Source: an uncultured virus (IMG/VR IMGVR_UViG_3300050821_016519) (taxonomy: Duplodnaviria; Heunggongvirae; Uroviricota; Caudoviricetes). Taken from it: 64,000 bases of DNA. Shown in pieces: positions 1 to 64,000 of the stretch. A program made the position numbers and the translations under genes. The stretch lies in the IMG/VR virus record IMGVR_UViG_3300050821_016519. One strand, 5' to 3'. The number at the start of each line of letters is the position of its first letter. Within the stretch, counting starts at the first letter, position 1. Under the pieces are notes generated by a model. The model saw only the letters and a list, made by a program, of their open reading frames with translations. It did no database searches and was not told the origin of the DNA.

Positions 1-1
1 G

Positions 2-631
2 ATCGTCAATGTGGACCTTCCCCCACAACCTGCTCCTGTAATGCACTATCACGCCGCCCCCTCCGCGCCGCAGGCATCGCCCCAGGTGACGGTCGAGTCG
101 CCGATCATCAACGTCGAGCCGTCTGCCGCGCCGCAGGTGACAGTGCAGCCGCCGGTCATTCATCTGCACGCCCCGCCGCCGTCAGCTGCGCCCGATGTGT
201 ATCTGGAAGCGCCGGTGGTGAATCTCGCTCCGATCATTCAGCTCCCCGATCCACCCGAGCCACCCGAGCCGCCGCAGATCACCGTCGAAGCGCCGATCGT
301 CAACGTGGCCGCCCCGGTCCTTCCGCCGCCGGCACCTCCCGCGCAGGTGAATGTGGAAGCGCCGATCGTCAACGTCACCGTGCCGCCTCGCGCTCCGGGG
401 ATTCATACGATCGTCCGCGATGCCGATGGATTGACTTCGGAAGTGAAAGACGAGACGTCGGGAATGACCCGTCATTTCATCCGCGATGCCGATGGAACGG
501 TCACCGGATTCCGCGACGAGATCACTACCCAGAACCCAACGCCCATTCTTCCCGCCTCGCCCCCCCCGGCGCCTCCCGAACCTACCGTGGAGCCGAATCC
601 GCCTGATGAGGCGTCCGGCGGGGAAAAGTAA
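2..631 (+). CDS. Partial Pro-rich protein with PxVxVEAP repeats (3' end of an upstream gene, possibly a portal C-terminal extension)
   Basis: Frame is open from the window start. Repeated 'PQVTVEAPIVNV' units. Lies ahead of the head genes; portal identity is inference only. Confidence 0.55.
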   Translation: MVNVDLPPQPAPVMHYHAAPSAPQASPQVTVESPIINVEPSAAPQVTVQPPVIHLHAPPPSAAPDVYLEAPVVNLAPIIQLPDPPEPPEPPQITVEAPIVNVAAPVLPPPAPPAQVNVEAPIVNVTVPPRAPGIHTIVRDADGLTSEVKDETSGMTRHFIRDADGTVTGFRDEITTQNPTPILPASPPPAPPEPTVEPNPPDEASGGEK

Positions 632-634
632 TCG

Positions 635-1033
635 ATGCTCACCCGCGCTGCAATCGTGCTCTGTCTGCGCGGACTCACCGCCCGCAACGACCTGGTCCTG
701 CGCCTGTTCGGCAACGACGTGCGTCCGGACTTCGAGGAGAATTTCTTCACCCAACCGAATTTCCTGGGCTACTCGCCGATTCCGCTCGACCCCGCCCGCT
801 GGCGCGAAGTGCAAAACGAGGGAGAGCCGGCGATCGTTTATCCGCAGCAGATTTTCCGCTCCACCTCGCCCCAGCCCCCGGAGAACGTCTACGGCTATTA
901 CGTGAGCTGCGGCGATGTCATCGTGGGCGGACACCGGTTTAGTGACGGCCCATATAAGGTGGAGAACAATGGGCACCAAATTAAAATCGATCTCCAGATC
1001 GGCGGCAGCGACAACGACGACGGCGATGAATGA
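635..1033 (+). CDS. Small phage structural protein (fibre-associated hypothetical)
   Basis: LRLF.ND..P...F.GY..I.L....W...YPQQIF...VYGYYV pattern recurrent in phage virion modules. Confidence 0.55.
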   Translation: MLTRAAIVLCLRGLTARNDLVLRLFGNDVRPDFEENFFTQPNFLGYSPIPLDPARWREVQNEGEPAIVYPQQIFRSTSPQPPENVYGYYVSCGDVIVGGHRFSDGPYKVENNGHQIKIDLQIGGSDNDDGDE

Positions 1034-1440
1034 TCACCCACGCGTTCACCGATCAGGCCAAGCAGGATTTCCAGGCCGGGCTGCACCAGCCGGGCGATCA
1101 GTACATGATCGCGCTGTACACCTCAAGCGCGAACCTGGACAAGACGACGACGGCTTACACCTCAGCCGGTGAAGTGGTCGGCAGCGGCTACACGGCTGGG
1201 GGGATGGCGCTTTCGGGTTACGCGGCGGGATTGTCAGGCGATTCGGCTTATCTGAGCTGGAACAATCCCGTGTGGACGATGGCGACGTTCACAGCGCGAG
1301 GGGCCTTGATCTACAACGCCACCCGCTCCAACAACGCGATTGCGGTCATCAACTTCGGCAGCGACTTTGCCGTCAGCGCCGCCAATTTCACCGTGCAGCT
1401 TCCCCCGGCCGGCGCGAGTGCAATGGTGGTCATCAACTGA
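1030..1440 (+). CDS. Conserved phage structural protein (fibre-associated family)
   Basis: 'IALYTSSANLDKTTTAYT..GEV.GSGYTAGG' and 'FTARGALIYN' motifs; ATGA-coupled to the previous gene. Confidence 0.65.
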   Translation: MITHAFTDQAKQDFQAGLHQPGDQYMIALYTSSANLDKTTTAYTSAGEVVGSGYTAGGMALSGYAAGLSGDSAYLSWNNPVWTMATFTARGALIYNATRSNNAIAVINFGSDFAVSAANFTVQLPPAGASAMVVIN

Positions 1441-1456
1441 CTTTCACCTTTGAGCG

Positions 1457-4400
1457 ATGCCCTTCGATCAACACAAGAACCTCGCGTATACCTTGGTTGC
1501 CACTGCGCCCGCGCCGGCGTCCAGCGGCACCACCCTGGTCGTTTCGGCCGGTGGCGGCAGCCTTTTCCCCCCGGTGCCGTTCAATGCCACCGTCTGGCCG
1601 ACCGGCTCGATCCCGATGGCCAGCAATGCCGAGATCGTCCGCGTCACCAACGTCTCGACCGACACGCTGACCATCGTCCGAACCCAGGAAGGAACCTCGG
1701 CCCGCTCGATTGTGGTGGGCGATCAGATCGCCGCGACCATCACCGTCAAGACGATCACCGACATCGAAACGGCGTTTGCCGGGACGAACGGCGCGATCAC
1801 CGGCGGCTCGATCACGGTGAACACCTCGGGTGTGTCGGTCAACCTGCCGCCCTACCTGACCACGGCGGACCTGTCGCAGAATTCCAGCAACTACGCGGGG
1901 GTGAACGGCGCGATCACCGGCGGCTCGATCACCGTCAATACCAGCGGGGTCAGTGTAAATCTGCCGCCCTATCTGACGACGGCGATGCAGTCGAACGCGG
2001 CGACGATCTCCAACGTCAACATTTCGGCGGGCGCGACTTCCAATAACCTGTCGGCTCTTACGTTCTCGAATTCCAACGGCGTCTCCTTCGGGCTGACTGG
2101 CTCAACGCTGACGGCGACCGTCGCGACCAACTATCAATCGCCGGGGCCTTATCTGACGACGGCAATGCAGTCGAATGCCGCCACGATCAGCAATATCAAC
2201 CTGTCAGCCGGCGCGACCTCGAACAATCTCTCGGCGGTCACCTTCTCCAACTCAAACAACGTCAGTTTCGGACTCAGCGGCTCGACGATTACCGCGACCG
2301 CCAGCTTCGCCGCCCAGAGCAATCAATCGGGCAACGTCTATGCTTCGAGCAATACCTTCGGCACTTCTTCGGGCACCTACGACGCCCGGAGCATTTCCAT
2401 CGCGGGCAGTGGCGCAGTCTCGGTGGCGGCCTCGAATTCCGGGTGGGTGATTTCCGCGCCGGCGCAGACTGTTCAAACCCAGAACTGTGTCGATGCCACC
2501 CTCGCGGGCAACTCGACCTCGGCCGGGGCCGGCTATGCCCTGATTTCCTCGGGCACGATGACGCTGGCGGGCGGTAACAACGTCACCCTAAGCCAGAACG
2601 GCAACGCGGTCACCGTCTCGGCCGCCAGTCAGACGGTCCAGACCCAGAATTGCGTCGATGTGACGCTGTCGGGCAACTCCACCTCGGCCGGGGCTGGCTA
2701 TGTCCTGATTTCCAGTGGCACGATGGTCCTGGCCGGTGGAAACAATATCACGCTCAGCCAGAACGGGAATTCGGTCACGGTCTCGGCTGCCAACGCGGTC
2801 GCCCAGACTAATCAGACCGGCAACCTCTACGCTTCCAGCAACACGTTCAGCAGCACCTCGGGGACGTATGATGCGCGGTCGATCAGCATCGCCGGCAGCG
2901 GCGCGGTCAGTGTCGCGGCGACCAACTCCGGCTGGATCATCTCCGCGCCGACGCAAACGGTGCAGACGCAGAATTGCGTGGACTTGAGTTTGTCGGGCAA
3001 CTCGACTTCCGCCGGCGCCGGTTACATCCTGATTTCCAGCGGCACGGCGATCCTGGCGGGCGGCAACAACATCACGCTCTCGCAAAACGGCCAGTCGGTC
3101 ACCATCTCCGGTGCCAACGCCGCTGCCGCTCCGGTGAATTTCTCAGCGGGCGCTAATAGTGGCAATCTCGGCAGCGTCGTCTTCTCCAACTCCAACAACG
3201 TCAGCTTCGGCCTCAACGGCTCGACCATCACCGCAACCGCTTCGCAGAGCGTGCAGACCCAGAACTGTGTCGATGCCACGCTCGCCGGCAACTCGACCTC
3301 CGCAGGAGCTGGTTATGTCCTGATCTCCTCGGGCACGATGACCCTGGCCGGTGGCAACAACGTCACCCTGAGCCAGAACGGCAACGCGGTCACGGTCTCG
3401 GCCTTCACGCAGACGGTGCAGACACAGAATTGCGTCGATGTCACGCTCTCGGGAAACTCGACCTCAGCCGGGGCCGGTTACGTTCTGGTCTCCAGCGGTA
3501 CGCTTGTCCTGGCTGGTGGGAACAATGTCACGCTTTCGCAGAACGGGAATTCCGTCACCGTGTCGGCCTTCACGCAGACGGTGCAAACCCAGAACTGCGT
3601 TGACCTGAGCCTGGCCGGGAACTCGACCTCAGCCGGCGCTGGCTATGCCCTCATCTCCAGCGGCACCGCGATTCTGGCGGGCGGGAACAACGTCACGCTC
3701 AGCCAGAACGGCCAGTCGGTGACGATCTCGGCCGCCTCGCAGACGAATCAAACCGGCAGCGTCTACGCTTCCTCGAACACCTTCGGAACTTCATCGGGAA
3801 GCTATGATGCCCGAAGTATTTCCATGGCCGGGAGCGGGGCATGCTCGATCGCGGCCTCGAATTCCGGCTGGGTCGTCTCCGTCCCGCAGACTTCATCACT
3901 CTCCGGCACGGGTCTGGTCTCCATCAGCGTCAATGCCAGCACCATCTCCATCGGCGTCCCCGCTTACACCAATTCGTATTTCGAGCCTTACGAATTCAAT
4001 GTCGGCTCGGCGACGACCAGCGGCGGTTTGGGGACGATGTTCCTCCAGCCCTTCCGCCTCGACAATTACCTCAGTTTCAACGTCGTCAACGTCATCGCCA
4101 GCGCCAGCCTGACTAGCACCTCGGCGGCGAACACGGTCACGTTCAGCAACGGCGGGGCGAGCAGCTTCAACGCCAACGCCTCCTACTCTTTCACCAACTC
4201 CAACCTGGTGGACCTGTACCTGTTCAGCCGGGGCTCGGGCGGCTTCACCGATGAACTGTGGACCTTCGCCTCGACGCGGAATTCCTTCGTTACCTATGAG
4301 GGTCACACCTACGCCTTCAACGTCACCAACAGCACCATCAGCATCAGCTCCAGCGCCGCCGCGACCGTCTCTTTCCCATCGTTGACCAGCAACACGATGA

Positions 4401-4969
4401 CGACGATCAACGCGGCGACGACCATCACCACCTGGGCGCCCGGCTACGGATCATGGACCAGCAGCATCAGCAACTCCAGCAGCACCACTGGGGCGACCGG
4501 CGCCACGTCTTCCTTCTCGTTGACCGGAACCTGGATGGCGACGACGGCTTGGGCCTCCAACAAGATCGTGCCTCTCGCCTTCGCATCTTCCCTTTCACCG
4601 GGCGATTACTGGATCGGCGTCAACATGGCGTCGAGCACGTCGTCGAGCAGTTCATCTGCCAGCACCAGCGGCGCGGCCGGGAGAACCTTCACCCTGTCGG
4701 TCAACGCCTCGAACCTCACGCTCAGCGGCCAGTTGACTTACGTCGGCTTCACCAATTCGCTCGCGTCTTCTCTTGGCCGGATGGGACAGGGCAGCGCCGC
4801 CACTATGGCACCTTCGCCGGGCCACGGTTCGTTCAGCGCCACCTACTCGCCCGCTTCGACGTACCTGAACAACGCCGGCCAAGCCAACGGCGCCATCGCC
4901 TTCTCTCAGATCAGCACCGCCGGGAGCCTGTTCAAGACCTGGCTGGAATTCGCCAACAACCGCGTCTGA
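1457..4969 (+). CDS. 1170-aa Ser/Thr/Gly/Asn-rich repetitive fibre or adhesin-like virion protein
   Basis: Several internal repeat families (6x QTVQTQNCVD...LAGGNNxTLSQNG, 3x YASSNTF..SGTYDARSISIAGSG, 2-3x FSNSNNVSFGLxGSTITAT). Distinct C-terminal domain. Confidence 0.8.
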   Translation: MPFDQHKNLAYTLVATAPAPASSGTTLVVSAGGGSLFPPVPFNATVWPTGSIPMASNAEIVRVTNVSTDTLTIVRTQEGTSARSIVVGDQIAATITVKTITDIETAFAGTNGAITGGSITVNTSGVSVNLPPYLTTADLSQNSSNYAGVNGAITGGSITVNTSGVSVNLPPYLTTAMQSNAATISNVNISAGATSNNLSALTFSNSNGVSFGLTGSTLTATVATNYQSPGPYLTTAMQSNAATISNINLSAGATSNNLSAVTFSNSNNVSFGLSGSTITATASFAAQSNQSGNVYASSNTFGTSSGTYDARSISIAGSGAVSVAASNSGWVISAPAQTVQTQNCVDATLAGNSTSAGAGYALISSGTMTLAGGNNVTLSQNGNAVTVSAASQTVQTQNCVDVTLSGNSTSAGAGYVLISSGTMVLAGGNNITLSQNGNSVTVSAANAVAQTNQTGNLYASSNTFSSTSGTYDARSISIAGSGAVSVAATNSGWIISAPTQTVQTQNCVDLSLSGNSTSAGAGYILISSGTAILAGGNNITLSQNGQSVTISGANAAAAPVNFSAGANSGNLGSVVFSNSNNVSFGLNGSTITATASQSVQTQNCVDATLAGNSTSAGAGYVLISSGTMTLAGGNNVTLSQNGNAVTVSAFTQTVQTQNCVDVTLSGNSTSAGAGYVLVSSGTLVLAGGNNVTLSQNGNSVTVSAFTQTVQTQNCVDLSLAGNSTSAGAGYALISSGTAILAGGNNVTLSQNGQSVTISAASQTNQTGSVYASSNTFGTSSGSYDARSISMAGSGACSIAASNSGWVVSVPQTSSLSGTGLVSISVNASTISIGVPAYTNSYFEPYEFNVGSATTSGGLGTMFLQPFRLDNYLSFNVVNVIASASLTSTSAANTVTFSNGGASSFNANASYSFTNSNLVDLYLFSRGSGGFTDELWTFASTRNSFVTYEGHTYAFNVTNSTISISSSAAATVSFPSLTSNTMTTINAATTITTWAPGYGSWTSSISNSSSTTGATGATSSFSLTGTWMATTAWASNKIVPLAFASSLSPGDYWIGVNMASSTSSSSSSASTSGAAGRTFTLSVNASNLTLSGQLTYVGFTNSLASSLGRMGQGSAATMAPSPGHGSFSATYSPASTYLNNAGQANGAIAFSQISTAGSLFKTWLEFANNRV

Positions 4970-6159
4970 TGCGCACCTTTTATTTCTACTGCCCGATCCA
5001 CTTTGAGAAGTGGGACCACCGCAGCCCGGAGAATCCGGGGATAGGCGGCTCTGAGACTTCGGTTGTCGAGATGGCCCGTCGTCTTGCCGCTCGCGGGCAC
5101 GTCGTCACGGTCTACGCCCCGCTCCGCGACAACTGCCCCGAATACGACGGCAACGCCCGCTGGCTTCCGCTTGAAGCCGCCGACTTTGCCGCTCCCGGCG
5201 TGTGGGTTTTGTCACGTTGCCCGTCTGCACTGGATAACTTCCCCGTGGACCATCCCGAGCAGACGACGTGGCTTGTCTGTCAGGATGTGTGCTATCCAGA
5301 TCAGTTTTTCGCGAGCGGATGGAAGGACAATCCGCAGGGCATTTCAGCCGAACGGATTACGAAGCTGGATCGATGTCTCGCATTGTGCAAGGCGCAGGCG
5401 GAGTATTTGGTACAGAGGTCGCCGACGCTTGAAGGCAAGATTCACCTGTCGAGCAATGGGATCAACGTCGAGAGAATCGAGGGGATCAAACAGATAGGAC
5501 GTGACCCCTTCAAACTCATCTACTCTAGCAGCCCCGACCGCGGCCTCCCGTCCCTCCTGAAAATCTTCCGGCGTGCCCGCGAGTTCGAGCCGCGACTGTC
5601 CCTCACCGTTGCCTACGGATGGGACAACATCAAGAAGTGCAAGAAAAAGTATTGGGCCGTCCGTAGGGCGTGCGGCGACAGGACAAAGCCGCCAGTCGAG
5701 ATAGACGACCAGGGCAAATACTGGCAGAACGTCGAAGCCGAATGCGGGCCGGGACTGGAACAGCCGGGCGTGACGTGGCTGGGGCGAATCGGGCAGACGC
5801 AGCTCGACCGCGAGTTCCTGTCGGCGGGGCTTTGGGTCTATCCGACGACGTTTACCGAGACATCCTGCATTACCTGCATGTCTGCCCAGGCGTGCGGGGC
5901 AATCCCCATCACCAATCCGCTCTGGGCGCTGGCTGACAACGTGCGGCACGGCATCTTCATCAACGGCGATCCCGCCAACGAGCCGCTGGTGATGGCTCAG
6001 TACGTCCATGAAATCCGCAGGCTGACGAGCGATCTGTCGCTGCAAGAACAGATACGCGGACCCATGATGGAATGGGCTCGCGCGAAGTTCGATTGGGAGC
6101 GGATCGTGGACCAGTACGAGCAGTGGGCGGAAGTGATGGAGGAAGTCGCGTGCTCCTGA
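4969..6159 (+). CDS. GT-B glycosyltransferase (GT4-like)
   Basis: GIGGSET N-terminal motif, YSSSPDRGL, FTETSCITCMSAQACG (ExxxxxxxE-type region). ATG overlaps the fibre stop (TGATG). Confidence 0.85.
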   Translation: MRTFYFYCPIHFEKWDHRSPENPGIGGSETSVVEMARRLAARGHVVTVYAPLRDNCPEYDGNARWLPLEAADFAAPGVWVLSRCPSALDNFPVDHPEQTTWLVCQDVCYPDQFFASGWKDNPQGISAERITKLDRCLALCKAQAEYLVQRSPTLEGKIHLSSNGINVERIEGIKQIGRDPFKLIYSSSPDRGLPSLLKIFRRAREFEPRLSLTVAYGWDNIKKCKKKYWAVRRACGDRTKPPVEIDDQGKYWQNVEAECGPGLEQPGVTWLGRIGQTQLDREFLSAGLWVYPTTFTETSCITCMSAQACGAIPITNPLWALADNVRHGIFINGDPANEPLVMAQYVHEIRRLTSDLSLQEQIRGPMMEWARAKFDWERIVDQYEQWAEVMEEVACS

Positions 6160-6836
6160 TGAACAAATACATCGGCACGGTGGCAAGAATGGGCGGAACG
6201 CCTGCCGTTCTCTCCCCGTTCGTCGATTCCTTTGCCGACCTGATCCAGTGGAACGCGCAATACCTCTGCCTGCCCGGTGAGTGCATCCACTACCCGCGAC
6301 CGCCGCGTGTGAGCATCCACGACGTTGCCCGCAACATCATGGCCGACAACATGCGGGGCGATTGGCTGCTGATGCTTGACACGGACCATGCTTTCGACCC
6401 GGACATCGCTTACCGGCTGCTCAACGTGGCGGATCGCACCGGGGCGGAAGTCGTCACCGCCGTCTACCAGTACAAAGACCCGCCGCACTCTCCGGTGGTT
6501 TTCCGATTGCAGGGCGAAGGGCTTCATCCGGTTGGGGCATGGGATGAGTCGGTCGAGGTCCTGGAGGTCGATTCCGCCGGGGCCGGGTGTCTGTGGGTCA
6601 AGCGGAGCGTGTTCGAGCGAATCGAGGATGAATTGAAAGAGCAGCCGTTCTCCCGTATTTCCGGCTACGGTGAAGACCACTCGTTTTTCCTGCGTCTGAA
6701 GAAACTGAAGATCAAGGCCGTCTGCGCCATGCGCGTCGAGTGCCATCACCTGCAAATGCGGGCGCTATCGCTGGCCGACTACGACCCGGATGTGGTGGAA
6801 CTTCAAGAGCCAGAGATGGCAGTGGGGTATAGATGA
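6159..6836 (+). CDS. GT-A glycosyltransferase-like protein
   Basis: ARN...WLLMLDTDH (DxD), GAGCLWVKRSVF, GEDHSFF. Confidence 0.8.
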   Translation: MNKYIGTVARMGGTPAVLSPFVDSFADLIQWNAQYLCLPGECIHYPRPPRVSIHDVARNIMADNMRGDWLLMLDTDHAFDPDIAYRLLNVADRTGAEVVTAVYQYKDPPHSPVVFRLQGEGLHPVGAWDESVEVLEVDSAGAGCLWVKRSVFERIEDELKEQPFSRISGYGEDHSFFLRLKKLKIKAVCAMRVECHHLQMRALSLADYDPDVVELQEPEMAVGYR

Positions 6837-7219
6837 GCACCGTCGCAACACCTGTTGAAACCTGGACCGCGACGATTCAAGCCGGCATCGGCATCGGGCA
6901 ATCTTCGTCCTTCACATTCACCGTCAACATCACGCAGGCGTGGCAGATCAAGATCCCGATCATCGTTCAGTTCCCCACCAACGTTTCGGCCGGACCGCAA
7001 GTCTTCGCTTATCGCTCGACAGACGGCGGAAACACCTTCGATACGCAGCCGCTTCAACCTCTGGGATTGCCACGCCAGTCAGGCGGTTTGCAGCAGGTCA
7101 GTCTTCGGCTTGAGACAGGGCAGTACGCCGTACAAGTGTTGTCCGGTGGCGGGTCAGTTGCGACGTGGACGGTACAGGTTCAGACTCAGGAAGTCACGAC
7201 CGCGATCATCAACCAGTAA
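6833..7219 (+). CDS. Beta-rich small structural hypothetical protein
   Basis: 128-aa ORF coupled to the previous gene; STDGGNTF (BNR-like) motif. Confidence 0.6.
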   Translation: MSTVATPVETWTATIQAGIGIGQSSSFTFTVNITQAWQIKIPIIVQFPTNVSAGPQVFAYRSTDGGNTFDTQPLQPLGLPRQSGGLQQVSLRLETGQYAVQVLSGGGSVATWTVQVQTQEVTTAIINQ

Positions 7220-7223
7220 CCAC

Positions 7224-8378
7224 ATGACGCCGCTGATGAAAAAGTTCGTCGGCCTCTCAGAGGGGATGGATCAGCGCCCTTCCCGCGACGAGTTTGTCGG
7301 CATAAATCAGGACAGCTTCCAGGCGAAAAATCTGTACGCTTGGTGGCCGATCTGGGAGCCGATGTCCAACGCGGCCAAGGCTCCGTGTGCGATGGACTAC
7401 GGACCTTATGGCCTGCACATGACACCGAGTGTGAACACGCTTCACGCCGGCGATCCTCAGATGGGAACGTGTTGGTTTGGCATTCCCAATCCTGCGGGGA
7501 TGGCGGGGATATTCTCTGGCCAATCTCAGTCGCGGCCCTACGCTTATCAATCTGCGACCTCAGTTGACCCGGTGGATTTCGGAGGAATCCCCGATACCGT
7601 CGTGCTTGGCCAAGCCTACATGGCGACGGCTTGGATACGCACCAGCGACTCAGCGCTCACCTTCACCGCTGGTGACACGCCGCATGACACATATATCTAT
7701 TCCTTCGATCGCAACGACAACTCCGGTTATCCCGGCCACACGATGGGCGTTATCATGCAGATTTATGATGGTTCCGGCGTCAACACCGCCAACGCTGCGG
7801 CCACGATGTTTGACAACAACGAGGGCGGCGCTATTCCGTTTGGAGTGCAAAGCTGCCAAGTAGTCAACGATGGCCAGTGGCATCTGATCTGTGGTCTTTA
7901 CATGCCGTTCTCTACGTCGGGATCGGGCGGCTACAACAATTCGTGGCAAGTGATCCTCGTCGATGGCCAACTCGGCCCGGTCAGCGGTAACGATGTCCAG
8001 GGCGGCGGCCAGCTACAGCCGTTCGGCATATCCAAAAGTCAAGCCAACGTAGGATCGCCGCAGAATGCGGGAAAAGCTGCGATCAACGCGGTATATCAGT
8101 TCATCGGGTCCGATGATGACGGAGTGTCGTCGCCGTTTCTGGGTCTGATCTCGGATCATCGTCTTTACGGATTTTCTGGGTCTGTGGGCTATCCGGGTCA
8201 GCCGGGCCTGGCTGATCCCTTGGCCATCATGTCACAGGGTCTCGCCCTCGCCCAGCATATGTATGCCCCGGAAACGCGCTGGGAACTGTACCGCACGCGG
8301 CCGAATCGGTCGTTCGGAATGGTCAAAGTCGGAGGACCCAAAGGCACCGCGACGATCTTCCTCATCACCCATCCCTGA
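7224..8378 (+). CDS. Concanavalin A/LamG-like lectin-domain virion protein
   Basis: NLYAWWP...AWIR...NDGQWHLICG...LVDGQ...FLGLISDHRLY pattern typical of LamG-like jelly rolls. Confidence 0.6.
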   Translation: MTPLMKKFVGLSEGMDQRPSRDEFVGINQDSFQAKNLYAWWPIWEPMSNAAKAPCAMDYGPYGLHMTPSVNTLHAGDPQMGTCWFGIPNPAGMAGIFSGQSQSRPYAYQSATSVDPVDFGGIPDTVVLGQAYMATAWIRTSDSALTFTAGDTPHDTYIYSFDRNDNSGYPGHTMGVIMQIYDGSGVNTANAAATMFDNNEGGAIPFGVQSCQVVNDGQWHLICGLYMPFSTSGSGGYNNSWQVILVDGQLGPVSGNDVQGGGQLQPFGISKSQANVGSPQNAGKAAINAVYQFIGSDDDGVSSPFLGLISDHRLYGFSGSVGYPGQPGLADPLAIMSQGLALAQHMYAPETRWELYRTRPNRSFGMVKVGGPKGTATIFLITHP

Positions 8379-9136
8379 TGAAACCCCGCCTGCAAAACGC
8401 CGTCATCGATGCCATCGACCCCGCCCAGGCCGGCCGTCACAACGGCGATCTGGCGGCCTCGACCCAGCGTGTCCTGCGCGGAGGGACGTGGAAGAAACAG
8501 CGAATCGCGGTCATCATCCCGGCGGCCGAATCGATTCCTTCACGGGTGTACCTCTCCCACTGCTCCCTCATCTTTCCCCCGAATCAGGGCGTGCATCGAC
8601 ACCTGGCGCTGGGAGAGGAAGTCGGACAGGCGTATTCCAAGGCCATCGAAGACATCCTGGCCCATCCGGAACTGAGCCAGTGGGAATACCTCTTGACGAT
8701 GGAGCACGATAACGCCCCGCCGTCAGATGGGGTTTTGAAGCTGGTGGCGCGGATGGAGGAGCATCCCGAACTGGCGGCGATCTCCGGGTTGTACTGGTGT
8801 AAGGGGGAAGGGGGCGGACTGCCGGGCGGCGTCGGGACTCCGCACATTTGGGGCGACGTGAACGATCCGGTGGTGAACTTCCGGCCCCAGCCGCCTCGCC
8901 CCGGCGAGCTGGTCGAGTGCTGCGGATTATCGATGGGATTCGCGCTCTGGCGCTTGCCCATGTTCAAAGACGCTCGTCTCCGCAGGCCGTGGTTCAAAAC
9001 GCTGGCGAGCAAGGAAGGTGTCGGAACCCAGGATCTGGCGTTCTGGGGGGAAGCGCGGAAGTACGGGTATAGATGCGCCGTCGATTGCGGCGTTCTCGTC
9101 GGGCATTTTGATTCCAACACGGACATGATGTGGTGA
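8378..9136 (+). CDS. GT-A glycosyltransferase-like protein
   Basis: YLLTMEHDN, ISGLYW, GLSMGFALWRLPMF, TQDLAFW, VGHFD. Confidence 0.75.
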   Translation: MKPRLQNAVIDAIDPAQAGRHNGDLAASTQRVLRGGTWKKQRIAVIIPAAESIPSRVYLSHCSLIFPPNQGVHRHLALGEEVGQAYSKAIEDILAHPELSQWEYLLTMEHDNAPPSDGVLKLVARMEEHPELAAISGLYWCKGEGGGLPGGVGTPHIWGDVNDPVVNFRPQPPRPGELVECCGLSMGFALWRLPMFKDARLRRPWFKTLASKEGVGTQDLAFWGEARKYGYRCAVDCGVLVGHFDSNTDMMW

Positions 9137-9753
9137 AATCCAAACGCCGCCCGGCCCCGATTGCGCCAAGTATTGCGCCGCCGATTGCGCCCGCGATTCC
9201 CGCCGTCGCCGCTGCGCCGCTGCTCAAATTGGACTTCGGCTGCGGTCCCCACAAGCGCGAGGGCTTCACCGGATGCGATCGCCATCCCTTCGTCGGCGTG
9301 GATCAAGTGGTCGATCTGACGATCATCCCCTGGCCGTGGAAAGACGCCTCGGTCGCCGAAGCGCATGCCAGTCATTTTCTGGAGCACCTGACGGCGATGC
9401 AGCGCTGCGGCTTCGTCAACGAGCTGTACCGGATTCTCGTCCCCGGCGGCAAGTGCCAGATCATCACCCCGCACTGGTGCAGTGAACGCGCCTATGGAGA
9501 CCCAACCCATCAGTGGCCCCCCCTGAGTGAATTCTGGTATTTTTATTTGAACCGCGAATGGCGCCGGGCCAACGCCCCGCATAGCGACGCCGAAGTCCTT
9601 CCCGGTGGGTTCAACTGCGACTTCGATGCGACCTGGGGCTACTCGATGCGCCCGGACCTGATCGTGCGGAACCAGGACTACCAGCAGTTCGCGTTGGCGA
9701 ATTACAAAGGGGCAGCGATGGATACGATCGCGACTCTTACCCGGAAGGCGTGA
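9130..9753 (+). CDS. Class I SAM-dependent methyltransferase
   Basis: LKLDFGCG motif I, SHFLEHL, ELYRILVPGG, GDPTH. Confidence 0.85.
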   Translation: MVKSKRRPAPIAPSIAPPIAPAIPAVAAAPLLKLDFGCGPHKREGFTGCDRHPFVGVDQVVDLTIIPWPWKDASVAEAHASHFLEHLTAMQRCGFVNELYRILVPGGKCQIITPHWCSERAYGDPTHQWPPLSEFWYFYLNREWRRANAPHSDAEVLPGGFNCDFDATWGYSMRPDLIVRNQDYQQFALANYKGAAMDTIATLTRKA

Positions 9754-10139
9754 TGGTTTCGAGCCGCCCCTACGACGTTGCGATGGCGAGTAGCCGCCCC
9801 TATGACGTTCAGTGGACGAGCAGCGGCCCCTACGACGTTCAATGCGCGAGCTTCGGCATGTCATCATCATCGGCGGCCTATTCGAGCTATCACCGCGCTG
9901 GTGTCTATGCGGTCAACTTGCATCCCGATGGCACCTCGACGCCGGTCCCCGAATATACCTGGATCGACACGCCGGACGGGCCGAAGAATCTCAAACAACT
10001 GCTGCACAATTTCATTGTCGCCCATGAATCGATCAAGGCCCAGAACACCTACACACTTGAGCCAACGCGCTGGGCGGCGTTCAAAGTGAGCCTGATCGCC
10101 GTGGCAAGATGGATTTTCGGACGGGGGAAAGCTCTCTGA
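9753..10139 (+). CDS. Hypothetical protein with three 10-aa SSxPYDVxxx repeats
   Basis: ORF coupled to the methyltransferase stop; 30-bp tandem repeat at 9759-9848. Confidence 0.5.
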   Translation: MVSSRPYDVAMASSRPYDVQWTSSGPYDVQCASFGMSSSSAAYSSYHRAGVYAVNLHPDGTSTPVPEYTWIDTPDGPKNLKQLLHNFIVAHESIKAQNTYTLEPTRWAAFKVSLIAVARWIFGRGKAL

Positions 10140-10426
10140 AATACGTTCCGGAAAAGCACGAAGGGACGGCGGCAGAGCGAATTCGCGGGCTGGCCGGGGA
10201 AGCCAAAGACATCTGCCAAAGCGGCTTCATGCGGCTGCACGCCAAAGACCGCGAATTGAATCGTATCCAATCTGAGCTGAAAGCGCTGGGGGCCGAGATG
10301 CTGGAGGGAGCGCATGAGGACGAAGGATTCTTCCTCGTCGTCGAGCGCCATCTGGAGGGTTGCCAAGTCGGTCGCGACGGTGAATGCCGCTGTCCGCCGA
10401 TCGCGCGTTTTGAAAGCTGCTACTGA
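10109..10426 (+). CDS. Hypothetical protein
   Basis: Fills the gap between neighbours on the operon strand; start uncertain. Confidence 0.4.
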   Translation: MDFRTGESSLKYVPEKHEGTAAERIRGLAGEAKDICQSGFMRLHAKDRELNRIQSELKALGAEMLEGAHEDEGFFLVVERHLEGCQVGRDGECRCPPIARFESCY

Positions 10427-10429
10427 GCA

Positions 10430-10894
10430 ATGGCCTTCGGCAGCGAATCATTCGGCGGCGGGTATTTCGGCGAATACGCCCTCAGCTATTCCGTCGGCGG
10501 CAATGTCACCGTCGTCGTCAGCGGCGTCAGCGCCACCGGCAGCGTCGGCACCGTCACCGTCATCGTCCCGGTAATTCGCCCTCAAGCTGGCGGGGGAGCG
10601 CTGGGTGGCTGGTACGAGGAGCCCGAGCAGAACGATACCGGCATCCTCGGGCGTCTGGCCTTCACCCTCCGCGCCGCCGCCAGTTCGCAATCGCCCCGGC
10701 AGGATCATTTCGCCGATGCCACGCCTTCGCTCTTGCGCTTCAACTTCGGCGGACGCTCGGTCCAGATCACTGGAGCCCGGACCTTCGGGCGCTCGGCACG
10801 ATTGAGAATGGCGCTGGCTCTGCACGGTGACACTTCCTTCGAGGACCGCATCGCCCGACTCAAACGCGAGGACGAGCTGCTGTTGCTGGTCTGA
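10430..10894 (+). CDS. Small structural hypothetical protein
   Basis: MAFGSESFGGGYFG N-terminus and 'VSGVSATGSVG' typical of phage virion accessory proteins. Confidence 0.55.
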   Translation: MAFGSESFGGGYFGEYALSYSVGGNVTVVVSGVSATGSVGTVTVIVPVIRPQAGGGALGGWYEEPEQNDTGILGRLAFTLRAAASSQSPRQDHFADATPSLLRFNFGGRSVQITGARTFGRSARLRMALALHGDTSFEDRIARLKREDELLLLV

Positions 10895-11056
10895 GCCCGC
10901 TCGATCTGTCCGCCCGCAGCTTCGAGGCCGATCCGCTGCTGGCCCGGCGCTATCAGGATGACGAGGAATTGACGGCGCTGCTGGTCTGAACCGACTGCGC
11001 AACAGGCTCGAATAGACTAAGTTGGCCGGGGCATTCGTGCCGCTTACGGTCCATGT

Positions 11057-11845
11057 TCATCGTGACGGCCCGCGCCCAGCGTAGAAAAGTGGAGACATCC
11101 ATGTGACGTTTGGCCGGACGCAATTGGACATGAGATAGCCGAGATTATTGTTCACGCGATCGATGCCGTTGTGGACGTAAGGTCCGAAAGCCCTTCCGGT
11201 TTTACTAAAGCCAGCGGGTTCCGCGCCACAGTAATGACAATTCGACCGTGTGATCCGGTGAAACGTTTCTACGTCCAACTCGAATGCAAAGCCCTTCTTT
11301 AAGGCGGTGCGACGGCAGTTTCGGAAGGTTCTTCGCATTTCCGATTCGCCGAGACGCAGGCGGGATTTGGGAATCGTCCCCGTTTTGGCTTCCGAAGCCC
11401 GATGGCGCTGGAGGCATCCGCAGCTTTTAGCGTTCCCCGTGGTCAGCGACGACGTTTCGACAATCGTGGTGTTTCCACATTCGCATTGACAGAGCCACAT
11501 TCCGCGCGAAGCGCCGTTTGGTCTATTTTGGCCCCCTTTAAATCTTCGATAGCCATCGAACTTCATGACCCGAAGTCGCCCGAAGACCTTGCCGCGCAAA
11601 TCCTTCGTCGGAAGCACCTCGTCATTTTGATTCGTCGCCCGTTTGAAATGGGCTGAACCACGCAGGCATCCGCAACTCCGCGTTGTTCCGTTTCTCAGAG
11701 ATGCCGTGATGGTCGTCGCTTCTCCACCGCATTCGCAAGTGCAACGCCACAGACTGCGCCGTTTGCCGTTCATGAGCTTGGAGCCGAGAGATTCCGCGAC
11801 GGTCAAGCGCCCGAAATGATCGCCAAGTTTGATGAGGGGCTTCAA
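11057..11845 (-). CDS. HNH-family homing endonuclease-like protein, C-terminus apparently disrupted
   Basis: Two 'FGRL.V...W.C.CECG......L..G...SCGC' units, then CHYCG...NGIDRVNNNLGY..SNCV. The expected following Cys pair and Asn are absent. Confidence 0.7.
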   Translation of the reverse strand: MKPLIKLGDHFGRLTVAESLGSKLMNGKRRSLWRCTCECGGEATTITASLRNGTTRSCGCLRGSAHFKRATNQNDEVLPTKDLRGKVFGRLRVMKFDGYRRFKGGQNRPNGASRGMWLCQCECGNTTIVETSSLTTGNAKSCGCLQRHRASEAKTGTIPKSRLRLGESEMRRTFRNCRRTALKKGFAFELDVETFHRITRSNCHYCGAEPAGFSKTGRAFGPYVHNGIDRVNNNLGYLMSNCVRPNVTWMSPLFYAGRGPSR

Positions 11846-11994
11846 TTTGTTTTCTTCCTGTCCGGCGCAGCGCCGCCCCCGCGCGAGGTCAATCGCCAGA
11901 AAGACTTCTCGCGGCGAGGGACGGCGTGAATTGTGGATCGTGAACCTGGCGACTGACGCCGCCATTCTAACAACTTTTTCAAGGAAAACTCGCT

Positions 11995-13227
11995 GTGCCA
12001 GACGTAAATCCCGGAGAGTCTGAGAAATCCTTCGTGGCTCGGGCAATCCCTATCCTCTTGAAAGATGGCACCGCCAAGGACCAGGCCCAGGCCGCGGCTA
12101 TCGCGTATTCGATGTTCCGCAAGCACAACAAGAAAAAGGCCAAGCCCGCAGCGGCCGCCGCCAATGCCGCCGCGCTCAAAGGCCCCTTCGCCGCTCTCCG
12201 CGCTCCGACTGCGTATTCCGATTCCGGCGTCTCCGTCGATTTCGACAACGGGATCATCAAGAACGTCGCGCTCATCACCGAAGGCATCGCCCTGGGCAAG
12301 CCCTTCGACATCGACAAAACCACCGTCGAGCAAATCGTCGCCCTGGTCAACGCTTCCGCCGATGGGATCAAGTGCCGGTTCCGCCATCCCAACGTCAAGA
12401 CCTCCACCGACCCCGAAGGCAACGTGATTCAGGAAGTGGCGGACGACACCGGGACCATGGTGGGACGGATCAAGAATGGCAGGATCGCGACGGTGATGCA
12501 GGATGGCAAACCGGTGGCGCAGGGGAGAGGGGACGTGTTTTTGGGCGATTACGCGAGTGCAGTACCGGGCATGGGCGACGTGCGCGGCTACCTGCTGAAT
12601 TTCGCCAACGAGGACGCGGCCGGAATTGGGCTTAGCGCTTTTTTCCCGTACACCGTCGAACCGATCTTAGACAATTGGGGCGCAATACTTTCTAATCCCG
12701 CCCGCCCCGTTGGGCTTGAGGCTCTGGATTTCGTGGGCAAACCAGCGAGTAACCCCCGCGGCCTGCTCAGTGCCTCAGCCGTCCTCTACGACCCTCAGCC
12801 GCCCTCGGGCGCACCCAACTCCTCCGGCTGGCAGGAGCCCAAGCCCGCCGACAAAGCCAAGGCCCCCATCCCCGCCGGCACCCCTGATCCTCCAAGCTCC
12901 GACGCCGGCCGACCGCCCCGGCCCGCAGCGCCGCCTGAGGCGCCCGTCTTTCCTCACGACACCCGCGGGGCTTATCTGGGCCACATCGTCAAGCACGGCA
13001 TGCAGACCATGGGCTCTCTGGCCTCGCGATTCAACGGACGCTTGGAAGCGATGCGGGCGGGCTGTGAATGGCTGGCGGACAACGGCTATGCCAAACGGGT
13101 GATGGCCCACGGCGGAAGATCGACCGGGTATGAGGCCACGCCCAAGGGTAAAACCGCCATGGCCGCCAACGGCATCTGGCCCTCGCCCGGTGATCCCGTG
13201 CAGGCGCAGAGCACGCCGCGGAAATAA
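11995..13227 (+). CDS. Putative prohead (maturation) protease
   Basis: Directly upstream of the capsid gene; IIKNVALITEG.ALG...GIKCRFRHP...GIGLS...LDFVGKPASNPRGL pattern. Confidence 0.6.
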   Translation: MPDVNPGESEKSFVARAIPILLKDGTAKDQAQAAAIAYSMFRKHNKKKAKPAAAAANAAALKGPFAALRAPTAYSDSGVSVDFDNGIIKNVALITEGIALGKPFDIDKTTVEQIVALVNASADGIKCRFRHPNVKTSTDPEGNVIQEVADDTGTMVGRIKNGRIATVMQDGKPVAQGRGDVFLGDYASAVPGMGDVRGYLLNFANEDAAGIGLSAFFPYTVEPILDNWGAILSNPARPVGLEALDFVGKPASNPRGLLSASAVLYDPQPPSGAPNSSGWQEPKPADKAKAPIPAGTPDPPSSDAGRPPRPAAPPEAPVFPHDTRGAYLGHIVKHGMQTMGSLASRFNGRLEAMRAGCEWLADNGYAKRVMAHGGRSTGYEATPKGKTAMAANGIWPSPGDPVQAQSTPRK

Positions 13228-13470
13228 CAGGACATGGTGGTTCTGACGGTGAAAGCCCGTAAATGCAACGCAAGTCGGGCCTTAAATGGCCAGCAGTGCA
13301 GCCGGAATCGAAACGATTCTGCCGGTGATAACGAGCCCGTGGAAGCCGGCCGGGACCATCCCTCCTGTAAATTAAATTGGCTCCCTTGTGAAACGAACGG
13401 TGGACGCTTGGGCGCGTTAGTCGTCCGCCGTTTTCAGCGCTCGATCGGAGGAAACTCCGGTCGACGCTTT
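13228..13470 (+). ncRNA. Candidate structured RNA between the protease and capsid genes
   Basis: CAGGA/TCCTG closing stem, two related half-domains and further hairpins including a GAAA tetraloop (see findings). Confidence 0.5.
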
Positions 13471-13478
13471 AACCCCCT

Positions 13479-13597
13479 GGTCATTTGTCACTTGTCACTG
13501 GTCACTTGCCAGGGCCGCGCGCCCAAGGGCCTCCCATCCGCGATTGATCGCGGATGGGAACCCTAAACAAATGACCAGTGACCAATGACGAGTGACC
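13479..13597. repeat. Heptamer-arm inverted repeat element (copy 1) with nested palindrome
   Basis: (GTCAYTK)n ... (ARTGACM)n arms; internal CCCATCCGCGAT-TG-ATCGCGGATGGG. Confidence 0.85.
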
Positions 13598-13689
13598 TCC
13601 CCCACCAGCTCTTGAAAACGGCGGTGCATGGACTCGGCGCGTTGCCGGGTCGCAGTTCGTTCTCCCTCTCCATTTTTGAAGGAGTGCAT

Positions 13690-15483
13690 ATGCACCCCCA
13701 TCTCAAGTCACTTCTCGTGGCGAACGGCTGCGACGCCGATGCCTCAGATGATGACGCCAAGTCCTATTACGACGGCCTGTCGGCCGACAAACGCGCCGAC
13801 ATCGACGCCAAGCTCGCGCGCATGATGGACGGCGACGGCGGCGATACCGGCCTGCACGCCGGCCCGCCCGTTCCCGGCCAGCCCTCCGTCGCCGGCAACT
13901 CCGGCGATTCCGGCGCCGCTGGCGCATTGCCCGGCCAGGGCGTGGCCGTCCCCGCCACCGGCATGAGCCAGGAGCAGATCATCAAGCTGGCCACCGAGGC
14001 CGCGATCGCCGCACTGGGCGCCGCCACCGGCGCCAAACTCCCCCAGGGCCAGCGCATGCAAGCGCCGGCGGCCGGCGGTGTCGCCGCCAAGCTGGACGAT
14101 GCCGACAACGACAACGCGGCATTGGATTTCGAGGCAAAAAGAGTGGCCCGCATCCGCAAACTGGCCGCCCTGCACGCCGTTCCCGATGCCTATGCCAATA
14201 CGGTGATCGCGGAAAACGGCACCTTCGAGCAGGCCCGGATGGCCATCCTGCGCTACGTGCACGAGTCGGCCAAGCCGCTCCTGAGCGTGAAGGTGGGCGA
14301 GGACAAGAACCTCGCCAGCCTGCGCGCCGCCATGCCGCAGGCCATCGTGCTCCGCGCCGGACTGGCGGCCGAGCAGATCATCAAATACGAGGGCAAGATC
14401 CTCGATCGGGCCAAGGAACTGCGCGAGCTGTCCATGCTCGACATGTTCCGGCATTACCTGGCGTCCCTTGGATTCACCGAGGTCTACGGCTACTCCAAGA
14501 CCCGCCTGGCCGATTGCCTGGGCCCGCGCCGCATGCGGCAAGCCTTCCCGCGCATGGCGGCGTTGGCGGAATCCACCCCGGATTTCGGCAACATCACGCT
14601 CGACGCGATCAACAAAAGTTTGCGCTTCAACTATCTGGACGCCAAGCGGACCTGGCCCGCCTGGGCGGAGAAGCGCTTCAACCCGGACTTCAAGAACATC
14701 AATCGGGTTGTCCTGTCGGAAGCCCCGAACATGGTCGCGGCCAACGAAGCCGGCGAAATGCAGTACGTCCAGCTCCAGGACTCGAAAGAGACCTACGTGC
14801 TGGTCACGTACAAAGCTGGTGTCCGTTTAACGCGCAACGCCATCATTAACGACGACTTGGATGCTTTTAGCGCAATTCCCAGGGCGCAGGCCAATTCCGC
14901 CGCCCGTAAGGAAGACGACGTGGCCTACGCCGTCATCACCGGCAACGCCAACATGGCCGACGGCAACGCCATCTTCTCCGCCGCCCACAGCAACCTCACC
15001 ACCGCCGGTTCGGGCGGCGTGCCCAGCGTGCTCCAGCTTCAAATCGGCTCGACGGCGATGAAGAAGCAGAAAGGTCTGGCCGGTGCGGCCCGCCTTGAAT
15101 TGGAGCCCAAGTTCCTCCTGGTCCCCTCCTCGATCGAGGAGCAGACCAAGGAACTGATCGGTTCCCGGACCCTGATCGCCAGCCAGTCGTCGTCGGCTGC
15201 GGTGCCGCAGACGGTGGGCGATTTCAACCCCTACAACAACCGCTACCAGGTGGTCGGGAGCGTCCGTCTGGACGATGCCGACACGCAAGCCTGGTTCCTG
15301 GTGGCCGATTTCCGCGACGGACAGGTCAACACCATCGAACTCAGCTTCCTGACCGACGAGCCCGAGCCCGTCATCCGCCAGGAGACCGACTTCGACACCG
15401 AGGACGTGAAATACCTGGTGCGCCATACGGTTGCCGGAAAGGCCATCGACTTCCGCGGCGTCTACAAGAACGCCGGGCATTAA
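13690..15483 (+). CDS. Major capsid protein (Mu gpT-like) with N-terminal scaffold region
   Basis: GAAGGAG RBS; STPDF...INKSLR, PDFK, LTRNAIINDDLDAF, LEPKFLLVP, AWFLVAD, IDFRGVYKNAG. Confidence 0.9.
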   Translation: MHPHLKSLLVANGCDADASDDDAKSYYDGLSADKRADIDAKLARMMDGDGGDTGLHAGPPVPGQPSVAGNSGDSGAAGALPGQGVAVPATGMSQEQIIKLATEAAIAALGAATGAKLPQGQRMQAPAAGGVAAKLDDADNDNAALDFEAKRVARIRKLAALHAVPDAYANTVIAENGTFEQARMAILRYVHESAKPLLSVKVGEDKNLASLRAAMPQAIVLRAGLAAEQIIKYEGKILDRAKELRELSMLDMFRHYLASLGFTEVYGYSKTRLADCLGPRRMRQAFPRMAALAESTPDFGNITLDAINKSLRFNYLDAKRTWPAWAEKRFNPDFKNINRVVLSEAPNMVAANEAGEMQYVQLQDSKETYVLVTYKAGVRLTRNAIINDDLDAFSAIPRAQANSAARKEDDVAYAVITGNANMADGNAIFSAAHSNLTTAGSGGVPSVLQLQIGSTAMKKQKGLAGAARLELEPKFLLVPSSIEEQTKELIGSRTLIASQSSSAAVPQTVGDFNPYNNRYQVVGSVRLDDADTQAWFLVADFRDGQVNTIELSFLTDEPEPVIRQETDFDTEDVKYLVRHTVAGKAIDFRGVYKNAGH

Positions 15484-15486
15484 AGC

Positions 15487-15558
15487 GGTCATTTGTCACT
15501 TGTCATTTGTCATTGGTCAGCGGTCATTCCAAGTGACCAATGACAAGTGACCAGTGAC
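15487..15558. repeat. Heptamer-arm inverted repeat element (copy 2)
   Basis: GGTCATTTGTCACTTGTCATTTGTCATTGG ... CCAAGTGACCAATGACAAGTGACCAGTGAC. Confidence 0.85.
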
Positions 15559-15600
15559 TCCCCTCCTCTTTCCCTCAAACACAAAAAGCGAGAAACAGTC

Positions 15601-15960
15601 ATGATCGTCGGATTCAAACGTGGCAATCGTTACACCTACACCAACAACACCGGGGTGGCGATCGCGAGCAGCCAGCTCCAGATCCTCTCCCCCGGTCCCA
15701 CCACCGGCTTTGTCGGCATCGCCATTACCTCGATCGCTATCGGGGCCTCGGGCGAGCTGGCCATCGGCGGCGGCGACGAGCGCGTCGTCTCCCCCATCGC
15801 CAAAAGAGTCGGCGAAGCCTTCACGGACGGGCAGATCCTCTACTGGGACCCGTTCAATCTGTGGCTTACCGGCACCTCGGGGACCAACACCCGCTGCGGC
15901 CGGTCCTACGGCGTGTTCAACTCCGCCGCCACCACGGCGGCCCTGATCCTCAACGCCTGA
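15601..15960 (+). CDS. DUF2190-like capsid decoration/cement protein
   Basis: Follows the capsid gene; FVGIAITSIAIGASGELAI...AFTDGQILYWD pattern. Confidence 0.75.
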   Translation: MIVGFKRGNRYTYTNNTGVAIASSQLQILSPGPTTGFVGIAITSIAIGASGELAIGGGDERVVSPIAKRVGEAFTDGQILYWDPFNLWLTGTSGTNTRCGRSYGVFNSAATTAALILNA

Positions 15961-15965
15961 TTATT

Positions 15966-16043
15966 GGTCATGGGTCATTTGTCATTGGTCACTTGCCAGA
16001 GGGCGCGCGCCCAACAAGTGACCAGTGACAAGTGACAAGTGAC
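15966..16043. repeat. Heptamer-arm inverted repeat element (copy 3)
   Basis: Arms as in copies 1-2; core CTTGCCAGAGGGCGCGCGCCCAACAAG. Confidence 0.85.
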
Positions 16044-16074
16044 TCTCCCTCCTCCCCTCCTCCCGAGATTTATC

Positions 16075-16374
16075 ATGTACTCAAGCGGCACCATCGGCAT
16101 CAGCTCCAACGGCGCGACCCCGGTCACGCTCATCAAAATGCCGTCCTCCTCGGCGATGTACAACCACGTCATCATCTGGAACAACTCCACGACCGCCGAC
16201 GGGTTTTTCTCGCTCGATGGGGGCAACACCTGGGCCTACATCCCCAAGAGCACGGCGAACATCACGCAGTACGCCGAGAGCTGGGAGGAGCACAACAACA
16301 ACGTCCTCATCAAGGCCAGCGTCAACGGCGACATGACCAGCGTGTTCGGGTTTGCCGAGTGGGTCAAAATTTGA
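16075..16374 (+). CDS. Small structural hypothetical protein
   Basis: Beta-rich 99-aa ORF with FSLDGGNTW motif. Confidence 0.6.
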   Translation: MYSSGTIGISSNGATPVTLIKMPSSSAMYNHVIIWNNSTTADGFFSLDGGNTWAYIPKSTANITQYAESWEEHNNNVLIKASVNGDMTSVFGFAEWVKI

Positions 16375-16412
16375 GACGCGGTGACGCGAAGACGCGGGGA
16401 CACGGAGACAAG

Positions 16413-17024
16413 TTGCATCCGCTTTACGTCAGCTTCTATACGCCGCTGTACGAGGCCCATGCCGGGGGGCTGATCGAGACGCTGTCGCGCTTCGAGCTGG
16501 AGCATGAAGTTCTGCCTCTGGGAGATCGCGGCGGCTGGGTGGTCAACACGCAGCAGAAGGCGTGGTTCCTGGGGCTGACGATGTTTTCCCATCCCCGTCG
16601 GCCAGTCGTCTGGCTCGACGCCGATTCACGGGTCCGGAAATATCCCGAGCTGTTTGAAATCTGGGCGCAGCGCGAAGCGCTCAAACAGATGGGGCACGAT
16701 CTGGGACCGCTGCCGGCGCCGGACTTTGCGGCGCATTGGAAGGCCAGGCCCGCGCCGCTTGGCGGGACGGAACTCTTGAGCGGGACGCTGTATTTCTCAG
16801 GAGGGAAGGCGTCGATCGAGCTGGTGGAAGACTGGCGGGAGAGATGCGAGAGTCATCCCGATGATTACGACCAGCTCTCCCTGGAGAACGTGGTCAAGGA
16901 ACATCCGCACCTGGCCGTGATGCAATTGCCCTCCGCCTATACCTGTATCTTCGATGCCGAGCCGTCGATGGGACCGCCAGTAGTGGAACATCTCCAAGCG
17001 AGTCGGAAGTACCGCGGAAGTTGA
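16413..17024 (+). CDS. Nucleotide-diphospho-sugar transferase (GT-A)
   Basis: SFYT..Y, VVWLDADS (DxD), LLSGTLYF, DQLSL, EHLQASR; TTG start inferred. Confidence 0.8.
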   Translation: MHPLYVSFYTPLYEAHAGGLIETLSRFELEHEVLPLGDRGGWVVNTQQKAWFLGLTMFSHPRRPVVWLDADSRVRKYPELFEIWAQREALKQMGHDLGPLPAPDFAAHWKARPAPLGGTELLSGTLYFSGGKASIELVEDWRERCESHPDDYDQLSLENVVKEHPHLAVMQLPSAYTCIFDAEPSMGPPVVEHLQASRKYRGS

Positions 17025-17058
17025 GCCGTTTCAATTCTGCGGCTTGGCGGTTTCTCGT

Positions 17059-17412
17059 TCATCGGCTCAGCCTCTGCGAATTGCGTCTAATAACGACGGC
17101 AGCGTTCACTCGCATATGCGATCCGCCGCTGCAATAGTTCGCCTGCGGGTGGAGAAGATTGTCGAAAGCGTCCAACAGGTTTTTAATCGTCGGCGGATCG
17201 CCCCAATCCTTCGCGTTTATCTGCATGATCCAATCGAGAATCCCGGCGCTGGAATTAATTAGCTCAAGATCGATCTCGTACCCCTCCCCTTCGTGAGTCA
17301 AGGTTAAGCGCGAAGGATCGAATTTCCATTCGCCCCACTGCGTTCTGTGCTCCTCCTTTTTCGCGATGTCGATGAGCTGTCTGACCGTGAATCCCTCAAT
17401 TGGCTCATTCAT
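17059..17412 (-). CDS. Hypothetical protein (antisense insert)
   Basis: 117-aa ORF with natural composition (YEIDLE..NSSAGILDWIMQI). Confidence 0.65.
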   Translation of the reverse strand: MNEPIEGFTVRQLIDIAKKEEHRTQWGEWKFDPSRLTLTHEGEGYEIDLELINSSAGILDWIMQINAKDWGDPPTIKNLLDAFDNLLHPQANYCSGGSHMRVNAAVVIRRNSQRLSR

Positions 17413-17687
17413 GTGCGCTCCGTAAAGTTTCCGGAATTGTCCCCATCCTTGGGCGTGCGGATGAGTTCAATACCAACAATCGCGCAATCATCGGGCCGCG
17501 GGTAGGCGTCTACTTTGCGAAGGAATCTCTCGATCTCGGGCAGTTCGACATCGAAAGTTTTGAACGTCGTCACAATGCCTCCGGAGTTCTCCTCGGGCCA
17601 TATTCGGCTGTTGAATATCAATCTCAGCATCTTTTCACTCCCCGTCGCCGGACCCCGACAGGACCGCAGGAAGGCTGCGAGGCGCAT
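17409..17687 (-). CDS. Hypothetical protein (antisense insert)
   Basis: ATGA-coupled to 17059-17412; start uncertain. Confidence 0.5.
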   Translation of the reverse strand: MRLAAFLRSCRGPATGSEKMLRLIFNSRIWPEENSGGIVTTFKTFDVELPEIERFLRKVDAYPRPDDCAIVGIELIRTPKDGDNSGNFTERT

Positions 17688-17795
17688 CTTGCGACCGCTG
17701 CCGGGGGCCAGAGACGGAATTAGAAGATTTGGACATGGATGCGCCTCGCTGGGCGCGAACGATAACCGCGCCGGAATCGCCCTTCAAGAGAAATC

Positions 17796-18485
17796 GTGTC
17801 CCCCTTCGTCGCTTTCCCCAGCGCCAAGTCCGCCTCGGACTGCGATCCCGTCCTCTGTGCCTGGCGGGACAAGGGCTGGAAGTGCGCTGTCTTCCGCGAT
17901 GAAGGCATGGAGCGGGTCGGCGCCGAATACGTCCTCTGGGGTGCCTACGAAGGTTATCCCAAAGCGACCAACGCCCTGTGCCGCTTCCTCTTGGAGGAGG
18001 AATTCGACCTCCAGTGGATCTGCTGTGCCGGCGACGATATGTATCCCCCGGACCTGCCCGCCTGCCGGATTGCCCATGAGTGTACCGCCCATTTTGGCCA
18101 CGGGGCTTTAGGTGTGATGCAGTGCACCGGCGAATCGGGTTCTGAGCGCATCTGCGGTTCGCCCCTGCTGAGCCGCGGGTTCATCCTGAGATTCAACCGC
18201 GGCGCTGGAGCGTTCTGGCCGGGATACAACCATTACTTCGCGGATGAGGAATTGCACGATGTCACCCTCACCCCCTCGCCCCCTCACCCCCTCTCCCCCT
18301 CTCCCGTTTCTCCTCTCCTCTGGCAGCGCCCGGACCTGACCATCCGGCACGAGCACTATTCGCGCACGGGACAGCCCCAGCCGCTTTACATGCACAAGGC
18401 GACGGCGCGGTGGGGACACGATCAGGCCCTGTTTCTGGCGCGGAAGGCGGGAGGATTTCCGGGGTGTGAACCGCTGGCGGCATGA
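17796..18485 (+). CDS. GT-A glycosyltransferase-like protein
   Basis: GYPKATNAL, CCAGDDMYP, YNHYFADEEL, IRHEH; carries an in-frame repeat insertion. Confidence 0.7.
   Translation: MSPFVAFPSAKSASDCDPVLCAWRDKGWKCAVFRDEGMERVGAEYVLWGAYEGYPKATNALCRFLLEEEFDLQWICCAGDDMYPPDLPACRIAHECTAHFGHGALGVMQCTGESGSERICGSPLLSRGFILRFNRGAGAFWPGYNHYFADEELHDVTLTPSPPHPLSPSPVSPLLWQRPDLTIRHEHYSRTGQPQPLYMHKATARWGHDQALFLARKAGGFPGCEPLAA
18265..18320. repeat. Pyrimidine-rich octamer repeat inserted in frame
   Basis: CCCTCACCCCCTCGCCCCCTCACCCCCTCTCCCCCTCTCC encodes TPSPPHPLSPSP. Confidence 0.75.
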
Positions 18486-19198
18486 AAACATGGATCGCTG
18501 TTGGGCTGCTGACCTCCATCTTCTGCGCCGATTCCCACGGGGGGACGAATGCCGACGACGTTCTGCTCTACCGCGATCAGGGGCGATTGCACCTGTTCAC
18601 CACCGACGGCCGCTGCGATACGACGATCCGACTCGGGAACGATTCCGTCTGGCTCTACGAGAACGACCGCGAGCTGGGCATCCGCTGCACCATCGATCTG
18701 ACGCACACGCCCTGGTGGCTCTACGCGGAAATCCGCCAGGAGCGGGGGCAGGGGGCGCGCGATGGGCTGATTCTCGTCCACGAATGGGCCGGACCGGGCG
18801 ACAATCCCCTGGTCTACGACCACACGCGGAAATATCACGACCTGCCGAGCGCCTGGCGCGATCCCGCGGTGGCCAATGCCATCGCACCGATGCTGGCCCG
18901 GATCGGGCAGAACCCGCAGATTCCTTCGCTGGCGGACGTGCTGGCCCTGATCGAGGGTGAAGCGCCGATCAGCGCCGGGGAACGCCTCATCGTCCGCGGA
19001 CTGATCCGCCAACTCGCCATCCCCGCTCAGCGCAAAAGCGCCATCCGATCCCTGCGCCTCTGCCGGCGCTTACTGCATCAGGCGACTTCGGGAATGGACC
19101 TGAGCATCGATGAACGAACCACCGTCGAAGCGATCGAATCGACCGACTGGATTCATGCCAGCGCGGGGCTGCTGTTGATGATCGAGTTCATGCAATGA
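18482..19198 (+). CDS. Hypothetical protein with signal-peptide-like N-terminus
   Basis: MKTWIAVGLLTSIFCA; coupled on both sides. Confidence 0.6.
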   Translation: MKTWIAVGLLTSIFCADSHGGTNADDVLLYRDQGRLHLFTTDGRCDTTIRLGNDSVWLYENDRELGIRCTIDLTHTPWWLYAEIRQERGQGARDGLILVHEWAGPGDNPLVYDHTRKYHDLPSAWRDPAVANAIAPMLARIGQNPQIPSLADVLALIEGEAPISAGERLIVRGLIRQLAIPAQRKSAIRSLRLCRRLLHQATSGMDLSIDERTTVEAIESTDWIHASAGLLLMIEFMQ

Positions 19199-19836
19199 TC
19201 TCACTCTACCTCAATCTCTACACCGACCCCGATCCCCAGCGCAATCACGAGCTGCTGGAGGCCCTGGCCCGGAACAAGTCTAACCCCCTCCTGGAAGTGC
19301 ACGGTATCGACGGCCGCCCCACCTTCGGGGAAATCTTCGACTCGATCAACCAGCGCAGCGGACCGGATGACGTGAATGTCTTTGCCAACTCGGACATCTA
19401 CTTCGATGAGACGATCGCCCTGGCGCAAGACGTGCCCGCAGACGCCGCGTATCTCCTGTCGCGCTGGGAATGGCAGACGCACTCGGACGGCAGCCGGCAC
19501 TTCGAGCTGTACGGCAAGGACGGCCATCCGACCATCGACTGCACCGATGCCTGGATCTGGCGCGGACCGTGCAAGATTCCCCTCCAGCATTTGAACTTCC
19601 GCCCCGGCGTCCCCGGCTGCGACAATCACCTGGCGTGGCTGTTCGACAACTTTTATCCCGGTGATGGCGTGAACGGTGGAGTGTGCGGCCCAGGCTGGAG
19701 CATCCGGGCGCACCATCTGCACGAGAGCGGACTGCGACGGTACGATCGTGAGCCCAGAGGCGCGGTTGCCAAGCCGTATCTCTTGATCGCGCCGCACGTG
19801 CTGGGGGAGATGCCGCGGAAGGAATACCGAGCGTGA
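19195..19836 (+). CDS. GT-A-like protein
   Basis: NVFANSDIYFD, LSRWE, DAWIWRG, GVPGCDN, AHHLH. Confidence 0.65.
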   Translation: MISLYLNLYTDPDPQRNHELLEALARNKSNPLLEVHGIDGRPTFGEIFDSINQRSGPDDVNVFANSDIYFDETIALAQDVPADAAYLLSRWEWQTHSDGSRHFELYGKDGHPTIDCTDAWIWRGPCKIPLQHLNFRPGVPGCDNHLAWLFDNFYPGDGVNGGVCGPGWSIRAHHLHESGLRRYDREPRGAVAKPYLLIAPHVLGEMPRKEYRA

Positions 19837-19958
19837 TGAACGACATCCTTTTTTGGAAAATCCTCGCGACCTTCACGACGATGGGGCTGATGGTCATGTG
19901 GGGCTGGAAATTAAGGGGCTGGTACGACGGGACTTGGAAGGACCGGATACGTCGATGA
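19836..19958 (+). CDS. 40-aa membrane micro-protein (not in the ORF track)
   Basis: MNDILFWKILATFTTMGLMVMWGWKLRGWYDGTWKDRIRR; overlaps both neighbours (TGATG, ATGA). Confidence 0.55.
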   Translation: MNDILFWKILATFTTMGLMVMWGWKLRGWYDGTWKDRIRR

Positions 19959-20710
19959 ACGTCGCCGGCTTTTTCCCCCTGCATTACGGCAAAGCGTATC
20001 TGCGCGAGGCCGTTGAAGCTCTGGCCCCGTGCGTCGATCGCATCGTCGTCGTCTACGCCCCGCGGCCCAGCTACGGCCAGGCCGGCGATCTGCCCAATCC
20101 CGACAGCGAGGAAGAACTTCGCGCCTGTTTCGACCCCCCCTACTGCTCTGCCGGCCAATTGGACTGGCACCGCGGCGACTTCCCGCACGAAGGATTGCAC
20201 CGCCAGGCGGGTTATGACCTGTGCCGTGAAGCCGGCGCCGACCTGGTGGTGCAGTGCGATGGCGATGAAGTGTGGGACACCGAGGCCCTCGCCCGCGCCA
20301 TCGCCCGCGCCCTCGAATCGCCCGCCGCTATCTTCCCCATCCGCGGTCCCTCCTGGATTCACTTCTGGCGTTCTTTCGCCTGGTGCTGCCGGGACGTGTG
20401 GACGCCGACGCGATTGCTCCGCCCCGATCGCTGCGGACCCGGCGCGCCGCAGGAGATTCTTGACGGACGGATTTATCACTTCGGTTACGCCGTCCCCGAA
20501 GCGCTGATGAGATATAAGTGGAGTTGTCACGGCCACAAGAGCGAGCTGCGGCCGGGGTGGATCGAAGACATCTTCTGTAAGTGGCCCGAGCGTAAAAAGG
20601 ACGTTCACCCTTGCGTTTATGACTGGTGGAACGTCGAGCCGTTTGCCAAAGACACGCTGCCCGATTCGCTCAAGCGCCATCCGTGGTACGAATTGGAAGT
20701 GATCCCTTGA
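19955..20710 (+). CDS. GT2-like glycosyltransferase
   Basis: LHYGKAYLREAV...VDRIVVVY, CDGDEVW (DxD), IYHFGYA. Confidence 0.75.
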   Translation: MNVAGFFPLHYGKAYLREAVEALAPCVDRIVVVYAPRPSYGQAGDLPNPDSEEELRACFDPPYCSAGQLDWHRGDFPHEGLHRQAGYDLCREAGADLVVQCDGDEVWDTEALARAIARALESPAAIFPIRGPSWIHFWRSFAWCCRDVWTPTRLLRPDRCGPGAPQEILDGRIYHFGYAVPEALMRYKWSCHGHKSELRPGWIEDIFCKWPERKKDVHPCVYDWWNVEPFAKDTLPDSLKRHPWYELEVIP

Positions 20711-20952
20711 ATCAAATCCTGAACGATGTTTGGGTTGCCGAGTTCGACGACCGTCTCGACACCGATGTTCACAAGCTGTTCCGTGACGGCGATTATGTCG
20801 GGCTCGTCTACTCAGACGAATTCGGGCGGGGATGGAAAGTGCTGCTCGGAGAAGAGCGCCGACCGATCAGCTATCCGCCGTCATCGCTGGAGGAAATGAA
20901 GTCCCTTCTGTCGAAGGCGAGACGCGAAACGAAATGGGTCTTACAACCGTGA
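20707..20952 (+). CDS. Hypothetical insert flanked by a 21-bp direct repeat
   Basis: Starts with the same TTGAATCAAATCC as the downstream phosphatase. Confidence 0.55.
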   Translation: MNQILNDVWVAEFDDRLDTDVHKLFRDGDYVGLVYSDEFGRGWKVLLGEERRPISYPPSSLEEMKSLLSKARRETKWVLQP

Positions 20953-20956
20953 TCCC

Positions 20957-21376
20957 TTGAATCAAATCCGCCCCAACCTTTGGATCGGCGACTCCTCGCC
21001 CGCGATGGCAGTGAACGTCGGCCAGTTGCACGCCGCCGGCATCACCGCCATCCTCAACGTGGCCGCCGAGATCAACGACCTGGCCGGGCGCGACTTCGGC
21101 CTCTTGATCTGCAAGGCCGGCCTGAGCGAGCAGGCGCAGGGCGATCAACCGCGCATCAACGCGGCGTGTGCGCTGCTGGATTATCTCCTGTCCGCCGGTC
21201 ACAAGGTCTTCATCCACTGCGCCGGCGGCTGCAACCGGAGCCCATACATTTCCGCGTTGTGCCTGGCCAAGCGCGAGGGCAAGAGCTTCGATGCTGTCCT
21301 GGACGAGATTCGCGCCATCCGCCCCTGCGCCGCCAATGCCTCAACCATTATGGCGGTGTGGTATGGTAAGGGCTGA
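20957..21376 (+). CDS. Dual-specificity (Cys-dependent) phosphatase
   Basis: IHCAGGCNRS (HCx5R) active site; GITAILNVA. Confidence 0.88.
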   Translation: MNQIRPNLWIGDSSPAMAVNVGQLHAAGITAILNVAAEINDLAGRDFGLLICKAGLSEQAQGDQPRINAACALLDYLLSAGHKVFIHCAGGCNRSPYISALCLAKREGKSFDAVLDEIRAIRPCAANASTIMAVWYGKG

Positions 21377-21377
21377 A

Positions 21378-21572
21378 ATGAAGCCCCTGATCGAGATCGA
21401 ACGCAATTTGATCGTGCGGCCCGATCAGATCAGGAAGGCGTTTCGCGAAGGCGATTACACCGTACTGCTCTTGGAGGGAGAACTCGTGGACCGGCGCATC
21501 GTGGACAGGTTCGGCAATCTGTACGAGATCGTCAGGAAGCATTCGATCAAATACCCGATGGAAATCCCGTGA
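21378..21572 (+). CDS. Hypothetical protein
   Basis: Short ORF tiling the operon. Confidence 0.5.
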   Translation: MKPLIEIERNLIVRPDQIRKAFREGDYTVLLLEGELVDRRIVDRFGNLYEIVRKHSIKYPMEIP

Positions 21573-21790
21573 CGTTGATCCTGCTTGTTTGGTTCGTTTG
21601 TTGCCCTTGCATTTATCTGGTGATGCGTGCGTTCGGATGGTGGCGTGAGACCCATTGGACCGTCGGGGACCGCCGGCTTTGGATGATCGCCAGCATCTTG
21701 GGGCCGCTCGGATTGTTCTTTACCCTGCTATTTGTCGTCGGTTCCGTCGTCATCGATCTGATTAGCGATGCGCGGCGGAGTAAATGGTAA
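21569..21790 (+). CDS. Small two-TM membrane protein
   Basis: Two hydrophobic segments. Confidence 0.55.
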   Translation: MTLILLVWFVCCPCIYLVMRAFGWWRETHWTVGDRRLWMIASILGPLGLFFTLLFVVGSVVIDLISDARRSKW

Positions 21791-21799
21791 AGTGATCGC

Positions 21800-22000
21800 A
21801 TGAGCGACGAAGTCCATGTCCTCATCAAGATTCCGCGCGAGCTGTTCCTCGATCTCGTCTGGTTGCAGGCGCACTACGCCGCTCAACTGAACACCTATGA
21901 CGGCGGACGCAGAGGACCGGTCGATTTGGGGGTCGCCGAACAAGCGCTGTGCGATCGGGAGCGCAAGACCCGCGACCAGCTTCGCAAAAGTCTGAGGTGA
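21800..22000 (+). CDS. Hypothetical protein
   Basis: Short ORF tiling the operon. Confidence 0.5.
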   Translation: MSDEVHVLIKIPRELFLDLVWLQAHYAAQLNTYDGGRRGPVDLGVAEQALCDRERKTRDQLRKSLR

Positions 22001-22002
22001 AA

Positions 22003-22617
22003 ATGATGACCATGACCCGCACCGACGTCGACCCCCGGACTCTGGACCCGCAGAGCATGCTGGGACGCTGGCAGAAGTTCTATCAGGCGCAGAACGCGGC
22101 CATCGGGAGTGGAGGCGCAGGGGGTTTCATCGGTGAGGAAGTCACCTACGACATCGCCGTCCCCTTCCTCGATCAACCGGGACTCCTGGAAGACTGGGGC
22201 TGCGGACTCTGTTGGGCCAAGCGCTACGTCCATCACGCCAGCTACCGGGGCATCGACGGGACACAGACCAAGTTCAGCGACCTGGTGACCGACCTGCGCT
22301 TCTACCGGCCGGACCCCAAGCCCGAGTTCATCCTCATGCGTCACGTCCTGGAGCACAATCGGCAGTGGCGCAAGGTGCTCCAGAACGCACTGGATTCGTT
22401 TACCCGGCGGATGGTGCTGATCATCTTCACCCCGTTCGCCGATCAGACGCACGAGATCGTCTTCTGGCCGAGCATGGGCGTACCGGACATCGGGTTCAAG
22501 CGGGAAGACCTCACCGACCTGTTCACTGCCGCAGGGTGTACTTTCCGCGAGGAGAGCTGGGACACCAATACGCAGTATCAGAGTGAGACGCTGTTCTTTT
22601 TGGAACGCAATGGCTGA
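22003..22617 (+). CDS. Class I SAM-dependent methyltransferase-like protein
   Basis: LEDWGCG, YRGIDG, MRHVLEHN. Confidence 0.75.
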   Translation: MMTMTRTDVDPRTLDPQSMLGRWQKFYQAQNAAIGSGGAGGFIGEEVTYDIAVPFLDQPGLLEDWGCGLCWAKRYVHHASYRGIDGTQTKFSDLVTDLRFYRPDPKPEFILMRHVLEHNRQWRKVLQNALDSFTRRMVLIIFTPFADQTHEIVFWPSMGVPDIGFKREDLTDLFTAAGCTFREESWDTNTQYQSETLFFLERNG

Positions 22618-23248
22618 AACCTTCATCGTCACCATCACCGAGCCGTGCAACAAGCGGGGGAGTTATCGCGCCCTGCGCCACGACCCGAATGCATTTCGTT
22701 TCAACGTGGGCAACGTGATCGTGCGCAATCTCGCCGAGATCGGTGACGCTGGTTTTCGCGAGAACCATCTGCTGCCCAACGGCTACGTCGCCCTGGCGCT
22801 GTGGGATGAAGAAGAACGGCTGGAGGACACCCCGATCGCGTATGTGCTGGAAGCCCCGGAGCTTGAGAAATCGATCCGGACGGTGTTGGCCAGCGCGAAG
22901 CCGGACGCGGAATATTCTTCTTCGGCCCGAACGGATTTCCTGAACGACCTTGGTCCGAGGGTAAACAAGCGAGCGATCACCCGCGTCAGTCTGCAAATGA
23001 TGAACCTGTCGCCTCATCTGGTTAAAGAGATGACGGCCGAGCGCTGGGCCGAATTGCTTTGTTTGCCCGCTGGCGTGAAGGCGCGATTGTGCGTCTGCGA
23101 CGGCGACCTGGCGATCCTGGAACTTTCCGGCGCCGGACTGCCCGACTATTGCCAGCTCGATGATCCGGCCAAACTCGCCCCGATCATCTACATCATCCTG
23201 CGTTTTCATACGACTGGCGCGATTACTTTTGAACGTTTCGCGCACTGA
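22610..23248 (+). CDS. Hypothetical protein
   Basis: 212-aa ORF overlapping the methyltransferase stop; no motif recognised. Confidence 0.55.
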   Translation: MAETFIVTITEPCNKRGSYRALRHDPNAFRFNVGNVIVRNLAEIGDAGFRENHLLPNGYVALALWDEEERLEDTPIAYVLEAPELEKSIRTVLASAKPDAEYSSSARTDFLNDLGPRVNKRAITRVSLQMMNLSPHLVKEMTAERWAELLCLPAGVKARLCVCDGDLAILELSGAGLPDYCQLDDPAKLAPIIYIILRFHTTGAITFERFAH

Positions 23249-23259
23249 TCTTGCTTCCA

Positions 23260-24345
23260 ATGAAAGTCCTCCACTTCGCCCTCATCACCCCCACCAGCCC
23301 ACAGTGGGGACTGCGCCGTGCCCTGGAGAAGCTGTCGGGCGGCGGGCAGGGGGGGCGGGAGAACTACCAGGAACTCAACTGGTTCCCCCTGCGCGACAAC
23401 GATCGGCCGGCCATCCGCGAGGGGTTTATCGGCCTGGTGCGATCCTTCAAGCCCGATCTGGTCTTCTGCCAGATACAGGACGAAGGGATTCTCCCCGGCC
23501 GGCTCTTGGATGAAGCACGCTCGACCGGTGCCTGGGTGATGCAGTGGTGCGGCGATCTGCGCAACGACACGCGGACGTGGGTATGGGAAGTCGCCGGTCA
23601 CGTCGATCTGAACTGTTTCTCCAACCTTCGCGACGTGGAGAACCTTCGGGCCAAAGGCCATCCGGCCGAGTTTTTGAATATCGGGTTCTCGACCGACACC
23701 TTCTGCCCTGATGGACCGCGGCTGGAGGGCGAACTGCGCGATCGGGTCAACCGCCGGCTGCGCAAGACCGCGATCGAGCAGGCGTACCAGAACCACGTGC
23801 GCGTGCCAGACGTGATGCCGACGCTGGCGGAGATTCCGCCGGTGATCTTTGCCGGCACAAATTACGGCTCGGTTTTCCCGCGCTCGCACGAGCGGCAGAT
23901 GATGGTCGCCCATCTGAGGCAGCGCTATGGCGAGCGCTTCGCTGTCTTTGGCACCGGGTGGGGTCCGGACAATCCGTTTCTCCTGGAAGAGGAAGAAGCG
24001 GCCGCCTATCGAAGCTGCAAAATTGCATTGAATCACAATCATTTTGACGACGTGCCCGGTTTCAGCAGCGACCGCATTCTCCGCGGCATGGGCTCGGGCG
24101 CGTTTATGATCTCCAACGTCTGGCCCAAGATGGAGGATGAATACACGGACGGCGAGCACCTGGCGACGTGGAAGCCGCATGACTTCGATCACCTCTGCCA
24201 GCAGATCGACTACTATCTGGAGCATGATGACGAGCGGCGGAAGATCGCCGAAGCCGGCTGCCGGCACGTGCACCACAATCATTCCTGGGACGCGCGGATG
24301 AAACAGATTCTCTCGTTCATGGAAAGCTACCGGGATCGATCATGA
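23260..24345 (+). CDS. CgeB-like GT-B glycosyltransferase
   Basis: FKPDLVF, IFAGTNY, YRSCKIALN, FSSDRILRGMGSGAF, YYLEHDDERRKIAEAG...HSWDAR. Confidence 0.85.
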   Translation: MKVLHFALITPTSPQWGLRRALEKLSGGGQGGRENYQELNWFPLRDNDRPAIREGFIGLVRSFKPDLVFCQIQDEGILPGRLLDEARSTGAWVMQWCGDLRNDTRTWVWEVAGHVDLNCFSNLRDVENLRAKGHPAEFLNIGFSTDTFCPDGPRLEGELRDRVNRRLRKTAIEQAYQNHVRVPDVMPTLAEIPPVIFAGTNYGSVFPRSHERQMMVAHLRQRYGERFAVFGTGWGPDNPFLLEEEEAAAYRSCKIALNHNHFDDVPGFSSDRILRGMGSGAFMISNVWPKMEDEYTDGEHLATWKPHDFDHLCQQIDYYLEHDDERRKIAEAGCRHVHHNHSWDARMKQILSFMESYRDRS

Positions 24346-24947
24346 CGCCCGATGAAGCGCGCAGCGAATTACTCAAGCTCGACGGCCTGGTCGATCGACT
24401 TGGCGGCTACCTGGGCGATGGTTCCCCGGTGCCGTCCTACTGGCCCTGCGGCTCCTGTTTCGAGAACGAGGGCGTCTATCTCTACAACACCGTGCGGCAG
24501 AAGCGCCCCAAGGTGATCGTGGAAGTGGGCCGTCTGTTCGGCTGCTCGACCTCGCACCTGGCCCTGGGCTGTCAGCACAACCAATTCGGTCGAGTCTTCT
24601 CCATCGACAACAACGCCGATACCGGCCAGATGATCCCGCCGGAGCTGCGCCAGTTCATCGACTTCATCAACGTCGATCTGTTCAGCCTCGATGGCCCGTC
24701 GATCGAGCGCTTCGCCGGCGGCCCGATCGATCTGCTCCTGGAGGACGGACCGCACACCTGGGGCTCGACCGAGCACGTGCTGCGGAATTTCCCGGTGGCC
24801 AAGGGGGGCACCGTCATCGTGCACGATTACTGCCATCGCACCTGCCAGGAAACCGTGGCCGCCGAATGTCAGAAGGTGCTGGGCGAGCCGGATGAAATCT
24901 TCTTCGAGCCGCCCAGCGACTGCGGATATGCTGTTTATCGGCGATGA
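24342..24947 (+). CDS. Methyltransferase (Methyltransf_24-like)
   Basis: RPKVIVEVGRLFGCST, IDLLLEDGPH, GGTVIVHDY. Confidence 0.82.
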   Translation: MTPDEARSELLKLDGLVDRLGGYLGDGSPVPSYWPCGSCFENEGVYLYNTVRQKRPKVIVEVGRLFGCSTSHLALGCQHNQFGRVFSIDNNADTGQMIPPELRQFIDFINVDLFSLDGPSIERFAGGPIDLLLEDGPHTWGSTEHVLRNFPVAKGGTVIVHDYCHRTCQETVAAECQKVLGEPDEIFFEPPSDCGYAVYRR

Positions 24948-25543
24948 GCGAACCGCTTGCCAAACTGCATTACACGCTGAAACCAAAGCCCGCACTATGG
25001 CCTGGATTGCTTCTGTGCGCCGTGTATCTCGTCGTTTGGCCGCAGGGATGGTGGCCTTGGCGTGATTTCTTATACCTCGGCATCATTCTGTTCCAGATTC
25101 AATTGGTCCGCCGTGCAACATGGCTTAATCGCCGTGGAATATGGCTTAATGAGCAGGCCGAGCGCACCATGCGGCTGGGCGCATGGGGCGACCAAACCTT
25201 GAAGGATCGCATCGCCAAACACCGCGCCGCCGGTGCTCCAGATCAGGCGTTCTACGAAAACGGCAACGGCATGTATGTCCCATCGGCGTCGGAGTTGGCC
25301 CGAGACGAGTTGGCCTGCGATCTGGCGACATCCATCCTGGCCGATGGCGCGAACTACGACAGCATCTGGGGAACCGCTGCTGGAGGGGAAAGATTCGTCG
25401 TCTGCGTGCACGCTGCCGAAGCTGTTGAAGGCGACAACTTCAACGAGATGTTCAATAGCGACCCAAAGATGATGGAGACCGCCCGACGAAGGATACTTCG
25501 CAGTCCCTACGGGGTTTTTTTGGAACGAAACCGGCTTTCATAG
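24944..25543 (+). CDS. Hypothetical membrane protein
   Basis: Two N-terminal hydrophobic segments; lower GC than neighbours. Confidence 0.55.
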   Translation: MSEPLAKLHYTLKPKPALWPGLLLCAVYLVVWPQGWWPWRDFLYLGIILFQIQLVRRATWLNRRGIWLNEQAERTMRLGAWGDQTLKDRIAKHRAAGAPDQAFYENGNGMYVPSASELARDELACDLATSILADGANYDSIWGTAAGGERFVVCVHAAEAVEGDNFNEMFNSDPKMMETARRRILRSPYGVFLERNRLS

Positions 25544-26130
25544 TCGAGCCGATCCTGGACTACTTCTCCGAAATCACCGCCCGCGGAATCCTCCCGGCGA
25601 TCGACCCGGCCTTCCCCGGACCGTACACCATCGAGCAGAATCCCCTTGAACTGGCCAACTTCTGCCAATGGGTGGAAGGCCGCGGGATCAAGCGCTACCT
25701 GGAAATCGGCGTCTCCACCGGGGGATTGATCCAGTTCTTCCACGACACCTTCGCCTGGGAATGCTTCGGCGCCGACCTCCGCGCTCCTACCGGAATCGCA
25801 CCAGGCTTCGGCAAAGGTGAGGGCATCCGCCTGTTCATCGGCGACAGCCAGTCGGTGAATTTCCGGCTGTTCATGAACTCGACCGTGAGCCAGGCCGATC
25901 TGGTATGGATCGACGCCGATCATTCCTACCGCTCGATCGAAAGCGATTACCGCAACGCCCTGATGCTCCTCCCGAAGCTGATCGCCTTCCATGACATCTG
26001 CGGCCTGCGCATGTGCGACGGCGCGGCGGAGCACTGGAACGAGTTGAAACAGGAGAATCCCGGCAAGACGATCGAGTTCATTCACGACGATCCGAACACG
26101 GGCTGCGGAATCGGAGTGCTGATTCTGTAG
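25540..26130 (+). CDS. Methyltransferase (Methyltransf_24-like); canonical start missing, ATA at 25540
   Basis: IEQNPLEL, YLEIGVSTGG, DLVWIDADHSY, IAFHDI; the frame extends upstream of the GTG at 25672. Confidence 0.78.
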   Translation: MVEPILDYFSEITARGILPAIDPAFPGPYTIEQNPLELANFCQWVEGRGIKRYLEIGVSTGGLIQFFHDTFAWECFGADLRAPTGIAPGFGKGEGIRLFIGDSQSVNFRLFMNSTVSQADLVWIDADHSYRSIESDYRNALMLLPKLIAFHDICGLRMCDGAAEHWNELKQENPGKTIEFIHDDPNTGCGIGVLIL

Positions 26131-26132
26131 GT

Positions 26133-26609
26133 TCATGGGCGTTCGGGAAGTTGCTTGGCCCTCCAGCCGACAACGAGTGGCTCGATTTCAGGCCACGCCT
26201 CATCGAGCCCAACGTCTCTGATTTTATCGAAGGCAGATTGCGGAAGTGCTGGCAGTTCCTTTGGTTGGTCATGGCGCTCAATGTCTTTTCTCCAGAAGCA
26301 ACCGGTGAATCGTATGCCATCCTGGCGAACGTGGTAGAAGCCAACTTTTTGCGCGACGGCCTCCATAATCATCAGATCGGACATGAATTTTCGCACCGCT
26401 TTCCGGAGAATGTGATTGTCGGCATCGGGCACGATTAGATATTTCTGCCCGTTGCGCATCTCCGAAAGCCAGTAGGCACCGCTCATGCTTGCGATGAAGT
26501 GGACGTTCGTGATGTCATCGACATCCAACAGTACTTCTTGATCTTCCACGGTTTTGTCTTCCACCAAATCGCCCGGGATGTGATTTCGCGTTGTAACTGT
26601 TGTGACCAT
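26133..26609 (-). CDS. Hypothetical protein (antisense insert)
   Basis: 158 aa with AGGAG RBS. Confidence 0.65.
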   Translation of the reverse strand: MVTTVTTRNHIPGDLVEDKTVEDQEVLLDVDDITNVHFIASMSGAYWLSEMRNGQKYLIVPDADNHILRKAVRKFMSDLMIMEAVAQKVGFYHVRQDGIRFTGCFWRKDIERHDQPKELPALPQSAFDKIRDVGLDEAWPEIEPLVVGWRAKQLPERP

Positions 26610-26635
26610 GCCGATCTCCTATCGCCATTATTACA

Positions 26636-27373
26636 ATGATCTCCCTGATCTTCCCCCATCACGACAGCCCGGAGAACAACGCCTGCCTGGAACTCAAACG
26701 CCAGATGCTGGCGGACAATACCTGCTGTCCCTACCAGTTGCTCTACGTCGTGGGCACCACGCCCGATGATGTTTATCCGGCATGGAACTGGCTGGCCAAA
26801 CGCGCTAAGTACGACATTCTCCTCTGGGACAACTCCGATATCGTCTATGCCCCCGGCTGGGACGAGAATATCCGCCGGCACATCAACGATGCCGACTGGC
26901 TCTGTCTGCGACTGGTCGAGTGCGGCGCCATCGGGGTGGCGGGCTCGAACATCGGGGCCAACTTCGGCCGCACCGCCACGAGTTTCGATCGCCCCGGCTT
27001 CGAGCACTTCTGCGCCGTCGACAACGCCGGCCGGTCCTCGATCGAGCTGGACATTTTCGGCTGGTACAGCCCCTCGGCCTTCCGCAAAAGCTGGTTTCTC
27101 GAGAAGGGCGGGCTGCCCGACAAGATCCCGTTCCCGCACGACAACGACGCCGATTTCAAGGTGAAGGTCTTCAACGAGGGCTGCCGCTTCGCGCGGATCG
27201 GCTCCTACGCCTATCACTTCCAGCGGCAGTGGGAGAACCTGGGCAGGAAAGTCGAGCGGGAATTGCCCCCGCCGCCGGATGTCGCGCTGCCCGAGGGGTT
27301 TGAGCCGTTGCGGCCGGAGGCGGGAGGAGGGGGAGAGGGGGCGAGTGGGCGAGTGGGAGAAAAGCAAAGCTAG
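26636..27373 (+). CDS. GT-A glycosyltransferase-like protein
   Basis: YPAWN...AKYDILLWDNSDIVYAPGWD, AYHFQ. Confidence 0.75.
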   Translation: MISLIFPHHDSPENNACLELKRQMLADNTCCPYQLLYVVGTTPDDVYPAWNWLAKRAKYDILLWDNSDIVYAPGWDENIRRHINDADWLCLRLVECGAIGVAGSNIGANFGRTATSFDRPGFEHFCAVDNAGRSSIELDIFGWYSPSAFRKSWFLEKGGLPDKIPFPHDNDADFKVKVFNEGCRFARIGSYAYHFQRQWENLGRKVERELPPPPDVALPEGFEPLRPEAGGGGEGASGRVGEKQS

Positions 27374-27428
27374 GCTTTCCCCCGTCACCCCCCTCTCCCC
27401 CTCACCCACTCCCCCTCTCTCTTTCCTC
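27320..27428. repeat. Purine/pyrimidine octamer inverted repeat
   Basis: GGGGAGAGGGGGCGAGTGGGCGAGTGGGAGA arm and CCCCGTCACCCCCTCTCCCCCTCACCCACTC arm. Confidence 0.75.
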
Positions 27429-27429
27429 C

Positions 27430-27963
27430 ATGTACACCCCCGCGCCGATCATTTCCCACTCAGCGGATTTCTCGCAGATGATCCCCAAGGTGCCGCCGGG
27501 ACCGATCGCGGAATTCGGCGTGTTTGAAGGCGGCTCGACGGTGCAGCTCGCTGGCTATGGACGGACGGTCTACGCCTTCGACACCTTCGAGGGCATGCCG
27601 TATGACGCCCCTTATGATCCCTGGCTGGATCAGGACAATCCACCGGGCCAGTTCAGGAGCGATCATGTGATCGAGCACCTGGCCGAGTATCACAACGTCA
27701 TCTGCGTCAAAGGGACGTTCCAGAAGACGCTGCCGGAGTTCGACCCTGAGGTGAAGTTCGCGTTCGTGTATCTCGATTGCGACTGGTATTCCTCCTACCG
27801 CTTCGTCTGTGAATGGCTGGCCAAGCGCATGCTCCCGGGCGCCATGGCGCTGGTGGATGACTACCGTTACTGCGCCGGCTGCCACAAGGCGATCGACGAG
27901 ATGGTGAAAGAGGGGATCGTGACTTATCTTCATCCGTGGATGCGCTGGCCGGAGAAGCAATGA
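27430..27963 (+). CDS. TylF/MycF/NovP-like O-methyltransferase
   Basis: IAEFGVFEGGS, FDTFEGMP, KGTFQKTLP, YLDCDWYSS, VDDY. Confidence 0.88.
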   Translation: MYTPAPIISHSADFSQMIPKVPPGPIAEFGVFEGGSTVQLAGYGRTVYAFDTFEGMPYDAPYDPWLDQDNPPGQFRSDHVIEHLAEYHNVICVKGTFQKTLPEFDPEVKFAFVYLDCDWYSSYRFVCEWLAKRMLPGAMALVDDYRYCAGCHKAIDEMVKEGIVTYLHPWMRWPEKQ

Positions 27964-28289
27964 GCCTCACCGTTTCGCAAATAGACCGCATCAAACAATT
28001 CCACGCCAAGCTCGCGGAAGTGGACGGATTCACCGATGAGCAGGTGATCGCCAATTTCAAAAAAGACCTGTTTGGCGTCGATGGGGAAATCTATGTGTGG
28101 GAGTTGATCGCCAAGGCTTATACCGAGTACATGGCCGGTCGCCCGCTGTCCCTGGAGCACAAGAAAGAGGCTTACAATCTGCTCCTGGCCCGGTCCTTCT
28201 ACGACACGAATGAAGAAGCCCTCAAGGCGTTCAAGCGCAAAGTCCTGACTCAGAAACAAGCGGCGTCCGTGCTGTCACACTGCAAATGA
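27960..28289 (+). CDS. Hypothetical protein
   Basis: ATGA-coupled, helical composition. Confidence 0.6.
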   Translation: MSLTVSQIDRIKQFHAKLAEVDGFTDEQVIANFKKDLFGVDGEIYVWELIAKAYTEYMAGRPLSLEHKKEAYNLLLARSFYDTNEEALKAFKRKVLTQKQAASVLSHCK

Positions 28290-28303
28290 GGGGAGTGACT
28301 CCG

Positions 28304-29074
28304 ATGAACATCCGCTTTGTCACACTCCGCAACGACGAGGGTAAGACGTATGACAGCTATTCGGATTACCACAAGCTGATCGACCTGTCGGGCTTTCCCC
28401 GCTGCGAAATGTCGGAGATCAATCACTTCCCTCCGGACCCGACGGTTTATGTCCTGGCTCCGACGAATGGAAACGCGCTGGCAGTGGCGGCGGCCCGGCG
28501 CGTCAAGCGCTGCCGCATGATCGCCTGGATGCTGGAGCGGCCCATCAACGGACTGGCGGGTTTCATCCCCGAGAAATTCGACGAGGTATGGATCAGCGAC
28601 CGCTGGCTGGCGGGACAGTTCAAGGACAATCCCAGAGTCCGCTACGTCCCCATGGGCGGTCATGCGGGGCTGGGCGGCGAGCGCTCGAGCACGTTCCAAT
28701 ACGACGCCACCCATCAAGCCTACATCTACGGCCGCCGCGACCATATCGTGCAGGAACTCCAGCGCGCCGGGATCGTCATCGGCAACGCCTGCTGGGGCAA
28801 AGAACGCGACGAGCAGCTTGCGACTTCACGGGTGGGATTGTGCCTCCATCAAGATAATTTGTTTCTGCTGGAACCTCTGAGATTTACGCTGTTCTCCTGC
28901 TGGAAACTGCCGCTGGTGTCGGAGTTCTGTCACGACTTTTATCCCTACGATGTTTATCCCCTGGAGCGGTTGAAAGAGGCGATGCAGAACGGGGATGGGG
29001 AGACGAACTACCGGCGACTCACGAGCGAATTGACTTTCAGGAGCTGCGTCGAGGCGGCACTATGTCAGCCGTGA
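28304..29074 (+). CDS. GT-B-like glycosyltransferase
   Basis: CWGKERDEQLATSRVGLCLHQ...EPLRF...PLVSE, similar to CgeB-type C-terminal domains. Confidence 0.65.
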   Translation: MNIRFVTLRNDEGKTYDSYSDYHKLIDLSGFPRCEMSEINHFPPDPTVYVLAPTNGNALAVAAARRVKRCRMIAWMLERPINGLAGFIPEKFDEVWISDRWLAGQFKDNPRVRYVPMGGHAGLGGERSSTFQYDATHQAYIYGRRDHIVQELQRAGIVIGNACWGKERDEQLATSRVGLCLHQDNLFLLEPLRFTLFSCWKLPLVSEFCHDFYPYDVYPLERLKEAMQNGDGETNYRRLTSELTFRSCVEAALCQP

Positions 29075-29295
29075 TCGAGCCCACGTTAGCCGAGATCGAA
29101 CGGGCGGCGATCCTCGATCGTCTGGCGGCGCTGGAGGGCCATCGCACGATGACGGCGCGGAGCCTGGATATTTCCCTCCGCACGCTGACGAGCCGCCTGC
29201 ACGATTACCGCCTGGCCGGCTTTGCCGTGACCGAACCGCGCCAGATCGAGGAGCACGTGTCGGTACGCACCTGTCTGGAGATACTGAACGCATGA
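29062..29295 (+). CDS. Stand-alone Fis-type HTH protein
   Basis: TLAEIERAAILDRL....GHRTMTARSLDISLRTL.SRL..Y matches the Fis/NtrC HTH. Confidence 0.8.
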   Translation: MSAVIEPTLAEIERAAILDRLAALEGHRTMTARSLDISLRTLTSRLHDYRLAGFAVTEPRQIEEHVSVRTCLEILNA

Positions 29296-29582
29296 AGCCG
29301 TTCAAACTCACGCCGCGGCGCTGGCCCGATTTCATCCTGCGGATGCCGGCACTCGCGATCAGCCATTACCGTTTTCTTCGCGCCGCAACGCCTTGGGGAC
29401 CGTCAACGATTTCACGACGGCAAGCGCTCCGCGCCTCCCTCTTGATGACCATCGGGGCGCTGCGGATTCACTGGATTCTGATGACGGCCGAACACAACGG
29501 GGGCGAACGGGGGATCGCGCCGTGGACAATGAAACGTGTGCGAGAAAGGATCAGTCATGATCTGTCCCGACTGCCAAGGTAA
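29292..29582 (+). CDS. Hypothetical protein
   Basis: Coupled ORF. Confidence 0.45.
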   Translation: MKPFKLTPRRWPDFILRMPALAISHYRFLRAATPWGPSTISRRQALRASLLMTIGALRIHWILMTAEHNGGERGIAPWTMKRVRERISHDLSRLPR

Positions 29583-30135
29583 AGGCGCCATCACGCTGTT
29601 GCATACGCGCAAGTGCGAGCGCTGCGCGGGGACGGGAGAGGTGCGCGATCTGGCGCCGGGCGTTGTCCCATCGCCGCCGGAAATCGACGACTCACTCCGC
29701 GATGGGGACGAGCCGTTATGCACCCGCGACATGACGCTCCAAACGCCGCCGCAGGGGACGATCGTCGTCAAGGACTGCCAGTGCCGGAACGGCCAGACGC
29801 TCGACTATTTCGCCGGGCTGGAACCCGAAATCCGCAACGCAGGCCCACGCGGCGGCGGTCCTTACGAGGAGCTGGACGCCTTCACGCGGGGCATTCGCGA
29901 GGCGATCAACCGCGGGGGGGAACAGTTCGGACGCGCGGCCTTGACCGAAAAAGAAAAGGCTGAAATCGCCGAACAGATCGAAGAAATCGCGGACGAAGTT
30001 GCGGCGGATTACGGCAAGCTGCACCTGCCTTCCCCGCCGGGCTGCGTCCACCCCTCGGTCGTCAAAGACATGGTGCGCCGGGCGCTACACAAACGCTGTC
30101 TCCGTGTCCCCGTGTCTCCCCGTCTCCCCCTCTGA
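29557..30135 (+). CDS. Hypothetical protein with N-terminal DnaJ-type CxxCxGxG zinc finger
   Basis: CPDCQGKG...CERCAGTG. Confidence 0.6.
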   Translation: MICPDCQGKGAITLLHTRKCERCAGTGEVRDLAPGVVPSPPEIDDSLRDGDEPLCTRDMTLQTPPQGTIVVKDCQCRNGQTLDYFAGLEPEIRNAGPRGGGPYEELDAFTRGIREAINRGGEQFGRAALTEKEKAEIAEQIEEIADEVAADYGKLHLPSPPGCVHPSVVKDMVRRALHKRCLRVPVSPRLPL

Positions 30136-30153
30136 CTTTTGGCGCATGCCCGC

Positions 30154-30714
30154 ATGCCCCGCCTGGCGATCCTGATCTGCCATCTGAACCATCGCGTCGG
30201 GCAGCTCCAGCGCCTGATGGACCGCCTCTCAGCGCAGTGCTCGATCACCGAGATATCGATCTTCATCCACACCGACGCCGGGGAAAAACCGGTGGGCCAG
30301 AAGCGCAACGAATTGCTCCGCGGTCCGCAAGAATGGTCGATCCCCTACTGCTCGTTCATCGACGACGACGACCTGGTGACCGACGACTATTGCCCGCGGA
30401 TTCTGACTGCGCTCCAGGAGAATCCCGATGTGGTGGGGCTGGAAGGTCTTCTCGTGCGACCGGCGCCGGCCAAGCCCGAAACATTCATTCATTCGATGCA
30501 GTATTCGCGCTGGTTTGAAACCGGGCCTCCGGGGAGCAAGACCTACTTCCGGCCACCGAATCATCTGAACCCGGTGAAGACCGAGCTGGCCATCGCAACG
30601 GGATTCAAGCCTTTGACGCACGGGGAGGACCGGGATTACTCGCACCGATTGCGCCCGCTGCTCAAGAGCGAGGTGTTTCTGGAGGGGCCGGTTTACCACT
30701 ACTTCGCACCATGA
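30154..30714 (+). CDS. GT2-like glycosyltransferase
   Basis: VGQKRNELL, YCSFIDDDDLV, RPPNHLN, GEDRDYS. Confidence 0.85.
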   Translation: MPRLAILICHLNHRVGQLQRLMDRLSAQCSITEISIFIHTDAGEKPVGQKRNELLRGPQEWSIPYCSFIDDDDLVTDDYCPRILTALQENPDVVGLEGLLVRPAPAKPETFIHSMQYSRWFETGPPGSKTYFRPPNHLNPVKTELAIATGFKPLTHGEDRDYSHRLRPLLKSEVFLEGPVYHYFAP

Positions 30715-31253
30715 ACCCCCCCACCGCCGCCATCCTCTGCCCCGGTACGTCACTATCTGCCACGTCCCCGATTGGCTTCGGCGCCGATGTCATCGTGATC
30801 GCCGTCAACCGCGCGAGCGCGTTCTTCCCGGCCGATGTCTGGGCCGCCGGAGACTATCCGCTGATCGAAGCCGAACGCGCCCACGTCCGCGGCATGCCCG
30901 AGCTGTTGACCACCGAAGGCGCGATCGAGCATCTGAGACAGACCGACAAGCCCTGGCCCTGGCGGGTACTCCCCAGCTTCGAGAGCCTCGATCCTCATTG
31001 CCAAGGGGCAGGCGGGGTTCCGCAGTGGCGCGTCTTCACCGCCATCGCCGCCTGTGTCTATGCCGAGTTCATCGGGTGCAAGCGCATCGAGGTCTTCGGT
31101 GCCGACTGGCAGGGTGAGGCGGACTTTGACGGGGTGAAGGCCGGCGGCAATCGCAGCCCGGAACGCTGGCGGCTGGAGCGGAACATCTTCGAGAACCTGC
31201 TCACCCCCTGGCTAAATGCCCGCGGCGTAAGTCTTTTCCGGCACCACGGTTAG
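30711..31253 (+). CDS. Rossmann-like transferase (Maf/sialyltransferase-like N-terminus)
   Basis: AAILCPGTSL...VIAVN...GCKRIEVFGAD pattern. Confidence 0.55.
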   Translation: MNPPTAAILCPGTSLSATSPIGFGADVIVIAVNRASAFFPADVWAAGDYPLIEAERAHVRGMPELLTTEGAIEHLRQTDKPWPWRVLPSFESLDPHCQGAGGVPQWRVFTAIAACVYAEFIGCKRIEVFGADWQGEADFDGVKAGGNRSPERWRLERNIFENLLTPWLNARGVSLFRHHG

Positions 31254-31323
31254 ATGCGTCGTGTAGCGCTACGTGTAGCGCTCCGGTTTCGTCATTCGTC
31301 ATTCGAGTTTCGAGTTTTAACTG

Positions 31324-31686
31324 ATGGGCTCCCTCGATACAGCACTCGGCGCCGACGCTGCGGCCATGCTCCTGGATTTCGGCGAGCCCTGGGTCTACAC
31401 GCCCAAGCCGGTCGGGGGAGTCGTACAGCCTTCGATCAACATCACTCCGGTCGTCGATCGCCATCAGCCCGAGGTCATCAAAGAGGGGCAGAAGTACCGG
31501 GTGAAGATGGTCTCCATGTTCATCGCCGCAAGTCCCGCCGGAGGATTGACCACCCGGCCGGAGCGTGGCGACAAGCTGGTCGGTCCCTGGCAGATTCAAG
31601 ATACCCCGACGACTTTCCGCATCACCGCCATCATCAGTCAGGACCTGGGGGGCTGGACGATTCACGCCGAAGCAGCGATGGGATAA
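31324..31686 (+). CDS. Head-tail joining protein (gpFII-like)
   Basis: DFGEP.VYTP...I..VVDR...PERGD pattern; lies between head and tail genes. Confidence 0.7.
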   Translation: MGSLDTALGADAAAMLLDFGEPWVYTPKPVGGVVQPSINITPVVDRHQPEVIKEGQKYRVKMVSMFIAASPAGGLTTRPERGDKLVGPWQIQDTPTTFRITAIISQDLGGWTIHAEAAMG

Positions 31687-31691
31687 AGGCT

Positions 31692-31749
31692 ACCTTCCGC
31701 CACCTTCCGCCACCTTCCGCCACCTTCCCCGCCACCTTCCCGCCACCTT
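31692..31749. repeat. Decamer tandem repeat (CCACCTTCCG)x~6
   Basis: Seen directly. Confidence 0.9.
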
Positions 31750-31758
31750 TGGAAATCA

Positions 31759-32577
31759 ATGATGCCCAACCCATTCGATCCCGATGTGGTCGCCATCGCC
31801 GTTTCCGCGGCCGTCTCCGCTGTCCTGGCTGAGAATGCCCGGCAGAGGCAGGAGATGATCCCCGTCTCCATCTGGCGCGCGGACTTCGAGCGCGACCGGA
31901 CTTTAGTCGATCGCAGCGATCCGGCGGTGACTCTGCGTGCCGTCGAAGCCTCGCGGGGATTGGCCCTTCTCCACAACGAGGAATCCGTGACCCCCCCTGC
32001 CTCGCAACCCACCAAGCTGGTCTTCGTCCGTCATGGCGATACTCAACTGAACGAGGACGGGGACAAGATTCGCGGCTGGGTGGACGTTCCGCTTTCGCCC
32101 AAGGGCAAAGCCGCGGCCATCGCCGTGGGTCAGCAGCTTGCGGATACGCCTCTGGACGGGATCATCAGCTCCGATCTGGGGCGAGCCCGCGAAACGGCAG
32201 GGGAAATCGCCCAAGCGACCGGGGCGCCGATCCTCTATTCGACGCAGGCGCTGCGGCCGTTGAATGCGGGGATTTTCCAGGGGGTGGAATCCAAGAGCGT
32301 CTTGCCCAAGCTGCGCTATTTCATCGAGCACCCGGACGAGAAGATTCCCGGCGGCGAATCGTTCAACGATTTCAAGAGCCGGTTTCTGGACGAGATGACG
32401 AACATCCACGCGAACTATCCCGGCAAGACCCTGTGCATCGTGGCCCATCACCGTAACGACGTGGCGCTGGACGCCTGGACGAAGAAGGGCCAGCCCGCGG
32501 ATTTCAGCTTGGACGTGCCGACGTTGATGGAGGAGGGAATTGCGCCGGGGGCGGTGAAGACGTATGAACTGGCATAG
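31759..32577 (+). CDS. Histidine phosphatase (phosphoglycerate mutase superfamily) with N-terminal extension
   Basis: VFVRHGDT, DVPLSPKG, SSDLGRARETA, PGGES, IVAH. Confidence 0.88.
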   Translation: MMPNPFDPDVVAIAVSAAVSAVLAENARQRQEMIPVSIWRADFERDRTLVDRSDPAVTLRAVEASRGLALLHNEESVTPPASQPTKLVFVRHGDTQLNEDGDKIRGWVDVPLSPKGKAAAIAVGQQLADTPLDGIISSDLGRARETAGEIAQATGAPILYSTQALRPLNAGIFQGVESKSVLPKLRYFIEHPDEKIPGGESFNDFKSRFLDEMTNIHANYPGKTLCIVAHHRNDVALDAWTKKGQPADFSLDVPTLMEEGIAPGAVKTYELA

Positions 32578-32579
32578 GC

Positions 32580-32765
32580 TCACGCTCGCGTCTGTCCCTG
32601 AACGCCGATCGCGGTGAGGAACGCGGTCTTGCTCGTCCAGAATTCGTAATCCGCCCAGGCATCGCGGCGGCTCTGGCTGTAGCGGGCGTTTTCCACGCGG
32701 CTTTTGGCTTCGTCGGCTTGCTTGCGGGCGTTATCCAGTTCAGTGATTCGATTGGTTTCAGTCAT
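32580..32765 (-). CDS. Small hypothetical protein
   Basis: AAAGGAG RBS; divergent from the HTH gene. Confidence 0.65.
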   Translation of the reverse strand: MTETNRITELDNARKQADEAKSRVENARYSQSRRDAWADYEFWTSKTAFLTAIGVQGQTRA

Positions 32766-32798
32766 TTGAAAGCTCCTTTTGTTCGCTTACGCCCGTAT

Positions 32799-32862
32799 CT
32801 TACTCACGGGTAAGGATACTTTCGACTATAAACGGCTGGCAATTTCCTCACCCATGGGTCAG
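32799..32862. promoter_or_regulatory. Two related 16-bp imperfect palindromes (candidate operators)
   Basis: CTTACTCACGGGTAAG (32799-32814) and CTCACCCATGGGTCAG (32847-32862), 12/16 identical. Confidence 0.45.
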
Positions 32863-32873
32863 AATGGGCCTCG

Positions 32874-33071
32874 ATGGGCGAAAAACCCTCATTGACGACG
32901 GCGGAGGCGGGGAAGCTCTTGGGCGTGGGGGTGCATCGCGTCCGCCAGTTCATCGACGAGAAGCGATTGAAGGCCCAGAAGGTGGGGCGGGACTGGCTGA
33001 TCTATCCTTCGTCGCTTGCCAAGTTCAAGAGGCTCCCGCGCGGGCCGAAGGGCAAGCGATCTGGAAAATGA
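32874..33071 (+). CDS. Excisionase-like HTH (HTH_17) protein
   Basis: LTTAEAGKLLGV...RVRQFI...RLKAQKVGRDWLI. Confidence 0.85.
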   Translation: MGEKPSLTTAEAGKLLGVGVHRVRQFIDEKRLKAQKVGRDWLIYPSSLAKFKRLPRGPKGKRSGK

Positions 33072-33403
33072 TGTATCACCCGAATGACCATGACCGTCGA
33101 AGGGTTTGCGAACAACCATTCAACGTGGGATGCCGAATCGCAGCCGAAAGCGAGATACAACAATTCTGCGAACGGCGTGCATTCTCTTGGCTTTTTGAGA
33201 GGGTGAAAACTGCGGCTTGCGCTGGCGCATTTTTGCCAGCCGCGCCACGAAGTGCCAATGACGAAAGGCAAGCGTGGGTGATTGCGCGGTTGGCGTTTCA
33301 GGCATTGAAGATGATGCTCGCCGTTCAGGAAATAAACGAATTCCTCCGGCAGCACTTTTCGCTGCTTCACAGGGACGCCGAAATGGCGGTCGAAGACGTG
33401 CTT

Positions 33404-34030
33404 CTATTTCATCCGCCCGAGAATCATCAGTAGATCGGATTTGTTCCAGTCCGTTTGGGCTGCAACCCGGCAGATCGTCCCGCCTTTGAGGATTTCGTAG
33501 GGTTTGGTTGTCTTGCCGGTGTTGGGGATTTTCGCGCGGGCGTAGGCGATTTGATCGCCTTCGTCGTTGATCTTGCGATCATTGAAAATCTGGCGGATGT
33601 GGCGGGTCCGCATCTTCATCGTGGGAACCCATGTCTTCTTGGTCTCGCCGTTCTCGATGACGACGTAGAGCATCCGTTCGCTGGCGCAGACCTTTTCCTG
33701 ATCTGGTCGAGTGAGCGCGGCGACGTAGCGGAGCATCTCACCATGAAAGCGGACGATGATGTCCGGATACAGATTGTCGAATGCAACGCGGCGGCAGTAT
33801 TCAAAGAGGCCCGTCATCTCCTTCACTCGTTGAAGTTCCTCGGAGTTAGGGTCGCGTAGCTCGATCGTTTTGATGCCGGCCGCGATTTCGAGAACGACAT
33901 TGCGGTCGATGCCGAGCAGCTCGGTGATTCGACCGGCGATCTGCTCGTTTGTCATTCGGTCGAACTTGGTGAGGAAATCATCCAAGCTCGGAAGTCCAGC
34001 CGATCGCGTCGTCAGTTTTGTCTCAGGCAT
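33404..34030 (-). CDS. Hypothetical protein
   Basis: 208 aa, AAAGGAG RBS, overlaps the zinc-repeat gene. Confidence 0.7.
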   Translation of the reverse strand: MPETKLTTRSAGLPSLDDFLTKFDRMTNEQIAGRITELLGIDRNVVLEIAAGIKTIELRDPNSEELQRVKEMTGLFEYCRRVAFDNLYPDIIVRFHGEMLRYVAALTRPDQEKVCASERMLYVVIENGETKKTWVPTMKMRTRHIRQIFNDRKINDEGDQIAYARAKIPNTGKTTKPYEILKGGTICRVAAQTDWNKSDLLMILGRMK

Positions 34031-35051
34031 TGGTCAGTGCTCCTTTCAAAATGAGTTTCATTCGTCGGAGTTCGTCCATCTTCGCTCTATCATGTTTCGC
34101 GTGATATTTGTCATACGCTTTTTGACGCCGGCGTTCCAAGTCCTGCGGCGTCAATTTCATCCGGATGATTGGGTCTCTATTTCGATGCCGGGCTAGGCAG
34201 TGTTCTTTCTGACATTTCGGGTCGCCGCATGTAATGCGGTCATGTCGCGATGTCCAGAACGCCCTTCCACAGATCGAACAATTGAAAAGCTGCGCCTTGG
34301 CGTCAAGTTTGCGCCGGCAGGGGGTATTACCGCATGTTATCTGCCGACGATTTCTAGCGAGAAAATCCTTTCCACAAAAACGACAGATTCCTTTTTTCCC
34401 TCGTTTCTCAACGCCTGCCCTCTGGCGTGAAAGAGCAGATTTGCATTCGAGTGCGCCGCACGTCACTCGGCGACGGGTGTCCGGCATAAATTCTTTAGCG
34501 CAAAACGGACACCGCATCATCATCGGATGCCACCCGCGGGAGAGATAACCGCGAAGGGCTTGGCATTTATTCATGCAGACTTTGCTACAGCAAATATGTG
34601 CGCGGTGGCGAGGATGGAAACTGCGTCCGCAAGATTCGCAGCGCCGTTCTTTGGCAATCCAACCGGAAAGAAGGCGGCTTCTTCGGATTGCGGATTGACG
34701 CCGGCACCGCAGGGCGCCGCAGGTCACGCGATTTTTGGACGCCGTCTTGAAGTCCCGACCGCAAATCGAGCATTTACTGTTCGCTAATATGAGCCCTGTT
34801 CTGCTTCTTCGGCGAGAATCCTGTAGACTTCGTTGGCATTTTTTTGAAGAGCATGCCAGTTGAAGACGGGTCCAACAACTGAATTGCAGCCCGCATATCA
34901 CGCATGCCTTTTTGCTCCCCCTCGACTCCGAGCCGGCAAGCTTCCGCTTATGTTTGGATTTGCATTCCGGAGATGCGCAGAGAATTTGAACGTTCGGCGT
35001 GAATTTCGATGCCGTGAAAAAATCACCGCAAACGCAGCATTTCTTCTTCAT
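34023..35051 (-). CDS. Tandem zinc-ribbon protein (7 CxxC..F..TCxxxxC repeats)
   Basis: Seven repeats counted directly; very basic; lower GC. Confidence 0.75.
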   Translation of the reverse strand: MKKKCCVCGDFFTASKFTPNVQILCASPECKSKHKRKLAGSESRGSKKACVICGLQFSCWTRLQLACSSKKCQRSLQDSRRRSRTGLILANSKCSICGRDFKTASKNRVTCGALRCRRQSAIRRSRLLSGWIAKERRCESCGRSFHPRHRAHICCSKVCMNKCQALRGYLSRGWHPMMMRCPFCAKEFMPDTRRRVTCGALECKSALSRQRAGVEKRGKKGICRFCGKDFLARNRRQITCGNTPCRRKLDAKAQLFNCSICGRAFWTSRHDRITCGDPKCQKEHCLARHRNRDPIIRMKLTPQDLERRRQKAYDKYHAKHDRAKMDELRRMKLILKGALTNA

Positions 35052-35191
35052 CTTCCGAAGTTCCGAAGCGCATGCCGCCCCGGCGCGAGTGTTGATCGCC
35101 GGAAAGGCGTCTCGCGGGAGCGGCGTGAGAATCGTACTTGTGCGATTAGAAACCAGCGATCAACGCCCGCGACTCTAACAACTCCCGGCCC

Positions 35192-35410
35192 GTGTCAAAC
35201 AAAAAAATCCCTGCCGACAGATTGCCCACGCCCATCTGGCGATTCGATGATCGCATCCTGAGCTACGCCGGAAACCGCGTCCTCAACGGCCTCGAAGTGG
35301 ACAGGGAGACGGGAAAGCCGGTCGCGGTTCATCTGTACCGGGGCGACGGGCAAACCCTGTTCAGCGAACGATTTGCCCTGATTTCAGCGCCATCAGCAAA
35401 CGACCGTTGA
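35192..35410 (+). CDS. Small hypothetical protein, possibly a lambda-type portal fragment
   Basis: GNRVLNGLEVDRETGKPVAVHLY resembles a portal segment. Confidence 0.35.
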   Translation: MSNKKIPADRLPTPIWRFDDRILSYAGNRVLNGLEVDRETGKPVAVHLYRGDGQTLFSERFALISAPSANDR

Positions 35411-35481
35411 AGCGATCCGGGCGCTATCGGGGCCGCTGCTCTGCCTCACCCTCTCCCTCTCCCTCACCCCCCTGAACCATC

Positions 35482-36408
35482 ATGGCTAAGAAAACATGGT
35501 CCGGCACCATCGGCGATTTCAACTTCGCCACCTCGGGCAACTGGTCCCCCTCCGGCGTGCCCGGCAACGGTGACGATCTGATCTTCGATGCCACCGCCGT
35601 CAGCGCCATCAACGGCTCCGATCAAACCGGTGGCGGGGTCGTCTTCAACACCTTGACCATCTACGGCACCTTCGGCTCCTCCTCACCGGGGACCATCCTG
35701 TTCGGAAGCAACGGCACGCCCCTCAAGCTCAACGTCACCAACGGCAACCAAGTCGGCATCAACCTCCCCGCCGCCGCCGCCAGTAGCTCTACCCAAGTCG
35801 GCTGCCAGCGCATCAACCTCGATCTGGGGACGACGTCGCCGATCGTCAACGTCTTCCAGGCCAATCCCCGCGCCATCGACACCGGCAAGGAAACCGTCCG
35901 CATCCGCGCCAACAACGCCGCCTGCGATATCAACGTCCTGGGCGGATCAGGCGGCATCGGCATCGCCACCGACAACTACACCGACACCACCACGGTCGGA
36001 AACGTCAACGTCACCGGCGGCGTCTGCAATCTGGGCTCGGGCGTCACCTACAGCAACGTGGTCAACGACGGCGGCCAGGTTCTGGTCAACTCGACCCCGG
36101 TCACGGCCCTGATCTGTTTCGCTGGAGACCTGTTCACCCGCGGCACCTACCTCGTCCCCACGGCAACCTGTGACGGCGGCACCATCCACTGCCTGCACCG
36201 CAACGCCGGCGCGGCCTGCATCACGCAACTGAACCTGCGCAACGGCGGACTGCTCGATCTGAGCCAGAGCGGGGAGAGCTTCACCATCACCTCGACCAGC
36301 CTGCGCAACGGACGATTCAAGACGGTCAGCGATACGCAGATCGTCTTCACCAACGGGATCAGCCCCGACTTCAACGCCGCCAACGCCTGGAGCGGGCAAA
36401 ATTCGTGA
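35482..36408 (+). CDS. Beta-helix-like virion protein
   Basis: W.G......F.T.GNWSPSGVPGNGDDLIFD N-terminus; Gly/Asn/Thr-rich. Confidence 0.7.
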   Translation: MAKKTWSGTIGDFNFATSGNWSPSGVPGNGDDLIFDATAVSAINGSDQTGGGVVFNTLTIYGTFGSSSPGTILFGSNGTPLKLNVTNGNQVGINLPAAAASSSTQVGCQRINLDLGTTSPIVNVFQANPRAIDTGKETVRIRANNAACDINVLGGSGGIGIATDNYTDTTTVGNVNVTGGVCNLGSGVTYSNVVNDGGQVLVNSTPVTALICFAGDLFTRGTYLVPTATCDGGTIHCLHRNAGAACITQLNLRNGGLLDLSQSGESFTITSTSLRNGRFKTVSDTQIVFTNGISPDFNAANAWSGQNS

Positions 36409-36517
36409 AGAGAGGGGGAGAGTGGGTGAGGGGGCGAGGGGGAGAGCTTCTGTCCTTCACCCCCTCGCCCCTTCTCCCCCTCACCCCCTCCTCCTCCCCC
36501 CTCACCCCCTCCTCCTC
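36409..36517. repeat. Purine/pyrimidine octamer inverted repeat
   Basis: GGGGGAGAGTGGGTGAGGGGGCGAGGGGGAGAG / CACCCCCTCGCCCCTTCTCCCCCTCACCCCCTC. Confidence 0.8.
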
Positions 36518-36522
36518 GAACC

Positions 36523-38448
36523 ATGGCCATCCTGAACTGTTCCATCGTCCTGGGTCAGACCAGCTTCACGGCCAACGTCGTGAACTCGCCCAGCGGCAGT
36601 ACCACTTCGCAGGGAGTCAATCAGACCACCAGCATCGCGCTCGATACCGTTCAGCACCGCCTGTTTGTGGCGGACGACGTAAACAACCGCGTCCTGGTTT
36701 TCCAACTGGACAACAACAATCGCGTGCCGGGAACGATGCCCATCCTTCCCATTCACGTGCTGGGCGCCGCCAATTTCAACGTCGTCGGCAGCGGGGCGAC
36801 CACGTCACAGACTTTTCGTTTTTGCAATCTCTGCTATGACAACGCCAACGCCCGCTTGTTCCTCAGCGATAGCGGCCTCCGTCGCGTCCTCTGTTTCGAT
36901 TGCCGGCCGGGGAATCTGACCGATTTTGCCGCAGCGGTTTTTGTCATCGGGCAGACCGACTTTACTCACAACGGATCGGCCACAACCCAAACCGGACTGG
37001 CCGGACCGGACGACATCGATTATGACGCGGTCAACGGAAGATTGTTTGTGAGCGACTCGGGCAACAACCGGGTCATGTGCTTCCCGGTCGCCAACGGCGT
37101 CTACGATTCCAGCGCCAGCAACCCGGCCGCCTCGTTCGTCCTGGGTCAATCGAGTTTCACCGCCAAGGTCGCAGGCAACGGACAAGCGGGGATGACCAGC
37201 CCCTTTGGGATCGCATACGATCCGGTCAATGCCCGCGTGTTCGTCTCCGATTCGGCCAACAACCGTATCTTGTGCTTTAGCGCGCCCCCCGGATCAGGCA
37301 GCGGCATCAACGGTGAGAACGCGACCTTCGTGCTCGGGCAAGCCGACTTCACCCACTACGCCGGCAGCACCTATACGCAGAACGGATTGAACGGTCCCGA
37401 CGATCTGAATTACGATTCGACGGCGAACCGGCTCTGGGCTTGCGACTCCAGTAACGTCCGCATCGTCGAGTTTATCGTTCCCAACAGCGCGACCTCCAGT
37501 TTCAACGGCGCCAACGCCAGCCAGAACCTCAACGCCGCCGATTGGGTCAGCAGCAATGCGGGAACTTCGCAAAGCGCCTTCACCGGACTGGAGCCGGGTC
37601 ACGCCTTCGATCCCGTCAACAACGTCCTCTATGGTTACGAAAGTTTCAAATACCGCGTCGTCGAGTTTGACCTGATCAACATCACCACCGCCTCAGTCGC
37701 CAGTGCGGTCGTGGGCCAGGTTTATTCTCAGGCCCTCCAGATCGCCAAGACGCAGGGAACCAGCCAGAATTTCAGCATCGCATCCGGGAGCCTTCCGGCC
37801 GGCCTCACTCTGAATGCTTCGACGGGGACGATTTCCGGCACGCCCACCACCGCCGGCAGCAGCACCTTCACGGTCCAGGCCAACGACGTATTCGCCACCG
37901 GCTCGTTCTTCCATCAGCACTCGTTCAGCATCGTCACCGCCGGCGCCACACTCCTGGGCGGCAATCTCCCCCTGATCGAGCGCATCCGCCAGAACATCCT
38001 CCAGGTCGTCGGAGACATCTCGGTCGAGCAAGGCTACCAGTGCAACTGCTATTCGACCGAGCCCGATCGCTTGGGTGAAGTGGGGACGGACGGCATCACC
38101 GTCGTCGCCGACGTGCAACTCGGCGGAGCGCAGTGGAACCGCGAACTCCAGTGCAACAACATCCAATGCTGGATTCAGGAATTCGAGATCATCGCCACCT
38201 GCGCCCAGCCCGAGCCAGGACCGAGCGGTTCACCGCCCATCCCCGCCGATCAACTGGTCCTGATCGTCCGCGCCGACATCGAGAAGGCGCTCCAGCTCGA
38301 TCCCCACCGCGGCGGTCTGGCGGCCAATACGCTGCCGGCGCCGCCGTCGTGGTTCGAGCGCGAGGCGGGCGAGCACGAAGGGGTCATCACGCGCGTCTAC
38401 GTCGAATACCGAACCAACTGGAACGATCCGTACAGCTTCCGGGCGTGA
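36523..38448 (+). CDS. NHL beta-propeller + Ig-like (He_PIG) + tail terminator-like domain fusion
   Basis: Repeated RLFVSDSxNNRV..F and VLGQxDF units; SGSLPAGLTLNASTGTISGTPTTAG; C-terminal ERIRQNI...ADIEKAL...RGGLA...YRT...DPY. Confidence 0.75.
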   Translation: MAILNCSIVLGQTSFTANVVNSPSGSTTSQGVNQTTSIALDTVQHRLFVADDVNNRVLVFQLDNNNRVPGTMPILPIHVLGAANFNVVGSGATTSQTFRFCNLCYDNANARLFLSDSGLRRVLCFDCRPGNLTDFAAAVFVIGQTDFTHNGSATTQTGLAGPDDIDYDAVNGRLFVSDSGNNRVMCFPVANGVYDSSASNPAASFVLGQSSFTAKVAGNGQAGMTSPFGIAYDPVNARVFVSDSANNRILCFSAPPGSGSGINGENATFVLGQADFTHYAGSTYTQNGLNGPDDLNYDSTANRLWACDSSNVRIVEFIVPNSATSSFNGANASQNLNAADWVSSNAGTSQSAFTGLEPGHAFDPVNNVLYGYESFKYRVVEFDLINITTASVASAVVGQVYSQALQIAKTQGTSQNFSIASGSLPAGLTLNASTGTISGTPTTAGSSTFTVQANDVFATGSFFHQHSFSIVTAGATLLGGNLPLIERIRQNILQVVGDISVEQGYQCNCYSTEPDRLGEVGTDGITVVADVQLGGAQWNRELQCNNIQCWIQEFEIIATCAQPEPGPSGSPPIPADQLVLIVRADIEKALQLDPHRGGLAANTLPAPPSWFEREAGEHEGVITRVYVEYRTNWNDPYSFRA

Positions 38449-38458
38449 AGCGCCCGGC

Positions 38459-38543
38459 GTCACTGGTCATTTGCCACTGGTCATTTGTTTTGCCGCGCGG
38501 CTCGGGCAAGTGACCAATGACCAGTGACCAGTGACAAATGACC
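38459..38543. repeat. Heptamer-arm inverted repeat element (copy 4, reverse orientation)
   Basis: Reverse-complement core CTTGCCCGAGCCGCGCGGCAAAACAAATGACC. Confidence 0.85.
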
Positions 38544-38550
38544 AAACATC

Positions 38551-38853
38551 ATGCCATTCAAACAATTCCATGATTTCGCGGGCGCTCGAGGTGGTGAACA
38601 TCCGGGCCAGCCGGTGCATAGCGATCTGCACTTTGACGTGTGGGTCAGCTTCTCGCCTTCGCGCCCGCCGCTGTATTACCTGATCACCGAGGATGGCCAT
38701 CGGATCGAGTTCGAGACGCCACAGAAGGCGATCGACCACGGCCGTACCATGGAAGCGCCGACCGTCAACGTCTCCGCTCCGTTAGCGCGCATCGACCAGA
38801 CGGAACCCGCCATTGGACATGACCACGACGCCCTCCCGGATCAACTGCACTAA
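38551..38853 (+). CDS. Hypothetical protein
   Basis: 100-aa ORF. Confidence 0.45.
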   Translation: MPFKQFHDFAGARGGEHPGQPVHSDLHFDVWVSFSPSRPPLYYLITEDGHRIEFETPQKAIDHGRTMEAPTVNVSAPLARIDQTEPAIGHDHDALPDQLH

Positions 38854-39063
38854 GACCTCCTCGATTTCCAGCGGTTTAGCGGCGCGCCCGTAAATCCAAG
38901 AGTTCCGCGCGATGCGTCGCAGTTTCATCCCCGGCTCGAACTTGAGCCATATGCGGATTTGCCGCGCGAGTTTTTCTTCTTCTGTCGGTGGAGTTGGCGG
39001 GCCACCCACTGGCGCGAAAAAGCTCGGCATCTGAAACGGCTGCATCGGCCACTGCATGGGCAA
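38782..39063 (-). CDS. Hypothetical protein (possible winged helix)
   Basis: 93-aa ORF ending IEEVLVQLIREGVVVMSNGGFRL. Confidence 0.45.
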   Translation of the reverse strand: MPMQWPMQPFQMPSFFAPVGGPPTPPTEEEKLARQIRIWLKFEPGMKLRRIARNSWIYGRAAKPLEIEEVLVQLIREGVVVMSNGGFRLVDAR

Positions 39064-39115
39064 CGATCCTAATCCCTTCGACTCTCCCCCGACAATTCAC
39101 CCGAGGTAAACCCAA

Positions 39116-40078
39116 ATGGCGTTCGACCCAAACTTGTTAGTACGCAACCGAGTTTTCGGCGCAAAACTCGAGGCTACGACCGGCGTCGTCGTCACGCCCG
39201 GCAGCTCCGACTGCCAACTGTTCAGCGCCGTCTTCGATCCCAAGATCACCCCGGACATCAAGCCCAATGTCCGCCAGGGACAGCAGTATCTTTCCAAGCT
39301 GCTCACCATCCCCGGCGCCCGCGCCGGCAAGGCGACGTTCCGCACCGAGTTCTTCTCCACTGCCGGCGCCCCGGCCTGGGCCAGCTTGCTTCTGCCGGCT
39401 TGCGGTTTGGGTCCCGGCACCAGCAGCCCCTTCTCTCCCTTCACCCCCACCCCGGCCAGCCCGATCAACACCATCTCGATCGGTTTGTTCCAGGCCGGGC
39501 GCTTGAAGCTCCTGGCCGGTTGCGCTGGCGACTTCGTCATCCGGGCGCAGGCGGGGAACCCAATCTATTTCGAGTGGACTTTCGACGGCGTCTGGCAGAG
39601 CCCTTCGACGACGGCCATCCCCGGCGGCATTACCTATCCGACGACGATTCCGCCGCGCTTCGCGGGAGTGACGGTCACGGTGGGCGGCCAGTCGATGCGC
39701 TTCCCCAATTTCGAGTTTCATTCGGGAAATAAGCTCTATCTGAGACAGGACCAATCCGCCGTCGATAGCGCTTCCACCCCGGTCGGCACCGGATTCCGCG
39801 GCGGCATCGTCACCGATCGCGAGCCTCTAATCCGTATTGCCCCGGAAAGCTACCTGCTCTCGACGCTGGACTTTTTCGCGGCCCATACCGCGCAGACCAC
39901 CTACAACTTCGCCTTCACCGCTGGCCCGGCGGGCAACCAACTCCAGTTCTCCGCCCCCAAGGCGCAGTTGAATAACCCGCCGCAGGATGAGGACCGCGAG
40001 GGCGTGATGGCGGACACGTTGGAGTTTATTGCGACCCGGACTTCTGGAGACGATGACTATTCATTAACTTTTAATTAG
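39116..40078 (+). CDS. Major tail tube protein
   Basis: AKLEAT.G, LLPACG, LAGCAGDF, GIVTDREP, DREGV, GDDDYSLTF; upstream of the chaperones. Confidence 0.8.
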   Translation: MAFDPNLLVRNRVFGAKLEATTGVVVTPGSSDCQLFSAVFDPKITPDIKPNVRQGQQYLSKLLTIPGARAGKATFRTEFFSTAGAPAWASLLLPACGLGPGTSSPFSPFTPTPASPINTISIGLFQAGRLKLLAGCAGDFVIRAQAGNPIYFEWTFDGVWQSPSTTAIPGGITYPTTIPPRFAGVTVTVGGQSMRFPNFEFHSGNKLYLRQDQSAVDSASTPVGTGFRGGIVTDREPLIRIAPESYLLSTLDFFAAHTAQTTYNFAFTAGPAGNQLQFSAPKAQLNNPPQDEDREGVMADTLEFIATRTSGDDDYSLTFN

Positions 40079-40123
40079 CAGAATGTAATAGTAAACGCGA
40101 TGCCATTCGGGTATTGTCCGGGG

Positions 40124-40813
40124 ATGGCAAAAAAGCGCTGTCAGAAATGTCGCCGTTACCTTTTTCTTTCATCATTCAGCAAAAATGCGCGGTCTAAAGA
40201 TGGTCGCCAAGCCAAGTGTAAGAAGTGCGTATCCGCCTACATGAAGGCTCGGACGATCGCCAAGGGAGATGAACTGCGAAAGCGGTCCCGCGAACACTAT
40301 CGGCGTCATCGCAAGGAACGACTGGCGGCAGTGCGGCGCTACCGTTTGGAAAATCCTGAGAAAGTGGCTGCGCAACAGCGTGCCCGTTACCTGCGCTACC
40401 GCGAGCGCTATTTAGCAGAAAGTGCGGAATATCGATCGCGACCGGAGGTGAAGTCGCGAATAAAAAAACGTGCGCATCGATATTATCGCCAGCACCGCGA
40501 CGAGCTGATCGAGTACCAAAAGCAGTACCGGGAAACCGCCCGCGGCAAACGGGTTTTCGCAGCCGCCCATGCCCGCGAGAAACAACACCACGCGGGAAAA
40601 ATCGCCGCCCGTTACCACGTCGCAAATGCGCTGCGCGATGGACGATTGCAAAAACCGGAACGTTGTCAACGCTGCGGGAAACGACGACGGCTCACCGCCC
40701 ATCACCACAAGGGTTACGCGCGCAAGCATCGCCTGGACGTGCGATGGCTTTGCAACGGATGCCACAAGATTGAAGACGGTCCCGTGCGTCGGATTCCCCG
40801 TAAGGAAAAATGA
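40124..40813 (+). CDS. HNH endonuclease
   Basis: N-terminal CxxC..F.KN..SKDG...CKKC; C-terminal CQRCG...AHHH.GY....DVRWLCNGCH. Confidence 0.85.
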   Translation: MAKKRCQKCRRYLFLSSFSKNARSKDGRQAKCKKCVSAYMKARTIAKGDELRKRSREHYRRHRKERLAAVRRYRLENPEKVAAQQRARYLRYRERYLAESAEYRSRPEVKSRIKKRAHRYYRQHRDELIEYQKQYRETARGKRVFAAAHAREKQHHAGKIAARYHVANALRDGRLQKPERCQRCGKRRRLTAHHHKGYARKHRLDVRWLCNGCHKIEDGPVRRIPRKEK

Positions 40814-40816
40814 CCT

Positions 40817-41308
40817 ATGCCTTTGAGCTGCGATCCCACCGAAACCTTCCCCGTGGTTCTGATTACCGACCAGGCCAAGCCCGAGGAAACGCGCCCGACG
40901 TTTCTCGCCCGCTTCGTCACCCGCCGCGAGGCCAAGCGGATTCAGAAGCTGGAAGAAGAACTGCGCTCCCAGAGTGCGCGCCTGAGCAATGAAGAATCCG
41001 AGGCCAAGCTCGACGAGGCCCTGGGCATCATCTACATGGGCTGGAAGAACCTCACCGACCGCGAAGGCAAGCCGGTCGAGTTCAAGCGCGACGAGAACGG
41101 CATCCCGAACTTCGACGACATCATCGATCTGGTGGACAAGTACGAGCTGCTCGATCTGGGCACGGAGAACGCCATCAGGATGCACGTAGACAAAAAAAAA
41201 GCCTTGCTATTGGAGCGGCAATCCGCTGGGGCAAACTCTGCCTCACCGATCCCCCCTGCCGCACCAAGCGAAAGTGCTTCAAACCCACCTGCGACGCCGA
41301 CGGCTTGA
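40817..41308 (+). CDS. Tail assembly chaperone (gpG-like)
   Basis: GWKNLTDREGKPVEF motif; KKK slippery site near the C-terminus. Confidence 0.75.
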   Translation: MPLSCDPTETFPVVLITDQAKPEETRPTFLARFVTRREAKRIQKLEEELRSQSARLSNEESEAKLDEALGIIYMGWKNLTDREGKPVEFKRDENGIPNFDDIIDLVDKYELLDLGTENAIRMHVDKKKALLLERQSAGANSASPIPPAAPSESASNPPATPTA

Positions 41309-41631
41309 ACATCCCCTGCCTGGAGTGCGGCGGCCAGGGCACCAGCGGCTTCGATCAGAACGGCGAGCGCGTCTGCCCGCGCTGCGGAGGCCGGCGCTTC
41401 GAGGCCGAGCGATTGACGGCTTGCCCGCTGGATTTCGTCACCCCGGACGTATGGGAGATCCTCAACCTCCTGCCCGATTTCAAAGCCGGACGCTATCCGG
41501 CGGCCGGCGGCCTGTACGACCAGGCCGCTATTTTTCTTGAGGCGATCGAGTTTGTCAGACAGCAGGAGCAGATGCACAAGCTCGCCCGCGGCGCGCCGGT
41601 GAAGATCGATGGGGAGGAGGAGGAGTTCTAG
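41192..41631 (+). CDS. -1 frameshift extension of the tail assembly chaperone (gpGT-like)
   Basis: A9 run at 41192-41200; the -1 frame is open into 41305-41631 (P.AGGLYDQ motif). Confidence 0.75.
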
Positions 41632-42431
41632 CGCCGCTCCAGAAAACAGCCGCGATCGTGCAGGCCGTAGAACTGCGGGACGGCGAACTCACTGACCTGC
41701 TCGAAATGCTTTTCCAGAATGTCGAAGGTCGAATCGGCGGCGCAGCAACCGCCCCATTCGCCGATCAGGATCAGTTTTTCACCCGGCTGCATGCGCTTGA
41801 GGAATCGATCGGCGGCCGTGCTCAGATAAGGAATCCACGCGATCATGGCGACAAACCCATTGGGAAGGCGCGCTCCGCCGATGTCCAGGGGATCGACGGG
41901 CATGAAGCTTCCGCCACCCGAGCAGTCAAAGCTGTGTTCACCCTGGACCTGATTGCGGTCGGTGGCGGTGATCTGCACGCCAAACTCCCGGTTGAGCAGA
42001 TAAGCCCAATAGCCTCGACCGGCGAAATATTCGATGACCGGCGCATCGCCGATGAATGACCGGATCGCGTTTAATGCTTCGGTCGAGGGGATGGTAAAGG
42101 AAAACGTGTGGGCGAAGGCCTCGCGCACGATCATGTAGTGGTCGATCTCGATCTCGCGTGCGAATCCCGCGCTGCCGAGTTTCTGTTCCCACCACTTTCG
42201 CGAATAAGAGCGTGAGGGATCAAATTCGGCCAAGAACGCTTCCACATCCACTTCGCGCCATTGCGATCCGAGCGACTGATCGATATTGCGCGAAATTTGG
42301 CCCATCACGGCCGCGCGCTGGCGGATCGCCGGGAAATGCGCTTGCCAGGCTGCAACCGCTTGCGCCATCGTCCACACTTGGCGGGCTTCGCGGTAGCGCG
42401 ACTTGGCGAGGGTTGAACTCATCGGACGCAT
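41628..42431 (-). CDS. Methyltransferase-fold hypothetical protein (antisense insert)
   Basis: FTIPSTEAL..I, VIEYFAGRGYWA, LILIGE.GGCCA; start trimmed relative to the ORF track. Confidence 0.65.
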   Translation of the reverse strand: MRPMSSTLAKSRYREARQVWTMAQAVAAWQAHFPAIRQRAAVMGQISRNIDQSLGSQWREVDVEAFLAEFDPSRSYSRKWWEQKLGSAGFAREIEIDHYMIVREAFAHTFSFTIPSTEALNAIRSFIGDAPVIEYFAGRGYWAYLLNREFGVQITATDRNQVQGEHSFDCSGGGSFMPVDPLDIGGARLPNGFVAMIAWIPYLSTAADRFLKRMQPGEKLILIGEWGGCCAADSTFDILEKHFEQVSEFAVPQFYGLHDRGCFLERR

Positions 42432-42434
42432 ATT

Positions 42435-43067
42435 ATGCCCGATATCCATTTCGAGCTGGTGATCGATCCGGTTGAGGAGGCCCGCGTCAAGAAGATGCTC
42501 TCCTCGATCCCCAACGGCGCCCGCCGCGCTCTGTCGGGGGCGATCAACAAGACGCTGGAGCACGGCCGCACCCTCTTGAAGAAAACCATCACCGAGGAAT
42601 TGAACATCAGCCAGAAGGCGGCATTGCGGGCGCTGAGACTGCACCGTTCGACGCCGCAAGTGCTCGCCGGCAGCATCAACGTCTCGCACGACGAAGTGCC
42701 CATGGGGGAATACCATCCCGTGCAGACGCGGCAGGGCGTGAGGGTGTCGGTGCGCAAGGGCGGGGGAAGTCAGTTGATCCGCGGGGCCTTCATCGCCACC
42801 ATGCCCCTGCGCGGCAGTCAGCAGCGCGAAGGACATCAGGGCGTCTTCAAGCGCAAACCGGGCGCCGGATTGCAAATGGTCAAGGGCAAGCGCAAGGCGC
42901 TGGTGCAGAAGCGCCCCGCCCTGCCCATCCGCGAGTTGTACGGCCCGACGGCGATCGGCGTATTGGCCAACAATCCCTCGCGCATCGAGTCCATTCAGAC
43001 CGAGTTGCAGGGGAGTTTGTCCAAGAACATCGAATCGCAGATCGACCGGCTCAAAGCGGGACGATGA
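42435..43067 (+). CDS. Minor tail protein (lambda gpZ-like)
   Basis: RALSGAINKT, GAFIATM, GVFKR, LPIRELYGP. Confidence 0.8.
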   Translation: MPDIHFELVIDPVEEARVKKMLSSIPNGARRALSGAINKTLEHGRTLLKKTITEELNISQKAALRALRLHRSTPQVLAGSINVSHDEVPMGEYHPVQTRQGVRVSVRKGGGSQLIRGAFIATMPLRGSQQREGHQGVFKRKPGAGLQMVKGKRKALVQKRPALPIRELYGPTAIGVLANNPSRIESIQTELQGSLSKNIESQIDRLKAGR

Positions 43068-43072
43068 CCGCT

Positions 43073-44299
43073 TCAATTGATCGGACAGGAAACGAACGTG
43101 CTGTAGGCGGCCACGTCCTGCGCCAGCCCCGAATAGACCGGCGTTGAGCCGTCCGGGTTGAGCCCTCGGCCGATCAGGTAGACGGAAAATCTGTTGTGGC
43201 CGGCCATCGCCGTGATGTCGGAGGTTGATGGCCCGTACCCCGGCGCGAACTTCCACTGCGACGATCCTGCGTCGAATGCCCCAAGCCGGTAGATTCGCCC
43301 ATTCAGCAATCCATGAAACGGGCTGCTCAGCGGCATCGTCCCCTGGGCGTCGGCCGCGACAATGACAAACGCGCCTTCGTCGGCCCGCTGGTTCTGAATT
43401 GGATCGGAGAAGCTAATGGTGGCGTCCAGGCTATTCGCATCGGGCGGGATGATCGTGGCCGGGGAACCGGGTGCGGATCGGGACGCTTGCAGGGATGGCG
43501 GCTGAGTGACAACCGCAGGCGGCGTGGGCGATGAGGGAACGGCGGGCACATCAAGGGCCGGCGTTCCGCTGGGGTTGATGGAAGTGGTGTAGGACGTGGC
43601 GTTGCGGTCGGCAACGGCAACAACGATGATCTGAGCAGACGGCGCGTAAGCCAGCGATCGCGTGATGGCGCCGCCGGGCGGGGCAATCACCGTTTCGATC
43701 ATGTCGCGCTTGTAGAATGCCACCCACCCGTATTTCGGGTCGGCGGTCTGCACCATGTTCTCAGAAATCATCGAGCATAGCAGCGCACTCAGATTCGTGC
43801 TGGTGGGCACGGAACCACTGCCGGAAGCCACCGCCGCGACCGGCTCAGCGCCGAATCCGGTTGGGCTGATCGGCATGAAGTCCCACACCTCACCAGGCAC
43901 GATGTAAGTTCCCGGCACCGTGTAGGGCGGCAATGCGTTCGTTGGATCAACAGCGCTGCCGGGCTTGATGGCGTTATACAAGTCCTGATCCGTGAAAAGA
44001 TGAGTGCCGGGAAATTGCACGGTCGGCCGCAGAACGCAGAGCTTGTCGCCAGCAGGAACGGCCGTGGGCGAAATCTGGTAGAAGCTCGTGCTCCCCATCT
44101 GCTGAACGAACGAGACGCCGGTGCGGGCGAGTTGAGCGCCGACCGTCTCTGACTTGCTGGTATCTGCCTGTTTGATGGCCACCGGGAACATGGAAGCCAC
44201 CAGAATGAAGCCGATGCCCAGGATCATGATGGCGAACAGAATCTCGGTGAAGGAAAAACCGCGTCGTGCGAGTGAGTTCGATGTGCGTCCTGCGTTCAT
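43073..44299 (-). CDS. Prepilin-type N-terminal cleavage/methylation domain protein
   Basis: RRG^FSFTEILFAIMILGIGFILVASMFPVAI (G^FxxxE plus TM helix). Confidence 0.85.
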   Translation of the reverse strand: MNAGRTSNSLARRGFSFTEILFAIMILGIGFILVASMFPVAIKQADTSKSETVGAQLARTGVSFVQQMGSTSFYQISPTAVPAGDKLCVLRPTVQFPGTHLFTDQDLYNAIKPGSAVDPTNALPPYTVPGTYIVPGEVWDFMPISPTGFGAEPVAAVASGSGSVPTSTNLSALLCSMISENMVQTADPKYGWVAFYKRDMIETVIAPPGGAITRSLAYAPSAQIIVVAVADRNATSYTTSINPSGTPALDVPAVPSSPTPPAVVTQPPSLQASRSAPGSPATIIPPDANSLDATISFSDPIQNQRADEGAFVIVAADAQGTMPLSSPFHGLLNGRIYRLGAFDAGSSQWKFAPGYGPSTSDITAMAGHNRFSVYLIGRGLNPDGSTPVYSGLAQDVAAYSTFVSCPIN

Positions 44300-44308
44300 G
44301 GTGATCTC

Positions 44309-44512
44309 CTAGTGCTGGGGCTGGGGCGACTGCTGTGGCAAAACCTGCCCGCGGTAAGTATGCGGTCCGACTTCGGCCCGGAGCGAGTCCATTGAGCGGG
44401 CGAGGTTGTCGGGGACCTCGGGAATCGTCGGCCTCGCGTAGCGGCGCTCGGCGATGACGACCATCACTGCGACGATCGCCAGGCAGACGATCAATTCAAA
44501 AAGGCGTTTCAT
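44309..44512 (-). CDS. Small single-TM protein
   Basis: MKRLFELIVCLAIVAVMVVIA; directly upstream of the prepilin gene. Confidence 0.55.
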   Translation of the reverse strand: MKRLFELIVCLAIVAVMVVIAERRYARPTIPEVPDNLARSMDSLRAEVGPHTYRGQVLPQQSPQPQH

Positions 44513-44703
44513 GTTTGCTCTCCGTAGCGCAAGCATCCGCACACAGCGGCTGTCCAAATAACGCGCGAGGCGAGTTTGGCGCTGAGGCGGATGCGTTTCG
44601 TGGTGATTCCGTTTGTGACGCGGGGGGAATCACGTTTTTTGGACAGCGGAAGCCATCATGCCCTTGGTGAGCCGGGCAAGTCAAACAGCAAATAGTAAAG
44701 ACC

Positions 44704-44838
44704 ATGGCCGACCGCACCGAACAGATCACGTTTAAGCTCCGCGCAAAGGACGAAACCGGCGAGGCTTACGACTCGGCCAACAAAAGGCAGGGAAGAACTG
44801 GCGCTCGGCGGCTCGGGGACTTCGCGTCTCCTACTTGA
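44704..44838 (+). pseudogene. Truncated duplicate of the tape measure 5' end
   Basis: MADRTEQITFKLRAKDETGEAYDSA vs MAERTEQITFWLRAKDMTAEAYKSA at 45834. Confidence 0.8.
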
Positions 44839-45760
44839 TCCCGTCGTCGATCGCCTTCATCAACTGGCTGAACGGGTGATCCGGCCGCGGCGCGATCACC
44901 GCCAATTCGACCGCCTGGCCGATCGCCGTGGCGGCGGGCGGGTCTTCATCGAGCACGGCAATCTCCACGACGGTATCCGCCTCGGGCATCGCGCCGTCGG
45001 GCTGGACCAGGAAGGGATGCTGCACCACCTTGTTGGTGGTGATCGATTCGTGCTCCTCGGTCTGTTCGCGCCATTCGGTGGCGTAGGCCAGGCGGGTGTT
45101 GTCGAAGATCATCGCGGACACCCGCGCCCCGTGCGTCTTTCGGACCAGATCGCGCAGCGGATCGGTGCTTTTGGTCGGCCCCAGAAGTCCGACGTCGCCC
45201 TTGTGCAGCGGCCAGGCGAGTTGAAATGAGTTCCGCATGGCATCGAGCATCTGCCCGCGCCACGCTCGGGCATCGGACAATGAATTCGCCAGCGCCGCAA
45301 GCTGGACCTCCTGATCGCGCAAGAGCGCCTGCGAACGGTTGAGGGAATCGTCGCCGGCGATGGCCGCCGTCTCCATCCCGGCCAGGTCCTGGCGGTCGTG
45401 ATTCAGTTGCGAGCTGAGGGCGATGGCCGCGGCTGAATCGTGATCGGCCCGCGCCTGGTTGAGGCGCTGTGTGAGGTCGGCGATCTGGGCGATCTTGCCC
45501 GCCGCGTCTGTGGCGTGCAGCGTGGCCAACCGGGCATCGTGCAGTTTGCCCAAGCGCACCCGTTCATCGGCGATGCTCGAGCGCGCTTCGGCGCAGCGGC
45601 GACCCAGACGCAGAACGTCGCCGTTGATCTGATCCGCCACCTGCTGCGCCGTGCCGTGGGCCCAGCCAAGCTGCCAGGTTTTCCCGTCCCAGGCCGGGCG
45701 CGTCGGCTGTGGACCGGCGGCACACAACAGGACCAGCAGAACCGCGATTGACGTTTTCAT
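44831..45760 (-). CDS. Secreted coiled-coil hypothetical protein (moron)
   Basis: Signal peptide MKTSIAVLLVLLCAA; helical body. Confidence 0.7.
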   Translation of the reverse strand: MKTSIAVLLVLLCAAGPQPTRPAWDGKTWQLGWAHGTAQQVADQINGDVLRLGRRCAEARSSIADERVRLGKLHDARLATLHATDAAGKIAQIADLTQRLNQARADHDSAAAIALSSQLNHDRQDLAGMETAAIAGDDSLNRSQALLRDQEVQLAALANSLSDARAWRGQMLDAMRNSFQLAWPLHKGDVGLLGPTKSTDPLRDLVRKTHGARVSAMIFDNTRLAYATEWREQTEEHESITTNKVVQHPFLVQPDGAMPEADTVVEIAVLDEDPPAATAIGQAVELAVIAPRPDHPFSQLMKAIDDGIK

Positions 45761-45833
45761 GGGCGGGACTCCCGAAATGTTCCCCCGTACCGCGATACCC
45801 TAGCGACCACGCAACCCCTTTACGAATCTCCCC

Positions 45834-47450
45834 ATGGCCGAGCGCACCGAACAAATCACTTTCTGGCTCCGCGCAAAGGACATGACTGCCGAGGCTTATA
45901 AGTCGGCAAAGGAAAAGCTGGAAAACTTTATCCACGAAAGCCGTGGAGGAGCGCGCCTGCTGGAGCATGGCTTGAAGCTCGGCGGTGCCGGGATTGTGGT
46001 CGCCCTTTTGGCCGAAGGGTTGAATCGAGCGGCAGAGGGGATGCGGGCCTACACGGAAAGAGTCTCGGAGGCGACGGATGCCGAAGACCTGCACAAGGCC
46101 AAGGTTCAAGGCATGCTTGATGTGGTGTCGTCAATCGACCCGCTGGTCGGTGCCCTCGATCGGGTCGTCGATGCTTACAAAGACTTGCACGCAGAACAAC
46201 TCAAAGAGGCCGGCGCTTCAGACAAGGTGATCGACCGCGCCCGCTCGGACGCCGGCACCCTGAAATATCTGCACGAGAAGCTGGAAGAAACCACCCGCGC
46301 CTATCACGAGCAGCGATCGGCCCTGAATGAACTGGCGGAGGCGCGGGCTCAGCAACGACCGGGTATGAGCGCGGAGGGGGCGGCGGTCGGAAACGCGGCG
46401 CGGGCGGCAGCCGATCGCATCGCGGACCTGCGGAAGGAACTTGAAGAATACAAGAAACACCACTTCAATCCGACCGAGTTGGAGAAAGGGGTCATCGCCC
46501 AGAAGGATTCCGCGATCGAGGATACCACCAAGGCTGCGCAGATTGAGATAGAGAACATCCACGATAAATTTCGCCGTGAGGAGCGCGACCGCAACGCCGC
46601 GCACAACGAGCGATTGGAGTCCGACGACGCCGAGCATGAAATAAAGCTGAGGCGTCTTGCCGCCGAAGCTGACGCCGAAGAACTGCACGGGTTGAACGAA
46701 AGTTTCGAGGCCGAGCAGGTGCTGCGCGATAATCAATACGAGGAAGAAAAACGCCGCGCCGACTTGAAGCTCAATGACGATCTGAATCGCATCCGCGACG
46801 AGGCCCAGAAGCGAAAGGACGCGGGCCAGCCTCCCCTCAACGATGCCGCCGAAAGGGAGCGCGCTTATCGGCAGCACGATCAAACCCAGAAGGCCATTGA
46901 TGCGCAGAAAACAGAAGCCGATCACCGAGCCACGATCGAACACCAGAACCAGATTCAGGATGAGCGCGAGGAGCGCCGACGAGCCGTGATGTCAGCCGGC
47001 CTGGAAATGTTGCACGAGGAAGCGGAGTTGGGCAGCAATCAGGCCAAGAAGGCGGCGACGATCCTGGAGATTCACGAGAAGTTCAACGAAAAACGCGAGG
47101 AGTTCAACAAGCTGCTCCGCGAGGGCCAGGACCTCACCGCTGATGAACGCAAGCAAATCGAGGCGGCGCGGGATGCGACGGTCGGCGTCGAAAAGGCCGC
47201 GATCGCGCGGGCCGGCATGCCGGAATTCGGGCCGTTCAGCTCACCATTTGCCCAGTCGCCGGAATTGAAATTCGGCCAGGATGCAGGGCGGGAAGCGTTT
47301 GCCGCCAATGCCCGGCAGGCGGAACAGACGGCACGCGCCATCTGGCAAAAGCAGCTCGACGCCCAGAACGCCTCCAATACCCACCTCCAGCATCTGATCG
47401 AAATGGCCCGTCAATTCCTCAAAGACGCAATGGCTCCAGCCGGTCTTTGA
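45834..47450 (+). CDS. Tape measure protein (short, 538 aa)
   Basis: LRAKD N-terminus, long charged coiled coil, position after the chaperones. Confidence 0.75.
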   Translation: MAERTEQITFWLRAKDMTAEAYKSAKEKLENFIHESRGGARLLEHGLKLGGAGIVVALLAEGLNRAAEGMRAYTERVSEATDAEDLHKAKVQGMLDVVSSIDPLVGALDRVVDAYKDLHAEQLKEAGASDKVIDRARSDAGTLKYLHEKLEETTRAYHEQRSALNELAEARAQQRPGMSAEGAAVGNAARAAADRIADLRKELEEYKKHHFNPTELEKGVIAQKDSAIEDTTKAAQIEIENIHDKFRREERDRNAAHNERLESDDAEHEIKLRRLAAEADAEELHGLNESFEAEQVLRDNQYEEEKRRADLKLNDDLNRIRDEAQKRKDAGQPPLNDAAERERAYRQHDQTQKAIDAQKTEADHRATIEHQNQIQDEREERRRAVMSAGLEMLHEEAELGSNQAKKAATILEIHEKFNEKREEFNKLLREGQDLTADERKQIEAARDATVGVEKAAIARAGMPEFGPFSSPFAQSPELKFGQDAGREAFAANARQAEQTARAIWQKQLDAQNASNTHLQHLIEMARQFLKDAMAPAGL

Positions 47451-47460
47451 CTCAACTCCC

Positions 47461-48516
47461 ATGTCCACCATCGCCCAAGCCAGCGAGCGCTGGGAAAACC
47501 AGCGGCTCAACTTCAACGTCGACCTGCTCAAGTGGACCGCCCACCGCGAGTTCGACGTGGCCTACGCCGTCGACGAGGTGGACGCGATCGCGGCCTGCTC
47601 GGCGCAGTTCGCGGTGGATTACAACGCACCCCACAATCTCTCCTCGACCCTGCGCTGTCTGAGCATCAGCGCCGACAAATCCCTCTACTCCGTCTACCGG
47701 GTTCACGCTGAATACGGCGTCCCTGATGGCGGCGAAGCGCCAGCCAGCGCCGATCCTCTGAGTCAGCCGCCCATGATGGCTTGGGAGCCGGCGCTTCAGA
47801 GCGTCGATTTCAGCCACACCATCCAGGGTACGCCGGTGCAGACCGCGGCAGGACAACCTTACGATCCGCCGGCGCAGACCGATCTGCCGACGATGAACCT
47901 CGTCTACACGCGCTACCAGCCGTTTTACGATCCGGCGGCGGCAACCCGGCTGATGGGGACGATGAATAAAGACAACTTCGTGATCAAGGGCAAGGTGATG
48001 AACGCGGCGGTGCAGCCCGGACAGGCGCGGGTTAAAAACATCGTGCCGATCGGCGAATACTCGCTACAGGCGTATTTCGTGAAAGTCAGATGGACCTTTG
48101 AAATCCGACCCACGTTCAGCGCTACCGGACCGGATGGATTGAGCGATGCCTGGGACGTTCGGGAAATCAACAAGGGCTCGGTCGGTTGGTTCCAACCATC
48201 GACGCCCGCACAATCGATGACGCCCGACACAGAGGCCCCCACCCCGCAGATGGCCCCGTTTTATTACGTGGGCGAGCAGCCGCCGACCAGAGTCACGGAA
48301 GCGATCGTTTATCTCGACAAGACGGGACTCCCGTTGGATACCGCCAGCTTCAAGGTCGGGCACCAGCTCGCTACTCCCGTCGCCAATCCGACGCCGATGG
48401 TGGAAGGGCCGGACTTCTTCTGGGAAACGCTCCAGGCTCCATCGGTCCCTACCGGCCAGATTTATGTCGGACACTGGCGGCGCTTGAAGCCGATCCCGTA
48501 TGCGAATCTGTTATGA
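47461..48516 (+). CDS. Tail-tip/distal tail protein
   Basis: Follows the tape measure gene; PVQTAAGQPYDPP...MGTMNKDNF pattern. Confidence 0.6.
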   Translation: MSTIAQASERWENQRLNFNVDLLKWTAHREFDVAYAVDEVDAIAACSAQFAVDYNAPHNLSSTLRCLSISADKSLYSVYRVHAEYGVPDGGEAPASADPLSQPPMMAWEPALQSVDFSHTIQGTPVQTAAGQPYDPPAQTDLPTMNLVYTRYQPFYDPAAATRLMGTMNKDNFVIKGKVMNAAVQPGQARVKNIVPIGEYSLQAYFVKVRWTFEIRPTFSATGPDGLSDAWDVREINKGSVGWFQPSTPAQSMTPDTEAPTPQMAPFYYVGEQPPTRVTEAIVYLDKTGLPLDTASFKVGHQLATPVANPTPMVEGPDFFWETLQAPSVPTGQIYVGHWRRLKPIPYANLL

Positions 48517-48519
48517 TGT

Positions 48520-48792
48520 GTGATGTGCGACGTGATAAATAACGAAGACCTGGAACGATACGCCAAGGTCGGATTTTCGGGAGACTGCGGCGATGGCGTT
48601 GATAATGCGGTAAGGGATCTCGCTACGGAACTTTTGGAGGCCCGAAGGCTCGCGCGGTGCGCGAAGCAAATTGAGGCAGAGCGGAAGGCGGACATGCGTG
48701 GGAACCCAATCGCGACGTTGGACCTATTCGCGACTTGGATCGGATACTACGCGATGTTGACCGAGCATCTCACGCCCCACGAAAAGCAATGA
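48520..48792 (+). CDS. Hypothetical protein
   Basis: Lower-GC insert. Confidence 0.45.
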   Translation: MMCDVINNEDLERYAKVGFSGDCGDGVDNAVRDLATELLEARRLARCAKQIEAERKADMRGNPIATLDLFATWIGYYAMLTEHLTPHEKQ

Positions 48793-48795
48793 GAT

Positions 48796-49044
48796 TCAAT
48801 CCGCGTCACGGGACACTTTCATTGCGGCAAGCCAGGAAAGTACGCTCTCGTCGCGGAGTTTTTCCGCCGCCGCTTCGATTCTCTTGAGCCTCTCCGATCC
48901 AATCTCAAGAACCACCGGATTCGGTTCGCCATCCGTATCTTTCAGCAGTTCGGCCGCGGCAACGGCCGCCCTTGCGGCGTGTCGCCTGAGTACGTCAAGT
49001 TCTGTATATGCCGGGAGGGCACGAGTTTTATTTTGGCGATCCAT
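48796..49044 (-). CDS. Hypothetical protein
   Basis: Helical ORF; start uncertain. Confidence 0.4.
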   Translation of the reverse strand: MDRQNKTRALPAYTELDVLRRHAARAAVAAAELLKDTDGEPNPVVLEIGSERLKRIEAAAEKLRDESVLSWLAAMKVSRDAD

Positions 49045-49223
49045 TTTGCCATTTTGCTCGATCAACGACGCTTGGCGAAACTCGGGTCGTTGGTCGTTAA
49101 AGCTGCCGGTGTGATGGTTCCCATACTTCAAACACAGTAGCGCCTTTGGGAATCGCGCGTATTCGGAAGTGAGCGTGCGACGGGGCAGACAGCGCCGTAA
49201 AGCTGCGCATCGCTTGAAGTATG

Positions 49224-49433
49224 TCAACCGGCCGGGGGGATATCCTCAACCCATGCCCGGACTGAATGGCGCATTAAGTCAAGGATTCGCTCGCCATCGC
49301 CGGTAGGAATATACCCCGCGCCCCCGCAAGCCTCGCAACGCAGCGCCTTATCGCGGTCCTCCGGCCAATACCATCCCTTACCTCCGCAATGCGCGCATGG
49401 AGTTTCCAAAGCCGGCAACGAGCATTTCTTCAT
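49224..49433 (-). CDS. Anti-TRAP (RtpA)-like zinc-finger protein
   Basis: LETPCAHCGGKG...CEACGGAGYIPTGDGERILDLMRH mirrors the anti-TRAP architecture. Confidence 0.6.
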   Translation of the reverse strand: MKKCSLPALETPCAHCGGKGWYWPEDRDKALRCEACGGAGYIPTGDGERILDLMRHSVRAWVEDIPPAG

Positions 49434-49466
49434 TCCAAACTCCGAACGGCCACATTCTAACGCCCC

Positions 49467-50219
49467 ATGCCCGACCGCTACTATCTCACCGCCGCGGATA
49501 TCCAGTGGTTGCGCGATCTGCGCCAGACCGTCTCGACCATCTCCGGCGACGGCGTGGTCAACGACGGACAGCGCATCCGCATCATGCAACAGCGGCAAGC
49601 GCGCTCGGTCTCATCGGATGTCTTCAATCCGACCGTCGCCCGCATCACCTCCAGCGCCGGCTGCGGACGGGGATTTTACGGGGGCCGACAGCAAACGCTC
49701 AACAACGGCAACGGCATCGATCCGGCGCAGGACATGAAGCTGGAGAACCTGTTTCAGGACGTCAACACCAGCGACGACTGCTGGATCGCCAACATCAACG
49801 AGAACGATTTCGCCCCCATGGGCCATGATCTCAACGTCAACGGCACCCGCTTCGTCTGGGGATACCTGGCGGGGCAGACCAGCTCCAGCTCCTCGCTCGC
49901 CGTCCGCCCGCTGGTGATCTGCGAAAGCCAGCAGCTCTGGCTGGGCGTGCCAGTGACCTTGAGCAATCCCATGGGCTCGCGCGGAACCAGCCTTCCGCCG
50001 GTGGCGGCCACCCTCACCTACACCATCACGGCGCTTGACGGGGTGAAAATCGCCGACAACGTGCCGGTCGATTGGCGCTTTCCCGGCCATGTCAGCGACG
50101 CCGGCCTGGGGACGCGCGGGCTGTATTACCCGGATTCCCAAGCCAATATGTTCAAACCCCACCTGCTGATTACGAACGAGGTCATTGATGTCGGATCCTG
50201 CGTCCCGCCATCCTCATGA
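49467..50219 (+). CDS. Tail-tip structural protein
   Basis: Position; ends in Cys (VIDVGSC). Confidence 0.6.
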   Translation: MPDRYYLTAADIQWLRDLRQTVSTISGDGVVNDGQRIRIMQQRQARSVSSDVFNPTVARITSSAGCGRGFYGGRQQTLNNGNGIDPAQDMKLENLFQDVNTSDDCWIANINENDFAPMGHDLNVNGTRFVWGYLAGQTSSSSSLAVRPLVICESQQLWLGVPVTLSNPMGSRGTSLPPVAATLTYTITALDGVKIADNVPVDWRFPGHVSDAGLGTRGLYYPDSQANMFKPHLLITNEVIDVGSCVPPSS

Positions 50220-50270
50220 TCCCTTCTCCGCGTCCCCGCGTCTCCCCGTCCCCGTGTCTTCTTCTCTCCC

Positions 50271-51062
50271 ATGGCCCTGTTCGGCGCAGATGGCTGGTTG
50301 TTCGGCAGCAAAGGCGCGCTCTATCTGGGCGCGACGGTGCCTGGCAATCCGGGGCTGGGCGATTATCCCTTCACGCCCGGCCCGCTGCCGCCGTCCAACT
50401 CACCGTGCCCCTGCTGTTGCAACTGTCCCTCGATCGGCGGCTCGGGCAGCACCGGGAGCTACAAGACAACCAAGACGCTGACCATCAGCAATGTCAACAT
50501 TGCCGCAGCCTTGGGAACCTGCTGGACGGTCTTCGGCGGTCTTTTCTCCTACCGCTTCAATTCCGTACCCGTCAACGGCACCTTCACGCTCACCCTGCGG
50601 GCACAATATCGCAGCTTCGGCACCACCGTCGCTTGTTACTACGGTTTGGACATCCCGGCTTCATCGGACCAATGGGTCGGGCTCGGATGCTCCGGCGTGC
50701 TCCAGTTCCACTGCTCAGTGCTCCACTTTGAGCTGGTGATCGTTCCGCCATCGCCCGACTTTGATGGATTCACCGGTCTGATCGTCTATCTGACCAACCC
50801 GGCCGCGCCGCTCATTGGGATTCCTCCTGTGCTCAACGGCAACGGTCAGGGCGCGATCGTCGCTGGCGAAGATTACGGCGGCAGCGGTGCCCCGTTCATT
50901 CCTTACATGACCTTGGGGCCTCCCCTGCCCTGCGGCGGTTCGATCGTCGCTGTCTCCAATAATCCGCCGACCGGACCCAACGACAACTTCGGCGGTTTTG
51001 GCGGCTTCTCGATTCCGCCCGGCGGCTTCTTCGGCGGTAAATTCGTGGTGACGGACGCCTAG
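50271..51062 (+). CDS. Cys-rich tail-tip protein
   Basis: CPCCCNC motif; beta-rich. Confidence 0.6.
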   Translation: MALFGADGWLFGSKGALYLGATVPGNPGLGDYPFTPGPLPPSNSPCPCCCNCPSIGGSGSTGSYKTTKTLTISNVNIAAALGTCWTVFGGLFSYRFNSVPVNGTFTLTLRAQYRSFGTTVACYYGLDIPASSDQWVGLGCSGVLQFHCSVLHFELVIVPPSPDFDGFTGLIVYLTNPAAPLIGIPPVLNGNGQGAIVAGEDYGGSGAPFIPYMTLGPPLPCGGSIVAVSNNPPTGPNDNFGGFGGFSIPPGGFFGGKFVVTDA

Positions 51063-51068
51063 TACGCG

Positions 51069-52142
51069 ATGAAGTCCCAGACCGAAGACGATCGCCTGTC
51101 CCTCTGCCACACCTGCCCATTCGCCCAGCGCCCCTGCTTCGGAGCCTGCGCCTGCACGGTCGATGGCATCGATCTGACGATCCACGCCCAAAGCGGCCAA
51201 TGCCCCAAGGGCAAATACGACGCGGCCGCCCGAGCGCTCGAGGACACCGGCGAAGATTCCTGGAGCTGGCCGGCGCCGCCTGCCCCATCTCCACCGGGGA
51301 GCAAAGGCTGCTGCGGCGAAGAGGTTGCCACGGTCAAGACTGCGATTCTCCAGCCCGGGCGGGCCGGCGACCTGCTGACGCTGATCCCCGCATTTCGCTG
51401 GCTCACCGAACAGGCCCACCGCCGCATCACGCTGCTGGTGGATGAGCCTTATGTGCAGATGTGCGAGCGCTTCGCGTGGATGAAGCAAGTCGTCTGCGAC
51501 TGGACCGGCGGCCCGATGCCGCTTTTCCACCGCGCCGTCGAGGGCGAGTTCGGCCGCTTCGACGAGGTGCGGATCACCACCAACGCCTGGGACCGCCGCG
51601 ACCTGCGCGATTTCATCACCGTGCAATGGGACCGGACCGGCTGCCCGCTGTCGTTCATCGACACCTTGCCGCTGGACGTACACGAATGCCGCGATCCCGA
51701 GGAGCGGCAGATCGTGGAAAAATACGCCCCCGCGTCTCCCCTTCCCCTGGCCCTGTTCAATTGCACCCACTTCCGCAGCGCCGGCCGGCCCGCCGGATTC
51801 GCCCGCGGTGAGGCCCTATTTGCCTTTCTCCAGAAACAGTTCCCCGCGCTGCTGTGGCTCGACCTGGGCTCGTTCCGGGCCCCGCGGATGTATGATCTGC
51901 TGGGTTTGTTCGAGCGCGCGACGGAGTCTGGGGGGGTTCTGGTCGCCAGCGACAACGGCATCCTGCACCTGGGCCGGGTGACGCAGGTCCCCACCATCGC
52001 GCTGGTGCTGGATGACCCGCTCCGCGCCTCGCGAAGATACCCGCACTGGATCGAGAGACTGACCTACGAGGAAGCCGCCCAACCCGGCGGATTCGCATGG
52101 ATACAGAACATTTTGCGGGCGCAACTAAACGGGCACTGCTGA
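51069..52142 (+). CDS. Cys-rich N-terminus + GT9 (heptosyltransferase)-like domain
   Basis: GRAGDLLTLIP, LVASDNGILHLG....VPTIAL. Confidence 0.72.
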   Translation: MKSQTEDDRLSLCHTCPFAQRPCFGACACTVDGIDLTIHAQSGQCPKGKYDAAARALEDTGEDSWSWPAPPAPSPPGSKGCCGEEVATVKTAILQPGRAGDLLTLIPAFRWLTEQAHRRITLLVDEPYVQMCERFAWMKQVVCDWTGGPMPLFHRAVEGEFGRFDEVRITTNAWDRRDLRDFITVQWDRTGCPLSFIDTLPLDVHECRDPEERQIVEKYAPASPLPLALFNCTHFRSAGRPAGFARGEALFAFLQKQFPALLWLDLGSFRAPRMYDLLGLFERATESGGVLVASDNGILHLGRVTQVPTIALVLDDPLRASRRYPHWIERLTYEEAAQPGGFAWIQNILRAQLNGHC

Positions 52143-53380
52143 TCGTCTGTCCCGAGGGCAGCGGCTCGACGCTCTTGAACCGTCTCCTGGAAGCGGCTGG
52201 CTGGCAGTCGTGGAACACCGGCGACCCGCGCCATGATGTTCCGCTCTCGGAGATGGGCCGGCAGATCGTCGTTAAGCGCAGCCTGCCCTACGGCGTGGGC
52301 GACCAGCGCGGCTGGCCGGATTTACCCGTGCTGCGTGGCGAGCTGGAAGCGGCGGGATACGCCGTCGCGCTATTGGTGCTTCTGCGGTCAGGCGAATCGA
52401 CGGTGCAGTCGCAGTTGCGCCGCCAGTACGTTCAGGACAAATCGGAGGGACTGGCCAACCTCGCCTCGGCCCTGCGCCGAATCAGCGAATTTGTCGAGTC
52501 CCCATCCTCCCCTCGTCCCCTCTCCCCTTCTCCCCCTCCTCCCCTACCCTGGCTCCTGCTCACCTACGAGCAGATCATCTACGACTATTCCAGCCTGCGC
52601 CGCGCCCTCTTGACGCTGGGGGTCGATTTGGGCGAGCGGCCGGCGGGAATCCTGCGCGATCCCGATGAACTGCGGCCCGGCGGATGGGACAGCCCCAAGG
52701 CCGACCTGAGCGGGGTCACGCTGGTTTGCATCGACACCAATCATCCCGAGCAGGGCTGCGCCGCGGTCAATCGCACCCTGCGGCACTGCCAGGTCGATAA
52801 GGTGATGTTCCTTGCCCCGCGGCGCCCGAAGGCGCTGCCCGTCGATGCCGCCTATGTGAAGATCGAGCCGTTCGCCAGCGTCTACGACTATTCCCGCTTC
52901 GTTCTCGAGGAGCTGCACCGCTTCATCGACGCGCCGCACTGCCTGATCGTGCAGAGCGACGGCTTCGCGCGGAATCCCTCGACCTGGAGCCGGGCGTTCC
53001 TCGACTACGATTACGTCGGCAGTCCGTGGCACTGGCAGGATCAATGGATCGTCGGTAACGGCGGCTTCTCCCTGCGCAGCCGCAGGTTCCTTCAGGAGAC
53101 AGCGAAACTCGGCTACGGGCGCATGGAGCATCCCGACACGCCGGTCCCGCCGGCTGAGCACTGCGAGGACTGGTTCAGTTGCGTGTTCTGCCGTACCACG
53201 ATGGAGGCGGCGGGAATTCGCTTTGCCCCGGTGACGGTGGCGGCGCGGTTCAGCTTCGAGTGTCATCAGCCGCCGCCGCACCCCTGGCCGGAGGATCGCC
53301 GGCTGACCTTCGGCTTCCACGGCGAGCGGGCGATCGAGTTGTTGCGCCAGCAGTACGGGGTCGATGTATGGAACGAATAG
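52097..53380 (+). CDS. Sulfotransferase-like P-loop domain fused to a DUF5672-like GT-A domain
   Basis: PEGSGSTLL...LLLTYE; C-terminal HCLIVQSDGF...FLDYDYVGSPW...VGNGGFSLRS...FGFHG. Confidence 0.72.
   Translation: MDTEHFAGATKRALLIVCPEGSGSTLLNRLLEAAGWQSWNTGDPRHDVPLSEMGRQIVVKRSLPYGVGDQRGWPDLPVLRGELEAAGYAVALLVLLRSGESTVQSQLRRQYVQDKSEGLANLASALRRISEFVESPSSPRPLSPSPPPPLPWLLLTYEQIIYDYSSLRRALLTLGVDLGERPAGILRDPDELRPGGWDSPKADLSGVTLVCIDTNHPEQGCAAVNRTLRHCQVDKVMFLAPRRPKALPVDAAYVKIEPFASVYDYSRFVLEELHRFIDAPHCLIVQSDGFARNPSTWSRAFLDYDYVGSPWHWQDQWIVGNGGFSLRSRRFLQETAKLGYGRMEHPDTPVPPAEHCEDWFSCVFCRTTMEAAGIRFAPVTVAARFSFECHQPPPHPWPEDRRLTFGFHGERAIELLRQQYGVDVWNE
52503..52550. repeat. Pyrimidine-rich repeat inserted in frame
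   Basis: Encodes SSPRPLSPSPPPPLP. Confidence 0.65.
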
Positions 53381-54636
53381 CCGTGGAACGAATCGTTCAC
53401 ATCTTCCATGAGCACTCCCCCAAGAGCGACGATGAGCGGCGCCGCAACGACAACGCGGTCAAGACCTGGGGCAACGAAGAACGGGTGACGCTCAAGCCGA
53501 TCGCGCCACGGCGCGCCTTCGGCGACGATGCCCGCCGCGTTCCCTACCTGAAAGACATCTTCGATTATGGCTGCTGGGGCGAACCCGAGGAAACGATCGT
53601 TGTCTGGACCAACTGCGACGCCTGCCTGGTTCCCGACGCCTACGAAGCGGTGCGCCAGACGATGGCGGAGGGCAAGAACGACGCCTGTTATTCCGGGCGG
53701 ATCAACGTCGTCGACGCCAGCAACGTCCCCCCGTCCTATGTGTTCGCTTTCGACGATCCGACCGCAGGCACGGACTTGATCGCCTTCCGGCCGCACTGGT
53801 GGCGCAGAGTCCATCGCGAGGTGCCGGATTTCCTGATCGCCGCCGAAGCCTTCGACGCCTGTCTGACCAAGCTGATCGAGCGCGACAGTCACGCCCCCGA
53901 TCGCGGCGGCATCTCACGCCGCCTGGTCTACCACGAGGATCACGGCCCGGCCTGGTGGGAGACGCACCGCAAGCATCCCATCTCGCTGCACAACCGCAAA
54001 TCGGCGGCGCAGTTCGCCCGCGATGTAGGCATCCCGCTGTTCGAGGGCGAGGACGGCTGGGCGGAAATCGACTGGTCCAAAGGGGGCAAATGGCGCAGTG
54101 TAGATGCGCGCCTGCGCTTCGACCGCGAGCTTTCATCCCTCCTGGCCGACACCTTCATCGAAACCGGCTGCGGCAAAGGGCGCAACCTCAAGACGGCATT
54201 GCTGGCGGGATTCAAAGAGGTCATAGGGATCGAGCAGGACGGCAAGCTCGCCCAAGAGGCCGCGAATATTTTTGGCGTCGCGGCGGTGATCCTGTCTCAA
54301 GACAGCCGCAAGTTTCTCTTTCCGCGGGGGCCGGAGGGGTCGCCGATGGGTCCGACGGCGCTGACGGTGCTGCTGGACGCCAATTTCGACCGGGCTCAGA
54401 ACGGCTTGCCGGCCTGTCCGGTGCTGGAGGAGCTGGCCGCCCTGCGCGAAACGGGGGCGCGGGTGATCGTGACCAACTCCGATATTTACTTCCCTGAGCG
54501 CTGGGAGGGACGCAAGTTCCACGTGCATCACGATGCCGGCGACTGGCCGACCCTGGAACAACTCCAGACGGCCCTGGGGGAGGGTTATTCGTGGATCGAG
54601 CGGGGGACGTTTCTGGTGGCCGAGCCCACAGCCTGA
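53368..54636 (+). CDS. GT-A-like domain fused to a SAM methyltransferase-like domain
   Basis: VPYLKDI, VWTNCD, GTDLIAF, YHEDH; C-terminal FIETGCGKG...VIGIE...LLDA. Confidence 0.7.
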   Translation: MERIAVERIVHIFHEHSPKSDDERRRNDNAVKTWGNEERVTLKPIAPRRAFGDDARRVPYLKDIFDYGCWGEPEETIVVWTNCDACLVPDAYEAVRQTMAEGKNDACYSGRINVVDASNVPPSYVFAFDDPTAGTDLIAFRPHWWRRVHREVPDFLIAAEAFDACLTKLIERDSHAPDRGGISRRLVYHEDHGPAWWETHRKHPISLHNRKSAAQFARDVGIPLFEGEDGWAEIDWSKGGKWRSVDARLRFDRELSSLLADTFIETGCGKGRNLKTALLAGFKEVIGIEQDGKLAQEAANIFGVAAVILSQDSRKFLFPRGPEGSPMGPTALTVLLDANFDRAQNGLPACPVLEELAALRETGARVIVTNSDIYFPERWEGRKFHVHHDAGDWPTLEQLQTALGEGYSWIERGTFLVAEPTA

Positions 54637-54690
54637 GATACAATCCCATCTCCCAGCCCCCGATTCGGGGTTGGGGGTTTCCTGAAAGAC

Positions 54691-54721
54691 GCCGGGGCGC
54701 TTTGTGGCGCTCCGGTTTTTT
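54691..54721 (+). terminator. Intrinsic terminator ending the late operon
   Basis: GCCGGGGCGC/GCGCTCCGGT stem plus T6 at the convergence point; a second hairpin at about 54652-54677. Confidence 0.75.
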
Positions 54722-54728
54722 CATGCAT

Positions 54729-55049
54729 TCAGGATTCCTCCGCCGCTTCCCGCGCCCGTAATCGCGCTTCGCTCACGCGGCGTTCCGGTTTCGTTTTGAA
54801 AAAGAGCAATCCGGCTCCGAACACTTCAAAGTAACCGGTGACGTGAATCCCGAAGTCCATCGCCTGCGCCTCCGGCCCGGATTCCTCGATCCATCGCCAG
54901 CGGGAGAGCGTGCGGATCGCCAATTGGCGGGTGCAGCGCCGAATCTCGTTGACGTTGCCGACATGGGGCTGAAACATGCATTCCACGGGATCGCCATCGG
55001 CCAGCCGGCGCAGCGCTTCATCGAGCGGGATGGGATACTTCGGCGTCAT
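54729..55049 (-). CDS. Hypothetical protein
   Basis: Part of a coupled minus-strand string. Confidence 0.6.
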   Translation of the reverse strand: MTPKYPIPLDEALRRLADGDPVECMFQPHVGNVNEIRRCTRQLAIRTLSRWRWIEESGPEAQAMDFGIHVTGYFEVFGAGLLFFKTKPERRVSEARLRAREAAEES

Positions 55050-55273
55050 CGAACGGTCGCCCGCGCCCGGCGGATGATGGATTCGATCTGCTCCAGACAC
55101 GTCGCCAGGTCCGCCATGTGGGAAACGTCCAGCTCGCAGCCCGCGCCCCGCCCGGCGGCCGACAACAGGAACTTCTGCGATCGCGTCAACCGCTTCTTCG
55201 TCCTGCGCGGCAGCGCCTTGGTGATCTCCACGCGCAGGCCGATGACGATCGCGATGTATTTCTTCTCGTTCAC
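55046..55273 (-). CDS. Hypothetical protein
   Basis: Coupled ORF. Confidence 0.55.
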   Translation of the reverse strand: MNEKKYIAIVIGLRVEITKALPRRTKKRLTRSQKFLLSAAGRGAGCELDVSHMADLATCLEQIESIIRRARATVR

Positions 55274-55623
55274 GTTTCCTCCAGCGCCCGCGTCCGAATC
55301 GACCTTACCGGCAACTTGGCCAGTTCGCTTTTGCAGACGTGGCAGACGACGTGCAGTGTCCCGTCCTCGTAGCGCGCTTCATGGGGCGAGCGCCGATGAC
55401 ATTGCGGCAGCACGGCCACCGTCGCGCCTGCAAAAGACACGCCGATCTCGGCCACGCCCCGTCCGCACTGGGCGCACTCGATTCGGGCGCGCTGATTGTG
55501 CATGACCAGGACGACGCGGACGCCGGCTTGGGGATGGCACTGGGCATGGAGATAGCGCGGACCGGGATGGACCTCGCCGCAGTGGGCGCAGGGCAGGGAG
55601 TCGAGCTGTTCGCGGTAGAGCAT
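55270..55623 (-). CDS. Zinc-binding hypothetical protein (two related Cys/His units)
   Basis: CAHC...QCH...CAQC...QCH...CHVC. Confidence 0.65.
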   Translation of the reverse strand: MLYREQLDSLPCAHCGEVHPGPRYLHAQCHPQAGVRVVLVMHNQRARIECAQCGRGVAEIGVSFAGATVAVLPQCHRRSPHEARYEDGTLHVVCHVCKSELAKLPVRSIRTRALEET

Positions 55624-55860
55624 TCAGTCCTCCGCGCGAGATTGCGGCTTGTGATACCACTCGACGATCCTGGCGAAGGCCCGGCGGGGAATGTGGATGA
55701 GCTCCGTGTGCGATTCCCCTTCGCGCTGGCGGCAAATCGTGACCGACCCGTCGTGGTTGACGCCTGCCCAGAATTCCGTGAGGTAGATCGTGTCATTCTC
55801 CAGCCCGCGCGCATCGCGTTCGCGTTTCACGTGGGCCGGGGCGATCCCTGAATTCGTCAT
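55624..55860 (-). CDS. Hypothetical protein
   Basis: Coupled ORF. Confidence 0.55.
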   Translation of the reverse strand: MTNSGIAPAHVKRERDARGLENDTIYLTEFWAGVNHDGSVTICRQREGESHTELIHIPRRAFARIVEWYHKPQSRAED

Positions 55861-56072
55861 GATGGCACCACGAATCGGATTCCCGTTCCCTCGACGCGGA
55901 ACACGTCCTCGGGGGCGTAGGGCTTGCGCCGGGGATGGGCTTCATGGTCGGTTTTCTGGTCGCTGAACTGCTCCGCGCCGAGCTGCGCCGCGGCCCGCGA
56001 GGTGAGGGCGCGGGCGCGGGAATTGCCCGATGCAACGCTGCTGGGGCGACGGCCAAATCCGGATTCACTCAT
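55857..56072 (-). CDS. Hypothetical protein
   Basis: AAGGAG RBS. Confidence 0.45.
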   Translation of the reverse strand: MSESGFGRRPSSVASGNSRARALTSRAAAQLGAEQFSDQKTDHEAHPRRKPYAPEDVFRVEGTGIRFVVPS

Positions 56073-56460
56073 GGATGGACTCCTTTGCATTTGAAAACAC
56101 CACACTTCTGCTCTCCCCCACCGGCCCGATCACCATCACCTTCTTCCCGACCTTCACCCGGCACCCGGTCCAAGGTTCGTCTTCTCTCCCTTTCGCCCCC
56201 TCCCCTGATCTCCCCCTCTCCTGGAGCTTTCGCAGGATCGCCTTCACGCTGCCATCCTTGCGCCAGGCGGCGCTCTCGACCACCCAGAGCTTGTCCTCCA
56301 GCCTGATCGCCTTTACCGCCGGGATTTGCTTCTGCTCCGCCGGGTTCTTGGGAAGCGGGCAGATGAACGCGCCCTCCAGATCGAGCGGACGGGGAAGTCG
56401 TTCACCGGATCGGTTGAACAGATCGGGATCGAAACGGTGTGGCGTGCGGCGCCGGCCCAT
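56065..56460 (-). CDS. Hypothetical protein
   Basis: Follows csrA; contains a purine-rich repeat insertion at about 56185-56220. Confidence 0.5.
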   Translation of the reverse strand: MGRRRTPHRFDPDLFNRSGERLPRPLDLEGAFICPLPKNPAEQKQIPAVKAIRLEDKLWVVESAAWRKDGSVKAILRKLQERGRSGEGAKGREDEPWTGCRVKVGKKVMVIGPVGESRSVVFSNAKESIHE

Positions 56461-56461
56461 C

Positions 56462-56719
56462 TCAGGGACTCCCCGACGGAGGATCGCGCGGCGCATCCGC
56501 CGGTGTCGGAGGCGCGGACGATTGTTGTTGGCGTTCATCGCGTTGGCGTTGACGTTCTTCTCTCTGAATCTCAAGGTACACCTCCAGGCGATGGACCGGC
56601 AGGTGCTTGGGGGCCTCGATGCCCAGGCGCACCTTGTCGCCACGGATATCGACGATCGTGATGGTGATGTCGTCGCCGATCATGATCTTCTCGTCGCGCT
56701 GTCGGGAAAGGACTAGCAT
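56462..56719 (-). CDS. csrA: Carbon storage regulator CsrA/RsmA
   Basis: [58 protein letters not shown]. Confidence 0.95.
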
Positions 56720-56828
56720 GAGGCGACTCCTTTCAAAAACGCCGCCGGGTACGCGGGAGAGCACCGGTTGGGACCGGGAGTGCCTCCCACGCACCGGCGG
56801 GTCCGGCGCAACCGACGCCGAAGGTTGA

Positions 56829-57512
56829 TCACGTCAGAATCTCCTTGATCCTGGGCCACGGCGTCGGCCAGGTGCCGCCCGATTCGCTCAACCGGCGCTG
56901 AATGCTCTCACCAAGATTGTTGGCCAGCATTTCCGGGGTGAAGTTGCTCAGCAGAAGCGTCGCGGAGCAGCGGGCATAGCGGCGGTCGATCAACGTCGTC
57001 AATTCGTTGTCCTGCCAAACCCGATCGGCATCGCGCACCTGAACCTCGTCCAGCACCAGTAATTCAGGCGTCACGTAATTCCGTCTGACCCATTCCTTAT
57101 CCGACCAGTCTGCGGTCGAAAGCTCCTCGAAGAATCGCGCTGTCCGCCGATAGATGGCCGGGCGCAGGGCATCGCAGAAGGCGTTTATCAATCCGCAGCC
57201 CAGCCACGTCTTGCCGCGTCCGCGATCGCCGGCAATGGCGATCAATTCCGGCTGGTCCAGCAGCGAATGAAGCCGCGCCGCCAGCGCCCGGAATTCCGCC
57301 GGCAACCGGATATCGAGGTGTCGCAGTTCGGCCTCGCGAAACATTTTCTCCTGTTCGATACCGCTGGCGCGCCGCAGGGCCAGTGCATCAATGCGCCGCC
57401 GGGCTTCGCGCTCGCGACGGAGATCATCCGATTCAGGCGGTCGCTCGGTCTTTTGCGCGATCAGCCGCCGCAGTCTTTCCTTGAGGCTCGGACGCTGCAC
57501 GTTGACCTCCAT
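56829..57512 (-). CDS. DnaC/IstB-like AAA+ helicase loader
   Basis: Walker A GDRGRGKT, Walker B LLVLDE, LIDRRY, TLLLSN; start uncertain (could extend to 57605). Confidence 0.88.
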
Positions 57513-58494
57513 AGCCGTGGACGATGATGGGGACATCGCTGGCGTATTCTCCGCGCTGGGCGGCGGTCGGTTTTGCTCGGGCATTGAGGACATGCTTCGC
57601 TCCATCCGGGCGCGAGGCCCGTTCGAGATAATGATCCAGATCGTGCGCGAGAGTGCGGATGTCGTGGCCGCGGAGCATGGAATCGCCGAAGAACAGGTCG
57701 ATCAGCAGCTTGCCCACCGGCAACGCCATCTGGTTTTCCGCCGGCCGCGCCGCCGTCTTGCCGCCGATCCGCTCCCAGATCTGCGCAAAAATTGCGCCGT
57801 CGCGTTTGGTGAAGACATAACCGGGAATCCGCTCGCGCTTGCGCAGACACCAGTGGTCGGTCAACGTGCGGTATTCGCTCACCTCGCCATCGAGTTTGCG
57901 GTGCATCGCCCCGATCGCCGCTCGCGATCTGGTTTGCGGCTTTTGCCCTTCCGCGGCTGGCGTTTGCGCGTTTCCCGCGATCGGCGGAACGCCGACGCAA
58001 GGTTGCGCAGCAACCTCGGGGGAAGGGGTTTGGGGTAAGGGGGGAGTCTGAGGGGGGAAAGGGGCAAGGGGCGGGGGACGTTGCGCCGCATGTAACGCGT
58101 TACGTAACGGTGGATGTAACGCGTTACGTAACGCTTTGTTTTCGCGATGGCGGCGGACGCGGGCGGCGACGGCGTCTCGATCCCGATCAATCCTCTGTTG
58201 CCCGATGAACTGGGCGAGGATCTGCGGATCGTGCAGAAGGCCAGTGTCGCTGAACGCCAGTAGGCCCCGTTGACTTAGTGCGCGAACCTGGGCTGCGACC
58301 GTGGCGACGTCGGTCCCGAATTTTCGGGCCACGAATTCGTCGTTGTCAGCGCAACGGTGGGTCGGCAGGTAGCCGGGACGGTCCGGGTTGAGCATTAAAA
58401 GGCGCATCTGCAACTGAAACCCGCAAAGCTCGAACGAGTCATCGACCCAATCGAGCGCATGAAAATCGATCTGCGGCGAAGCGCGTCGTGGCAC
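57433..58494 (-). CDS. Phage replication initiator protein
   Basis: Upstream of the DnaC-like gene; N-terminal winged-helix-like part, RVRRHR basic helix, repeats and PPQTPP linker. Confidence 0.7.
   Translation of the reverse strand: MPRRASPQIDFHALDWVDDSFELCGFQLQMRLLMLNPDRPGYLPTHRCADNDEFVARKFGTDVATVAAQVRALSQRGLLAFSDTGLLHDPQILAQFIGQQRIDRDRDAVAARVRRHRENKALRNALHPPLRNALHAAQRPPPLAPFPPQTPPLPQTPSPEVAAQPCVGVPPIAGNAQTPAAEGQKPQTRSRAAIGAMHRKLDGEVSEYRTLTDHWCLRKRERIPGYVFTKRDGAIFAQIWERIGGKTAARPAENQMALPVGKLLIDLFFGDSMLRGHDIRTLAHDLDHYLERASRPDGAKHVLNARAKPTAAQRGEYASDVPIIVHGYGGQRAASEPQGKTAAADRAKDRATA
58090..58133. repeat. Iteron-like 20-bp direct repeat (candidate origin)
   Basis: ATGTAACGCGTTACGTAACG at 58090 and 58114; each copy contains two overlapping 12-bp palindromes. 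Confidence 0.65.
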
Positions 58495-58497
58495 CGA

Positions 58498-58773
58498 TCA
58501 AGTCCTTTCGGTCGGTTCGACGTTAAAAGCGGCGTTGCGGACCGGATGACGCCGGCCCGTCTGCAACTCGCCTCGATGGCGGCTGCGCCAATCCTCCATG
58601 AGCGGAACATGCTGGTCGCGAAGTCGTCGCCAGATTCCTCTCTTGAGCCGGTGGATGGACTCCAATCGGGCGATCCACTGCTCGCGTTCGATCAGGTAGT
58701 CATCGGGTAAAAGACTTGTCGGTTCGTCCGGTAACGCGCAGGCTGCGCGCTTGTCGTCGTTGGTGATCTGCAT
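58498..58773 (-). CDS. Hypothetical protein
   Basis: AGGA RBS; contains the 64-bp repeat. Confidence 0.55.
   Translation of the reverse strand: MQITNDDKRAACALPDEPTSLLPDDYLIEREQWIARLESIHRLKRGIWRRLRDQHVPLMEDWRSRHRGELQTGRRHPVRNAAFNVEPTERT
58537..58600. repeat. 64-bp exact direct repeat, copy 1
   Basis: Identical to 59542-59605. Confidence 0.95.
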
Positions 58774-58990
58774 TGTCCTGGTCCGCGGCCTCCGGTGCCG
58801 CCATTAAAGAGTGTGCCCATCTCGTTTGGCCCATCTGCCACGGAGAAAAGAGGAAGCGTCCCGGCGGACCGCGCTCGGAAATGGGAGTTGGCAGGTCGGT
58901 CATGCCTCGTGCTCCGTTGGTGGCTTGGCTCCGTTAAAACACCACACTGCGGCGGGCGGGGTTTTGGCGGAGGGAGGGGGTCATTGAAGT

Positions 58991-59197
58991 TCAGCGCTTT
59001 CCCCGCTTGGATTTCGGCGGAATCACCGTTGTCGCGTTCTGCACCTGAGCGAAGCCGACGAATTCATACACGCCGACCTTCGAGGATTGGTCCATTCCGT
59101 TTAGTTCCGAGGCGTCCTCCGAGGTATGCAAAAACTCGTCGCGCGTTCCTTCATTATCCCACATCGCGTAAATCACCTTGGGCATCATCTTCTTCAT
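58991..59197 (-). CDS. Hypothetical protein
   Basis: GAGG RBS, 68 aa. Confidence 0.6.
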   Translation of the reverse strand: MKKMMPKVIYAMWDNEGTRDEFLHTSEDASELNGMDQSSKVGVYEFVGFAQVQNATTVIPPKSKRGKR

Positions 59198-59820
59198 GCC
59201 TCTTGTCCTTTTCAGGTAGGGGTTTAATGGGCATCAATGTAACCCGGTGCTCGTCTGCGGAATCTCCATCGACCCGCATGGCGAGGACCGTAATCGTGCC
59301 GTCTGGATTCAGTTTCGGCTGGAGTTCCGCGATCATTTCCAGATGCGCGTCGAGTTCCTTCTTCACCGATTCCAGCGACCGTTCGGTTTTAAGCAGCAGG
59401 TCGATCAGCCCCACCACCAGGTCATCAGCTTCGATTCGCTGTCCGCGCACCGTTGTCGTTTTCATCTTCTTCATGTCTGATTCTCCGCATTCTCCGACCG
59501 CGGATTCCACGGCCGCTCCAAATCTTCCGGCTTCGACTTCGGCGGACCGGATGACGCCGGCCCGTCTGCAACTCGCCTCGATGGCGGCTGCGCCAATCCT
59601 CCATGCCGCAAAATCCCGGCGTCCCAAATAGACGCCAACCGACCACCAACGCAATACCGACCACATATCCCACGCGATCCTGATCCCCCTTTGATCGCGC
59701 AACTTTTGAAGATAATTACTCCGGTCGAAATGCCGTCTGAATAGTTCCCTGGCCTCGGGATCGGCGCCTTCCTGGGCGTTTTTCAGTTCTTGGGTTTCGC
59801 CGTCTGTGAATTCGATCATG
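59154..59820 (-). CDS. Hypothetical protein(s); internal start at 59474 likely
   Basis: One open frame with GGAG + ATG at 59474; probably a fusion of two short genes. Confidence 0.45.
59542..59605. repeat. 64-bp exact direct repeat, copy 2
   Basis: Identical to 58537-58600. Confidence 0.95.
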
Positions 59821-60607
59821 CTGCCCGTCCTTTGATCCGCTGCCATTCGGTGAGGAGATCGTTTTTGACTTCGCGTTCGCTGACGACGGCGGGATTTTCA
59901 CCGTGGCAGACCGTGCGGTTGGCCTGTTTACAGAATCCCGCCTCGTCGCTCAGCACCATCACGTAGCGCATGAGGATGGAATCGGTCGGCGGGTAGTGCC
60001 CCGAAAGCACGATGCACAAGCGCTCGATCAATCGGCCGCCTTCATAGACGCGGGTGACATCGTGGCCGGCGAAAATCTGATAGACCCTTCCGCTCTTGCC
60101 CCGGACGGAGACATAACCTCGGGCGCAGTAGCTGCGCCAGTTGTGCTCTCCGACAATTCTGCGGAAGCTGGCGCGGGCGCGGAGTTCGCGGGCGTCATCG
60201 GTGGGCAAAAGCAGCTTGCGGTGCGAGGGTAGATGCAGCGGGGCCTGGCGGGCGCGGATGATCTCGCGGAGACGCTCACCGGGCGTTTTCTGCGGAGCGG
60301 TGATTTGCGTCCATGTTTGCGTCCAGTTTCCCGTGTAAAAGTTGCGATACCAGAGGTGCATGTTCTGCCGCAGCCATTGTTCACACTCATTGCCGCCGAT
60401 CGTGACGGTCATCGCGTTGCTGGTGGCGTAGGGGTTGATGAACTGCGGCTTGTATTTGTCGTAGAGGATCTGCGTCTGTGTGCCGATCGGCTGCCAGCTC
60501 GGACAGGAAGCGGCGGTCGTCCCATCGCAGAGATCGACCCACACTCCGGCATAACCCGTCTGCCCGCAACTCATCCCGCCGTAATCGATGGTGATTGCCA
60601 TGGTCAT
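59816..60607 (-). CDS. Uncharacterised protein partnered with the GG-terminated protein
   Basis: ELRARASF...GYVSVRGKSGRVYQI...RLC....P.TD..L....L.DE..F...AN; ATGA-coupled. Confidence 0.75.
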   Translation of the reverse strand: MTMAITIDYGGMSCGQTGYAGVWVDLCDGTTAASCPSWQPIGTQTQILYDKYKPQFINPYATSNAMTVTIGGNECEQWLRQNMHLWYRNFYTGNWTQTWTQITAPQKTPGERLREIIRARQAPLHLPSHRKLLLPTDDARELRARASFRRIVGEHNWRSYCARGYVSVRGKSGRVYQIFAGHDVTRVYEGGRLIERLCIVLSGHYPPTDSILMRYVMVLSDEAGFCKQANRTVCHGENPAVVSEREVKNDLLTEWQRIKGRAA

Positions 60608-61041
60608 CCTCCCACAATCTGTTTGCGGGGCAGGAAAACCACTTCCTCACCGGCGGCGATTCGGCGTGCCAGCCGGCTGCCGGGGAAGGTTTGCTGCTCC
60701 TCGGCCGTGTCCAGGAAACTCACCTCCTCCAGGAGCGGATCGAAGCTGGACAGCACCTCGGCGCTGGGTTCGCCGTTGCGCTTGACGCGGTGGGCGATCA
60801 TCCCCTGGGCCAGAAGATCGTCGAACATCTGGCGGGCGTCGTTGACCTCATCGAGCCGGAAACGGTTCCAGACGATCCGCTTGTCCCCATCGTGCGGCGT
60901 GAGGATGCAGAAGATCACGTCTCCCTTTTTCCGCTGGCGCTTCTGGCCATCTTCGATCAGGCGGAGCGATTCGGGGACCGGGACATCGACGTTGCCGAAA
61001 CAGGTGACACCCCTGCTGGTTCGCGGGACGGCGGCGCTCAT
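60604..61041 (-). CDS. Uncharacterised protein ending in C-terminal Gly-Gly
   Basis: GDKRIVW....DEV..AR..FD.L...G..A.RV...G......FDP..EE...IVGG*. Confidence 0.75.
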   Translation of the reverse strand: MSAAVPRTSRGVTCFGNVDVPVPESLRLIEDGQKRQRKKGDVIFCILTPHDGDKRIVWNRFRLDEVNDARQMFDDLLAQGMIAHRVKRNGEPSAEVLSSFDPLLEEVSFLDTAEEQQTFPGSRLARRIAAGEEVVFLPRKQIVGG

Positions 61042-61412
61042 GCTTGAACTCCCTGGGTATTGAACCACGATTCGTCGAGGAAATGCCGCGGTTTGCTGGC
61101 GAGGGTCGCTCCCTGTTGAAGCCAGTCCCGTTTGTGGGCGCGCAGCCGTCGCAGGTGCATCGCCCGCATGCTCCGCGTCCGCGGCTCGGGCGACCAGGCG
61201 GAGAGCGTGGGCAACAGCTCGATGGTGTGGCTGTCCGCCACGGTGCGATTGACGATCTCGCCGTTAAACACCGCCCGGTCGTGAACGTGTTTGCACTTGG
61301 GGCAGATGAACTTCAATTTGTATGTGCCCGCGTTGGTCACCGGCAGCAGGATGTATCCCCCACAGCCGCCGCCGGCTTGCCGGCAATAGAACTCCTGATA
61401 GCGCTGGTCCAT
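61038..61412 (-). CDS. Zinc-ribbon hypothetical protein
   Basis: C.....GC...CPKCKHVH; GAGGAGG RBS. Confidence 0.65.
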   Translation of the reverse strand: MDQRYQEFYCRQAGGGCGGYILLPVTNAGTYKLKFICPKCKHVHDRAVFNGEIVNRTVADSHTIELLPTLSAWSPEPRTRSMRAMHLRRLRAHKRDWLQQGATLASKPRHFLDESWFNTQGVQA

Positions 61413-61423
61413 GGGCGACCTCC

Positions 61424-61756
61424 TCACAGTTTGCCCGCGAAGTCTTTCAGCTTGCCCCACAGGCCCGATGGCCGGGTCTTCTCGATCGTGACCGTCACGT
61501 CGCCGCCGCTGGCGTCCTTGGCGATCTTCGCCGTCGTGTGCAGCTTGGGATCGCTGAAGGTGACGAAGGGCGTGTCGGGATCGTCCAGATTGGCAAGCTG
61601 GTCTTTGAACGCCGGCGCCGGGACCGCGACTTTCAAACCCGCCTGGTCATCGTGCAGATGGACCTCATCGCCGCTCTTGTGAATCCGGATGTCGTTGACG
61701 GCAACGTCTCCCGCCGCCTCCGCTTTGCTCAACGTGTCTTGGTATTGACCGCCCAT
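61424..61756 (-). CDS. Hypothetical protein
   Basis: AAAGGAG RBS, 110 aa. Confidence 0.7.
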   Translation of the reverse strand: MGGQYQDTLSKAEAAGDVAVNDIRIHKSGDEVHLHDDQAGLKVAVPAPAFKDQLANLDDPDTPFVTFSDPKLHTTAKIAKDASGGDVTVTIEKTRPSGLWGKLKDFAGKL

Positions 61757-61769
61757 GGTTGCTCTCCTT

Positions 61770-62195
61770 TCATGTGCCCTCGATCGGCGCTGATGGCGCA
61801 GGCGACAGCGCAGGTGATATCGCCTGTTCGACCGCGTTTTTGATGGCGTTGAAATAGCCGATCAGCTTTTCGGTTTCGGCCTGGTTCAGCAGCTTGCAGC
61901 TAAAGAACGTTGGGTATCCGTTGATGCTGCGCTCGCCGGCCTTGTCCAGATATTCGTAGACGAACGCGGTGTCGGGCGGGATTTTCGCACCGAGCGAAAG
62001 CACCATGAACACCAACCCCACGTCGCGCGGGTCGGCGATATGGCTGCTGGTGAAGACTCTGCCCTGATAGATGTCGCGGGCCAGCGCTTTGAGTTCGTCG
62101 TCGGTCTTCATGGCGCGCGGCGGCGGCGGAGCTTCTAGCGCCGGGGTCTCCTGCGCCGGCGTCGGTTGATCTGAAGTCGATCGATCTTCGCTCAT
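61770..62195 (-). CDS. Hypothetical protein
   Basis: AAGGAG RBS; YEYLDKAGERSINGYPTFFS. Confidence 0.7.
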   Translation of the reverse strand: MSEDRSTSDQPTPAQETPALEAPPPPRAMKTDDELKALARDIYQGRVFTSSHIADPRDVGLVFMVLSLGAKIPPDTAFVYEYLDKAGERSINGYPTFFSCKLLNQAETEKLIGYFNAIKNAVEQAISPALSPAPSAPIEGT

Positions 62196-63220
62196 GGCGC
62201 TCCTTCGTGCATGGCTCGGGCCTGGGGAAATTCTCGCACGCGAAGTTCGGCCGGCCATTCTGCGGGATCGGCCCCTTTGCGGTCTTTGATCTTCGGGCAG
62301 CGCTGGCCCTCGCGATTGACGGGATGGGCGCCGAGTTGCTTCACGAACACGGGGACGCCGGCAGACTGGCACTGGCGGACGATGTCTTTGGCCCAGCCCA
62401 GGACCATGGGGCGGGCGTTGGGTCCGCTTTCACCGCCGACGATCACCCAATGAATTCCGCTCTCGTCCCAAGTCTGCCTGTCGTCGTAAATCGCTTCTCT
62501 TGGAGGCGCTGGTTTGGAAGTGAAGAACCATCGCGATAAATCAATCGTCCCCAGCAGCGGCTCGCATGAGAGGAAGCGCACAGCCGCCGGGCATTTGAGC
62601 AGGTGCGGGATTCGCTCGTCGGCGCGGGTTTGGTCCTCGGTCGAGCAACCCAGCCAGATGTTGGGGAGGGGCCAACCGTGGCCGTAATGCACTCGGGCGC
62701 TGCACTCTCGCCATTCTTGAGGGGCTGGCGGAGCGTTGTATCTGTGCATCTCCAAGACGATTCGCCGCCGTGTCGCGCCATCACGCGCCGCCCCCACATT
62801 GTCGTTTGAGAGGTATTGCGCCATCCGCTCCGGCCGTTTCGTCAGAACCTGGAAGGCGTGCTGTGGGCAAAGCGCCATCACCGCGAACACTTTGTCGATG
62901 AACTCGAACGACACGTCCGGGTGAAACAAATCGCTCATCGAGTTGACGAACACGCGGCGGGGTTTCTTCCAGCCCAGCGGGGCCGAGAGCGATTCTTCAT
63001 CGAGGTGGATCTTCCCCGTCCAGACGTAACGCCCGTTGACCTTCTTCGTCAGCCCGGCATATTTCTCCTGCCCCATCGCTTCCAGCCGCGCCGCCATCCG
63101 CATGGCGTAGCAGTTCTTGCAGCCGGGGCTTTTCAGAGTGCAGCCCGCCACCGGGTTCCAGGTGCAGCCGGGCGTCCCGTCGTCGCCCCGCGTCCATTCG
63201 ATGGATGAATTCGTGCTCAT
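62192..63220 (-). CDS. DUF5131 / phage Gp37-Gp68 family radical-SAM-like protein
   Basis: SIEWT, TWNPVAGC...SPGCKNCYA, FVNSMSDLFH, QVLTKRPER, FLSCEPLLG, WVIVGGESG, PVFVKQLG. Confidence 0.92.
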   Translation of the reverse strand: MSTNSSIEWTRGDDGTPGCTWNPVAGCTLKSPGCKNCYAMRMAARLEAMGQEKYAGLTKKVNGRYVWTGKIHLDEESLSAPLGWKKPRRVFVNSMSDLFHPDVSFEFIDKVFAVMALCPQHAFQVLTKRPERMAQYLSNDNVGAARDGATRRRIVLEMHRYNAPPAPQEWRECSARVHYGHGWPLPNIWLGCSTEDQTRADERIPHLLKCPAAVRFLSCEPLLGTIDLSRWFFTSKPAPPREAIYDDRQTWDESGIHWVIVGGESGPNARPMVLGWAKDIVRQCQSAGVPVFVKQLGAHPVNREGQRCPKIKDRKGADPAEWPAELRVREFPQARAMHEGAP

Positions 63221-63510
63221 GCGCTCCTGCTTTCGTCCTTCACAAAACGAACGAGCCCCAGCCGCTGGGCGAGCTGTCCCAAAGTGAAATCGTTTTTGTG
63301 CCGCGCCCAGAATCCCGCGCAGCAGGTCAGTCGTCGGGCGTGATGACAGACGCGATAGCTTTTGAAGAAACCCGCCATCTTCGGGTCGGCGATCTGCCCT
63401 TCCAAGCGTTTGATGTCCCAGGGCAAATCCTTGCGGTAGATGCAGGTGGCGCACTGACGCGACTGGATGGCGAATCCGGCGGAGGTTGTCGGGGCGGTTT
63501 TGATGCTCAT
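63217..63510 (-). CDS. Cys/His-rich hypothetical protein
   Basis: CATCIY...VCHH...CCAGF. Confidence 0.7.
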   Translation of the reverse strand: MSIKTAPTTSAGFAIQSRQCATCIYRKDLPWDIKRLEGQIADPKMAGFFKSYRVCHHARRLTCCAGFWARHKNDFTLGQLAQRLGLVRFVKDESRSA

Positions 63511-63581
63511 TGGAACTTCTCCATCTTCACAACAACGTAAGCAAAATTGCTTTTCTCTCCCGCCCGGAACGAACCCATGGC

Positions 63582-63851
63582 TTACAACGCCCCAACCTGT
63601 TTCCGAATCTGGTCCAGCGCCTCGGCGTCGGTTTCGCCCTCGCCTTTGAAGAATGCGCCATCACTATCGTCCGTCATCAACCAGAAGGTGTGCGGCCTGT
63701 TATCGACGCGGTAATCGTTGTGCACGGCCACGGCTAAGCCCTTGGCGCGGAGATCATCCGGGCTGCTGCGGATGGCGCGGATCGCCCGATCGATGAATTC
63801 TCGCGTGATTGCCTTCTTCTCAGTGTCGCTCATGTCATCTGGCTCGTTCAT
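63582..63851 (-). CDS. Hypothetical protein
   Basis: VAVHNDYR...HTFWL; ATGA-coupled to the integrase. Confidence 0.7.
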   Translation of the reverse strand: MNEPDDMSDTEKKAITREFIDRAIRAIRSSPDDLRAKGLAVAVHNDYRVDNRPHTFWLMTDDSDGAFFKGEGETDAEALDQIRKQVGAL

Positions 63852-64000
63852 CCAAACTCCAGTGCCAAGCGCATCGCCGCCTCCAGATCGCGCTCGGCGT
63901 AGATTTCCGTGGTCTTGACCGCGGCGTGGCCAAGCTGCACCCGGGCCGCCTCGATCCCTTTGAGCTTGCGCAATAGTGTTGCCCTGGCATGGCGGAGCTG
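63848..64000 (-). CDS. int: Tyrosine recombinase/integrase, C-terminal end (partial; not in the ORF track)
   Basis: Translates QLRHARATLLRKLKGIEAARVQLGHAAVKTTEIYAERD...FG*, with the LRH, LGH and catalytic Y motifs. Confidence 0.9.
   Translation of the reverse strand, partial: QLRHARATLLRKLKGIEAARVQLGHAAVKTTEIYAERDLEAAMRLALEFG

Follow-up and report, generated by a model that had tools for sequence, protein, structure and literature searches.

What does a tailed phage do with a large set of putative glycan-building genes placed among the genes for its own particle? The window analyzed here, i.e., the whole stretch of 64,000 nucleotides, belongs to a lambda-like, temperate phage on a 121.5-kb contig (C425) within a planctomycete (Tepidisphaerales) bin. 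Between positions 4969 and 54636, 20 genes encode 15 glycosyltransferase (GT) candidates, six methyltransferase (MT) domains and one sulfotransferase-like domain. A sequence-only reading had proposed that these enzymes glycosylate the virion. Stacked recurrent modules make up the toolkit; its blocks are also met next to head and fiber genes in phages unrelated to this one and, for one block, in ultra-small bacteria. O-glycosylation of virion proteins with methylated sugars, predicted from sequence and structure models, is the best reading and probably the right one. It is favored because gene neighborhoods are conserved, because there is homology to Che8 gp108 and Corndog gp35, and because the best structural and profile matches are to GTs with protein substrates, proven or presumed.

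Extent and arrangement of the enzyme set

The 20 genes, named here by their start positions, are all on the + strand and co-oriented with the late genes. They lie in the three blocks first described (4969–9753, 16413–31253 and 51069–54636) and total 15.5 kb, which makes up 31% of the region from 4969 to 54636 and 12.8% of the contig; within the middle block, they occupy 58%. The earlier count of about 15 GT-like ORFs was borne out for ten candidates with family or fold support, which is good for seven (4969, 6150, 23260, 30154, 8378, 19195, 17796) and weaker and transitive for three (19955, 26636, 16413). One more matches DUF5672 only, and four are known by motif or company: 28304, 30711, 51069 and the 53368 N-terminus had no GT family or profile match in Pfam, profile and hhalign searches. 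Five to six MT domains had been predicted, and all six examined found matches, two of them weak (27430, 24342, 22003, 25672, 9130 and the 53368 C-terminus). A GT-A fold with an acidic metal-binding motif was found in 8378, 19195 and 17796; the 19195 fold is also common to nucleotidyltransferases. Three neighboring ORFs (18482, 22610, 24944) had no match in Pfam, PHROGs or NCBIfam and were left out of the count.

The claim that these genes are mostly translationally coupled with structural genes did not hold. Ten of the 20 overlap the preceding gene or start within 2 bp of it, and only three (4969, 8378, 51069) adjoin a putative structural gene. Minus-strand ORFs (17059–17630, 26133–26609) and unrelated genes (a phosphatase at 21005, an HTH protein at 29062) break the middle block, and a single coupled operon is therefore not established. 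Promoter and terminator scans of 13000–32900 gave chance-level counts (2 versus 4.3 and 17 versus 15.4 expected, respectively). One RNA run contained 7% of the sampled words and 17 short contig pieces across 12000–31900, which may be DNA and cannot show expression. An alternative genetic code was rejected: table 11 yields a sensible gene map, and stop readthrough raised coverage on both strands. The contig also carries an IS1595 transposase and a portal fragment at 35192, and its tail region includes a prepilin-like gene.

The fiber block and its module

The first block follows a + strand repeat protein of 1170 aa (1457..4969) with 50% Ser/Thr/Asn/Gly, a likely fiber and likely glycan acceptor. 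It had no convincing Pfam or PHROG match, and the fiber label follows from composition and position. The start of the GT4-like GT-B 4969..6159 overlaps the fiber stop (PF13439 8.5e-11, residues 25–61 only; PF00534 1.2e-3), and a GT2-like GT-A comes next (6150..6836; PF00535 1.1e-6, phrog_34859 4.4e-7). A 384-aa protein (7224..8378, +) without Pfam or PHROG match, presumably LamG-like by motif and a possible fiber tip, abuts the GT-A 8378..9136. The model of 8378 (pLDDT 75.5) resembles STIV A197 (Foldseek 7.9e-10; VIA Z 17.6, rmsd 2.5, 170 aligned), with human LH3 and mimivirus R699 as the other top folds, and its family conserves E109-x-D111, D219 and H243. A SAM methyltransferase (9130..9753; phrog_6636 5.7e-12) closes the block.

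We compared 48 loci, chosen solely by homology to 8378 and including Patescibacteria chromosomal loci; related loci are not independent. An MT of the 9130 type follows the GT in 44 of them and a homologue of fiber 1457 lies upstream in 23; in 39/48, the 1.5 kb upstream contain the end of a Ser/Thr/Asn/Gly-rich gene, compared with 30/95 control genes. The synteny check proposed along with the earlier reading thus revealed conserved neighborhoods for the fiber module. Since the Ser/Thr-rich neighbor is kept in phages and bacteria, it is the likely substrate of the module, and an NDP-sugar dehydratase between GT and MT in two loci (L048, L049) points to a sugar as MT substrate. GT 8378 would add a sugar to Ser/Thr of fiber 1457, and MT 9130 would methylate it. 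N-glycosylation of the fiber was rejected, as its N-x-S/T sites are at chance level (35 versus 33.0 ± 4.8), like those of 11 other structural candidates.

This three-gene module (1457, 8378, 9130) is small and soluble and points to its own likely substrate; its function would also assign one to a recurrent Patescibacteria surface locus. A literature search, conducted largely at title level and outside subscription papers and bioRxiv supplements, found no published description of a fiber-GT-MT module common to phages and Patescibacteria, or of the GT trio described below. The genomic survey by Freeman et al. 2023 and its supplements may already include some of these families.

The middle and tail-end blocks

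The placement of the middle block after the capsid and decoration genes was confirmed by the major capsid protein (13690..15483, +; PF25209 7.3e-42, phrog_4523 2.4e-96), a possible acceptor without Ser/Thr-rich C-terminal tail, and the head cement protein (15601..15960, +; PF09956 5.6e-11). The fiber and tail-tip labels of the other blocks fared less well; like the fiber, tail-tip ORFs 49467 and 50271 had no convincing Pfam or PHROG match and are named from composition and position.

The block opens with a PF03407-like GT-A (16413..17024; PF03407 E 0.02, homologue in L101 4e-6), which has a homologue directly 3' of capsid and cement genes in a contig of the same phylum (L121). The viral GT2-like GT-A 17796..18485 resembles viral clusters of the ESM Atlas (features 0.97–0.99, TM 0.69–0.89; TM 0.69 to the PF00535 part). 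Three genes form a trio. For 19195..19836, with 435 related viral stretches, the model (pLDDT 87.8) matches CHSY3-CHPF (VIA Z 11.4, rmsd 3.5, 154 aligned); the 50 VIA matches listed are all GT-A or nucleotidyltransferase-like folds, and Foldseek gave nothing below 1e-3 (best E 1.4e-3). The likely GT-A 19955..20710, with 112 related viral stretches, has an invariant D102-x-D104-E105 and a profile match to GmaR. The third member, 23260..24345, is a GT-B (Glyco_trans_1_2; PF13524 5.8e-29). Four MTs lie in this block: 22003..22617 (SAM methyltransferase-like; PF13489 7.6e-6, just below cut-off), 24342..24947 (Methyltransf_24; PF13578 9.8e-11), 25672..26130 (Methyltransf_24-like; PF13578 4.5e-5) and 27430..27963, where the predicted TylF-type O-methyltransferase was found (PF05711 8.9e-16). 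The likely GT-A 26636..27373 has a profile match to chondroitin synthase (0.012), two of its homologues match PF00535 weakly, and a 25672-type MT occurs in 13 of 23 non-self 26636 loci. By eye only, 28304..29074 is GT-B-like; it has no family match and travels with the trio (4/24 clusters, and also L116–L118). The GT-A 30154..30714 (phrog_14775 3.3e-31) has homologues in 63 actinophage records. The enzyme-like family of 30711..31253 comprises 604 homologues, and its 72-row profile has no Pfam or PDB family; three of five long homologues read carry a GT-A-like fusion partner, and in P0030 a 16413-like GT is fused to a 30711-like domain (alignment-checked).

At the tail end, 51069..52142, which we take to be GT9-like by motif, had a single homologue (P0024), fused to a domain like the 53368 N-terminus. 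The DUF5672 match of 52097..53380 is C-terminal (PF18922 2.2e-19). The sulfotransferase-like domain claimed for this region corresponds to its N-terminal P-loop domain, which resembles viral sulfotransferase-like clusters of the ESM Atlas (features 0.93–0.95) with a structural score below our naming bar; a RapZ-like P-loop fold aligns likewise, and Pfam gave no match. Sulfation is possibly one function, judging from this fold resemblance alone; an APS kinase is present in the bin and absent from the phage contig. The last gene, 53368..54636, joins a GT-A-like domain (by motif; hhalign E 0.064 to the 19195 family, not significant) to an MT-like domain (NF000499 0.0028, residues 259–322).

Further searches added little: tblastn against isolated phages returned nothing for 26636, 30711 and 19955, single-protein scans of viral contigs with 23260 and 30154 recovered only the same element, searching the PDB with window-family profiles A4, A5 and A8 produced no useful match, and hhalign of profile A2 against A1 was not significant.

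Among 24 trio clusters, 23260 accompanies 19195 in 21 and 19955 in 14. Virion or packaging genes flank the trio on both sides in nine, on one side in seven and on neither in eight, as raw counts within 10 kb in the flanks examined, from related loci that are not independent. In other phages, the trio variously follows the capsid gene or a fiber, lies between the portal and capsid genes, precedes the terminase or stands apart from virion genes, and it is thus not tied to one virion part. In one locus (L212), fiber, 8378, 9130 and trio form a single run; some relatives (L101, L105) lie in clusters with NDP-sugar enzymes, much as in the cyanophage clusters interpreted as modifying the host surface (PMC7824862). 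In 28 loci of distant capsid relatives, many of them short, no homologue of these GTs and MTs was found. The idea that every part of the virion has its own enzymes is hence supported for the fiber block only; the trio does not follow it, and hardly any relatives of the tail-tip block are available for comparison. The middle block may assemble a longer glycan, capped by its four MTs, on proteins of the capsid, decoration or tail; another glycan, possibly a sulfated one, may come from the tail-end block.

Alternative targets and known systems

Serotype-converting Gtr or O-antigen clusters are defined by a membrane GT, flippase or polymerase. A Pfam scan of the 154 ORFs found no such traits and no bactoprenol GT, and none of the 20 enzymes has a membrane anchor (top 19-residue hydropathy ≤1.53); the earlier reading had likewise recognised no flippase or polymerase and no anchors on the GTs. 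We therefore consider the host envelope (LPS, capsule or surface glycoproteins), modified in lysogeny or infection against other phages or grazers, an unlikely target of these enzymes, which would then owe their position to moron insertion. Co-orientation with the late genes, the Ser/Thr-rich neighbor retained by the fiber module in phages and bacteria, and a search that found the 19955 family in none of 140 further host-order genomes also argue against it. Lysogeny is nevertheless plausible because the contig carries an integrase-like protein, a resolvase and ParA; moreover, the eight trio clusters without virion neighbors, the fiber module in Patescibacteria chromosomes and the prepilin-like gene would suit such a role, and large cyanophage GT/NDP-sugar clusters are read as host-surface modifiers in the available text of two reports (PMC7824862, PMC12801897).

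It also seems improbable that only part of the set, mainly the fiber module, acts on the virion, with the other genes as cargo, accreted or decaying, in a prophage that is possibly defective. The terminase gene has a split in its Walker B region, real or from assembly error, so that the element may not make virions, and the transposase, the portal fragment, the unrelated genes in the middle block and the few relatives of the tail-end block point the same way. However, none of the 20 ORFs is interrupted, those aligned are about as long as their homologues, and other loci keep six (L205) and seven (L116) of the middle-block families together.

Hypermodification of phage DNA, with the GTs acting on hydroxymethylated bases, is very improbable: the contig has a C5 cytosine methyltransferase (C425:117082), trio locus L249 an HMC-glucosyltransferase family gene, and DNA-glycosylating clusters can adjoin structural genes (bioRxiv 10.1101/2023.12.21.572611, in the text available), but the methylase lies >50 kb from the GTs whereas such pathways are clustered (same source), no window GT matches the HMC-glucosyltransferase PHROG, Pfam found no dioxygenase among 154 ORFs (the TET/JBP search with PF12851 being silent in the assembly and in all 14 controls), and thymidylate synthase had 0 hits in assembly G000 with a search that was positive in 10/14 control genomes.

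For virion glycosylation we propose that the stacked GT and MT modules would act in the cytoplasm and attach methylated O-linked sugar chains to the phage's own fiber and to proteins of its head or tail, the nucleotide sugars being predicted to come from the host. The earlier statement that sugar-synthesis genes are missing was upheld, with no NDP-sugar dehydratase on the contig versus 19 such hits in the bin. If the families abundant in uncultured phage stretches act on virions, glycosylated particles would be common in soil and water phages. Antibodies then cannot be the selective force there; host recognition, adsorption to matrices and grazing are candidates. More tentatively, and with doubt prevailing, glycosylation of the particle by interchangeable modules might be widespread among tailed phages outside Actinobacteria, and this phage would stack three of these modules for separate methylated or sulfated glycans on fiber, head and tail end; the fiber-GT-MT module would be Patescibacteria's own surface-filament system, a cytoplasmic pathway common to phages and ultra-small bacteria.

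Serine-rich repeat adhesins are bacterial surface proteins glycosylated in the cytoplasm by a soluble GT. Unlike in bacterial filament glycosylation systems, no accessory secretion genes were recognised in the phage. As predicted for the phage, a filament protein in such systems has a soluble GT that serves it specifically or is encoded alongside it; in Listeria, the N-terminal domain of GmaR glycosylates flagellin (PMC9638930, text in part). The 19955 profile match to GmaR (2.8e-4) is weak and confined to the N-terminal half. STIV A197 (PDB 2c0n) resembles 8378 in being a small, soluble GT-A of a virus that relies on host donors; it shares 16% identity with 8378 and is the single GT of a non-tailed archaeal virus, where it is essential and possibly glycosylates the capsid protein, the acceptor being unproven in the available part of the source (PMC10551542). 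Cyanophages P-SSM2 and S-SCSM2R (13 GTs; PMC12801897) have a similar GT number, but their clusters, as far as the accessible text goes, carry their own sugar-synthesis enzymes (PMC7824862, PMC12801897), whereas our contig has none and places its GTs among virion genes.

The closest systems are those of the mycobacteriophages, with proven virion glycosylation in three groups by few GTs each (Che8 gp108–110, Corndog gp35–38, Myrna; PMC12363180, PMC11600133, PMC12619734, each in the portions available). In this system the glycans sit on proteins of the capsid and tail tube. Among 89 window proteins, 30154 matches the GT half of Che8 gp108 (phmmer 6.5e-17) and is also homologous to LittleE gp15, and 27430 matches the second half of gp108 (5.9e-13) and Corndog gp35 (5.4e-15); Che8 gp109 left a weak trace alone. 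For Che8 gp110 and Corndog gp38, described as essential in the available text (PMC12363180), phmmer at E 0.05 gave no homologue among the same proteins at sequence level, and none of six window-family profiles matched them; together with the eight trio clusters without virion flank, this weakens the case for virion glycosylation. Che8 and Corndog virions are glycosylated (PMC12363180, PMC11600133, both in part) and, like our phage, use soluble phage GTs and an O-methyltransferase. Corndog and LittleE likewise place these genes among head genes, in LittleE with the 30154 homologue directly 3' of the capsid gene. In contrast, they have 3–4 GTs, as far as these accounts extend, compared with 15 candidates and six MTs here, in a Planctomycetota rather than an actinobacterial setting and with a fiber-linked module unseen in the actinophage regions examined. 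Virion glycosylation by phage GTs and an O-methyltransferase is thus already known from mycobacteriophages, and the planctomycete phage would represent a variant of it.

Gene content of the glycan toolkit

The toolkit consists of 20 plus-strand genes (15.5 kb in total) in a fibre block (4969–9753), a middle block (16413–31253) and a tail-end block (51069–54636). They encode 15 glycosyltransferase (GT) candidates, six SAM methyltransferase (MT) domains and one sulfotransferase-like domain, and are named here by their start positions. A clear direct GT family match was obtained for only four of the 15 GT candidates, i.e., 4969, 6150, 23260 and 30154. The model of 8378 has a GT-A fold, with STIV A197 as first fold match (Foldseek 7.9e-10; VIA Z 17.6, rmsd 2.5, 170 aligned), followed by LH3 and mimivirus R699. 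The 19195 model (pLDDT 87.8) resembles GT-A and nucleotidyltransferase-like folds (best Z 11.4, rmsd 3.5, 154 aligned), with a best Foldseek value of only 1.4e-3. In the ESM Atlas, 17796 groups with viral GT2-like clusters, and profile or transitive matches give weaker GT support to 19955, 26636 and 16413. The C-terminal part of 52097 is a DUF5672 domain, and sequence profile searches gave no GT support for 28304, 30711, 51069 and the N-terminal part of 53368. The sequence-only reading had counted about 15 GT reading frames; ten are thus supported, one is a DUF and four lack a profile match. Its five to six MT domains were recovered with matches for all six, weak in two.

The sulfotransferase-like domain, 52097-N, is either sulfotransferase-like, as proposed, or another P-loop fold. 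At a related locus (L213:12040–13423), two galactose-3-O-sulfotransferase PHROG matches lie beside a GT block, between portal and protease genes; sulfotransferases hence do occur in such blocks. The family of 30711 (30711–31253) comprises 604 proteins without Pfam or PDB match, some of them doubled or fused to GT-A, and is a candidate for an undescribed transferase family. Domains like 30711 and 16413 are fused in the homologous protein P0030, as are domains like 51069 and 53368-N in P0024.

As initially noted, the GTs lack membrane anchors, with a membrane segment found in none of the 20 enzymes. NDP-sugar dehydratase is absent from the 121.5-kb phage contig, C425; the Tepidisphaerales bin G000 has 19 NDP-sugar dehydratase matches and an APS kinase. 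Coupling to structural genes had been overstated: ten of the 20 genes overlap the upstream gene or lie at most 2 bp away, but only three adjoin a putative structural gene. Glycan genes make up 58% of the middle block and are interspersed with reading frames that are unrelated or on the minus strand.

Recurrent modules in phages and bacteria

We found 11 homologues of 8378 in viral contigs, the same element aside, and 38 in genomes; without L086, which is identical to L085, 48 loci remained. A homologue of MT 9130 follows within 4 kb downstream in 44 of the 48, and in 42 of the 44 loci with at least 1 kb of downstream sequence, and a homologue of the fibre repeat protein 1457 lies upstream in 23. 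A Ser/Thr/Asn/Gly-rich gene (at least 150 aa, at least 38% of these residues) ends within 1.5 kb upstream in 39/48 loci, compared with 30/95 control genes taken from positions further downstream at these loci; the loci are kin, and all these neighbour counts are a description and not a statistical test. Phage carriers vary in head type, with P22-like portals and several capsid families adjoining the module, and the GT and MT of L048 and L049 have an NDP-sugar dehydratase between them.

Patescibacteria lineages appear in the titles of 23 of the 38 genome records. In a quick 8378-family tree (47 rows; three of 49 loci omitted as partial or interrupted; SH-aLRT only), 20 Patescibacteria-titled rows and five others grouped together with a branch support of 100. 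Two further Patescibacteria-titled copies, L056 and L063, fall within the phage-rich side, possibly reflecting exchange between phages and Patescibacteria in either direction. On the Patescibacteria side, 63 genes scanned at five loci (of 89 genes around six loci) included no phage structural family; among the neighbours were a tRNA synthetase, pyrimidine enzymes, TatC, ABC transporters and a T4SS coupling protein. These copies look chromosomal from their surroundings.

The middle block recurs in other phages as well. Loci fetched via 26636 relatives also carry homologues of 19195, 19955, 23260, 25672, 28304, 30154, DUF5672 and 16413, and in L097 the block lies upstream of an SU10-type portal and capsid gene. 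The 19195 profile matched 435 viral stretches, the best 80 of which gave 78 non-self loci in 24 clusters at 60% identity; among these clusters, 19195 was accompanied by 23260 in 21, 19955 in 14 and DUF5672 in seven. For the flanks of the trio 19195/23260/19955, we compared 185 of 251 script-picked proteins of 23 representatives, and two further proteins, with PHROGs (cut-off 1e-8), with L222 covered via the overlapping locus L116. Virion or packaging genes lay on both sides in nine of the 24 clusters (L205, L207, L212, L213, L215, L227, L237, L262, L264), on one side in seven (L208, on the opposite strand, L222, L224, L225, L236, L240, L272) and were not found among the scanned flanks in eight (L206, L211, L214, L216, L219, L223, L249, L270); these are raw counts from viral collections, in which such genes are enriched. 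In L212, the trio forms a single run with fibre, 8378 and 9130, and L205 holds six middle-block families between protease and capsid genes. In L121, a contig of the same phylum, a 16413 homologue directly follows capsid and cement genes. None of these GT/MT families was found at 28 loci of distant capsid relatives, many of them short. Matches to the 19955 family came from 112 viral stretches, and a search of 140 other host-order genomes gave none.

The phage contig and its putative host

The window corresponds to C425:377–64376 in reverse orientation; C425 (121,544 bp) is the longest contig of the 7.0-Mb bin, and no terminal repeat was found on it. Upstream of the window, a gpA-type terminase is encoded in two pieces, together with a resolvase, ParA, an integrase-like protein, an IS1595 transposase and two DNA methylases. 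The gene for the large terminase lies in two frames, broken at the Walker B region (C425 ~72,690; L001:6884–8870), with both pieces matching GpA_ATPase; a defective prophage, a programmed frameshift or an assembly error would each account for this. A lambda-like portal, assigned by position and by homology to the gene preceding the capsid gene in related loci, also lies upstream. It has 1147 aa (C425:63746–67189), with a long Pro-rich C-terminal extension ending in window 41–631, and a short portal-like fragment is repeated at 35192–35410. Pfam/PHROG matches identified the capsid (13690), head-tail (31324) and tail (39116) proteins, and a Pfam match the cement protein (15601). A minus-strand insert in the tail region (41628–45760) encodes a phrog_19090 protein in which an MT-like motif was noted by eye, a protein with a prepilin-type N-terminus (TIGR02523, 3.7e-4) and a coiled-coil-like protein. 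A dual-specificity phosphatase is found at 21005–21376 and a histidine phosphatase at 31759–32577.

The link between phage and host rests on binning. RpoB of the bin is 84–94% identical to Tepidisphaerales-titled records, and the tetranucleotide correlation of C425 (r = 0.987) is at the low end among 43 other large contigs. Phage CsrA (56462–56719) shares 78% identity with a copy in the bin. Terminase-small and protease homologues of the phage occur on two small bin contigs, G000:C137 and G000:C62, which look like phage satellites. Further homologues are one of 50271 on C137, where integrase-like genes were noted by eye, and those of 16075 and 45834 on C62. The IMG/VR locus L004 is the same element as C425 and not independent support.

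Proposed virion glycosylation and known systems

We consider it probable that virion proteins are glycosylated by late-expressed, soluble phage GTs using host NDP-sugars. Genes, folds, solubility and neighbourhoods underlie this proposal; the glycosylation steps are deduced from them. GTs and MTs would draw on host NDP-sugars and SAM, and Ser/Thr residues of virion proteins would be modified either ahead of particle assembly or while it proceeds. Among candidate acceptors, support is strongest for the fibre, since a Ser/Thr-rich neighbour accompanies its GT and MT in phages and bacteria alike. N-x-S/T sites are not enriched in fibre 1457, and O-linkage is therefore the more plausible assumption. 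For head or tail proteins, the middle block is the likely builder of a longer glycan that is methylated. A separate enzyme set for each virion part, as first suggested, fits the fibre block with its conserved Ser/Thr-rich neighbour, but the position of the middle block varies between phages, and one block per virion part is therefore not established. The tail-end block has few relatives.

Modification of the host surface would suit a temperate phage and has a cyanophage precedent in the portions consulted of PMC7824862 and PMC12801897, but export or membrane components are lacking, which makes it unlikely. That the set functions only partially in a defective prophage agrees with the split terminase and appears quite unlikely. 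DNA hypermodification by the GTs is highly improbable: structural-gene neighbours do occur in DNA-hypermodification clusters, whose pathway genes tend to cluster (bioRxiv 10.1101/2023.12.21.572611, in part), but thymidylate synthase is missing here, and no dioxygenase was detected in a search that was silent in controls too.

Virion glycosylation as such is already known, and the sections seen of PMC12801897 describe a phage with 13 GTs. New are the toolkit size within the virion gene region, the way the toolkit divides into modules that recur elsewhere, its setting in Planctomycetota and the fibre module's branch in Patescibacteria; none of these four points appeared among the literature matches listed. 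The closest comparison for virion glycosylation is with mycobacteriophages. Homologues of 30154 occur in 63 actinophage records, and in LittleE the homologue gp15 directly follows the capsid gene, and a further three annotated GTs come next, ahead of the connector. Excerpts of PMC11600133 report a capsid and tail tube modified by three GTs encoded after an O-methyltransferase. Che8 gp108 matches 30154 (6.5e-17) and 27430 (5.9e-13), and Corndog gp35 matches 27430 (5.4e-15). In contrast, Che8 gp110 and Corndog gp38, termed essential for capsid glycosylation in the passages available from PMC12363180, matched no window protein in sequence comparison. We infer that this phage works like the Che8/Corndog system but, judged by the essential enzyme, falls outside it.
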